Shown: positions 1 to 64,000 of the stretch, piece after piece
Layout: each line of letters starts with the position of its first letter
Numbering within the stretch: position 1 is the first letter of the stretch
Source: Syncephalis fuscata S228
Lineage: Eukaryota; Fungi; Zoopagomycota
Length of the DNA stretch: 64,000 nucleotides
Reading direction: 5' to 3'
Assembly (NCBI GenBank): GCA_025786725.1
Contig: JAHLTZ010000049.1
Location: 57,474 to 121,473, forward strand
Program-made: the position numbers and the translations under genes
Notes under the pieces: model-generated
Told to the model about the DNA's origin: nothing
The model's database searches: none
What the model saw: the letters and a program-made list of their open reading frames with translations, nothing else

Positions 1-422
1 GTCTTATCAATCAATAAAAAGGAAAGAATACTTGAGCCCCAAAGCCCATTCAATAATATAGGAAAGGAAAGGAAGGACACACCCGTTAACAACGACAGAG
101 ATACAGCATTGAAGTAGGCTGACGTAAGTAATAAGTAGTAATGCCCAAGTACAAACAATAGAATCAAAGATAGAAAGCAGAAAGAAGGATGGATATGAAG
201 ATGTGAATAGAAAATCAATAAAATTAATACATATATATATTATGTTATAGACCTTTTTTACTAGTTATTTTCTCTTGTAATTGGATATGAATACAGCAAT
301 ACAATTGTTTTATTGTTCTTATCTAGTATGGTTATGATAAGTGGGACTAATAATAGTAGTGGACAAGCCATTATTACGTATGGATAAAGCAAATATTCGT
401 TGATATAATGGCTTGGATGATA

Positions 423-428
<6 letters not shown>

Positions 429-453
<25 letters not shown>
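429..453. repeat. (AT)n microsatellite; similar tracts recur, often in introns (e.g. ~3450, ~12945, ~13165, ~18080)
   Basis: Direct observation. Confidence 0.9.
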
Positions 454-459
<6 letters not shown>

Positions 460-1214
460 GTTAGCAGTATTATCCTAAGCCACCTTTAATTTAATTAACT
501 AATTAATTAACTAATATAATTCGATGATTATAACTAGAATAATTTATAAAGTTTAATTTGTCTACTCCGATAGTTAATTATAAACACCGATTGCTTGCTT
601 TTTATTTTATTTTATAAAAATATTCACAGCATCGATATTTGTGTATACACACACCTTCACTACTCGCTTATTTCTTTTGCTACATTGTATTTGATTGTTG
701 GTCGAGTGTAGATATAAGCATCTATCTTATACTACTATTACTACTACTACTACTCCTACTACTACTATTCATTGTGGTCTGTAGTTACAATGTAAGTAGT
801 AGAAACTATAGATAGAAATGATACCTTTGATGTATCTCTTTCTACTGACACGCACGTGTTAATAAATGATTGCTCTATTGGTGGTGTGGTTAGCTGTGTT
901 CCGGTTGGGGCAAATAGTGGCATGGACACTGAAACATGACGAATAAAAAGTGCGTAAAAATAAAAGTACGCCATAGTGGATGTTTATGGTTCGCTATCGC
1001 TATCGTTATTGTTATTGTTTTGTTATTGTTTAGCGGTATCTTTTAATTAATAGCGACTATATCACTTTATGATTTGCTATTAACTAGCTACTATTAACTA
1101 CTAACGGTAGCATCTATATTATCATTATTACAGATAGTGCAGCCGTTATATACCACTGTTGATTCTACGTCTTTAGCTCATTCAGCTTATTGTTAGCGTA
1201 TTGCAGTTACCACT

Positions 1215-2553
1215 ATGGCTAAAGCCGGTCAATCTTACGTCTCTAAAGAGGCGCTAGAAAACTTGAAATACTATAAATATGCAGCCATCGATCGGTCCTA
1301 TGTAACTAAATACGTGCTCCGTCACTATTGGGAGTGGGCCACGACACTGTTTCCACTCTGGATGGCGCCAAATCTTATTACACTTTGTGGATTTGGTTTT
1401 GTATTGATCAATGTAGCGTTTATTATTGCGTTTATTCCTGATCTGGCTGGACCCGGTCCTTCTTGGTTGTACTTTTCGTTTGCCGCGGGCATTTGGCTCT
1501 ACTCCACCTTCGATAACGTCGATGGCAAGCAAGCACGCCGCACCGGCACTTCATCACCCTTGGGTAAGCACGGCTAATACTATATACTACAGTGTATTAA
1601 TAGGTGGTGGATAGGTGAATTGTTTGATCATGGTTGTGATGCACTGAATTGCTCTTTCGGCGCACTTGTTCAAGCTGCAGGCATGGGATTCGGTCACACG
1701 TGGTATACGGTATTTATCGTGGCATTGACCACCACACCGTTCTACTTCTCTACTTGGGAAGAATACCATACGGGTGTGCTATATCTGGGCTATGTTAACG
1801 GTCCTACTGAAGGCCTTATTATTTCTTGTGCGGTGCTTATTGCTTCGGGTATTTATGGGCCTGGCATTTGGTTTGAATCATTCCATAAAGTATTGGGTGG
1901 CACACTACCTCAAATAGTACTCGACTATGTACCGACTGATTTTATTATGGCCGATATGATGGTGGCCAGTATGCTGTTTATGCTTATCTTTACTCAGCTG
2001 CCTGCTAGGTAAGTATTGAGTTTATAATAATTCTATTATATTGATACGCTATTCTATTAGTTTGTATGGTGTTTATAATGCGTGTCGTCGCAAGGGAACG
2101 AGCTTTACTGCGGCATTGGCCGAACTTGTACCAATGGCAGTCTATTTGGTGGCTGTTATAAGCTGGGTACTATCGCCGTATTCGTCTATTCTACCCGATG
2201 GCCATCTTAGCATATTCATTATTGCTGTGGGTCTAGTGTTTGGTCGAGTGGCCACAAAGATTATTCTAGCTCATCTTACGCGTATGCCCTTCCCGTGGTT
2301 CACCGTTATGATGATTCCAATGGCGGGTGGCAGTTTATTGGTCAATGCGCCTCTTCTACTTAACGGACAGGTGCTATTGTCACCACAGCAAGAATACTAC
2401 TATTTGATTGGTTTTACAGCATTTGCCGCTATTGCTTATGGTCATTGGGCTCTACTCGTGATTGATCGATTCTGTGAACATTTAGGCATCCGCTGCTTAA
2501 AGATTCCCTATCCTAATGCTGCTTCCGCTCCAAAGGAAAAGAAGGCCCAATAG
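1215..2553 (+). CDS. EPT1: Choline/ethanolamine phosphotransferase (CDP-alcohol phosphatidyltransferase), 3 coding exons
   Basis: Spliced product contains LKYYKYAAIDRS and the DG(x2)AR(x8)G(x3)D(x3)D motif (FDNVDGKQARRTGTSSPLG|ELFDHGCD), then WEEYHTGVLYLG and NGPTEG. Introns at 1564-1614 and ~2009-2060. Confidence 0.93.
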
Positions 2554-2718
2554 CGATACTATGATGGGTAAGGATATAAAAGACATGAGTTTTACAGGTC
2601 ATCTTTCTTAGTTCTTCGCTCTTTTGTTCTTAATTTAAAAGAATAGAGAAAAAGAATTTAAAATAAATCATTAATTGATCAATAATTAGCCATCAATTAT
2701 TTGTTTATTTATTTACTA

Positions 2719-3437
2719 CTAAGTAGATTTAGGCTTGAAATAATTACGAAGTGACATCGTTCCTTTAGGAGGCACAGCTTTCTTGGCATTATTATCGGTA
2801 CTTTTAGTCTTATTAGCACCATTAGCAGTAGCAGTCGATGTTGTCTATACCATTTGGTTATTTAATATAGATTAATTAATATACATCAATCTACCTTTCG
2901 ACGGCCCTTTCCCTCTGATACTACAGTTTTGGTCTCTGTTGCAGCTTGGTGCGCTTTTTGTCGTCTAAATTTCACCAACAATGCTTCTACACTGCTTAAA
3001 CTGTAAATAATATTAATAACTCGTTGATATTCATTATTATACACTTACTTGTAGGCTGCACGTAATAGTGTTCTCCATTTATCGGATAGATAGTCATCAA
3101 TAAGTGTCATAGATAACCAAATACGCAACGCTATATTACAGATAAATAGCTGTAAATGACACCAAATGTATTAATTACCTTGACGTTCCTCATCCGTATC
3201 TGATGGTGTACATGATGCAGTCTGGTTGTTATTAACATTCAAGTAACTGCGTTCCATTTGTATTAATGTAGTAAAATTGTCAAAATGTTGTACAATACGA
3301 TCAATCTTAATATTTGTAATACCATTGTTATATTAGATTAACCAAATATTTAATTTACTACACTTACCTTATGTTTTAACCATGTAATAACACGCTGATC
3401 ATTTAACCTATACACAGTTGTATAACCAGAAACATCT

Positions 3438-3468
<31 letters not shown>

Positions 3469-4069
3469 AATTGTATTATTATATATCCATAATAGCCATT
3501 GTGTAGTAAATTAACTACCTTGCGTATCACAAATTTGACATAACGATTGATCTAGTTGAGGCAAACTATTTAATACAGATCCTTGTCCATTAGCTACAGC
3601 CTCTAATATATCTTGCTGTGAACAATAGACACCCAGACTATCTCCAGTCTATTATTGCATAACTAAATCTAATTATTGTTCTGTAGAATATCTATTTACC
3701 TGACGACGACATTGAATCAAGATAGGTAGTAGAATAAATAACACATCTACCGGTGTAAATAACAATAGACTACCATCTATTATTTATATTAATTAACTTA
3801 ATAATAACCATAATAGTATTGTTTAGTACCTTTCTGTACTGTATTATCTATAAACCAACTGGCAGGTATGTTGTCTGGATTTACATGCTGTATCTCCAAT
3901 AATTGAGTGGCATCACATACATACTGAACAATAATTCCTATATATATGTGTGTGTGTATATATTCTATAGTTATTACAAGCTATCTTTTTTGCTAATATC
4001 TATACCTGTACGTGGATGTGGCAGTGTAATAGCCAGTAGGTCAGACGACAACGACGACAATCTAGTCAT
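2719..4069 (-). CDS. RNH202: Ribonuclease H2 subunit B, multi-exon (absent from ORF track)
   Basis: Manual splicing gives MTRLSSLSSDLLAITLPHPRT|GIIVQYVCDATQLLEIQHV...PASWFIDNTVQK|DGSLLLFTPVDVLFILLPIL, with basic C-terminus KKAVPPKGTMSLRNYFKPKST* resembling the RNASEH2B PIP-box-like tail. Confidence 0.8.
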
Positions 4070-4405
4070 AAGCAGTTAAGCAAATACTGACTTGTAACTG
4101 CTAATAACCTGCCTGTTATTCGTGTTATCCGTGTTGTTGTTGTTGTTGGACACTTGCGCCTTTCTCTTCAAGCAAATACGCGTCTGCATTCTAGTTAATA
4201 GTACGAGCTACTACGATAGATAGTAGAGTAGACGAAATAAATAACGCGTTGCTTATGGTGGTGGTGTGTTTTTTGGGTGAGTTGTGTGGGCGAGTGTGGG
4301 CGAATGGAAAACTGGAATTGAGTGAACGCCACTCCTACTTTTGGTTCCTCCTCTCTTTCCATCTGCCGAGACGACTACTTCGTACTCGCATCGATAGCAG
4401 CACCC

Positions 4406-5528
4406 ATGGCGCCAACTAAGCAAGCCGGTAAGCATCTCTATGCATTAAGCTGATTAATGTATATACCATCTACGCGATGGATGAATGGATTAATAAGACA
4501 GTAATTGGGCTGTCAACCAGCACACTGAATGGATGGATGGATGGATATACGTATATATACATACATATACATACATATATTTATTCAGTCTATATAACAC
4601 TATGAAAGAAGCGACTATGACTATCCATAGACTATGACTATGGATGGATGGATGGATGGATATAATGAAATACAGAAAGGCGGGATATAGAGTTATGTAA
4701 TGACAGAATGGCATCTGTATGAATGCAAGGGTCTATGTTATAATAGACCATGGATAACCTATTTGTAGTTGATACTGGATAATGAGTAGTGTCTATAGGC
4801 AGTATAGCTATTCTACTGAGTAATAGAACGAGTGACGGGTCTTGTAGATTCATAACATCTATATACTGAATATGGAATTCATACATGTACACCCTACTTA
4901 CAACAAGCAATGTTATTCTACATTTTATTGTTTTATTAGGCAAGTCCAGCGAGAAGAACAAGGCGCTCGCCGCCCGCAAGGCCGCCCTTAAGGGTACCAA
5001 TAGCACGTCTACCCGCAAGATTCGCACTTCGGCCACTTTCCGTCGCCCCAACACCTACCGTGCGGCTCGCAACCCAAAGTACCAGCGCAAGTCCATTGCC
5101 GGTACTTCCCAGCTCGACCAATACTCGATCATCCGCCAGCCATTGACCACCGAGAGCGCGATGAAGAAGATTGAAGACCAAAACACCCTTGTCTTTTTGT
5201 GCGATGTACGTGCCAACAAGCACCAAATCCGCGACTCGATCAAGAAGTTGTACGGTGTCCAAGCCTTGAAGATCAACACTTTGATCCGGTAAGTAGTAAT
5301 GTAGTAAATATAGGCTAGAGTGGATATTAATGGATGTGTGTTGTGGATATAATAGCCCTGACGGTATCAAGAAGGCATACGTCCGCCTTACCGGTGACAT
5401 TGATGCCCTTGAGATTGCCAACAAGGTAGGTATCATTCTATGTATATGTATAGACTATATGTATATGTGTGTTGAATAAGAAGCAATATTAATGTATTGC
5501 TATTATTATTTAGATTGGCGTCATCTAA
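4406..5528 (+). CDS. RPL25: 60S ribosomal protein uL23 (L25/L23a), 4 exons
   Basis: [13 protein letters not shown]...[19 protein letters not shown]...KINTLIR|[11 protein letters not shown]...IANK|IGVI*. Short exon 1 (MAPTKQA) followed by a ~512-nt intron; strongly biased codon usage. Confidence 0.97.
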
Positions 5529-6291
5529 ATGCTTTTGCGTTATTTCCTACGACAGTGTGTATGGCGCATCTTTATTTAGGCGGAAGAATAAATACGCCTT
5601 TTGCCTGCATTATTATATTATTACTATTAGCATTATTATGATTATTATAATTATTAATTAGTTGTTATTGACATTATTATTACTATCAAGTAGTTGTTGT
5701 TATTTCTATTGTAAGCAGGTAACATATGCAGGAACTGAAAACAACAAAGTGTAATGGACAGCCTTACAAAATACAAGACATCTACATGATCACGTAGACG
5801 GTAAATAGATTAATTTAGTAAAACAAGTCAATCATACCTGTATACGCTGTAACTATTCTTAATACTTTCAGTGTGTGGAAAGGACAAGAATGTTGCAATT
5901 TGTATATTAGAAAATAATAAAACAGTTTATTAGTATTTGTAGATATGTACTTGTTATATATAGCTGCATTGTTATGTAGTTAATGGCTGATACTTGTAAT
6001 AATGATAGTTGTAAAAAATAGTGGAAAACATACAAGATAATTCTAGTATAGCTATTGTATTAGTATAATGGGAGACATATGGATATGTTCAATGTCAAGT
6101 TAACGTTTGTCGTGTATTTATGTGATTTGTGTTAATTACCCATTATTGTTAGTAAAAATGGAATCATTGTTTTAAAGCATGACCTGTTATTATTACTAAA
6201 TTAGTTAGTTATTATTGATGAGTTATTATAGTTGTATGGTTTTAAAATTTATTTAACGAAAAGCCATGACGATAAACAATAATAGAGGTTA

Positions 6292-7414
6292 TCAACGATG
6301 CAAAGGACGATTGTTATTATTATTCGGATTTATAGACGATGGAGATGGTGTATTTTGTGAATGGCTATCAATGGTAGTTGGCGGTGTTGAAGATGGTGAT
6401 GGTGATTGAGGGGATTTTGACCATTAAAAGTATTTGGCGTTGTGTTAGTGTTGTTGTAATGATTCTGTTGTACTGATGATGATGGTGCTGATGGTAATGG
6501 AGCGCTATTACCTTCATTACTGTCCAATTGGCTAGTTGAATCAGCTGGAATAGAGCTTGAAGACGGTTCTGTTGATGGCTGAACATTCTCTTTGTCATTA
6601 TTATTAGCTGGCTTTACTGATTGATCATTTTCTTTGTCGTTATCATTGGCTAGTTTTACTGACTGAGCCGATACGGTATTTGATGGTTCAGTGGCCGGTC
6701 GTGGTGGCTGTGGCTTAGTTTGTGCACTATTCTGACTACCATCAGTTAATGGCAATGACTTGGTAGAGGTAGAACTTGGACAGATTGGAAAAGATTGTAT
6801 TTTATCATTATGACCGAATTCCTGGGTCCAATAAGGTACGTTATCTTTGGTATAGGCTATGGCACCGCCGAAATGCGTAAGTTACCGAGAATGTTAGCAC
6901 GATGTCCGGGTGAGTTCATCCATCGCATCATAACAGTAGGGACATCGACCCAGCCATAAGCGACATTTTCGCCGTAGCGAACCCAAACGTTTTCACTGTT
7001 TTGGGCATCTACTCTCTGGCTCGGGGTGGGTTGACCAGGCAATTGATGGCTCATTGTCTTTGCCTTAGCCTGGGCATTCGAGTGGATCTGCGCTGCTCGT
7101 GTTAAGGCAGCGTCAACACCAAGAGCAGACAAGCCTTTTTTCATACGTTCTCTATTAACACTACATAATAAGTCGGTATTGATAGGTTGAGTGGTCACAC
7201 CTTTACTCATTGCAGTCGTAAAGTTTGACTCAATACCAGAGCTTAATAATGCAATAACGATGCCATGAATCAGTACAATAGCAACAATAGTCCCTATGGA
7301 TGGTGTATTACTAGATATAGTCGTTTTTATCCAGTCCATATGGGATCTTATTGGGCTCGAGTTGCTCTTTTGATTGCGACCACCCGACGACGATTGAAAG
7401 AACGGTAGAGGCAT
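6292..7414 (-). CDS. CAP/SCP (PR-1-like) domain protein with N-terminal hydrophobic segment and S/T/P/N/Q-rich tail; one clear and one probable 1-bp frameshift
   Basis: LLCSVNRER...AAQIHS...MSHQLPG...GENVAYG...WMNSPGHRANILGN. Shifting frame at ~6880 continues THFGGAIAYTKDNVPYWTQEFG (canonical CAP C-terminus) into ORF 6330-6755. Start could be 7414 or the Met near 7340. Confidence 0.85.
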
Positions 7415-8233
7415 AGTGCTAACAAATTTAATAAATAAACAGCGTTATGTTACAACCAGTGTAGACAAATTGGCAGCAGTGGATATTTTAAACAGTAAAC
7501 AAATAAACAGAAATAGATACGGATGAAATAGCAAATACAAACAGACCAGCTGCTGTTGTCGTTGTTGAGAGTGCAAATAATGAGAAAGTGTAGCGGATAT
7601 TAGAAAAGAGTTAGCAGGGACATAATTAAGCATGCTTTATACTGATGGTCGCAGCGCATGGCGTGTGGTTACACAACAGTATCATGCACAAAGTAATGGC
7701 ATGTGTCTACTAGTGATAAGGAGATTGTAAAAAGCGTGGTAGCTACCTTGAAACACCCAGTCGTATAGACTAGCTATCTCTTAAATTGTGCACCGTTAAT
7801 TAGATGTATTAAGGGCGTTGGATTAGTTATATAGTAGATTTTATTAATGTATAAAATGATCACACTTGATAGCTTTTGTATATTAATAATAAGTACTACT
7901 AAATAATATCTTATAATGTTTTATATACCTGATTATATTCAGCTATGTATATACTAATACATGAAATAAGATTGATAGCTTTTGGGTAGAATAAATGCGT
8001 AAATTCATCATTTATTTAAATACTAGTTAATGCAATTAACATCAAGTAAAATCCCCGCACACGTACTCCTATTATAGAGTCATAAATATAAACGAAACTA
8101 TGCGACAAATAAATTACAATACGATATAATTGGGTACCACTCCATAGTAAATATACATTGTAGAATAGAAATATTTAATATTTTCAATAACTCAAATAAC
8201 AAGAATAGTATTATGCTAATTCATTCTTTATTG

Positions 8234-9156
8234 CTATACTAGTGTCAAACGCTTCTCAATGTATTCCTTCCATTGGTCGAGTGTCCAGCTGCTACTTACA
8301 CTGTTATCAACAATGCCATCCCAGTAGACAGTTGGAGACACATGGACGCCTAATTGACGCGCATATTTGATGTGCCACTTCAAATCGTCGGTCACTTTAT
8401 TGCCAAGGTTCTGAGGGGAGACATCGGTGGGCACGGCAAGCTCCGCGTGAATGGATGCTGCAGGTTTGTTCAGCACTTGGCCCAGCTGCTCGGCAAGCTG
8501 TTGGTACGTCTGTTCACGTGTGGCATTAACAAGGGCTTCATCGAAATATCTATACTTAGCACATTCAGTCAGTTGAGCCACTATTGCTATTGATAATAAT
8601 AAATGTAAACAGCTTACGCTTTTTGGTTTTCAAATAGCGATTTGGCTATATCAAAAAACCTTTCTTTGTTGACTCGTTCCGCAGCCAATGCTGCCTATGA
8701 ATTATCGTAATGTTAGAGTAAGGCAGGTCGATCGCCGTTTCAATGATTACCTCGTGCACTAAAGTGCTTTGTGGGTGCCATGGCTGAATCTGTTGCCGGA
8801 ATATAAATTGAACTTTATTTGGATAGCTTGATTTTAGCCACGGCAATACATCCTACATGGCCGATTGTAATAATTTAGAAACTAATAAATATTTTTAATT
8901 TACGTACCTCGTTTAGTCTTTTGAAGAACTTTGCCGAGAAAGGACACTACACGGCAATATAATGAGCAAATGACTAGCAACATTCAGTATACACACTACT
9001 TACGACAAAGTCCAAATAAGCCTCCAGTACATGAGGTGCGTCAGCATTACCAAACCTATGGCCTTTAATCGAGGTTAGTATTGGTAACGGCCATTGTTAT
9101 TACTAGAAATAAAAGAATATATTTATCTTACCTGCAAACCGATGTGGAAGCGTCAT
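8234..9156 (-). CDS. Thioredoxin-fold DsbA-like protein (CxxS), multi-exon
   Basis: Spliced MTLPHRFA|GHRFGNADAPHVLEAYLDFV|CPFSAKFFKRL...FIFRQQIQPWHPQSTLVHE...DLKWHIKYARQLGVHVSPTVYWDG. Confidence 0.8.
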
Positions 9157-10184
9157 ATTCAAGTGTTAATGATATGATAGTAAGAGTAACCGATATTCAA
9201 ATGAATATAACAGAGCACTAAAAACAAGTTGCAAGAAATGACAACAAGTAAAGGCACTACAAGTAGTTAGCAAATGGACAATAAGTGGTAACTATTGCGT
9301 GCTTGACTAAGTGATGTTAACATTACTATTTTAGCTAAAGAATAGTATAGTTATAAATGTAAACTGCTATTGTTACCATATTTGGTAATGGTAATTAATT
9401 AATTATATCACGTGATTCATTTATACCTGTATGCTTTACTATATCTCCACGACCAAACACATGTATAGTACCCGGATTAATTCGTTTTTTAGTAATCTAA
9501 AAGACAAATTAATTTTACTAAATTAACTTAATTCCGTAAAAAAACAAATTTCTAATTACCTGTGTTACAAAGGAAAGAATTAACAAAATCTATATTCTCA
9601 CCTTTTATTATTGCCAATTATCTTAGCTCTATACTAATAAAATAAAATCATATGCTTATACTTTGATTCAATATTAATTTTATAGGGCTTTCAAAAGTGA
9701 TATAACTTTAATTATTATTTATTATTTACTATAGATAAAACAGCAACAACGTAAAAGCACCAATATTAATAATACATTTACAGTGTTTCAGCTAAATTGT
9801 GTCATTTAATTCTGAATTAAGTTGTTTTTATTTGTTTGTATTAAGTTATTGAATTACTAATGAGCAACTTATTAACAATTTATATAGTCTTGATTTTAAA
9901 TGGTTATAGTAATACCCTCATAGAATATACCAATTTTTAGCATCATAAGTATGAATTGGTAGCTCGCAAAACAAATGAATAGCTAGAAATTAAATTAGCC
10001 GAGTTAGAATGTATATATAAAGGCTGAAGTATGAACAAAGTAATTGTTAGTTTAAAATATTCAAACTAGATGCATTCTATTTGCAGTCCGCCATGCTATT
10101 TTATTTAGTTCAGGGGCATATTATTTAGTTTAGGGGTATATTATTTTGTTAATAGCTTCTTCGTTTTCTAGTTTTATTTCTAAT

Positions 10185-11746
10185 ATGTCAACACTGAATA
10201 ACAACACGCTGCCAAAGATATGGCAAATTGTTGAGATAATTCATCATATATCGTCGTTGAGTGAAATAACTACTATTATTGCTTTGGCACGCACTTGCAA
10301 ATTATTGTATAATTCTATTAATTGCAATAGTTTATGGCTTCAACTATACCAGCGTAATTTTCCTCGTGATATCAACATCGATATTGACTGGTTACAATGG
10401 CAGTTAAAACAGGAACAACAAGCAGCACAAGCAGCAGCTGATGCGAAAAATAAAACAGCATCAAAATCTACTTACTTTCAACTATACAGTCAGCGTATGA
10501 ATATGGGTTTAAATTGGCAAAAAAACAAACTAACATCAACAGTCCATTTAAAGTCTTTAATAAAGTTGATGGATCGAATCTACCGATTTGCATGCAAACA
10601 ATTATGGCGAGTTATCCTGGGTGGTTTGCAATATTAACTCGTTGGAATCTTCAGGTCAATTTAGTTAAGCTACTGCCAAAAAATACAACCAAAACATATT
10701 CTCTAGATGTCGATAAAACCAATTTAAAAGCCATAAAAAACATAAAATTTTATCGATATAGACAACAAGTAGATGATGCTGATGATGCTATACGTGTAAT
10801 TTTACATTTGGAATACATTGAAAATCCCATACATACACTTCAAATATGGAACGCAAATAGCTGCCAACTGCTTCGGTCTATCGATTTTGATGGCAAATGG
10901 GACGATAGGATTATAGACGCGTCTTTGTTGCTTTCCAACTTTCAAGACGCTAACATTACTCAGCTACTTTGTAGAGGCCTTTTAAATGCACGACCATATG
11001 AGGCTCAATCCACTAATATTTCAAGATTTAATTATTATGATAATTTTAGAATACATACGGTGAACGGTAGTGAAATGGTTTTTTTGCAATACAATGCTTT
11101 TGGAACGGGAATTCTTTATAGGGTAGCACGTGCATTATTAACTTCTGATGCCAACTTGGTAATGACCAATTATGATGCATCACGAGTAATTGAAGTTATA
11201 TTAAAAATTGAAGTATTTTTTGCTGACATACGCTATGCGAAATTTTATTCAATTGATTATGATCGCGTATTATTTTATTATAGCACTTGCCGAGTCGAAA
11301 GAGATTCGTTTGGCAATACGGAATTCTGGCATCGATACATCAAAGTAATTTCTTTAAGCAAAGGACTTATGCTTGAACGTGATTATCCATCACGTAAAAA
11401 TGAAAGTCTGTTTTTAATCTCAACACATAATCTGGTCGTATTCTACTCGACAACCCGTTTGCCATTAGTCACCATTTCATTACTGGATGGAGAGATTCAG
11501 CGCAGCATCGATATAAGCCTTTTATGCAACAAATTCTATGGCTTTCAGCATCTCATAGATACAAAAATTATTGGCTGCAATTGCGCCACTAACCAATACT
11601 GTATTATTGATGCTGTAACAGGTGATGTGAACGTCTATTTTTTTCCAATATCAGAGGTAGAAGATTATGGATATGCATTTGGTCACATGCTACTGATGAA
11701 TAAGGAAACAACGCTTATTACAAGCTTTGTACCTGAATTGAATTAA
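10185..11746 (+). CDS. F-box-like family protein, copy 1 (intronless; one frameshift at ~10557, probably sequencing error)
   Basis: N-terminal LPKIWQIVEIIHHISSL...IIALARTCKLLYNSINCNSLWLQLYQRNFP resembles an F-box. One added T in tcttt joins ORFs 10146-10637 and 10514-11746 collinearly with copy 2; ends FVPELN*. Confidence 0.7.
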
Positions 11747-11968
11747 ATCTATTAAATAATCATTTTGATATCTGATATCATTCATCATTCACTTCCATGC
11801 TCACTAAAATAAATATTAGCAAATATAATCTTTAATCTCTCAATCACGCTATAATTATTAATATGGCATTGAAACATAGTGACACTGTTCTAGTAAATTA
11901 ATGTAATAAAGCTGGTATCTATTTTCATTGCATCTTGTCCATTCGTCCACATCCCAAACTACAGGCTT

Positions 11969-14900
11969 TTATGTATGTACTCCATTTTGACTAGGACGCG
12001 ATTTTAGAATAAAATTCTATAATAGGAAATAATAATAAGCAAATATTACTTGGACACCATTAACTATTTACCTTGTAAAAAGTACGAAATTGTTTAACAT
12101 CCAACTGCTCAAGTGCTTGGAATATTTCCTAAATCACCATCATTACCGTTAGATAAAGAGGAAGCTATGCTATTACAATAATGAATAAACTCTATAGTAA
12201 ATACCTGTGCTAGCTCTGTGGGACATTGGATAGATGGAAAGTAGACATTCTGCAAGTATTGTAGCAGTTGGTTTCCTTGTTTTTCATGGGCTAGTTTCAA
12301 TGCAGTAGCCAACTCTCCAAACGCCTAATAGACATTAATACACTATTTAATAAAAACAATTCGCTTATTCCTACCAATTGTGTTTGACCATCTGAAAAGT
12401 TAAAGGCTGGATTAATGGGTACTTCAAAACACACGGGAATGATCTCGCTATATATAAACTGATCGAATCCAGCAAGTGTCGTGGCTGAATCTGCTGCACC
12501 GCCCCATGTTGACACCATCTTAGTAAGTAGACTAAATGCCAATTTCTGCGTCTAATTATCATCATTCATATCAGCTCAGTTCGGCCATTCCCCCTTCAGC
12601 GTTACTAACCGGAACATCACCACAGCGCTTAGACTGCTCGATAATAAATCTAAATAGCGTATTTGCATGTCCTTGATTACCTAATAATACATTCTTGCTC
12701 AATACTTATAAACAATATTAATGGAGTAGTTACTTACGAGCTGAAACTAATATACTTTGTAGTTCAAAATTGAACAAGGCAACAAGGAATGACAAAAATG
12801 AACGGCGTACATCATTCTGCAATACAGCTTCATCAGTGCCCGATACTGGCTGTTCAAGTACACTAAACACCCGACTAGCCAACGGTAGGAATAGCTCGTC
12901 CATAACTTCACCAATCATCGACTACACAAATATACGTGTATTTATATATATATATATATATATATGATAAGTATTATAATCATTTAGATCGTACTAATTC
13001 TACCTTGAATTTATGAACAACTAAACTGAGGAAAGCCAAAAATCGGTCACTTCTTTGGGCTCTCCTTCTCCAATAACACTGCCAATAAATGGCGGTAAAT
13101 AAGAAAGTAACTGGGCCCCCAAACAACTAACAAATCGCGAAAAACTATATCGAGCCTATATTTATATATATATATATATCCATTAATACTACATTCAAAT
13201 TGACGTATTCTATTTCATTACGTACCGCTTCACGAATAACCAATACCGTCTCATACGATCTACCACACTCAAAATTAATTCAATGCGCTTTTGAATCCGG
13301 CAACCCATGGCCCAGTAGCCTCATGATCCTTTTCAATAGTAGGAAATCCTATTTATCATTAACATCAACATCAAATATCAAATATCAAATATAGCGTTAC
13401 CTTTAGCTACGGCGCCAACTGCCATAATGAGTCGCGATAAATGAAGCATAGCCACTGGATGATCTAGAGATGTACTGGCATACTGTCTAATCCCTTCAAT
13501 AATAGGTCCCAGTGCCATCTAATTGCATGCCTTATAAATCAACACAATCTTTTACTCGCTTATCTACTTACTTCCAAATAGACCGCTTGCTGATTCGCAG
13601 GAATAGCCTCGGCAGAAATAAGCGATCCAGCTGTCTCAAATAAATAAACTTGGCTGTCAAATGTACTCGCCTCATCTTCTACCAATTCCTCAACTTGAAT
13701 AGTAAACAGATCCTAGTTCCAACCTAGGTTAATATCCTTTAACCAGCACATATATATCCAATCTTGTTGTAGTTACCTGCATGCCTTTAAGTATATCTTC
13801 TGTATACGCTGCAAGCTGTGGCTTCAATGCTTTGGTAAATCGAGCAAATAAATACCAAGTGCGTCGACTAATATGCTTATCTGGATTATGTAGACCACTA
13901 TATATATATATACAAAGTCATGTCAGCAGATGTATAGTATACAGATAGCTTATCCGCTTACCGTTCATCCAAAAAACACGCTAGTACCGGTAATATAGCC
14001 TGTTCTTTAACCTTAAACAAATGAGCATATCTAACGGCACACTCAAAATACGGCAATAATACGGATGCATGAGGATAGCTGTGTACATCTACAGTGTACA
14101 CATTAATCAAGTGTACCAGCATAATCACTATCACTTACTACTCTCAAATACACGTATAACAACTTCACCCAATGGAGTGGGCAATTCTTTGTTAAACAAT
14201 TTCATTTGATCACGGGACATTTCACCCAACCAATAGACTAGTTGCATCACAAGTTCAACCCGCACCCAAGTTGGCTGCCCACCGGCCATCACTTCTCGTA
14301 ACGTTGAAGTAATAAGACCGTGGACATAGGCCGTAAATAGCGGTTCATCAATTGTGGCAATCACTTCAAAGTGTGTTTTTAATGATTGACGCATTTCAAG
14401 AAACGCCACTTCATCTTCATCTTCTGGCGTATTGGTCCATTCAGTATCCAGATCATATTGCATTTTATGAATAATTGTTTCTAACAATGACTGTAAAAAT
14501 GTTTTAATGCCATCGGGTAGACTCGACTGTTTACTCTGTCGTTTAAGCTATTGTATTGTATTATATTATATTATATTATATTACATTATTAGTAAATTCA
14601 TCATTTTTTATTGCCAACTACTTACCATTTGCAGTGTATCATTAACAAATGGGAAAACGCGAATAGACGTGTCATCATATTCACTAGACAGAAATTGTAA
14701 CATAAATGGCCATAAAGCTTCAATTTGAACAAATGACGCCTCTTTTAAATTCGATATCGATGGATCAGACTATAACATAGACATATAAATACATATAAAG
14801 ATATATAAAAGATTATTATAACAGCTAAGTCAATATTACTTACCAATTGATAAACCTCACACAAAGATATACCCGCCGCATTACACAAATAAACAACACG

Positions 14901-27380: not shown

Positions 27381-28975
27381 TTGGCCCTTGCAACAACGTA
27401 TTACCTTTGTAATCGTTTTAATCTATATAGCTCTATTGTAATTGTGTGTGTATTGTTATATTTACACGGTTAATCTACCACTTATTATTATAACAGATAA
27501 GATAACATTTTACTTGGTTGTTTTATTAATGTTAATGCTGTTTAATTAACATTACAATTTATTAATAATTGGTATGATTTGATGGCCAATTGGTTATATT
27601 TAATAATATTTGTGCAATTGAGCTAGACATTCGTTCTAGTAAACAGGAATTGGGCGGTGAATGACGTCAATGGTGAAAATACTCATTATTATAATTTATT
27701 ATTCAGTACATATAGGTATATCCGTTCATCTATAACATTAGCAATCTGCCCTATACTATTATATATCATTATATGCTATATTAAATACATCTTATTTATT
27801 ATACTTCAGCACACTTCGCCCAGCACACTCATTGCGTTATATGCACTATAGCTTTAGCGCCGTTATTTATGCTTTTACATCGTGTATTTATTGTTACCGC
27901 TCTAGTTTAAAGAATGTATTTTAAATGATCAAGTATCACTTTACCCTAAAGTTATTCTAATGCTTTAGCTTTTGGTTTTTGCTTATACTTATTCTAAGGC
28001 TTGGAATACAGTGTGTTATTTAATTAGTATTGATCTGATAATAAACTTATTCCTTACCGGCACTAATTGTTACAGTTTAGCTACATCAAACTGAATAGCT
28101 TGTAAGATGCTATGTATAAATAACATGGACTAAGAACTTATTGTCATTATTGGTATTAAATACAGCTATCATTTCATAGTAAACAAATATTTACATGTAA
28201 TAGTTTTGTAATAGTTGTTGTTAATAATTAGTACTGATGTTTGATATATATTGTTTTGTGATCGTTTATATGCTATATTGACAAACCATATGATGTATTT
28301 CCTAGACACACTATCATAGCAATATAATTGCAATATTAGAATGGTAATAATGCAGAATTATTATCAGTAAATTATGCAATAAATGTATGTTTATATATAA
28401 AGTTGGTATTTATAAAACATATTAACCTACAACGCAATATATGAAATAAAGTAATAGTTTTCAAACTAAATACATAAACTATATTAAATTAAACTAAAGT
28501 ATGTATATAAAACCAAATCATTTTACAAAAAAATGATTACCAGTTTTAAAATATTCAGGCTAGATGCATTCTATTTGCAGTTCGTCATGCTATTCTAGTC
28601 AGTCCAAAGGTCTGTTATCTTTCAAACAACTGCTTCATTCGTTTAGTTCTATTTCCATCATGTCGACTCATAATACAACACACCGCCAAAGATATGGCAA
28701 ATTGTCGAGATATTCATCATATATTGTCGTTGAGTGAAGCCACTGCCATTATTGCTTTGGCACGCACTTGTAAAGTATTGTATAATTCTATTAATCGCAA
28801 TAGTTTATGGCTTCAACTATACCAGCGTGATTTTCCTCGTAATATCAATACCGATATTGACTGGTAAAATGGCAATTAGAACAAAAGCAACAAGTGGCAG
28901 GAACAGTAACTGGCACGGATAACGAAGTAGCAACAAATGTACTTGGTTTCAACTATACAACCAGCGTATGAACAC
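27381..28975 (+). repeat. 1.6-kb segmental duplication, inverted partner at 53484-55079
   Basis: ttggcccttgcaacaacg...atgaacac is the near-identical reverse complement of 53484-55079. The ORF track shows twin peptides MNDVNGENT(H/R)YYN at 27657(+) and 54803(-). Confidence 0.95.
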
Positions 28976-30052
28976 AGATTAAATTGGCAAAAGAACGAGC
29001 CATCATTGACAATTCATCTAGAATTCTATAATATATTTGATGTATTATTTTCTATAAAATCAATTATTGCAAATTATTCTGGCTAGTTTGCAATTGCAAA
29101 ATCAAAAAATATGGTCAGAACGTATTCGTTAGATCTGGGTAGAACCAATTTAATTTTTATAAAAAACATAGCCTTTTATCAGTATCAACACCAAGTAGAT
29201 GCCGCTGATGATGGCACACGTGTAATCCTACTTCTAAACTGTACTGGGACTTTATCAAAAATACTTTAGATATATAACGCAAATAATTGTCAACTGTTGC
29301 AGTTTATTGATTTTGATGGCAAATGGGACGGCAGAATCATAGGTGCATCTGTGCTATCTTCCAAATTTCAAGACTTTGGTATTACTCAACTATTCTATAG
29401 CAATATTTTAAAAACACAAGTATACAAGCTTCAATTCATTAATGTCGCCAACATTGGCGATAAAGAAAAGTTTAAAATACACGTAATGAACGACAATGAA
29501 GTAATTTTTTACAATACACTGGCTTGGGAATGAGACCATTGTATAACACGCGTGTTGTTAACTCCTGATGTCAAATTGTTGACGAGCGATCACAGCACAG
29601 CACAACTAATAGAAATTACAGCGGATTATGTAGAGTTTTCAGTAATGCAATAATAGTTCAAAAGGAATTGCATTTAATTAATCATGATCGCATATTGCTT
29701 TTCTGCAGCTTTTGTCTAGCCGAGAGAACTTTGAGTGACATTATAGCGAATTGGCAACGCTACAGCAGAGTGATTTCTTTAAACAAAAAAGTCATTTTTG
29801 AGCATTGCTATCCAGCAGAAAAACTCGAGGATTTTATTTTAGCTCCAGCACGTAACTTGGCCGTATTTAACTCGAGCATCCGCCACAAATTTGTCATTAT
29901 TTCATTATTGGATGGAGAAATTAAGTGCAACATCGATATAAGTATTACACACAGTACACAGTATCACTTTCTTATAAAGTTGAATTCGGTTACATACTAT
30001 TAATAAGTAAGAAGACAAAGCTCATTACAAGTTTTGTATTTGAATTAACTAA
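28660..30052 (+). pseudogene. F-box-like family copy 3, degenerate
   Basis: Collinear with copy 2 but has multiple indels, in-frame TAG at 29084-29086 in place of the Trp of SYPGWFAI, and lacks the QHLxDTKII...FGHM segment. End coordinate approximate. Confidence 0.8.
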
Positions 30053-30179
30053 ACTTTATAACTATATTTAATAGTATTATTTAGTCTCAGATTTCTCACT
30101 AATATATCAATACATTGGTATCAATTTCACATAATAATGATTACACTCGTTCTCTATTCTACTTTTTTCTATTGCTCTA

Positions 30180-30699
30180 ATGACGACGAATGCATTGGAA
30201 TCTTCAAAAAACCCGGCTGTTTTACGCTTTCTAGCCGAAGTGGCACAAGCCCGTAAAGAAGCTGTCATTTCACGCTCATCGTCAACAACTACGGCCAATC
30301 CCTCTATTGTCATTCAATCGATAGAGAAACCCGACAACAACACTGCTTGTTTAATAGATAATACGGAGCGGTCGCCTGGTATCTATCGTCAAAATGGCCA
30401 GGTAATTAATTACTATTCCACAATACTATTTATTAATATATTTTTACTATTTAGTGGAAGTACAGTTACCACCAACACCTATACGCCCATCATCAAAAGA
30501 GTGCTGTGGTAGTCGATGTCGTCCTTGTATATTTGATACATTTAGAGAAACGCAGAAACAACATAAACAACTAGTTGAACGTATTCATACACTACATGCA
30601 CTTATTAAATCACACACCATTGATAAAGACGCCAATCTAGTAGATATTGAAGATATAGTTACCAAAGAAGACGGTGATGTCATTATAATAAATCATTGA
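30180..30699 (+). CDS. Small protein with oxidoreductase-like (OXLD1-type) Cys motif, 2 exons
   Basis: Intron ~30402-30454; exon 2 encodes LPPTPIRPSSKECCGSRCRPCIFDTF (P-x-P...CCGxxCxPCIFD signature). Confidence 0.7.
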
Positions 30700-30726
30700 T
30701 TGTATTTATTAATTTCTGTAATTAAT

Positions 30727-33700
30727 CTAATCAAAATATTTCTGTAATGGTTCACCCAAATGACGTTCAATGACTGCCATCACTTGTTGTGTAGTACGCT
30801 CCACCAGAATATCATCATCTACAACGTTCATATTATTAATAAACGCTAATCTACCCTATCCTATTATAATAGTACTCACCTTCCATTAATTCAGCTAGGA
30901 ATGGAATTGTTTCAGGTAGAAGAATAAGGAATTCCTCACCCAAACGGTCATAAAACTCGCGCACTGCTTCTAATGCTGCCACTCTAACTACTGGTCGGTC
31001 GTCGCGTGTATTCAGCAACACTTGAGCATTTAATGGCTTCCATACCACATCAGTACCCGAAGTGACTGCCAACTGTCCCAAACACGGCACCAACTGCTCC
31101 TTCATTCTTGTCTATTATATCATAAATCATATTAGAACTAGTCTATAGCTATTCCATATCTACTTACCAAATACGTGTCATCTTCTTCGTTATCTCCAAT
31201 ACAGCTTAGTTGATGCACTAGTGGTGCTAGTATCTTCTCGGATAAGTGAGTGGTCCAGAACCCGTCATTATCATAGAGTAGACACTTGGACAAGCCTCCC
31301 ACTAAGAGAGACCACAACTCTATCGACGGTAGTTGATTCAATTTACCAATAACATCATCCAATATATAGACATAATAAGGAACAACAATAGATTTAAGCT
31401 GATCTAATAGCTGATCAATGAATCTGTAGAAGAATTTTTGACGAGGTATTTGATCAGATACCGGAACATGTACACCCATGGCCCATTCAACGGCTTTAAG
31501 GAATATGGGTTTGAACATAGTCTCGTTCAATTTCATAACCATTTGCAAGAAAGCATTAATAACACTTGTTTCCAACTGATCACAAGTCTATAGTAGATAC
31601 TATTAGTATATCTGTACAGTATAACTAGTATACGGCTTACCTTGCTATCAAAGGAATTGACACGTCTAATGTCAAATAGCTGTAAAAAGAACTTAAATAT
31701 TGGCTTGTAGTGTTGTTGAAGTGTATTTCTGTCCATCACCTCAATCACTTTACCCAAGAATTGATAATAAGCCAATAAAGACTAACAAAATGTTAATACA
31801 ACATCAATACAATACAACGCTATTAATCCATACTTACCGGAGTACCATTATCAATGAGAGAAGTGTAGATGTCAAATGTAGGGGCCAGTAATAGACGTGG
31901 GGGCACATGAAGTGCTAATTGTTGAATAACTAAATGGGCCCGTATACTCACTTGATCACCATGACCACCCACTACAGATGGATCTAGTAGGTGGCGTAGA
32001 ATAGAGGGTAGATACGGTCCCATAAACACAGACATGTGTCTAGCCATAACATCAATCAATCCCAGTAGACTAAGACGCATCAACGTAGTGGATTGTGTCT
32101 CTGTAGATGTATCCATGGCTGTGGCTGTGGCTGTAGATTGCTGTTCCATATAGTTTACTACAATAGGCATAAACTTGGGCAGTAGTGGCACTACACGTGG
32201 ACCCAACTCTCTACAGTACACGCTAAGACATATAATACTAGAGGCGGCCACTTGTCTGTTCTCGTGACCAAGAGCCCATTCACCAGTAATAACGGCCAAT
32301 ACATCAATAAAGGCGGTAGGATCAGTACGGCCAAAGTGTTTAACCAACAGAGCCAGACTGACAAGCGCCGTCTGTTTATTAATAGCCACCTAGAAATATA
32401 ATTAACTATTAATAATTACCACCACTTATTAACAATGATCCACTTACTTCAATGGCTTCACGGTCCTTTGGTTTCGCTTTAATGGCAATCATCGCTGTTA
32501 AGTGAGGCAACATACCAAGGAATAGTTCCTTTTCAGTTATTTCAACACCTTCATCTAACGCTTCAACCTTCTCATTAAATAGCAACATTGATTTACGGCG
32601 AATAGATGGATTCTCGTGTTTAAGCAACTCGCTTACAATACGCATAAATGTAGGTAGTGTAAGTAGTCGGTGTACATTGTTAAGTACATCGTTGCCTAGT
32701 CGAGCAATACCTCTCCAGTATTTAATAACTGAAGTGGTGGATTGACCAGTAGCCATTAGAGATCTCTCATGGGCCAGTAGTGTATCTACTAGAGAGAGAA
32801 GTGATTCAGATAGTGTCAAATAGTACTCTTCTAACGAATTAGATGTTGATTCAATTAATTGATTGAGGAAGGGACGGCTCTCCAGTAATTGTCGAGCAAA
32901 CTCAAGTGTGGCCCATTTCAATTGACGGATTTGCTTATTAGTAGCTAATTTTCTATAATAAAATATGAGTTAATTAATTAGTTGATTAATTGACTGATTG
33001 ATTGCTAACATTAGTGGACTTACTTTAGTGGTTCTGGCATGTTGTCCACTAATTCATTAGGCGTAGTGTCAAGTGTCGTCACTAATTGATGCAACATCTA
33101 CATAGAATACATAGAATACATTAACATTAACACTAGCAACAATATCATTTGTACATACCTTTAGTTGAGTAGAGGCTGTGGAGTGTTCAGATACTTGTCG
33201 ACAGAACTCCATTAATGTATCGGCATCTTCGGTTGATTTAGACATTCTATCGGTATATTTAATCAATAGAAGTAGCAATACTTGATGCAAGTGTTCATCT
33301 GCACCTAGTGTGCTCACTAGAACAGAGAAGAGACGTAGACGACGATGACGTGGAATATGGAAGAAGGCATCAACAAAGATATCCATTAATCCACGTGTAT
33401 TCTGTCGACTATTAGTAGCCATCAGTGGTGGAATAATCTTCTCTAATGTCTATATATGTATCTATTAGTATCGTATACAAATACTAATGAGCAACTTACT
33501 TGTTGAATAATGTGGAAGCTGTAGTTGTCATCTTGTCGTAATACACTGGCACCCATAAAAGTAAACACTGGCATGATATTCTGCAATACTAGATCGGGCT
33601 GCACAGAAGCTAGTGAAGCGAGTAACAGCAGAGCTTGACCGTGTATCTGTGGATTAGTAGTACCACGAATACATTGCACAACTAGATCAACTCTAATACG

Positions 33701-36700
33701 ACTAGCATCCAATGAAGGTGCTGCTTCTCCACCCTCAGTACTTTGTAGTAGTAGTTGTCGAATAATACGCGTTAGACCAGAGAGTATCAGCTGGTTGACA
33801 TAATCAAGTACAACTCTAGTCTCACTCGTCTCACCCGACAGCATAATAGCGAGTAGATCAAATAGAGGCAATACTAATTGTATTTCATCTCCAGTGACAT
33901 CTCTATACTGTATTAATTCAAGTACAACAGTAATACGCTGAATAGCCGTGGTAGATGATGTGGCGGCACCCGTGACGTCAGTGTCATCAGAGACTAGTTT
34001 GGATCGCTTAGTGTGTTGAGCAGTATTGGCTTCAGTGGCTAGTATTTCTTGACACTGTAGTAATTCATAGGCTAGTACCGTGCAGGAGGCATAGATATGC
34101 TTAATAACACGACGTGCTTCAATGGCTACATTTGCTTGTTCAGTTAGTGTAAGTTGTACCAATTGCGAGAATAGTTGCTGTTGGCGCACTTCACTAAGAA
34201 CAGCAAAGAAATCACGTGTAATTACTGCGAGTGTTGTTCGTTGTAGATGTTCACGGTCAACATCAGATAGACTAGTGATGGTTGTCAGGCCACTAAGTAG
34301 GCTGAATAGCGCCTTTCTAGCATTGGACCCTTTAACGTTAATCTGTGAAGCAGATACAGCATCGAAGCTGTATAAAATTCCTCCAAATACGTAATAGAGG
34401 GTGGTGATGACAGAATAAGTGGTGCTAAATGACGTAATTTCAATGGACTCTGAACTGCTCGTACAATCTGCAATAGACGTGTACGTAAAACGGTCGATGG
34501 TTCGGCCACAATACTTGATAGAATAAACGATAGCCATATTTCTGTTTGTCTACATAAATACTATTAGTATGGATTGATTAATATTAAAGTGCAATTACCT
34601 GGAGCGATCGTTAGAGTCGTTTAATAGAATAGATAGATGATTGGGCAGACACTCAATATCTACCAGTAATTCGGCTCTCTTCTCTAGCAATTGCTGTGTC
34701 ATGACCATTGCTTCATTGGTGGGCAGATAGAGTAAATGCTCTGAGCCGGTGGAGCCATAAAGTGTGGATTGATCATAAATAGCCGCTAATGTGTCACGCT
34801 TCTTACTCTTCTTTTTATTCTTCTTGCCATCTGTAGATTCGATTGATGACTGCAGTGAAGTGTACACTGTATGCAGCGACTCTAAGCATTGCATAGCCAG
34901 TTGGCGTATCGTCTTGTCCGAGTCCATTAATGCGCTCATTAACCAAGGTAGATAGAGTTGGAAGTCGGCCATATCTCCTGGCTGCTTCTCATAGCTCTTC
35001 CAGTAGACTGAGGCAATTTCTAAACTGCGAATACGGGTCAGTAGTGAAATGGACGGTTCTGACCAAATGCTTGATAAGAAGGCCAATGGTGATTTGGCTA
35101 AATGCAGCGAGAATAGTGCTTTAACAACTATTTGGAATGGCATAAGATCTTCTTCTTGGTGAACAGCTAGGAAGAGTGTACGTACAGTGTTGGCATAGAG
35201 GGTAGACACTGTCGTTGTACCTTCATCTTCCGAGTGCACTGTATGCCAGCATACATCAGTAGATGGCGGTGTGAGCTGTACAACAATACAATGAAGTGAC
35301 CACACTACAGCTGCTGGTAAATAGTCAGCTAGCGTATCGGTGGGCACCAATTGATCGTATAATTGCTCGGCTGATTCTTCTGGTGAAAGCTTTGCTAAAC
35401 GTGTTACTAATTCGCTAGCCACAAAGGAGAACTCTCTATCGGCCAAACGTTCGCGTAATAGTCGAGTAATTTGTCCAGCTAATAGATAAGCTTGCTGTGT
35501 TTGTAGTTTAGCATCTAGTTGGTTTACATATAAATAATAGTAGGTTTAATATTTAGTAATCTAGACTAGTTAAACTTACCTTGCTTTGTATGCTCTAATA
35601 CACTTTTAACGGTCAATAAGGCAAATAACACAGCTCGATCATTTCCATGCTGTAAATAGTTCAACAAATACTCCGTCTTTCCTTCTTTCACTAATTGACG
35701 AGCGATAAAGTCGATATATAGTGAATTGTATGGTGGTAATTGACGTGGGTGCTTATTGGCCAATTCAGTATAGCCATTTAGTAGTGAATGGCCTATTAAA
35801 CCTGATTTAGCAGTAGCAGCAACTAGGTTGTTATTAGAAGGTTGATATAGCAAAGGCAGAACGAGTGCAACCATTGCATCCCAATGCTCTCTGTGTTGTT
35901 TTGTCGCTAAATGCTCTATAACATAGAATGCAGCTATGGCTGAACACTTATTGTCAGCTATAATAAGCTGTTTAAGCACAGGGAATAAAACACTGAATGG
36001 AATCCATTGATCAAGTTGCGGTAAGGCAAGTACAGTAGAGATCATTTCTTTGTCATCTTCAGATTGTAGGCGAGTTAGTAGGACTTGTTGAATGAATTCA
36101 GCATCCGTCTAAATGAATGGTTAATAGCTGTTAGTTAGACAATTGCTATAAACCTACTGAAGATTGAGTGTTACAAGGTGATTGTTGCATTAGATTGGCC
36201 AGTTGATCAATAGCCAACATACGAATATCAGCATCAGCATGATTAAGAGCAAGGAATAGTGGTGTATCTGTTTCTTTTACTAACTGCTGGCCAGTGCCCT
36301 AATAATAATAACAGTAGTATATAGTTAATATAATAGATAGATTAATGGTAATAGTAGCAATTATTACCTTTAAAGTCGATGCTAGATAATTATATAGAGC
36401 ATTGTATTTTTGCACATCCAATTTGTATTTCTAACGCTTATTTAGATTATTATATAAATTAATAGAGTAATAACTAACCTTAAGTATTGTTTCAATAACA
36501 AGTGTAGCAATATCAGCATGCAATAAACGAATACGCTCTAAACAAGCAGTAACACCCGTAAATGTTGTTGTATCTTCTGTATTAAATTGGATTGAAGCTA
36601 CATGATGCAATAATTGCTCTGTAACAAATTTGAATGTCGTATCACTTAATGGAAGTGTACGTAATAGTTCTTCAATCATATGCCATCCTTGTTCAGTATC

Positions 36701-38134
36701 AATTCTATTATATGAATGTATTAATATTCATATACTATACATTTAACAATTAACACTTGCCTAATTAAAGCTTTAACAAAAATATGGATAAATGATGTAA
36801 TATCATAATTAGAACTGCAATCCAATAGAATAACTGGAACAAATTCACTATAATATGTATATTAGTTAATGTACGCATTAATTAGACGGTATATTTGACT
36901 TACGGTACAGAAAGCAATGATGTTGCTACTTTATCATTAAATGCATCTGGTGCGGTTTCTTGACAGCTTGTCAAGTGCAGTAAGCAAAGTGTTGCTTCCA
37001 TTTGTGATTCCTTTGTACTTGCACTCATAGGATTGACAATGCTGAGTATCAATTCAGTAAGCGCGGTGGCAGAAAAAGTGGCACGAGATGCCAATTGACT
37101 CAAAAGTATCAATGCCACAACCTATTTCATTTATATAAATATAACATATATATGTATATATAGTACTTCATTAATACTTACTCGAGTTTGATCATTAGAT
37201 GGTTGCAATAAACCATATGAGATAGTAGGCAACAGCAATGTAATAAGATTGTTATTGACTTGTTGGACTCGCTTTAACGTTAATACAGCAGTAGCAATAT
37301 AAAAGTTACACTGTGTTTTATGCGCCAATCCACGTTTAGCAGCCGATACCATCTAATAATAGATATAAGCAGACTATTAGTATAGCACTATAGCACGTAC
37401 TTGATCACCAATAATACGTAAAAGTGATAATTGGCGTGTACACTGTTCTACAAGTAGAGGACGTGCCAATGGACGAATAGGACGGCGGAGTGATCGAATA
37501 AACGACCAAATATCGTCATCTCTAAAGTCACTCGTTATTAGTATAGGATATGAAATAAAAACATACTATTACCTGAATTTCATTAATGAAGCCAATTTAG
37601 CAAATTGAGGTGTCTCATGGAATGGCAGTATACCCGCAAGCAATTCAGTGGTATTGAATTCATTGACACTATATAAACCATTAGTTATGAGTCTATAAAG
37701 TAGAATAATAGCTGTACCGGAAACGACGTAGAAGCCATTCAATGCATTTACCCGCCGATCGAGTTAGGAAATACTGCGATATACATTGTGCGAAAAGCGC
37801 AATACTTGTATTAAGCTGTGCATTCTCTTCTCGCGTCTATAATTACAATGGTATGAATAGGCTATATAATAGCTAGTTATTGCAATCAAATTACCTTTAG
37901 TGTACGATCGTATCCTTTCATAGCTGCACTGAATAGCGTATTACGGAATGGCGTGAATCGTTGCTGGTCAAGTTGCTCAAGCTCTGCTAGACCGGCACAA
38001 CCAAGGTCGTAAATAGAATCTAGATCATAATCGGCTGCTTGTTTAGCATCAAAGAGAAATGAAGTGGCAAACTTGTCACTGCCACGCTTCTCTACCGTAG
38101 CAATACGTGCTAATTGTGATGCTAACGAAGCCAT
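30727..38134 (-). CDS. UTP10: U3 snoRNA-associated protein 10 (HEATR1/BAP28), many exons
   Basis: MASLASQLARI...SFLFDAKQAADYDLDSIY; CIEWLLRRF; LPFHETPQF; NIMPVFTFMGASVLRQDDNYSF; FVDAFFHIPRHRRLRLF; KLNETMFKPIF; LLPETIPFLAELME; LGEPLQKYFD*. Confidence 0.96.
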
Positions 38135-39004
38135 AGTGTACTGTTGTTGCTGTTGTTGCGTGTGCGTATGTGATATATCGTTTGGACGTGCGTACCAGCA
38201 AACAACAAGGGCAAAAGAACAAAGTGTAGCAATGAAAAAAAGATAAAATAAAAAATAAAAATATAGATTTTATTATTATGATTCAAGTCTCCCTCTGATT
38301 ATTAACTAATTAATTAACTATGATGATTCATCACTTGATAAAGATTGAAAGTAATGAAAGACATTCAATAATTATATATAGTTAATAAATGGTGTAATAT
38401 AGATAAAGCACCAATATTATTAGAATGGTAGTGAATGTAATTATTTGAGTGTAGCTAGCTATGATATATTAACATTTTCAAAAAAGTTATATTTATTAAC
38501 TGTATAGTAATGAGAGCGGAGTGTGAATGTTAAACGCTAATTGCACCACAAGTCGGTACATCATAGAACATATTAATAGTCAAATGGTAAATGTATTAAG
38601 AATAAAAGTCGCTGAACACCAAAGAGTACTGTTAATCTGTTTATTAGTAAGACAATGACAGCATTAATAAATAGTATTTTGAATGAGTTACTAGCTAAGG
38701 ATTGCCATTAAATAACGCTTCCAGGTCAAACAAGTTCGAAAAGAAAAAGCGCTGGTTTACTATTTTATAGAATAAATAAATAAAATCTATTCACCTTAGC
38801 AAGTCTGAGCGCATTACGTTTATATACACTTATGATTCAATTGGCTTTATTTTATTAAACAATACCGACTTTGCTTGGCTAGCGTACTTGAATTACACGC
38901 TAGACTATACAACCATAACGTAACCCGTAAGTTTGTATTATAGAAGTATTTTCTTTTCTAACTGTAACCTATTTAAAGGTGTTTACCATTGTACAGCCAA
39001 CAAA

Positions 39005-41968
39005 ATGAAGGTTGTTGCACTCATTAGGTATTACTTCGTCTAGAAACGCTTATATTAGTGCCAATAACTATAATTCTGATATATGTGTACTCTTTTATAG
39101 CGGTGGCAAGGATAGTTGCTTTAATATGATGCACTGTCGGGCCAATGGCCATGACATTATTGCTCTGGCTAACTTGTATCCACCAAAAGACTCCGGTAAA
39201 GGTAGTGTACAACAAGGGCAACACGATATAAAAGTTAAATGAATTGTATTTACATCCATAATATGTATAATAATTAGATGAATTGGATAGTTTTGTGTAT
39301 CAAACAGTGGGCCACGATGCCATCCACTGGTATGCCGAGTGTATGGATCTGCCATTAATACGTAGAGAAATACACGGAACACCAGAACGGCAAACACTTG
39401 ACTACGATGTAACAATCAATGACGAGACAGAGGATCTCTATGCACTTCTATCTGAGGTTAAGGTATAATAAAATAAAATAGCCAACACTTGATGCTAATG
39501 TTAAATAATAGACACGTTATCCAGATGTTCAAGGTGTATCGGTCGGGGCAATTCTTTCAAACTATCAGCGCATCCGTGTTGAACATGTGTAAGTTAATGA
39601 GCAGTATAATCAACTAGCCATTTTGTATAACCGATAAACTCGTAGATGTCAGCGATTAGGTCTAACTTCACTTGCCTATCTTTGGCAACAAGATCAGACT
39701 GAATTGCTTAACTCGATGGTAAAGAACTCATTATGCTCGGTATTAATTAAAGTAGCAGCTATGGGTAATTACATTGAATAACAATGATAACGTGCTATCT
39801 AAATAAATATGATATAGGTTTAAATCAACGCCATTTGGGCAAGTCACTTCAAGAAATGCAACCAACACTATTAAAATTAGTAAGTGTTGTAACGATAATT
39901 TAATAGTGCTTTATTAAATAATGCCATTGATATAGCATAATCAATTTGGTTTACACGTTTGCGGAGAAGGTGGGGAGTATGAAACATTTACGTTAGATTG
40001 TCCACTTTTTGTTAAACGAATTGTTATGTACGTAGATATAACCATGTATTAATTATTGCATAAAATGGCTAATGGTGGCATGTATAGTAAGACGTCAGAA
40101 GTAGTGGTACATTCAGATGATGCATTTGCACCAGTGGCCTATTTAAAGTTTAAAAAGCTTGACGTAGAAATTAAATCAGATTCTATACCTTTATTAATAA
40201 CACCGCCTGATCTACAGTCATTACTGAAGGAAATGCCATTATTGCCATTGCCCGTCAGTGTAGGTCAATTAAGCAACAACACTAACAATCTTATTAATAA
40301 CTGATGGATAATTGAAGATACAACGGCCAACTTGGAATACTACAACATCTATTACAGAGGGTGAAAATGGTAATTTTACTTTAATAAATTTACAATATGA
40401 CTTATTGTGAAATAGTAGCCATACCACACGTCACAAAGCATACGAATGGCCTTATAGCTATTACGGGTATTGCTATGCCAAAAGAAACACTAGAGGAAGA
40501 AACAGAGGCTTGCATGCTTCAACTACAAGGTAAGTACCTATTATTTACGCTATATTCTCTAGTTAATTATCGATAGAAATACTGCAATCTCATTCACGCA
40601 GTTGGCAACATTTATTAGCCATGCATTTATTTGTTAAAGATATGTCAGATTTTGCACGTATTAATACAGTGTATCAACGCTTTTTTACTATAAATCCGCC
40701 AACTCGGTAATACATCATAACAATCGATACTGCTATCGTTACCTTATCGATAACTAACTTATAGTATGTTTTAGTGTATGTGTTGAAGTAAACCTACCTT
40801 TAAATTACCGTCTACGTATTGATTGTATTGTCGGTGATACAATTAAGCAAAATTGCCAGGAACGAGAGACGCTACATGTACAAGGCTTATCTTATTGGGC
40901 ACCAGCCAATATTGGACCGTACTCACAATGTGTCAAGGTATACTGTATTATGAAATAGACACCAACTGATGACTAACAATCGATATGCTTAGAGTAAAGG
41001 TCAAATGTGGATTGCCGGTCAAATTGGTTTAATACCTGCGACATTGCAATTGCCGCAACTGTCTACAGCGGTTGAACAGTTCCGTGCCGAAACTATGCTG
41101 TCACTGCGGCATGTATCGCGTATTGCCCAAGCTGTTAATATATCATTTGAAAAACAAGTTATTATGGGTATTGGCTATGTTACTGACGATCAATGGATTC
41201 TACCAGCACGTACAGCCTGGCGACAACATTTCAACAAGGTTAGTCACTGGATGATTACAAAATATATTCTAACTTAGCATTGTTATTGTTATGTAATAGG
41301 AAAAAGATCAAATAAATAGTGTAATACCTAATGCTTTATTTGTTGTTGTGCCTGCTTTACCGCGTGGTGCGTGTATTGAATGGCAAACTGCATGTTCAAC
41401 AATGCCAATTGAAAATGATGGTGATGAAATGGTTGCAAATACATGTCGTAAGTAGTATTTTTAATCGATCATTGACTATGTAGTCTAATACTTTACCAAA
41501 TTATTATGTAGAAATAACAGCTAATGACAATAGTAGCTACGGTACTATGATTGGATCTGTTGGTTCTGTTATAGCAACCATTAGTAATTGTTCAGCAACT
41601 CTCGATACTAAAGAGGCTATTGATTCAGTTATTAGTGATCTAATTAAACTTATTGATACAGCGCTTGATCGTTTAGAACAATCTTGGCAAAATACATTGA
41701 TATTACGTCTATTCTATTATCAAGGTATGCCTCATTTGTTATTAGAACAAGGTAAGAGTAAATAGCTACACTGTAAATTCATGTCAGCAACTTATTATTA
41801 TTATCATTGTTAGCACTAAATCAATGTTTACACCGTCGTGGTATTTCCACTGATCGTCATAAACTTGCCGTGGCATTTGTGCCCGTAATAGCACTTGCAC
41901 TTGGTGACGCCACCGATAGTATAAGTGATAACACTATACTAGGCGCATGTTTACAATTGTGTTCGTAA
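39005..41968 (+). CDS. DPH6: Diphthine--ammonia ligase with C-terminal RidA/YjgF-like domains, many exons
   Basis: MKVVALI|SGGKDSCFNM; DSFVYQTVGH; GAILSNYQRIRVE; CGEGGEYETFTLDCPLF; LHVQGLSYWAPANIGPYSQ; AGQIGLIP; VVPALPRGACIEWQ. Confidence 0.95.
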
Positions 41969-42052
41969 TTCAAATAAATAAAACACCATGGGCGCATTTT
42001 ATTAAATAGCTAGTTAATTAATTATGAGTATATCTTGTAATTTCTTAATAAA

Positions 42053-43289
42053 TTAAGTATACTTAAGTACAGTACTGATTCCGTAATGGTCTAATAGTTA
42101 TGATATAGTTAATATACGATTAGTTAAGCTTAGTTACCAGTAACTTACCCGATAATTGAGTGACCGGCATTCCTTCCAAATGCTCCTTAGCGATATAGAA
42201 TGGCTCAACTACCGTACTCTTTGGATCAGTTACATTAGGCTCCACTGAGGGCGGATCTTCACCACGACGCATTACAAGAATGTAATCCAGTCGTTGACGC
42301 CAGCCAAGTGCGTCGCTAGTAGTAAGTGTCGTTTCAATTGGAATAGGCTGACCACGCGCATCCAACTCCACCTGTCCATTGACATCACGTTTAACATCAC
42401 CAAATGTCTCGGGGTGCTTGCCCAAATGCTCAAACAACAAATCCTGTATAACAAATTTGTTCTCAGATTTATATACATTGCCGTCTTGGCGGGAACCTGG
42501 TACCAACGATGGATGAATGCCCTTACCGCTGAGCACACCCAGTGTAGCACGATATTCATCGCTGGATCCGCCCTTTTCTGCGGCTGCCGCATCATCCGGA
42601 CGACCATTAACGTTCAAGTCGCCTGCAAATATAATAAGGTCGTTGGTCGACTCATCCTGTAACTGGGCATCGATGAACCGGCGTGCTGCATATAGCTGTT
42701 TTAAGCGAATCTGCACAGCGCCATCTGACATGGCATAGCTACGTGTATACGACGACTGTAAATGCGTCGAAAATACTTGAAGGTATCGATTGCCAGCCAC
42801 ACGTAGCTTGGCATAGACAACGCCCTTCGCAGCCAGCCAATCGCTATCCGTGCCACGGTCGTAGGTCAATGAAGCATGGCGAATAATTGGGAACCGACTG
42901 ATAATCACCACACCACCATCAATACGCAGCGTAATAGCGCATTGTCGTGGCGACGATACCGAATAATGATAGCCTTTTTCGTGAGCTGCTTTAATTAGTT
43001 CAGAGCGTCGATTTGATCCAAAACCAAATAGTTCCTGGAACACAATAACGTCAAACCGATCGAGTTCATGGTCGATAAAATAGCGCAGTCGTTCGGATTT
43101 GTAGTCGTTGCCGTTTGAGTTAATGCCAGGTGGGCGCATATAAAAGTTATACTGAGCCAATCGAACTGTATAGTCAGCAAACGGATCCTTGGCAGGGCTA
43201 TCAGACGTAACGGTGACGCCAGACGTCGTAAGAGCAATGTCGGTTGCCACTTCACTGGCCACAACTTGATTATCGGCTTCGGCTGGCAT
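42053..43289 (-). CDS. Endonuclease/exonuclease/phosphatase-family enzyme, sphingomyelinase/IPC-phospholipase C-like, 2 exons
   Basis: YNFYMRPP...DVIVFQELF...IDGGVVIISRFPI...LAAKG...STHLQS...FAGDLN...RLDYI...QLS|DHYGI: all EEP catalytic motifs present. Start placed at MPAEADN; the ORF extends upstream to 43664. Confidence 0.85.
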
Positions 43290-43825
43290 TATACAGAAAA
43301 AATCGGACCAATAAAGCTTTAATGGGATATTTGTTGGATGAGCAGTAGTGGTTAAGCGAAGAAGCAAGGAGAAAGGACTGCTGTCAATAGGATGATTAGA
43401 CCAAGTAAATACGGTAGCTAATAGACAAACAAGCGCAAATAGAAGTAAAGCAGCGGGATAGCCAGTACAGTTACAGCGGAAAAAAGAACAAAGTGCTGCT
43501 GGATAATAAACGGTAGAGTTGAAAGTGTCGTTGTCAAGCTTAGAGTATTTTGAAAGAGGTGCTGTTGTGGTATTTGTTGTTGTTGTGTCCGTTGCTGTTG
43601 GTGGCTCGGGCACCTCAGTGGTTGGCTGGTTCAGCGGTAAAGCAGAAGGTGACTGTGGGAGCATGGGTGAAGAAGAGAAAACAACAAGAATAGATATTGA
43701 GTGACACGCGGATACTGTAAATCCCGCTTTTACTCTTTTCCCACTCTCTTGTTACGTGACTAGCTAGCTAGCTTGCTAACTATTGTTGATATCCTCGTTT
43801 AACAACTTGATCAATACTAACCACT

Positions 43826-44344
43826 ATGTCGTTCGCTTCTACTACTACTACTACTACTACTGTCACCACCACTGCCACGTCAACTTCTTCAAAAGTGGCC
43901 AATCCTCAGTATGTGCCACAGCCATATCAGGTGACCGGCTATCGATCTTTTGCGGATTTCTATCCATTTTATTTGGGCGAACATAATCATGCTACAAATC
44001 GTCGTTTACACTTGCTAGGTAAGCTATTTATCACAGCACTATAACTGCCTATCTAACTAACTCCAACGGATAGGCACGACTACAACGCTGACTCTCTTGG
44101 CTAGCATTCTAGTAACTGGTCGGTCGTTTTTCTATGCTCCATTGGCATTTGTGCCCGGCTATTTCTGTGCATGGGTAGGCCATTTTCTATTTGGTAAGTT
44201 TATTATGCATAGATGTTTATCTATAATAATGTATATAATATACTAGAGAAAAATAAGCCTGCTACATTCAAACATCCTTTTTACTCATTAATGGGTGATT
44301 TGCGTCTTTTTTACGAAGTCGTGACCAGCCAACGTGACATGTAG
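43826..44344 (+). CDS. DUF962 / Mpo1-like small membrane protein, 3 exons
   Basis: YRSFADFYPFYLGEH...NRRLHLL|GT...GYFCAWVGHFLF|EKNKPATFKHPFYSLMGD. Confidence 0.9.
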
Positions 44345-44574
44345 ACCACGATGTTACACGGCGTCTAAATTTGGTGTTTAATGGATACTATTTGACACAT
44401 AGTATTTATTGGAATCTAGCTAACATACTACTATGCTAATTAATGCTAGCTTTTACGTTCACTTGCATAACAATTGATGGCTATGAAAGTGAATATTTTA
44501 TACATAATAAAAAACAGTCGTCAATCTTAAATAACCTCTTTTTTATTAACCAATTACATTATGTGTATATGCAC

Positions 44575-47500
44575 TATAGCGTTAACGTTGTTACTTATAC
44601 AGTTCACCTTGTATATTCATATCATTTTATATAGATACATATGCAATTAAATACGATTTACCTGCAATTGTTGTCTGTTGTTTTAGCTTTATTGTCTATA
44701 AGATTCGACTTGTTTAGTTTATTCCGTTATTAAGCTACCCTGTAGCACGTTATTTAATTCCTTAAATTGTATATGCTATCATGTATATTTTTTATTAACA
44801 GCTTATTGGCAGTTTAATATGATTTAAATTAAAATACTATAATTTATAATATTTGTGCAATTTAACTGCATATTCTTTCTACTCAGTATGGAACTCGATG
44901 ATAAATTATATTAATAGTCGCATTATTATCATTGGCTTGCTATCATTACTATCCTATATGAATCTATCGAGTGTCAATAATACCATACCTGTAAATTCTT
45001 ACAGTACTGTGTTATTAATAGTTATATCGCCACTGTCCGCAGCTTTTCCTAAACCTTAATCATGATTTATTTTTTCTAAACTTGCTATTATTTACATACT
45101 TCATCATATGACATAAATACTATCAAATTTATGGTTGATAAAAATGAAATAATCCTGCAATAATTAGCTATAAGAAGACAAGCTAGCGCATGCTTTAATA
45201 AAGCAATAAATTCGCATATGCTTATATTATTTGTTTTATTCGTGTTTACGGCTCAATAAATTGAATGAAGCAAGAGTTATTAATAATAACGCCAGAGACA
45301 ATTGGACAACAGCTGTGAATAGCTTTGTTAAAGTCCTAATTTGCAACTTATCATTGATGCAAAATATCCATAAACTTTTGTGAGATTGCATTATTTGTTA
45401 TTTTTAATACACAAATCGACGTAAAATCCAGTATTTTTATTTTTAATAGTTATGATTGCAGCAAAAATATCCCGAATGTGCATAAAGTGCTACTTTTGAA
45501 TTTAAATATAAAACCATTGTGCCAATGCTATGACAGCAAGCGACATATTAAAATATGATTATGGCGTAATTAGGTGGTAAAAGGCAATGGCAAAGCAATA
45601 GTACTAATTTAATTAATAAATAGTTGCTGGCAATACATACGGCTTTACGTATAATGAAGCGACTGCATGATATTTTGTACAAGTATACTTGTGACATATA
45701 TATATGGCTGTTGATAAACTATATTGTAGTCTTATAGTGTGGCAATGCAATTGGCATGATACCACGCCAACAAATGCATAAAAACAACGGTTTTCTGTCG
45801 ACCATGGCCTATATACGTAAAAAATAGCATAATGATCGCAGGATTCGAGTTCTCCATGCCTAGATATACCGTCTGGTATGAATTATAAAACAATGATTTT
45901 GTGCAAAAAAATAGTCACAAATGTAATCTACGTTATTTTAATACGTTCAGTAAGCGTTGTTAATAATACATATAACTTTACATACAATGAAGCAAACTGT
46001 GTGATATTTTGCACAAATATATTTATGCCATATAGATAGCTATTGACAAAATATAGTGCACTTGTATTGCGTATTGATTCAATGGCTATGTCGATACGCT
46101 AATAAATGTACAAACACAACAGTTTTATACCGCTTATGGCCTATAGATTTAAAATACAACAAAATCATTACCGAATTCGAGTTTTTCATGTTTGGTTGTA
46201 CCGTTTGGTATAAAATATAGAACAAAATATTTTTAAAAAAATTAGTCGAAAATGCACTTACGTAAATATTAGTTAACGGAGATTAAGCTATTGTATATCT
46301 ATAGCATAAACTGCAACGGACATCAGTTTTATATATATTAACTTGCTGTTATGTTTGTGGCACTGTATAATGCTTTGGATTTACTTTAGACCAGTCTTAG
46401 TTCTTAGTGTTAATGCATTAAATCATAAAGCTTTAATTGCTTTGCTAATTATTTAACGTAAACTGCATTTTCGACTAATTTTTTTAAAAATATTTTGTTC
46501 TATATTTTATACCAAACGGTACAACCAAACATGAAAAACTCGAATTCGGTAATGATTTTGTTGTATTTTAAATCTATAGGCCATAAGCGGTATAAAACTG
46601 TTGTGTTTGTACATTTATTAGCGTATCGACATAGCCATTGAATCAATACGCAATACAAGTGCACTATATTTTGTCAATAGCTATCTATATGGCATAAATA
46701 TATTTGTGCAAAATATCACACAGTTTGCTTCATTGTATGTAAAGTTATATGTATTATTAACAACGCTTACTGAACGTATTAAAATAACGTAGATTACATT
46801 TGTGACTATTTTTTTGCACAAAATCATTGTTTTATAATTCATACCAGACGGTATATCTAGGCATGGAGAACTCGAATCCTGCGATCATTATGCTATTTTT
46901 TACGTATATAGGCCATGGTCGACAGAAAACCGTTGTTTTTATGCATTTGTTGGCGTGGTATCATGCCAATTGCATTGCCACACTATAAGACTACAATATA
47001 GTTTATCAACAGCCATATATATATGTCACAAGTATACTTGTACAAAATATCATGCAGTCGCTTCATTATACGTAAAGCCGTATGTATTGCCAGCAACTAT
47101 TTATTAATTAAATTAGTACTATTGCTTTGCCATTGCCTTTTACCACCTAATTACGCCATAATCATATTTTAATATGTCGCTTGCTGTCATAGCATTGGCA
47201 CAATGGTTTTATATTTAAATTCAAAAGTAGCACTTTATGCACATTCGGGATATTTTTGCTGCAATCATAACTATTAAAAATAAAAATACTGGATTTTACG
47301 TCGATTTTGTGTATTAAAAATAACAAATAATGCAATCTCACAAAAGTTTATGGATATTTTGCATCAATGATAAGTTGCAAATTAGGACTTTAACAAAGCT
47401 ATTCACAGCTGTTGTCCAATTGTCTCTGGCGTTATTATTAATAACTCTTGCTTCATTCAATTTATTGAGCCGTAAACACGAATAAAACAAATAATATAAG

Positions 47501-48145
47501 CATATGCGAATTTATTGCTTTATTAAAGCATGCGCTAGCTTGTCTTCTTATAGCTAATTATTGCAGGATTATTTCATTTTTATCAACCATAAATTTGATA
47601 GTATTTATGTCATATGATGAAGTATGTAAATAATAGCAAGTTTAGAAAAAATAAATCACGATTAAGGTTTAGGAAAAGCTGCGGACAGTGGCGATATAAC
47701 TATTAATAACACAGTACTGTAAGAATTTACAGGTATGGTATTATTGACACTCGATAGATTCATATAGGATAGTAATGATAGCAAGCCAATGATAATAATG
47801 CGACTATTAATATAATTTATCATCAGTTCCATACTGAGTAGAAAGAATATGCAGTTAAATTGCACAAATATTATAAATTATAGTATTTTAATTAAATCAT
47901 ATTAAACTGCCAATAAGCTGTTAATAAAAAATATACATGATAGCATATACAATTTAAGGAATTAAATAACGTGCTACAGGGTAGCTTAATAAGCGGAATA
48001 AACTAAACAAGTCGAATCTTATAGACAATAAAGCTAAAACAACAGACAACAATTGCAGGTAAATCGTATTTAATTGCATATGTATCTATATAAAATGATA
48101 TGAATATACAAGGTGAACTGTATAAGTAACGACGTTAACGCTATA
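44575..48145. mobile_element. Giant foldback palindrome, 3571 bp: arms 44575-46256 and 46464-48145, spacer 46257-46463; non-coding
   Basis: Begins tatagcgttaacgttgttacttatacagttcacc and ends ggtgaactgtataagtaacgacgttaacgctata. The arms are reverse complements with only a few substitutions or 1-bp indels seen. The palindrome is directly observed; mobility is inferred from the second copy. Confidence 0.85.
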
Positions 48146-48350
48146 TGTACATTGCTTAATTTTTACATAATACTTGTTATTATATTATACAATAAATGCT
48201 ATTTTAATTAAATATTAAACTGTACACTTGTGAACTAATACTTCTTTTTCTAATGTTAACAACTGTTTTTTCATACTCGAATTACTTTCAAGCTATTACG
48301 TTATTTTTACTAGTCAATATCGTAACAACAGCAATAAAGATTTATTACAT

Positions 48351-48363
48351 TGACGTCACGTGA
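48351..48363. promoter_or_regulatory. Overlapping CRE (TGACGTCA) and E-box (TCACGTGA) upstream of ETF-alpha
   Basis: tgacgtcacgtga about 150 nt before the ATG; motif match only. Confidence 0.45.
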
Positions 48364-48509
48364 TCTTCGGATAGTTGTACGTCATCTTACCGAAACTATT
48401 CCGAGTTCGTCCATAAGATCGCGCACGCGTAGCTTTTCACCCGACAATACACCGCTCTTTCTACTTACTGTGTCTCCTTTTCTTCTACTGCACCTGTTTA
48501 AACATCAAT

Positions 48510-49810
48510 ATGCTGACTATTACCACTCGCCAAGCAGGCCTTCGTGCATCTGCCTTGTTGGCACGACAGCGCTTTCTTAATCAGGTAGGATTAACTTTGG
48601 GCATACCACTGCCATCAATATTAATGCAATTATACCGGCAACACGCTATCTATCGCTCAATAGGCAGGCTTTATGACGTTCCGTGGCTATGCCTCGGCCA
48701 GTGATGTATCATCATTGGTGGTTATTGAACATAAAAACGACAAAATTGATCCATCAAGCTTAAATGCATTATCAGCGGCAGCCAAACTAGGCGGCACTGT
48801 GCATGCACTTGTGGCGGGCAGTGCGTCGGATGCTGTGGCGGATCAAGTTGCAAAACTAAAGCCAGTTAGCAAAGTTCTAGTGGCCTCCGATGCCGTTTAC
48901 GACCACGGCCTGCCTGAGAATAGCGCATCATTGATTGCTGCTGCACAGAAATCTGGCAATTATTCACATATTGTCGCTGCCCATAACGCATTTGGCAAAA
49001 ATATATTGCCTCGTGCAGCAGCTCTACTAGATGTGGCTCAAGTTTCGGACATCACGGGTATTACAAGTGCTGATACATTTACGCAATCTGTCTATTCAGG
49101 TAATTTATAACAAATGGCCATTTATTTCAACTACAATAAATCTAATAAACAATAGGTAATTTGATTGCTACGGTCAAGGCAAATGATCCCGTCAAAGTCT
49201 TTACTGTTCGCACCTCGGCCTTCCCGCCTACTGAAGCCCAAGATACGGCAGCGGCCAAAGAAGCAGCTCCTGAAGCAGAAAAAACAGGCAAGTTTATTTA
49301 CAACTATCAACAAATTCATATATATATATAATGCTATTTAATTAGACGCCACAAAATGGGTCAAAGAAAACATTATCAAAAACGATCGACCAGACTTAGG
49401 CACTGCGCGTGTTGTTGTCAGCGGTGGCCGTGGATTAAAGAATGGCGAAAACTTTAAAATACTATACGCTTTAGCTGATAAGATGGGCGGTGCAGGTATA
49501 GTACAAATTACACTAACAATTACTAGATAGTGCTAACATTAACGATATTAGTTGGTGCATCACGTGTTGCGGTCGATGAAGGCTACGTTGACAACAGTTT
49601 GCAAATTGGCCAAACAGGCAAGACAGTAGCACCAGATATTTACATTGCTGTGGGTATTTCTGGTGTAATTCAACACGTGGCCGGTATGAAAGATAGTAAG
49701 GCAATTGTAGCCATCAACTCAGATGGTGAGGCTCCCATTTTCGAGTTGGCCGATTACGGCATTGTAGGCGATTATTTAAGATTGTACCAGAATTGACTGA
49801 AAAAATCTAA
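48510..49810 (+). CDS. ETFA: Electron transfer flavoprotein alpha subunit, mitochondrial, 5 exons; 1-bp deletion near 49772
   Basis: Arg-rich presequence; [22 protein letters not shown]; [18 protein letters not shown]; VGASR...[11 protein letters not shown]...[15 protein letters not shown]. Restoring one T gives [14 protein letters not shown]. Confidence 0.96.
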
Positions 49811-49836
49811 ATATTGCATTGCTTTTATTAAACTTT

Positions 49837-50682
49837 TTAAAAAAACTTTACACCGTCCTCGCCAGAACCAGCAGAAAATATTTGAGCCTTATTTTGTTTT
49901 ACCAAAACATTAAGTGCTTTTCTTAGCATTCGTTCATCCAATTGATAAAAATCTAGTTATCTTGCAATTAATATTGGTAAATGGTAGTGCATGGATACTT
50001 GCCTTGTCCATCAACTGTAGCGCTATTTGATACTTCGTGAAGTGTAAGTACAGAGCCACGCTGTCCTGTCTCGGCAATCTATTATATGATTATTACATTG
50101 CCATTGTATTAATACAATTAATTAAACGATACAAAAGCTACTATTTGCCAATTACCCAGTTGTAAATCAATTGACCCCAAGCATCTGGTCGTCGCCAATA
50201 AATAAATACTTCAGTTTTGGCTGTGTCAATCCATGCTACATCGCCTGAATAGTAAATACAGTTATAAATGATTATATCTAATGTCTATGCACCATTCACT
50301 TACCTTTATTTACAGAAATCTCTATAATCTCTATTAGTAAATCGCGTGACAGCTGTCCTATAGTGTATAGTATTAGTATTAGTATTATTAATTGGCATTA
50401 ACAAATTAATGACTTGCGTTGTATGGCTGAGTTAACACACAATTCACTTGAGAGTAAATCGTCCAAACGTACACAAGTTTGTCGAGTGTGTTGTGCATAG
50501 GCTAGCAACAAGTCAGACCATATTTCAAGTTGACGTGTACGTGTTGCATCTGTAGGCTGTCGCCTGTGTCAGACACACGCAGTCTATTAGTATATTCTTT
50601 GTAGATACACTGTGACCTACGTATAAAAGGGTGGAAACTGATGAATGGCTGGAAAGTCAAATCTTTCCGCTGATTTACTCAT
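49837..50682 (-). CDS. VPS25: ESCRT-II subunit Vps25, 6 exons (absent from ORF track)
   Basis: MSKSAERFDFPAIHQFPPFYT|RQPTDATRTRQLEIWSDLLL...FIYWRRPDAWGQLIYNW...GSVLTLHE...KALNVLVKQNKAQIF...GVKFF*. Confidence 0.92.
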
Positions 50683-51005
50683 TGTTCTTAATAATACAAA
50701 ACTATTTTATATTGGCAAGGTAATAGGTGTTGACAACTCAGTATATATAGACCAGTATTTGTTGTTTTTTGTTATTTACTGGTTTTTGTACTCACGGTTA
50801 CAAGTACTGGTTATAAAATTGCCCCAAAAAAATGATAGTGAAACTGAGACTCGGAAGTGAGAAAGAGGTAGAGCCGAGCCTCAGTTTCACTGCAACTTAA
50901 TAGAATGTAGCTATTAAAAGCACCAGTTAATTAATATTAATTAATACAGACCACGTTTTACTTCTCTACTGATAATTTGTATTAATCCCAGTATTCACTT
51001 TTGTC

Positions 51006-51787
51006 ATGGCCAAAGCAACTGCAGGAAAAGCAGGAGGAGTCTCTGACCGTAACAGGTCAAAGAGAGGCGTCAGTAAAGCAACTCAAGGCTATTTACTGTT
51101 CTATAATTTTGCTTCATGCGCTGCATGGGCTTTCATACTAGTGCGTACCGTAAATCACTTTGCTGCCAATGGTTTGACAGCCGGTCTGCCAACGCTCTAC
51201 GCGAATATCGGTGACGACCTACGCTGGATACAAACGGCAGCTGCTCTTGAGATTATTCATAGTGCATTGGGCTTTGTGCGGTCACCACTGGGCACAACAC
51301 TAACTCAAGTGGCTAGTCGGCTCCTACTTGTCTGGGGCATTTGTGGCTTGTTCGATGTGCCCGAGGTACGTACTCATTGGGCATTCACCACAATGACCAT
51401 TGCTTGGAGTATTACAGAAGTGGTGCGCTATTTGTTTTACGCGCTTGGTCTGCTTGAAGTGTCATCCGACTTGCTGCTCTGGTGTCGGTAAGTACCACGC
51501 AATCTGCTGGCTATGATAGCTTCTTTGTCATTAATAATGAATTGATGTTAAATACATTTAGGTATACGTTCTTTTTAGTGCTTTATCCAATGGGAGCCGG
51601 CTCTGAAGCAATGCTTATCTACCAGTCGTTGTCGGCAGCAGATGCGCTCTATCCTAATTATGGCATTATTCTTCGTGGCATGCTTGCCATCTATCCACCT
51701 GGTCTAGGTGTTATGTATACACATATGCTGGGTCAACGCAAGCGCTATCTAGCAAGTCGTTCAAGTAGCCAGAAAAAGAGCCAATAA
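51006..51787 (+). CDS. PHS1: Very-long-chain 3-hydroxyacyl-CoA dehydratase (PTPLA/HACD), 2 exons
   Basis: YLLFYN; IQTAAALEIIHSALGFVRS; QVASR; AWSITEVVRYLFY; WCR|YTFFLVLYPMGAGSE; MYTHMLGQRKRYL. Confidence 0.95.
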
Positions 51788-52235
51788 TAAATAATGACTG
51801 GCTATTGGTCAATCTATTGACTAATACAACTAAAATATGTTTTTTATTTCGCTTTATTTAATTTAAATACTATTGGTTATGTTTAGGATATGTTAATGTT
51901 GTTTTCAATTATTCGATGAGTTTAAATTGCGCATTTTTACGTAAATGGATATATGAACTCTATGTGATAATAGTAATTTTAAATAATAGTTTATTTATGC
52001 TATTTTGTTAGTGCTATCGTTATTTGCTGATAGTATGTTATATGATATACTAAACTTTCTTATAAAGACTTTATACTTTTATCTGTTCACTTCTATTGAT
52101 TACCTTGCTAATAGTATGTTCTATAATATACCGACATTTTGAACAAATTAAATACTATTCATTATTTGCACGATTTAATTATAACAATAATTACTAGATT
52201 TATTATTGCCGTAATGATAACCTATAGATGATTAT

Positions 52236-53802
52236 TTAAGAGATATAAATCAATTTAGGTACAAAGCTTATAATAAGCGTTGTTTTCTTGCTCAGCAATA
52301 TCATGTGTCCAAATGTAACCTTACAGCACTTTACTTCTGATATTGGAAACGAATAGATCTTTACATCGCCTGTTATGACATCGATAATGCAGTATTGGTT
52401 AGTGGTATAATTATAGCTGATAAGTTTTGTATCAATAATATGCTGAAACTAATTAAATCTGTCGCATGAAATGCCTTTATCGATGCGGCGCTGAATCTGC
52501 CCACCCAATAATGAATGATGACTAATTCTAAATTGGATTCTGAGTAGAATACAGCCAAGTTACATATTGGAATTGAAACCACACTTCTAAAGCTATCCGA
52601 TAAATAATAGTATTCGAAAATGACTCCTTTGCTTAACGAGATCACTCTAATGTAGAGTTGGCCACTTATCCCATTACTACTCGACGCGTTTTTAAATACA
52701 GAAAATTTGTAGTAAAATAACATACAATCGCAATCAATTGAACAAAATTCAAACAGTTTCATGATTGCTTCTTCAGGTAACTCCAAACAATCCAAAATAG
52801 TTTCGATCATTTGTGGCGTGCCGTCATCGATCATTAACAGTTGGCATTAAAAGTTAACAACACACACACTATCCTGCATAAATGTTTCTTTTATAAATAC
52901 TGTATTGCAGAATGACCACTTCGTTGCTGCTCACGTAAGTATTCTAAATCCAGTATAATGACAGGCAGCTGAAGCAACAATGTGTTGAGTCGTATATACT
53001 TGTGCATTTAAAAGGTTGGTATAGAGTAATTGAGCGATGCCAGAGTTTGAAATCTTAAAAAACAGCATATAGTTGTCTATAATTCTATCATTCCATTTTT
53101 GATCAATATCAATAGAATGCAGCAGTTGGCAGTTATCTGTGCTCCATACTTGAAGTACGGTAAATGATTTCTTACTGTACTTTAAATGCAAAATTACACG
53201 CATGCCTTTATCAGTGTTGTCTACTTGCAGTTGATATTGATAAAACTTTTTTATCCTTATTAAATTGGTTTTATTCAAATTTAGTGAATATGCTTTGGCT
53301 GTGTTTGTTGGCAATAGCTTAATCAAATCAATCGGCCAACTTTGGTTATTTGCTATTGCAAGTCAGTCATGATAACTTGTAATAATTATGTCACTATAAT
53401 AATTATCTTCTTTTCTTATGGATATATCAAACGTTTTTAGATGAATTGCCAATGATGGCTTGTTTTTTTGCCAATTTAATATCGTGTTCATACGCTGGTT
53501 GTATAGTTGAAACCAAGTACATTTGTTGCTACTTCGTTATCTGTGCCAGTTACTGTTCCTGCCACTTGTTGCTTTTGTTCTAATTGCCATTCTAACCAGT
53601 CAATATCGGTATTGATATTACGAGGAAAATCACGCTGGTATAGTTGAAGCCATAAGCTATTGCGATTAATAGAATTATACAATACTTTACAAGTGCGTGC
53701 CAAAGCAATAATGGCAGTGGCTTCACTCAACGACAATATATGATGAATTATCTCGACAATTTGCCATATCTTTGGCGGTGTGTTGTTATTATGAGTCGAC
53801 AT
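52236..53802 (-). pseudogene. F-box-like family copy 4, degenerate
   Basis: F-box region near-identical to copies 2 and 3. Several frameshifts plus in-frame TGA at 53363-53365 in place of the Trp of SYPGWFAI. Ends SFVPKLIYIS*. Confidence 0.75.
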
Positions 53803-55079
53803 GATGGAAATAGAACTAAACGAATGAAGCAGTTGTTTGAAAGATAACAGACCTTTGGACCGACTAGAATAGCATGACGAACTGCAAATAGAATGCATCT
53901 AGCCTGAATATTTTAAAACTGGTGATCATTTTTTTGTAAAATGATTTGGTTTTATATACATACTTTAGTTTAATTTAATATAGTTTATGTATTTAGTTTG
54001 AAAACTATTACTTTATTTCATATATTGCGTTGTAGGTTAATATGTTTTATAAATACCAACTTTATATATAAACATACATTTATTGCATAATTTACTGATA
54101 ATAATTCTGCATTATTACCATTCTAATATTGCAATTATATTGCTATGATAGTGTCTAGGAAATACATCATATGGTTTGTCAATATAGCATATAAACGATC
54201 ACAAAACAATATATATCAAACATCAGTACTAATTATTAACAACAACTATTACAAAACTATTACATGTAAATATTTGTTTACTATGAAATGATAGCTGTAT
54301 TTAATACCAATAATGACAATAAGTTCTTAGTCCATGTTATTTATACATAGCATCTTACAAGCTATTCAGTTTGATGTAGCTAAACTGTAACAATTAGTGC
54401 CGGTAAGGAATAAGTTTATTATCAGATCAATACTAATTAAATAACACACTGTATTCCAAGCCTTAGGATAAGTATAAGCAAAAACCAAAAGCTAAAGCAT
54501 TAGAATAACTTTAGGGTAAAGTGATACTTGATCATTTAAAATACATTCTTTAAACTAGAGCGGTAACAATAAATACACGATGTAAAAGCATAAATAACGG
54601 CGCTAAAGCTATAGTGCATATAACGCAATGAGTGTGCTGGGCGAAGTGTGCTGAAGTATAATAAATAAGATGTATTTAATATAGCATATAATGATATATA
54701 ATAGTATAGGGCAGATTGCTAATGTTATAGATGAACGGATATACCTATATGTACTGAATAATAAATTATAATAACGAGTATTTTCACCATTGACGTCATT
54801 CACCGCCCAATTCCTGTTTACTAGAACGAATGTCTAGCTCAATTGCACAAATATTATTAAATATAACCAATTGGCCATCAAATCATACCAATTACTAATA
54901 AATTGTAATGTTAATTAAATAGCATTAACATTAATAAAACAACCAAGTAAAATGTTATCTTATCTGTTATAATAATAAGTGGTAGATTAACCGTGTAAAT
55001 ATAACAATACACACACAATTACAATAGAGCTATATAGATTAAAACGATTACAAAGGTAATACGTTGTTGCAAGGGCCAA
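53484..55079 (-). repeat. 1.6-kb segmental duplication, inverted partner of 27381-28975
   Basis: Near-identical reverse complement of 27381-28975. Confidence 0.95.
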
Positions 55080-55773
55080 ACTGGATATAAATAAAATAAC
55101 TTGTTTATTTAATTAATTTGCAAACTATTACTTTACTTTCTACATTGAGTAATCTGCTGAACTTTATTATAAAGACTTTATCCTATTACCTAAGTACTCT
55201 ACTAATGACATTTTTGTATCGTATCATTACAAATACAATCTATTAATATTAACATTGTATAATGTTACATCGATCTTCCTATTATCATATTGCTTTCTCT
55301 GGATCGGCACTGTAACTGGCATCAACGTATTTGATTAATCATTAGTTTGCATTATCCAAATACGTGTCCTACAAATCTATACCTTAAGTCTACATTATTT
55401 TCCAATATTCGTACTAACTATCGTTAAATTTTATTGAACTAATATGCATTGTTCATATACGCAAAGGCTAGCACGCAAACATCTGTGAGTGTTTCTGTCA
55501 CCATCTATTTAGGAATGAACGAATAACTAATACTAGACTACTATTTTTGTGAACGAAACTGCTAAATAATCAAATTTTGCTTGCCATCGCCTTGCTATAT
55601 ATATTTGAAGCTAACTGTTAGTATCTTTATTCACATTATGTTGTTATAGTTTGTTTTCAAACAATAATACTTGTAAGTGAATTATTATTGCTAGCTATCG
55701 ATCAATTTATTAACTAGTGTAATTAAATTTATATTATAAATGGCTACTATTTGATTATAATAGTGCCGGATAT

Positions 55774-57480
55774 TTATTCAGGCTTCCAGTTTGGATTGAA
55801 AGTCTTTTTAATTGGCTGCCAGGCTTCCCAGTATTCGTGGTCTTGATGCTGTAGACTCCAAAGAGTTGGTCGCACCATAAGGCTGCTTTCAAACATGAAA
55901 GCCTGCGTACCGTCGGCTACACGTACCGGATTCAACGCTGCCTTGGTAGCGCCCTCGACCGTCGTGGCATCTGGGCCGTGTGGTGTCATCATACTATGCA
56001 GACTGCAGACCATTAATAGGATGTTCTAGAAGCTTACCAGCTATTATTTAACATACCTGGCACCACCTGGCAAGAATCCCTTGGCCTTGGCCTCGTAAGC
56101 ACCGTGGATTAGGCCCATAAACTCGGACATGATGTTACGGTGAAAGTAGGGAGGGCGGAAAGTACGTTCTTGGACTGCCCAACGGGGTGGGAAAATAACA
56201 AAATCAGCGATGGCCGTGCCTGGTCGAGCAGATTTGCATGTCAATACAGTAAATATCGACGGGTCCTACAATGATCATAAAATTAAATTAATAAATGCCA
56301 ATTACCCAATAAATACCTACAATATGATCAAATGATACTGAATTGATTACACAGAAATGGGCCAGATCGTATTTGTATGGCGCATAGTTGCCGTGCCATG
56401 CAACGACGTCGAATGGCGTATGCTCCTGCTCAGCTGAAAACAATTGGCCATCATATTTACTAATGATTTCAAATTTAGTATCATTTTCTTCATAAGCAGC
56501 AATCGGCGTAAGAAAATCACGTGGATTAGCCAATCCATTAGCACCTATTAAAAGAGTAAGTAATACAAACCGGCTATTATTAAATAGACATACCAATAGG
56601 ACCAAGATCTGGCAATTCAAAATGATCACTATAAACCTCTAGAATATAGCCACGACTAAAAAGCGATTAGTACATAAATAGCAATTAGCGCCAATAAACC
56701 GTCATACCTAATGCCATCGGGTAAATTAACAGAGAAACGAATACCACGCTGAATAACACAGATATGATTAGGTGGTACGTCTAGCCAGCCAAACTCGGTC
56801 TGAATTTCCAAGCGGCCCTGTTGCGGCACTAGTGATTACATGTCAGTCACGTTAATAAACACTATATATATGTATAGGCTTACCGATAAGAAAATCGCCA
56901 TCAGCATTATAAAAGGCACGCTGGTTCATACTCTTTTCGGCAATGTAGACGTGGTAGGCTACACCTTCACGCATAGCAGCATTGCCAGCACCAGCTACAG
57001 TATATAGTCCATCGACAAAGTCTTTATCTTTACCATGATCTTCAGAGAATGGCAGCCAGCGCAATTGATTTGGCGTTAGCTGACATTTATTCGAATTAAA
57101 GTCAGCCACTATTGAATGTGGTCCATAAGGTAGAAATGGCTTATGTTGCACTGATGGGCGGATACGATACAACCAGCTAATAAACAGTGCTATTAGTAAT
57201 ACATTCAATAGTCTATAACTAATAGCATTTACCTGCGCTGATTACCGTGACGGCCAACTGTAAAGGCTGTGCCTGATAACTGTTCAGCATATAGTCCATA
57301 GGGGCATACTTGTGGCGTATTTTGGCCTATCCAATAAATATCGAGTATTGTTGTTAACAATGTAGTACTTGTTTTTGCTATCTATACCATACCTTTAGGA
57401 AGTGCATTAGGTAAGGCCTCCGAGCTAAACTCATTGCCAAAACCTGGCATATACTCGAATGAACGCTTATCACTGGCCAT
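55774..57480 (-). CDS. HGD: Homogentisate 1,2-dioxygenase, multi-exon
   Basis: [19 protein letters not shown]; [13 protein letters not shown]; [11 protein letters not shown]; PNQLRW; [14 protein letters not shown]; [18 protein letters not shown]; [19 protein letters not shown]; [12 protein letters not shown]. Confidence 0.97.
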
Positions 57481-57553
57481 AGTTTAAATAGCGTGGACAG
57501 GGCTGAAATATCAAGTACTTGCTAAGCAAGGGAATAAAACAATATAGCTACGT

Positions 57554-57632
57554 TGACGTCAACTTGAACCGGTTGATATATTAGTAAGGCAGTATGAATT
57601 GGTGTAACTAATGTCGCTTCCACGGTCACGTG
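57554..57632. promoter_or_regulatory. CRE (TGACGTCA, 57554) and E-box (GTCACGTG, 57625) in the divergent HGD/eIF5A promoter
   Basis: Motif match only. Confidence 0.4.
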
Positions 57633-58072
57633 CTGTATTAACTGCCCCTGCGCTGTGGTTAAAACTGACATTTTAAAACTAACATCCGTCGAACCAATCA
57701 GTTAATAGAACAATTGTCGCTGCTTCTAATACTGTCGAATTTTCCTCTTTTTTTCGCTAGCCACGTACATTTAAACTGCCCCTTTCTTCTTCTAGCCTCA
57801 GCTTAGTACTTTTGGGTTCCTTTATTGATTGTTCAATTTCTTGGTAAGTTACGACAAGCGTAGCTAGTGAAATGTTGCAAGTGTTTGTGGGATAGGCGTG
57901 TGTTTTTACGCGATAAAGTTGCAATGCAATTAAACAGCAAATAGTTGTTTGGATTATTAAGATGTATGCACTTTACGTAAAGATTTGATGGCCTACGGTT
58001 AGCAAATACTTTTCTACGATAATTATTCTATAGCACATATAAAAGCCATTTACTAATATATTATTATTAGCC

Positions 58073-58561
58073 ATGGCCGACGATTTGCACAACCACGACT
58101 TCATCGGCGAAGCCGGATCTAGTGCCTCCGCCACCTATCCTATGCAATGCTCTGCTTTGCGTAAGGGTGGACACGTCGTCATCAAGGGTCGTCCATGCAA
58201 GATCGTCGACATGTCGACCTCAAAGACTGGCAAGCACGGTCACGCCAAGGTTAACATGACCGCCATCGATATCTTCACTGGCAAGAAGCTCGAAGATGTG
58301 TCGCCATCCACCCACAACATGGATGTCCCTAACGTCAGCCGTGTTGAATACGAAGCCGTGATGATTGACGATGATGGCTTCGTCACCTTGATGACACCTG
58401 ATGGCGCCTCCAAGGACGACATCAAGTACCCAGAAGATAAGCTTGATGAGTTCAGAGAAGCTCTTGAGAAGGCTCAAGATGCCGGCAAATCGATTGTGGC
58501 TACTGTTCTATCTGCTATGGGTGAAGAGTCCATCATTACCTACAAGGAAACCAATCAATAA
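58073..58561 (+). CDS. HYP2: Translation factor eIF5A; probable 5'-UTR intron ~57844-58070
   Basis: [13 protein letters not shown]...[13 protein letters not shown] (hypusine site)...[12 protein letters not shown]. Confidence 0.98.
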
Positions 58562-58641
58562 GATTGAATAAATCTGCAGTTGTGCATTACATATAACAAC
58601 ACTGATAATTATATAATATATATATATGCTATGTACTATTT

Positions 58642-60673
58642 TTATTCTTGTTTAGTCAATGTAATGCAATGTAATCCTTTCTCAGTAAGTATAAGAATTT
58701 GTTCGTTTAAAGTGTCAACGGCTTGTACACCCAGTATATCTGACATGTCATCAGCCAGATTAACTACATACTGAATGGCATGCGGACTATGTCGTGTTGG
58801 TGCACGTCGATACACAAACAATCGCTGGCGTGTCTCTACAACGACAATGTACTGAGCCAGAGCACTGAATACAATAAATCGTCGGTCACGCTTTGATGCC
58901 TGTACAAATCCAAAGGCATCAAAGGTGGCAGCGTGTTGTGCGTGCAATATATGCTCACCACTCAGCTCATAAACAAGTCCATCAATGTCCTGTCGTAAAC
59001 AAATGGCTGGTAATCGAGATGGCACATTGATGTTGGATAAATTGGCACTGATACTAATATCAAGTGGCAATCGAGCACCTAATCCAAGCCAGTCTTGACC
59101 AGTTGGTTTAATACAATGAGTAATGGCCGGTGTAGTAGCTTGATTTGATACACGATAGAAACTAACTGTTTCACCTTCTTCGTCTTCAGCCTCAAGTGGA
59201 TCGCTGAATACATGTGTCATAGGTGGTTGACGTGCTCTAATTGCACTGGCCGTTTCGTTAGTGGTTAGCTTTTCAAGTTGATCACGTATTTCAGCCAGTG
59301 CACTTGGGTCTAACGTTTCAAGAACGCCGTCATCATCAGCAAATACATGTGGCCATCGGGATAGTCCACCTGTAGATTTGCCTTCACGTTGTAGATGCAA
59401 AGTAAGTAGCCGACCTGATTCTAAAGTCCATAGGCACTCAGTGGGTCGAATACGGTCATAAAGAGTACGATGTTGCATCCATAACAACGGATCCAATCCA
59501 TCTAGTACATCAATATGAATGGCAGTTGGTGTAAATTCACATTGAATCTGTTGCGTCATTACACATCGACTCAGTACAATATAAATGGTTAATTCCTGGT
59601 CATTTTCTGTTTGTGTCCAGCTATAAGATGGTAGCGATGACGATATAAACTGTGGTGGTGGCGGTGGTGGCCCTTCACTAGCCAGATCTGTAATTGCTGC
59701 TTCTTCAGACTTGGAAGACACAAGTGTGAATGGCATACGACCGCCAACAATATATGTATCTGCTTTATCGAAATAGGCATAAGTGGGAGGATCGTGTGAT
59801 TCAATCTGTTGTTCAAGCTGATAATCCATTATGGCTGATGGTATATTGTTACAAGGATCCAGCGATATTAAATTAATAAAAAATGACTTTTTTACTTGTT
59901 TTTGTTGATCTTCGGCCAAGTGTTGTTGATTGCGATCAATCTTATTCATTGTTCTATTATTGTTATTTGAGTTAATAAATTCTTCAATAGTGATTTTTAC
60001 TTACAGTATTAATAATTGTATTTGTTTTGTTGCTGGCACTTGTGTCATATCTAGTACTGTACATGGCAGGCCACATATTGGCTCAGTGGTAGCAGCAGTA
60101 GTTTCTAGATACGTCCATTTTTTTATGAGTTGGGCTGGTGTATCTTGCTGGCCGTACCATTCTAATAAGAAAAGCTGCCCCTTTCCATTGGATACAACTA
60201 TCCATTGTCCATAGTACACGACAGATGGATAGTGTTCAATTTGATCCGGTAAAATAGAAGAGGTAGAAGCAGGCATTTGAAATAACGGCTCAATAACTAC
60301 TGGATTCATTAGAGCAGACTAGAAAGCAGTATTAACATCAATGGTTATAAATATATCAAACATCTACCTCTCCAAGACGTATGGCCATTAACCAGCCGTC
60401 ATTATCGATATAGTAAAACAGCGCCTCTTTTTTACCATCAATAATATACTGAGGACCTTGGAATAAATGGTTATAGCAAGCTCGTGACCTCATTTCGCCA
60501 TAAGTAATATCCACTTGACTGGATAGTAATATTGGCTGTACAGGCCGTGGTAACCATTGTTGAGACTGGGCTTGGTCAGGTAGAATAGATAGCTGATAGC
60601 CATCAAACTGAGGATTCAATAAAACACGGTCTGTCACTAACGGGACAGTTTGCGGTGGCGTGGCAGTATTCAT
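58642..60673 (-). CDS. NUDCD1: NudC domain-containing protein 1 (NUDCD1/CML66), 3 exons
   Basis: DRVLLNPQFDGYQLS; CS domain YSWTQTE...LYDRI...CLWTL; ICLRQDIDG; HAATFDAFGFVQASKRDRRF. Confidence 0.85.
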
Positions 60674-60830
60674 ACTAATGGTCTATGCTATACTACACTA
60701 TACTATGAATTAAGCAAAAGCAAGTGTACGTCATATAAATGAATTGCTAGTTGGTACAAGTGAAAAGTGGATAAAATAGATGGTATTGGTTTTTTTTATT
60801 TTTTTATTTTTCTTAATCATACAGGCAACA

Positions 60831-62449
60831 ATGCCGAAACGGACTCGTCAGCATTTGTCGTACGCTATTCGTCGAATAGAAGCAAAGGTATACTAACATG
60901 GATTGGCATATGACTGAAAACAGCAAGTATTAACTAATATTTAGGATGGCCAAGCAGCAGTAGACCGTGTAATTCGTATGAAAGAAGAAAAAATACGTAA
61001 AAAATTGGTAAAATACAATAATAAATACAAGTGCCTTATTTATACTAATGCAAGGCTATAGCATACGATACAGCGGGAACTACGTAAAGATACAAAGAAA
61101 GCGCGTGCGTTTTGCCTACAACGTATTATAAAACGAATTAAATCTGAAAAGGCGGAAAAAATGTTGGTGTTATTCATCATATCGTATAAATACTAATTAC
61201 CTCTAGAACAAAAGAAGAGTCGATTAAGAAACGAGATGTGCGTTTACAACAATTAGATCAGGAATTAGCGGCATTAAAGGTAATTGTAAATGCATGGGTG
61301 GATTATATAAATCATTTATTATTATGTATTTAGGCTATTGATTTAGATGATATTGCTATGAAGGCGCTGGACAATGCAGTGCGACAACACTCACAGATAC
61401 CCAGTTATAAGGTTATGCAACGTATTTTAGAAGATCCTACTGCTTTGTATACACAAAAGAAAAAATTGAAAAACAATAGTAGTACAGAAACTGTGACTAC
61501 ATCCGCTGAACAAACTTTAAACCAGGCCAAGACAATGCAAGATGCGCTACAACGAGCGGTAGAAGGCATTCTAACCACAGTACAGTTTTTGGAAGGGGAA
61601 CGAGATCATACTAAACGTGAATCTAAAAAGACAGCCAAAGCAAGATCGAGTAGTATAACACCGACCGATTCAAATGAAGAAAAGGTACGTAAGATACATA
61701 AATGCAATATGATATAAAATAACCAACGCTTCTTAGTCGGCAACAGTAACTTCTTCGATGTTTATGACCTCTTTAGGTGGCCATACAAAAGAAGATGTAG
61801 CCTCTGATGAAGATGAAGAGAAGGATTGGGATTCAGACATCTCTCAGCCTAGCTATTCCGACAGTGAAGACGACGATGACGGTGAGCATCGTCTGAAAAA
61901 AGACGATGAGGATCCGGAACCCATCATTGACTATGACATTAGTATGTCAGAAGATGAAGATCACGGAGCACTTAATAATAAAAAGGCCAAGGTTTAAAGA
62001 AGAAGAATCGGCCAGGTCAACAAGCTAGAAGAAAGTAAGTTTTATTTTATCAATACAGCTTAAAGCTTATTTGGTGGTTGGTTAATTAATAGGATGAACG
62101 AGGAGCGGTACGGCAGGAATGCACACCATGTACGAAAGGAAATGGAGGAACGCCGTTTAACGCAGCAACAGCAACAGCATTCTAGACACGGTTTTACAGA
62201 AGCTGACGGCGCTCGCATGCATCTTCTAGACGGGCACAATTACTAACAGCCCAACCACATCCCAAGAAGCAAAAGCCAACGGCGTTTGGTACTAATAACA
62301 GAAGGCCTCAACAGCAAGCAGCTACTAGTCAAGTGGATTCGTCAGCTCATCCGTCATGGGAGGCAAAACGCAAGCAAAAGGAGCAAGAAGCCGCGCTATT
62401 ACGTGCTAAACCTTCAGGCACTAAGATTGTATTTGATGACGATGATTAA
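60831..62449 (+). CDS. BUD22: Bud22/SRFBP1 ribosome-biogenesis protein, multi-exon; apparent indels near 61990 and 62220
   Basis: KKARAFCLQRIIKRI; acidic centre; KKNRPGQQARRK...YGRNAHHV; HPSWEAKRKQK...PSGTKIVFDDD*. Confidence 0.85.
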
Positions 62450-64000
62450 AAGTGGCCATACATCTATATAATTAATAAATTAAATGTTAAACTTTATTAA
62501 TGACCAAATTATCACATTATAGTAGATTTATTATCCAGTATGCATATATACTCTATCCATCTATTTCATTCTGATATACTAGACACAAATTATCTGTTAT
62601 AGTTTTCAATGTGTTTCACTTATTTCATTTATTGCTGCACACGTACGATAACTTTAACATCATTATTAATGCCTTTTTGTTGTATATTTATATCATTACA
62701 TATACACTCTTCCAGCCATACTCTACCCAAAACTGCTTTCCTTTTTTTGTTCTAGCACTATCATTAATAAATATGACTGACCATAATCATTTTGATAGCT
62801 AATTTATTTGCGGTGTCGTGTTTAATAGAACGAATGTTAGTTTAATAAAACAAATACTATCAATTGCAGCCACTCAATCAGTAAATTATACTAGTATTTG
62901 CTAGCAACCTGTTTAACATTGGTTTAATAGTCTAATACTTATAAATCAAATAAATCAATGTTATTGTTGTTCAAATAGATAATGTAGGTATAGTTATATT
63001 AATTTAACAAATTTTAATATGCTAATGCTGCGATACAATCCGCGTGCCTGAATGAAGTGCTAAAGCTATTGAGTATTATATTGATATTGTTGCTATAATA
63101 AAGCTTTTGATTTAAAACTATTTAAACTATATAGCATTATAAGAAAGTAGCCATATTATAACACGTATGTGACATGTTATGTATTGAATCTATATGCCGT
63201 ATACTAAACGTAGTATACACACCTATGTTTATTTCTTATGTCAAATATATAAAAACATTTATTTTATTAGTAAATAAGAAATTACTACTTTTTACATTAA
63301 TAAATTGCCATTTATTAAATATTAAACGTATTGCTTAATACTTATAATTGATATAAGTACGATAGTACAATGAAAATAAATTTATCATCATAATGGCTAT
63401 AATATATACAACAGTTGAAGCACATGCAATCCAGCTAATTACGTGTCAACAAAAGTATGACTTGCTGTCTAGTATATTGCTTGATTTGCCAGTTAGCATA
63501 GTAATGGTATCAGTACTATTAGCAGTAATCGATAGTTGTATATGATAGCTTGTCGATACATCAATTGGCATAAAGTCAAATAAACATACACCTCATTGTA
63601 GTCATGAAATGCATAAGTTACTGCATGCTGAATAGTGATTATTATTAACAGCATCAATTGCTTTGCATAAAATACGCAACAATACTACCATATGTCTATT
63701 AGTCCAACATCACTGGCATGGTTACTAGCTGTGCTTAACAGTAGCATATTAATACGCAGCAATGTCTATTTGGCACATCATATTGTCAATTATACAGTTT
63801 CAGCGTTGGTTCATGTAGCCATGACTGATCGTTAATAACCGCTGTCAATTTGCCAACTATATCATTCGGCAAACATAATTGCCAATGCACTATTAACTGA
63901 TATATGTATTAACTATTTATATTACTTATAAGCACCGTGTGTGAACAATAGCACACTAGTACGTATTAATAGACTTCCGACCGCATACGCTATGAATGGT

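Follow-up and report, generated by a model that had tools for sequence, protein, structure and literature searches.

The fungus Syncephalis fuscata probably carries an intronless family of SCF receptor loci, about 43 in number, that evolves by birth and death, owes its 5′ identity to ectopic conversion and has a propeller that changes fast at one face. Each gene probably encodes a substrate receptor of an SCF ubiquitin ligase. The N-terminal F-box would dock on Skp1 and the C-terminal eight-bladed propeller would hold the substrate. We studied the family in a 64-kb stretch of DNA, here called the window (contig C316, positions 57474-121473), and by a census of the genome assembly (29.4 Mb in 371 contigs), whose ORFs match NCBI proteins of S. 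fuscata with full identity.

Using the 548-aa product of 24982-26628 as a tblastn query, we found exactly four family loci in the window, and no fifth. All four had been correctly placed by the original prediction, which was made from the sequence. The loci, and the features of copy 2, are as follows.

10185-11746, forward strand: copy 1, with a single frameshift; either a pseudogene that is nearly intact or a sequencing-error candidate.
24982-26628, forward strand: copy 2, the sole intact gene, an uninterrupted ORF of 548 aa; F-box-like sequence at residues 17-57, then a predicted helical linker to about residue 146 and a predicted eight-bladed beta-propeller at about residues 147-545.
25231-25408, forward strand: tandem duplication in copy 2 with a period of 117 nt, carrying the linker motif W-F-Q-R-[FY] ... 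N-W-Q.
28660-30003, forward strand: copy 3, a pseudogene.
52251-53802, reverse strand: copy 4, a pseudogene with an open 5′ ORF (53488-53898), the remainder being broken by stops and frameshifts.

The product of copy 2 is identical to database protein P0001. Its tandem duplication is specific to this copy and appears as an insert in the alignment. The three other loci in the window are broken, copy 1 being either a pseudogene or a candidate for sequencing error. An indel of +5 nt near 10560-10570 splits copy 1 into two ORFs (10146-10637 and 10514-11746). Copy 3 has three 1-nt deletions inside the first 230 coding nt, within the part thought to be constant; it also has at least seven stops and has lost the last ~75 codons. 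Copy 4 carries four or more stops and is broken into no fewer than three ORF pieces. Copies 1 and 2 contain the anchor motifs listed in the original prediction. Its description of four intronless copies holds in that intact family members are single ORFs, compared with two introns in ~640 nt of Skp1 from the same genome, but of the four copies just one, copy 2, retains an intact ORF (548 codons). Similarly, the AT-rich islands in which the copies were said to lie correspond to the intergenic flanks (GC 0.25-0.30) but not to the gene bodies, which are of average composition (0.34-0.35, compared with 0.355 for the window).

The N-terminus had been described as F-box-like, and profile searches agreed. 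Copy 2 matched PF12937 (F-box-like) at residues 17-57 with 25.8 bits, the cut-off being 24.3. The 5′ ORF of copy 4 scored 29.2 bits, and copy 1 fell below the cut-off with 22.0 bits. Three of 11 family members matched at E ≤ 0.01. No Pfam domain besides PF12937 was found in copy 2 at E ≤ 1. Transitive support comes from the family profile, which matches proteins with clear F-boxes (P0047, 40.1 bits; P0058, 31.3 bits). When the N-termini were aligned, a common F-box was followed by a linker motif, W..Y..R...NW(Q/R).(N/G), which we take to resemble the linkers of FBXW proteins. Judged by such profiles and alignments, the F-box of the family is weak but real.

Structural evidence for this region was as follows. 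Residues 1-150 of the AF2 model have a mean pLDDT of 75, with helices at 11-25, 28-45 and 48-58. Foldseek returned no match to the N-terminal model at E ≤ 0.001; the best was Skp2 (1fs2_A, E 8.5), with beta-TrCP (6m92_A) as a weak hit. Skp1 genes are present in the S. fuscata genome and are spliced, with two introns. Hence, the complex was predicted with the last Skp1 exon alone (57 aa, L031:1477-1647), not full-length Skp1, together with residues 1-80 of copy 2. The score was 0.23, the mark being 0.34.

A beta-propeller was also expected from the original prediction and was found in the AF2 model of copy 2, where residues 165-545 form 32 beta strands in eight blades with pLDDT 75-88. VIA-align matched the model to eight-bladed propellers with Z values from 19 to 16.6, including those of FBXW8 (7z8b_F, 18.6), Fbw7 (7t1y_B, 17.4) and Cdc4 (1nex_B, 16.6). 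The alignments to these three proteins cover 316-335 residues with an rmsd of 4.2-4.3, and start at model residues 128-135, in the linker. Foldseek agreed with VIA on the propeller. At the level of sequence, no WD40 (PF00400) or other propeller Pfam family was detected at E ≤ 1 in copy 2 and the copy-1 ORF, or at E ≤ 0.01 among the 11 members. Among PDB sequences, the family profile found only chance matches to antibody light chains. The modelled architecture is that of FBXW proteins (Fbw7, Cdc4 and FBXW8), with a propeller apparently too diverged to score as WD40. Searching the ESM Atlas by features gave DCAF17, the Pof12 propeller and FBXW12, which scored 0.81-0.87 and, being below 0.9, are leads only; searching by shape gave generic propellers of the PQQ/BamB type. 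An identity with Pof12 or DCAF17 was not confirmed by Pfam.

The feature that first drew attention to these loci was a near-identical 5′ part followed by a diverged 3′ part. Sliding-window comparisons located this identity in the following segments.

24855-25209, forward strand: copy-2 side of the tract, comprising ~125 nt of upstream leader and approximately the first 76 codons; 95.5% identical to copies 3 and 4.
27366-28975, forward strand: copy-3 arm of a 1.6-kb inverted repeat, 98-99% identical, comprising 1.3 kb of upstream DNA and the first ~315 nt of the gene.
53484-55094, reverse strand: copy-4 arm of the same inverted repeat.

Outside its tract, copy 2 is 63-66% identical to copies 3 and 4. 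Between copies 3 and 4, identity is 98-99% from far upstream to the equivalent of copy-2 position 25433 and ~62% thereafter. For copies 1 and 2 the values are 89.5% over 24994-25213 and 67% elsewhere. The switch is sharp and significant: in a max-chi2 analysis with two breakpoints, none of 100 permutations reached the observed value for any pair. The upstream 1.3 kb of copies 3 and 4 is non-coding and carries a dispersed repeat of ~340 nt that has at least 40 genomic copies. Over codons 1-75, dS is 0.023 between copies 2 and 4, in line with the proposed homogenisation of the 5′ part, and 0.31 between copies 2 and 1. In the propeller, dS is 0.70 between copies 2 and 1, and family-wide it is ~1.

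The original prediction saw in the 5′ part a constant cassette with a homogenised adaptor. Maintenance of such an adaptor by selection is not supported. The identity extends over non-coding upstream DNA and dead copies, neither of which selection can keep identical, and this argues for recent ectopic gene conversion. From the sequences, the 5′ identity is best read as the result of such conversion between paralogues that share a contig, and not as a preserved module. Yeast genetics provides a precedent, in that conversion is polar, starting from promoter-proximal breaks. By analogy, a break near the promoter of one copy would be repaired from a paralogue. The conversion tract would span the F-box exon region, already the best-conserved part, together with the DNA upstream, and would end where the propeller is too diverged for heteroduplex formation. 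Live and dead copies would be affected alike. The 5′ bias fits this kind of polarity, with termination of the tract by divergence.

Other origins were considered. A recent duplication of the whole gene, followed by fast 3′ divergence, was rejected for copies 3 and 4, because in two pseudogenes divergence should be even along the length. Retroposition was judged an unlikely copying mode; upstream identity decays gradually, and identity decays abruptly past the stop codon. The tandem arrays, with a spacing of 1.8-2.2 kb, favour duplication at the DNA level. RIP-like mutation was rejected as the cause of pseudogenisation because dinucleotide indices are alike in intact and broken copies.

Across the genome of S. 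fuscata, 108 HSPs merged into 43 loci. Eight are start-to-end ORFs and one more has a 578-codon open frame; hence, 8-9 of the 43 are open and about 80% are broken. Two near-identical pairs that involve small contigs may be haplotigs, so that the non-redundant count would be ~40. Many family loci form tandem clusters on contigs C35, C90, C190, C2, C13, C279, C339, C327 and C257. The birth-and-death evolution suggested from four copies is thus upheld by the census. Averaged over all 903 pairs of loci, the F-box part is 68% identical and the propeller 58%, as expected because purifying selection is stronger on the F-box part. A near-identical 5′ part is not general across the family. A significant mosaic was found in four groups, each confined to one contig: copies 2, 3 and 4 in the window; L046 and L048-50 on C13; L052 and L053 on C279; L055 and L056 on C339. 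In these groups, identity is 95.5-99.6% within the tract and 58-67% outside it. The partners lie 4-65 kb apart, and the tracts end at different places in different groups, from the equivalent of copy-2 position 25181 to that of 25433. Non-coding upstream DNA is included in the tracts. L055 and L056 belong to separate clades of the propeller tree but are sisters in the 5′ tree; the same is true of L052 and L053.

Nearly all tract partners are pseudogenes, the sole intact gene involved being copy 2. Control pairs of intact genes lying in tandem on C35, C90 and C190 had no tract. Taken with the three pseudogenes among the four loci of the window, this does not agree with the functional repertoire of four genes that had been envisaged. 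A constant 5′ part with a variable 3′ part can arise without selection, because pseudogenes have it too.

So many dead loci might mean that the whole family is a functionless surplus, thrown up by duplication-prone, repeat-rich regions and shaped by mutation and recombination only, with the open copies decaying too. The high pseudogene share would suit such drift, as would the repeat-rich and AT-rich flanks and the near-identical pseudogene triplet L048-50. So would the pairwise omega of the propeller (0.3-0.5, compared with ~0.2 for the F-box part, at dS ~1 in both). However, eight open ORFs of 515-585 codons persist at dS ~1 with low omega in the F-box and also in the propeller strands (0.35), which points to purifying selection on intact members. 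A homologue in S. pseudoplumigaleata that aligns over most of its length also speaks against drift alone, which we consider very improbable.

Transcription of copy 2 is suggested by a public sequencing run, X1. The run comprises 18 million letters of contigs and its type is guessed to be RNA; it is not recorded as such, and so expression is no more than suggested. Contigs lie on the copy-2 ORF only, covering 25037-25792 and 25767-26617, and none was found in the ~900 nt upstream or the ~800 nt downstream, a distribution that suggests a transcriptome. Depth was 16-43 on copy 2, compared with ~1000 on the neighbouring gene. Another contig joins 25117 to 25226 with different sequence between, and is probably the transcript of a paralogue.

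We next turn to the propeller. Blades were read from DSSP strands, not coordinates, with 1+3 closure, and the loops alternate between two faces. Entropy was 2.07 bits in the loops that the canonical register names D-A and B-C and 1.35 bits in the other set, a contrast with a Mann-Whitney P of 2e-8 calculated over sites that are not independent. In the model, variability is concentrated on one face of the propeller whatever the blade register, and the register decides which of the two faces it is. The variable loops have a median pairwise omega of 0.66; the corresponding medians are 0.28 in the remaining loops, 0.35 in the strands and 0.21 in the F-box. The rate of non-synonymous change in the propeller is about double that in the F-box, the excess being concentrated in the loops of one face. 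On the modelled structure, such an excess would suit a binding surface whose constraint is relaxed or diversifying, with positive selection unproven. Omega for the propeller is 0.29-0.53 (pairwise NG86), and since dS is near 1 the power of this test is limited. At the same low power, none of 21 pairs had omega above 1 in the variable loop class. A diversifying recognition domain had been foreseen, and its signature was sought in dN/dS per domain; omega is below 1 in every structural class, the largest median being 0.66.

These data bear on a more ambitious scheme, in which a Skp1 adaptor homogenised by selection is joined to a diversifying propeller and the family forms an adaptive repertoire for non-self recognition or for proteins of the host (Mucorales), viruses or transposons. 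The confinement of variability to one face (0.66 compared with 0.28) is what would be expected, and the expansion is specific to the lineage of a mycoparasite. Intact copy 2 may be transcribed, and comparable patterns in nematodes and plants have reportedly been read as adaptive. Against this, most loci are dead, the homogenised tract takes in non-coding DNA and pseudogenes, intact tandem genes are not homogenised, and omega reaches 1 in no structural class. Nor was a signal-peptide-like N-terminus seen on reading the translation of copy 2 by eye. We regard an adaptive repertoire of this kind as unlikely, and a role in host interaction or non-self defence as speculation. Quite unlikely, too, is a fuller version. 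The variable face would be a recognition surface under diversifying selection in an immune-like SCF repertoire, directed at host proteins, mycoviruses or mobile elements. Promoter-proximal conversion would keep the Skp1-docking end and regulation uniform, and the pseudogenes would act as a sequence reservoir. Our preferred reading remains birth and death, with ectopic conversion at the 5′ end and fast change at one face of the propeller.

The family defines an unannotated propeller family, all members of which are now called "hypothetical protein". It is also a clear case, from nature, of conversion tracts beginning in the DNA ahead of a gene and ending once the paralogues differ too much. For annotation it is a warning: most family loci here are pseudogenes, and there are gene models that merge or patch them.

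Relatives of the whole protein are few. Against 1.84 billion representatives, the family profile gave matches covering the propeller almost only from S. fuscata. This was the source of all nine checked matches that had both a source name and propeller coverage; an environmental ENA contig, P0028, also matches. Weaker matches, to positions 16-125 of the profile only, were to F-box proteins of S. pseudoplumigaleata and Thamnocephalis sphaerospora, and to JGI/IMG and Logan proteins. With hhalign, the probabilities for F-box proteins of the relatives were 96.7% and 95.7%. The S. pseudoplumigaleata protein RKP26293.1 aligned over 438 columns, propeller included. Propeller homology was not detected in RKP08617.1, the only Thamnocephalis protein compared. 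RKP26293.1 and the two T. sphaerospora proteins, RKP08617.1 and RKP07463.1, are of similar length (572-593 aa) and have a homologous F-box and linker, but identity is just 19-24% and no comparable expansion was seen there. On these sequence comparisons, the family appears to have expanded in the S. fuscata lineage. No paper combining Syncephalis and F-box was found in a literature search.

Among individual proteins, the closest parallel is with Fbw7, Cdc4 and FBXW8. The order of F-box, helical linker and eight-bladed propeller is the same, and the linker motif is of the W..Y..R...NW.(G/N) type. Unlike these proteins, the S. fuscata family has neither a WD40 Pfam match (E ≤ 1) nor a sequence match to any PDB chain; it is also intronless, with ~43 loci in one species that are mostly pseudogenes. 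The likeness is one of architecture and implies no orthology to a named FBXW gene.

Among families, the nematode FBA2 and plant FBA/FBK F-box families are reportedly large and species-specific. They combine a conserved F-box with a faster substrate domain, evolve by birth and death and include many pseudogenes. Lineage-specific F-box expansions, including one in Parachlamydiaceae, are described in PMC4209131 and PMC7829749. The S. fuscata family differs from these expansions in that its substrate domain is a propeller that belongs to no Pfam family and its host lineage is Zoopagomycota. It differs also in that ectopic conversion restricted to the 5′ end is documented and positive selection is not demonstrated. 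Like them, it is large and species-specific, with birth-and-death evolution, many pseudogenes, a conserved F-box and a faster substrate domain. A mycoparasite from an early-diverging fungal lineage thus joins the organisms with large F-box receptor families of fast turnover. The family is unannotated but of a known type, a lineage-specific expansion of F-box receptors with birth and death.

In copy 2, the motif of the helical linker between the F-box and the propeller is tandemly duplicated (117 nt; window 25231–25408). At the same site, the divergent paralogue L024 (1447–3255; at 96.9 kb on contig C13) carries an insert of similar sequence.

The S. fuscata genome contains three loci for Skp1, the SCF subunit on which the F-box would dock (L031 1007–1650, from contig C268; L032; L033). 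The Skp1 gene spans ~640 nt and is interrupted by two short introns. For two of the three loci, the C-terminal exon gave the same Pfam match score (94.9 bits).

Elsewhere in the genome, two pairs of family loci are 97–99% identical over their whole length: L041 (C85, a 19-kb contig) with L051 (C279), and L035 (C35) with L062 (C30, a 24.6-kb contig). These pairs may be haplotigs, or segmental duplicates of very recent origin. Both include one very small contig.

A further family locus is tied to an NCBI gene model:

C344, 16630–18277: L057, family locus associated with model KAI9590991.1

This model (3149 aa, 'golgi-body localization protein') includes a family stretch corresponding to profile positions 139–253. 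KAI9590991.1 is probably a gene model merged with the adjoining family pseudogene.

Within the window, repeated sequences accompany the pseudogene copies 3 and 4 and the DNA between them:

~27548–27895, mirrored within 54565–54912: dispersed repeat of ~340 nt, upstream of copies 3 and 4
27366–28975 and 53484–55094: inverted arms of 1.6 kb (98–99%), flanking the gene-bearing block 28976–53483 (24.5 kb)
44575–48145: near-perfect palindrome of 3.57 kb, arms 44575–46259 and 46461–48145, spacer of 201 nt

The dispersed repeat, which is MITE/SINE-like, has at least 40 copies on many contigs (~70–75% identity). The 24.5-kb block is a possible substrate for inversion, through non-allelic recombination between the 1.6-kb arms. 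Complementarity between the palindrome arms is 98–100%, and partial copies of the palindrome (98–99%) are found 25.0 kb away, at 20436–21732. The palindrome looks like a foldback-type element.

Follow-up and report, generated by a model that had tools for sequence, protein, structure and literature searches.

A near-perfect palindrome between two housekeeping genes of Syncephalis fuscata is probably one copy of an old, gene-less repeat family of foldback shape

The window analysed here is a 64,000-nt stretch of DNA from Syncephalis fuscata S228 and lies on contig C316 of a 29.4-Mb assembly of 371 contigs. A long palindrome fills most of the interval between an Mpo1-like gene and the gene for electron transfer flavoprotein alpha (ETFA), and its location between two genes agreed with the preliminary description of this DNA. 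It is situated 530 bp upstream of ETFA, and its distances to the flanking housekeeping genes are 200-530 bp. The coordinates of all features are given in Table 1.

Table 1. Features of the palindrome, its neighbours and the related copy in the window (positions count from the first letter of the window)
Feature	Position	Strand	Basis or remark
Partial second copy	20436..21732	-	reverse complement of 46000-47285, 97.5% over 1298 nt
Older family remnant	21733..21894	.	79% to the 44575-48145 element, 66-69% to other copies
Left neighbour, Mpo1-like gene with introns	43826..44344	+	end coordinate approximate; syntenic in Thamnocephalis
Left arm	44575..46259	+	99.6% to reverse complement of 46461-48145
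Outermost 215 nt, left arm	44575..44789	+	locus-specific, outside family arm boundary
Outer arm module 'A'	44790..45386	+	mirror copy ~47334-47930
Core arm, family-wide	45387..46259	+	mirror copy 46461-47333
Spacer, asymmetric, 201 nt	46260..46460	.	homologous spacers elsewhere in genome
Right arm	46461..48145	-	inverted blocks, global arm alignment
Outermost 215 nt, right arm	47931..48145	-	inverted copy of 44575-44789
Right neighbour, electron transfer flavoprotein alpha (ETFA) with introns	48673..49796	+	syntenic in Thamnocephalis and metagenome relative

Each arm of the palindrome is 1685 nt long, and the identity of 99.6% was obtained by global alignment of one arm with the reverse complement of the other. 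A repeat search recovered five collinear inverted blocks between the arms (847, 519, 152, 107 and 72 nt), with a complementarity of 98-100%. The arms differ by 2 substitutions (44589/48131 and 45062/47659) and 4 one-base indels (44726, 44826, 44896 and 45412), so that the two substitutions and about five indels counted earlier were essentially right; a further mismatch at 46257/46463 adjoins the spacer. Outside 44575 and 48145, the arm identity fell at once to the background in the global alignment. All six differences are located in the outer half of the arm, and either a recent inner conversion tract or a consensus polishing that blended the arms fits this distribution. The core arm contains two diverged tandem units of ~332 nt (~45570-46255), which are 68% alike. 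On either side, the arm continues in decayed form into the outer ~40 nt of the spacer, and the self-complementarity of the spacer is weak (z about 2.8). An inverted repeat inside a single arm, between the tip and ~600-800, was not significant in this copy.

No open reading frame longer than 68 aa was found in the palindrome, and eight of its open reading frames had no Pfam match. The palindrome matched nothing in Rfam or in a tRNA search with ARAGORN, and neither of these searches supported the idea that the 332-nt units resemble tRNAs or SINEs. Nothing pointed to a cellular function, whether coding or through a structured RNA, and the near-perfect, non-coding nature of the palindrome was confirmed by the inverted blocks, the arm alignment and the empty Pfam, Rfam and tRNA searches. 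The element was also rejected as a MITE, a class of high-copy elements under ~800 bp with short terminal inverted repeats and a target-site duplication, since it measures 3.57 kb, has 1.68-kb arms and shows no target duplication.

To place the palindrome in its gene context, the matching interval was compared in two relatives. Thamnocephalis has the EEP, Mpo1, ETF-alpha, ESCRT-II and PTPLA genes in matching order, and its Mpo1-ETFA gap is 332 bp. The corresponding gap of S. fuscata is ~4.3 kb, and the palindrome takes up 3.57 kb of it. Therefore, the palindrome is a lineage-specific addition to this interval. In the metagenome (JGI) relative, 1.1 kb separates ETFA from EEP. The palindrome was absent from the matching interval in both relatives, in which the order of the genes is conserved. 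At a protein identity of 62-69%, these relatives are too distant for an empty site to be compared at the nucleotide level, and they set only a loose limit on the date of arrival.

When a single arm was used as the query against the genome, at least 66 matching places were obtained, nearly all of them to arm positions ~770-1685 and arranged as inverted pairs ~200 nt apart. The core arm matched at least 34 loci, and the spacer alone matched at least about 40 loci at 65-84% identity. The union of core-arm and spacer matches comprised at least 67 distinct loci, a lower bound that includes some redundant contigs. The recurrent part is the inner half of each arm, with its two ~332-nt units, together with the spacer. 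The twenty-odd loci inspected were palindromes, with arms of 380-1430 nt that are 93-99% alike and spacers of 160-210 nt. Copies are often truncated or rearranged, and some contigs hold clusters of copies. The only copy with a large insert between its arms is that on contig C224, where the insert is 2 kb long and carries a CCHC-knuckle open reading frame and no transposase. Many BLAST matches started at arm position ~860, which suggested a core boundary there; this was a hit-edge artefact, and the homology extends outward in most copies. Beyond the assembly, a metagenome search with a two-motif pattern that recovers ~40% of the known copies gave 4 matches, all unrelated and non-palindromic. 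Full-text searches of the literature yielded no report of such foldback or palindromic repeats from Syncephalis or from Zoopagomycota at large.

Fold-back chimeric long reads can yield near-perfect palindromes, and the one-base indels between the arms resemble residual read errors. The palindrome could accordingly be a product of assembly or polishing, either a chimeric fold-back read or a pair of collapsed arms. However, unique and syntenic genes stand on both flanks, the asymmetric spacer is homologous to the spacers at ~40 other loci, and other copies share the design with an arm divergence of 1-7%, all of which makes an artefact very improbable.

Inverted repeats of this kind are also known from fungal centromeres. 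In Komagataella phaffii, each chromosome has a single centromere, which binds CENP-A and consists of inverted repeats of ~2 kb on either side of a ~1-kb centre; both orientations of this centre occur, and the S. fuscata family resembles such a layout. A centromere of the Komagataella or Candida tropicalis type would agree with the inverted arms, the short flipping centre and the clusters of copies on some contigs. Nevertheless, the family occupies at least 67 loci in 29 Mb and adjoins ordinary genes, the present element is just 3.6 kb long, and it lies 200-530 bp from housekeeping genes and not in a gene-poor region. We regard a centromeric role as hardly credible.

The likeness of the arms within a copy was distinctly different from the likeness between copies. 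Within one copy, the arms are 93-99.6% identical, the palindrome at 44575-48145 included, and the high identity ends in a sharp drop. Between loci, the core identity is ~62-76% with a median of 68% and a Ts/Tv of 1.34 (alignment of 14 arms). Among the matches listed, identity to the present element reaches 80% in the nearest independent copy and is ~70% in most. Therefore, the family is old, and the arm identity is no measure of its age. RIP-like hypermutation was rejected as the source of the 30% divergence, the Ts/Tv being merely 1.34. Several apparent copies are segmental duplicates with common flanks; the near-identical copies on C305, C97 and C361 share their flanks in this way and do not count as independent insertions.

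The conservation is flat along the arms, no strongly conserved block was seen, and the spacer diverges as quickly as the arms. These observations bear on the possibility that the element is a functional inverted repeat under selection, whether a long-hairpin RNA or siRNA locus or one with another role (regulatory, origin). The palindrome and its ~200-nt spacer have been retained across ~30% divergence at dozens of loci, the genome encodes three Piwi-domain genes, and the element is positioned upstream of ETFA, each of which would suit a function. Nevertheless, selection on such a function is hard to reconcile with flat arm conservation and with a spacer that evolves as quickly as the arms, and the frequent truncation or rearrangement of copies and the absence of an Rfam match likewise count against it. 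A functional locus is thus judged improbable.

To determine how old copies could keep near-identical arms, two sets of segmental duplicates, whose flanks are 95-99% alike, were used. In the C268/C341 pair, 11 sites were common to both arms of one copy, compared to 0 in the control partition; both copies also retained 16 arm-specific differences of older date. In the triplet C24a, C24b and C351, 7 sites were common to both arms of a single copy, and the nearest relative of each arm was the other arm of its own copy. Sites shared by both arms in this way demonstrate that arm-to-arm gene conversion took place after the duplications. Furthermore, the palindrome of the triplet aligns in reverse between copies, and the flanks (96-99%) align forward. 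Therefore, the spacer flipped between copies, and in the duplicated copies it is found in both orientations. The family thus displays the marks of concerted evolution, namely an arm likeness that exceeds the between-copy likeness, a spacer in both orientations and a shifting edge of the identical zone. The preliminary description had regarded the family as young. That view does not hold, because copies at different loci are only ~65-73% alike and the near-identity of arms is explained by the conversion found in duplicated copies.

The ends of the palindrome were compared with those of other copies. The tips (TATAGCGTTAACG...) were found at no other locus among the matches listed. Nine other loci become homologous to the arm only from arm position 215-229 inward (~44790 in the window). 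The outer 215 nt are collinear with no other copy, and the two arms are ~99% alike there. The first ~150 nt of this outer part show a weak resemblance (64-70%) to a repeat fragment that also occurs in other settings; on contig C79, such a fragment lies within 590-nt inverted repeats around an OYE-like gene. Next inward lies module 'A'; in the C24 and C68 copies, one arm is collinear with it at 59-66%. The long copies on C1 and C350 have a different outer module, 'B', whose tip is sharply conserved at at least 13 loci with unrelated flanks. The C68 copy has different outer modules on its two sides, B and A, so the family is not inherently symmetrical in its outer parts. A resemblance by eye of the tips and flanks of the present copy to the 'B' tip was not sustained, since a profile search gave no match at the flanks.

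Moreover, the edge of the identical zone varies relative to the modules. At C350, significant matches to the 'B' tip extend 19 and 38 nt past the 98%-identical zone on the two sides, and at C1 the identical zone begins 6-9 nt outside the 'B' tip. Together with the 215-nt offset at the present copy, these offsets show that the limits of the identical zone are independent of where the repeat units end. In a shuffle test, arm homology just outside the palindrome was significant for the C24 copies only, and not at the present locus, at C1 or at C350.

The copies examined, including C1, C350 and C24, showed no consistent target-site duplication, although an old duplication could have decayed. The 5-bp duplication proposed earlier for this locus (tgcac/tgtac) matches at 4 of 5 positions only and gains no support from other copies. 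Shared termini had also been expected of the family; as no other locus has these tips among the matches listed, the reading as a simple transposon with these ends fails, and the palindrome does not terminate in transposon ends. Among the matches listed, no coding region was framed by an inverted pair of end modules, and no transposase partner was seen.

The outer 215 nt could have arisen in another way, if a short inverted repeat was already present and a family member with ends at ~44790 and 47930 inserted into its centre; the two halves of this older repeat would then form the outer sequence as a split target. Such an event would account for outer sequences collinear with no other copy, and the resemblance of the first ~150 nt to a fragment that forms inverted pairs elsewhere, e.g. 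on C79, also speaks for it. However, no uninterrupted palindrome of the outer sequence was found elsewhere, and the inverted-repeat boundaries on C79 differ from those at 44575-48145. In addition, the outer 215 nt are ~99% alike in an old family, so that conversion would still be needed. We consider this origin unlikely; it is the main alternative to an outward spread of the palindrome and could equally yield the 215-nt extension.

The second partial copy that had been noticed 25 kb away was located at 20436-21732. It is a single contiguous piece that runs across the spacer, with 825 nt from one arm and 260 nt from the other, and it is truncated at one end. At its other end, a 573-nt deletion breaks the homology, and a 79% family remnant follows. 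The second copy is best read as an older remnant that may have been overwritten by ectopic conversion with the palindrome, or vice versa; a fresh insertion that came to lie beside an old remnant by chance is less likely.

With these data, the proposal of a young non-autonomous foldback transposon that is still mobile and has 1.68-kb terminal inverted repeats can be weighed. The foldback-like shape with its modular, near-perfect arms, the 98% partial copy 25 kb off and the absence of the element from the orthologous interval in relatives would all be expected of such an element, and the 'B' tip is conserved at unrelated flanks as transposon ends are. However, among the matches listed no locus has the same tips and the nearest independent copies stand at the 80% and ~70% given above; the family boundary is located 215 nt inward of the tips, and target-site duplications are missing here and at C1, C350 and C24. 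The arm identity is accounted for by conversion, the near-identical partial copy lies on a remnant of greater age, and a coding partner was not seen. A young transposon is therefore improbable for this locus. Of the foldback family that had been proposed, the non-coding and dispersed character, the foldback shape and the modular arms stand, whereas its youth, its shared termini and its target duplication do not.

We consider it probable that the palindrome is one copy of an old, gene-less, foldback-shaped family whose arms are homogenised by conversion. A family member comprises a conserved asymmetric centre of ~200 nt, inverted core arms made of ~332-nt units and variable outer modules. The copy described here may have entered, or arisen in, the Mpo1-ETFA interval after the split from Thamnocephalis. 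Repeated arm-to-arm gene conversion since then would keep the arms nearly identical, and recombination between the arms would also flip the spacer. Conversion tracts that move outward or inward would shift the edge of the identical zone. At this locus, we infer that the palindrome spread outward 215 nt past the family boundary into neighbouring DNA, by conversion or break repair; such a spread would leave unique tips and no target-site duplication.

The original dispersal of the family by transposition is plausible, as the tip of outer module 'B' is conserved at many unrelated sites. The searches for evidence of dispersal found no target-site duplication, transposase partner or insertion polymorphism. 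Palindromes with spacers are far less fragile than those without, and the ~200-nt spacer present in every copy probably accounts for the tolerance of these palindromes. It is a long shot, but the family and the many other inverted repeats of this genome that cage genes could reflect something other than decayed transposons, either a lineage-specific process that makes and maintains palindromes, or loci kept for hairpin RNA. Such a process could, e.g., be a mobile element copied via a fold-back intermediate, so that its copies are born with perfect arms and without a target duplication. As for hairpin RNA, palindromic loci could be the sources of long hairpins for RNA interference in this mycoparasite.

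The favoured reading, a converted foldback-shaped family, was compared with known systems. The palindrome has the long inverted arms, the internal tandem repeats and the scarcity of coding sequence by which foldback elements are recognised. Drosophila Foldback (FB) elements have conserved termini, 9-bp target duplications, the coding partner NOF and repeat units of 10-31 bp. By description only, FB and the S. fuscata family are alike in their long, tandem-built inverted arms of variable length. Most FB copies are also described as non-coding, with a central loop that is variable or short, whereas the ~200-nt centre of the S. fuscata family is conserved family-wide. Unlike FB, the present palindrome has locus-unique tips and a 332-nt unit, and neither a target duplication nor a coding partner was found.

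Galileo, of the P superfamily, has 7-bp target duplications, a P-like transposase in its full copies and shared termini. It resembles the present case in its terminal inverted repeats of up to 1.2 kb, its many non-autonomous copies and its role in rearrangements; however, 7-bp duplications, a P-like transposase and shared termini were not found for the S. fuscata palindrome. In the palindromes of the primate Y chromosome and the inverted repeats of plastids, arm-to-arm conversion holds the arms ~99-100% identical in the long term. These systems share with the family a flipping spacer and boundaries that move in and out ('ebb and flow'). Nevertheless, they are single, large and gene-bearing, whereas the S. 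fuscata family is dispersed, gene-less and 2-3.6 kb in size. The family is best filed as a new instance of foldback-like palindromic repeats under concerted evolution.

The near-perfect arms are no clock for palindromic repeats. In a family that has diverged by ~30% and whose arms are kept 99% alike by conversion, dating by arm identity would go badly wrong. Annotators should mask the element as repetitive and should not take it for regulatory DNA of ETFA. The family was found in no paper searched, and Zoopagomycota is a little-studied fungal phylum. Since conversion, spacer flipping and moving boundaries occur here on a small, multi-copy scale, the family could suit studies of how palindromes are maintained. 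If transcribed, the palindrome would give a 1.7-kb hairpin RNA and would be a candidate source of endogenous hairpin siRNA; with three Piwi-domain (Argonaute) genes present, a read-through transcript could feed RNA interference in S. fuscata.

The gene order EEP, Mpo1, ETF-alpha, ESCRT-II and PTPLA around the palindrome (window 42120-51500) was kept in the Thamnocephalis contig KZ992460.1, and was common to two genera, Syncephalis and Thamnocephalis.

Module 'B', the outer arm module of other family copies, was also found outside palindromes. Three significant matches to its conserved tip in the window adjoined the F-box genes and had no core palindrome close by; module 'B' is therefore an independent repeat that occurs widely. 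Since its first bases are TG, a solo LTR is one possibility for this module. In some family copies (on contigs C97, C2 and C361), the core palindrome was flanked by direct, not inverted, 'B' modules, which were 72-81% identical; they could represent tandem elements or an LTR-like arrangement. The F-box gene region of the window also harbored an inverted duplication of 944 nt (99% identity, 26 kb between the copies), with further blocks of 368 and 345 nt adjoining.

Inverted repeats with enclosed ORFs were observed elsewhere in the genome. In a 4.4-kb unit of contig C79, inverted repeats of approximately 590 nt each, 90% identical and akin to the outer part of the window palindrome's arms (44575-48145), surrounded an Old-Yellow-Enzyme-like ORF of 291 aa. 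This unit is a further example of a gene caged by inverted repeats in the S. fuscata genome. A family copy on contig C224 had approximately 2 kb between its arms instead of 200 nt; this insert contained a 96-aa ORF with a gag-like CCHC zinc knuckle, and no transposase.

The genome contained three Piwi-domain (Argonaute) genes. The six-frame matches of two of them included an in-frame TAG, which may mark an intron.

Locations of the repeat modules, duplications and Piwi-domain genes
Feature	Location	Orientation	Remark
'B' tip match	window 24560-24672	(-)	significant, within E 1e-11 to 1e-17
'B' tip match	window 27890-28009	(+)	significant, within E 1e-11 to 1e-17
'B' tip match	window 54451-54570	(-)	significant, within E 1e-11 to 1e-17
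Direct 'B' modules	G000:C97 (1-3400) 456-567 and 2136-2244	same	around core palindrome
944-nt duplication	window 27366-28309 and 54151-55094	inverted	
4.4-kb unit	G000:C79:522064-526481		
Family copy with insert	G000:C224:150593-157491		
Piwi-domain gene	G000:C35:146565		
Piwi-domain gene	G000:C350:743214		
Piwi-domain gene	G000:C1:104122		
Segmental duplicate set	C305 / C97 / C361		
Segmental duplicate set	C24:38k / C24:57k / C351		

Many of the family 'copies' were segmental duplicates of several kb with flanks 95-99% identical, among which the number of 332-nt units varied. The family's recent growth in copy number has come about by duplication of surrounding DNA.
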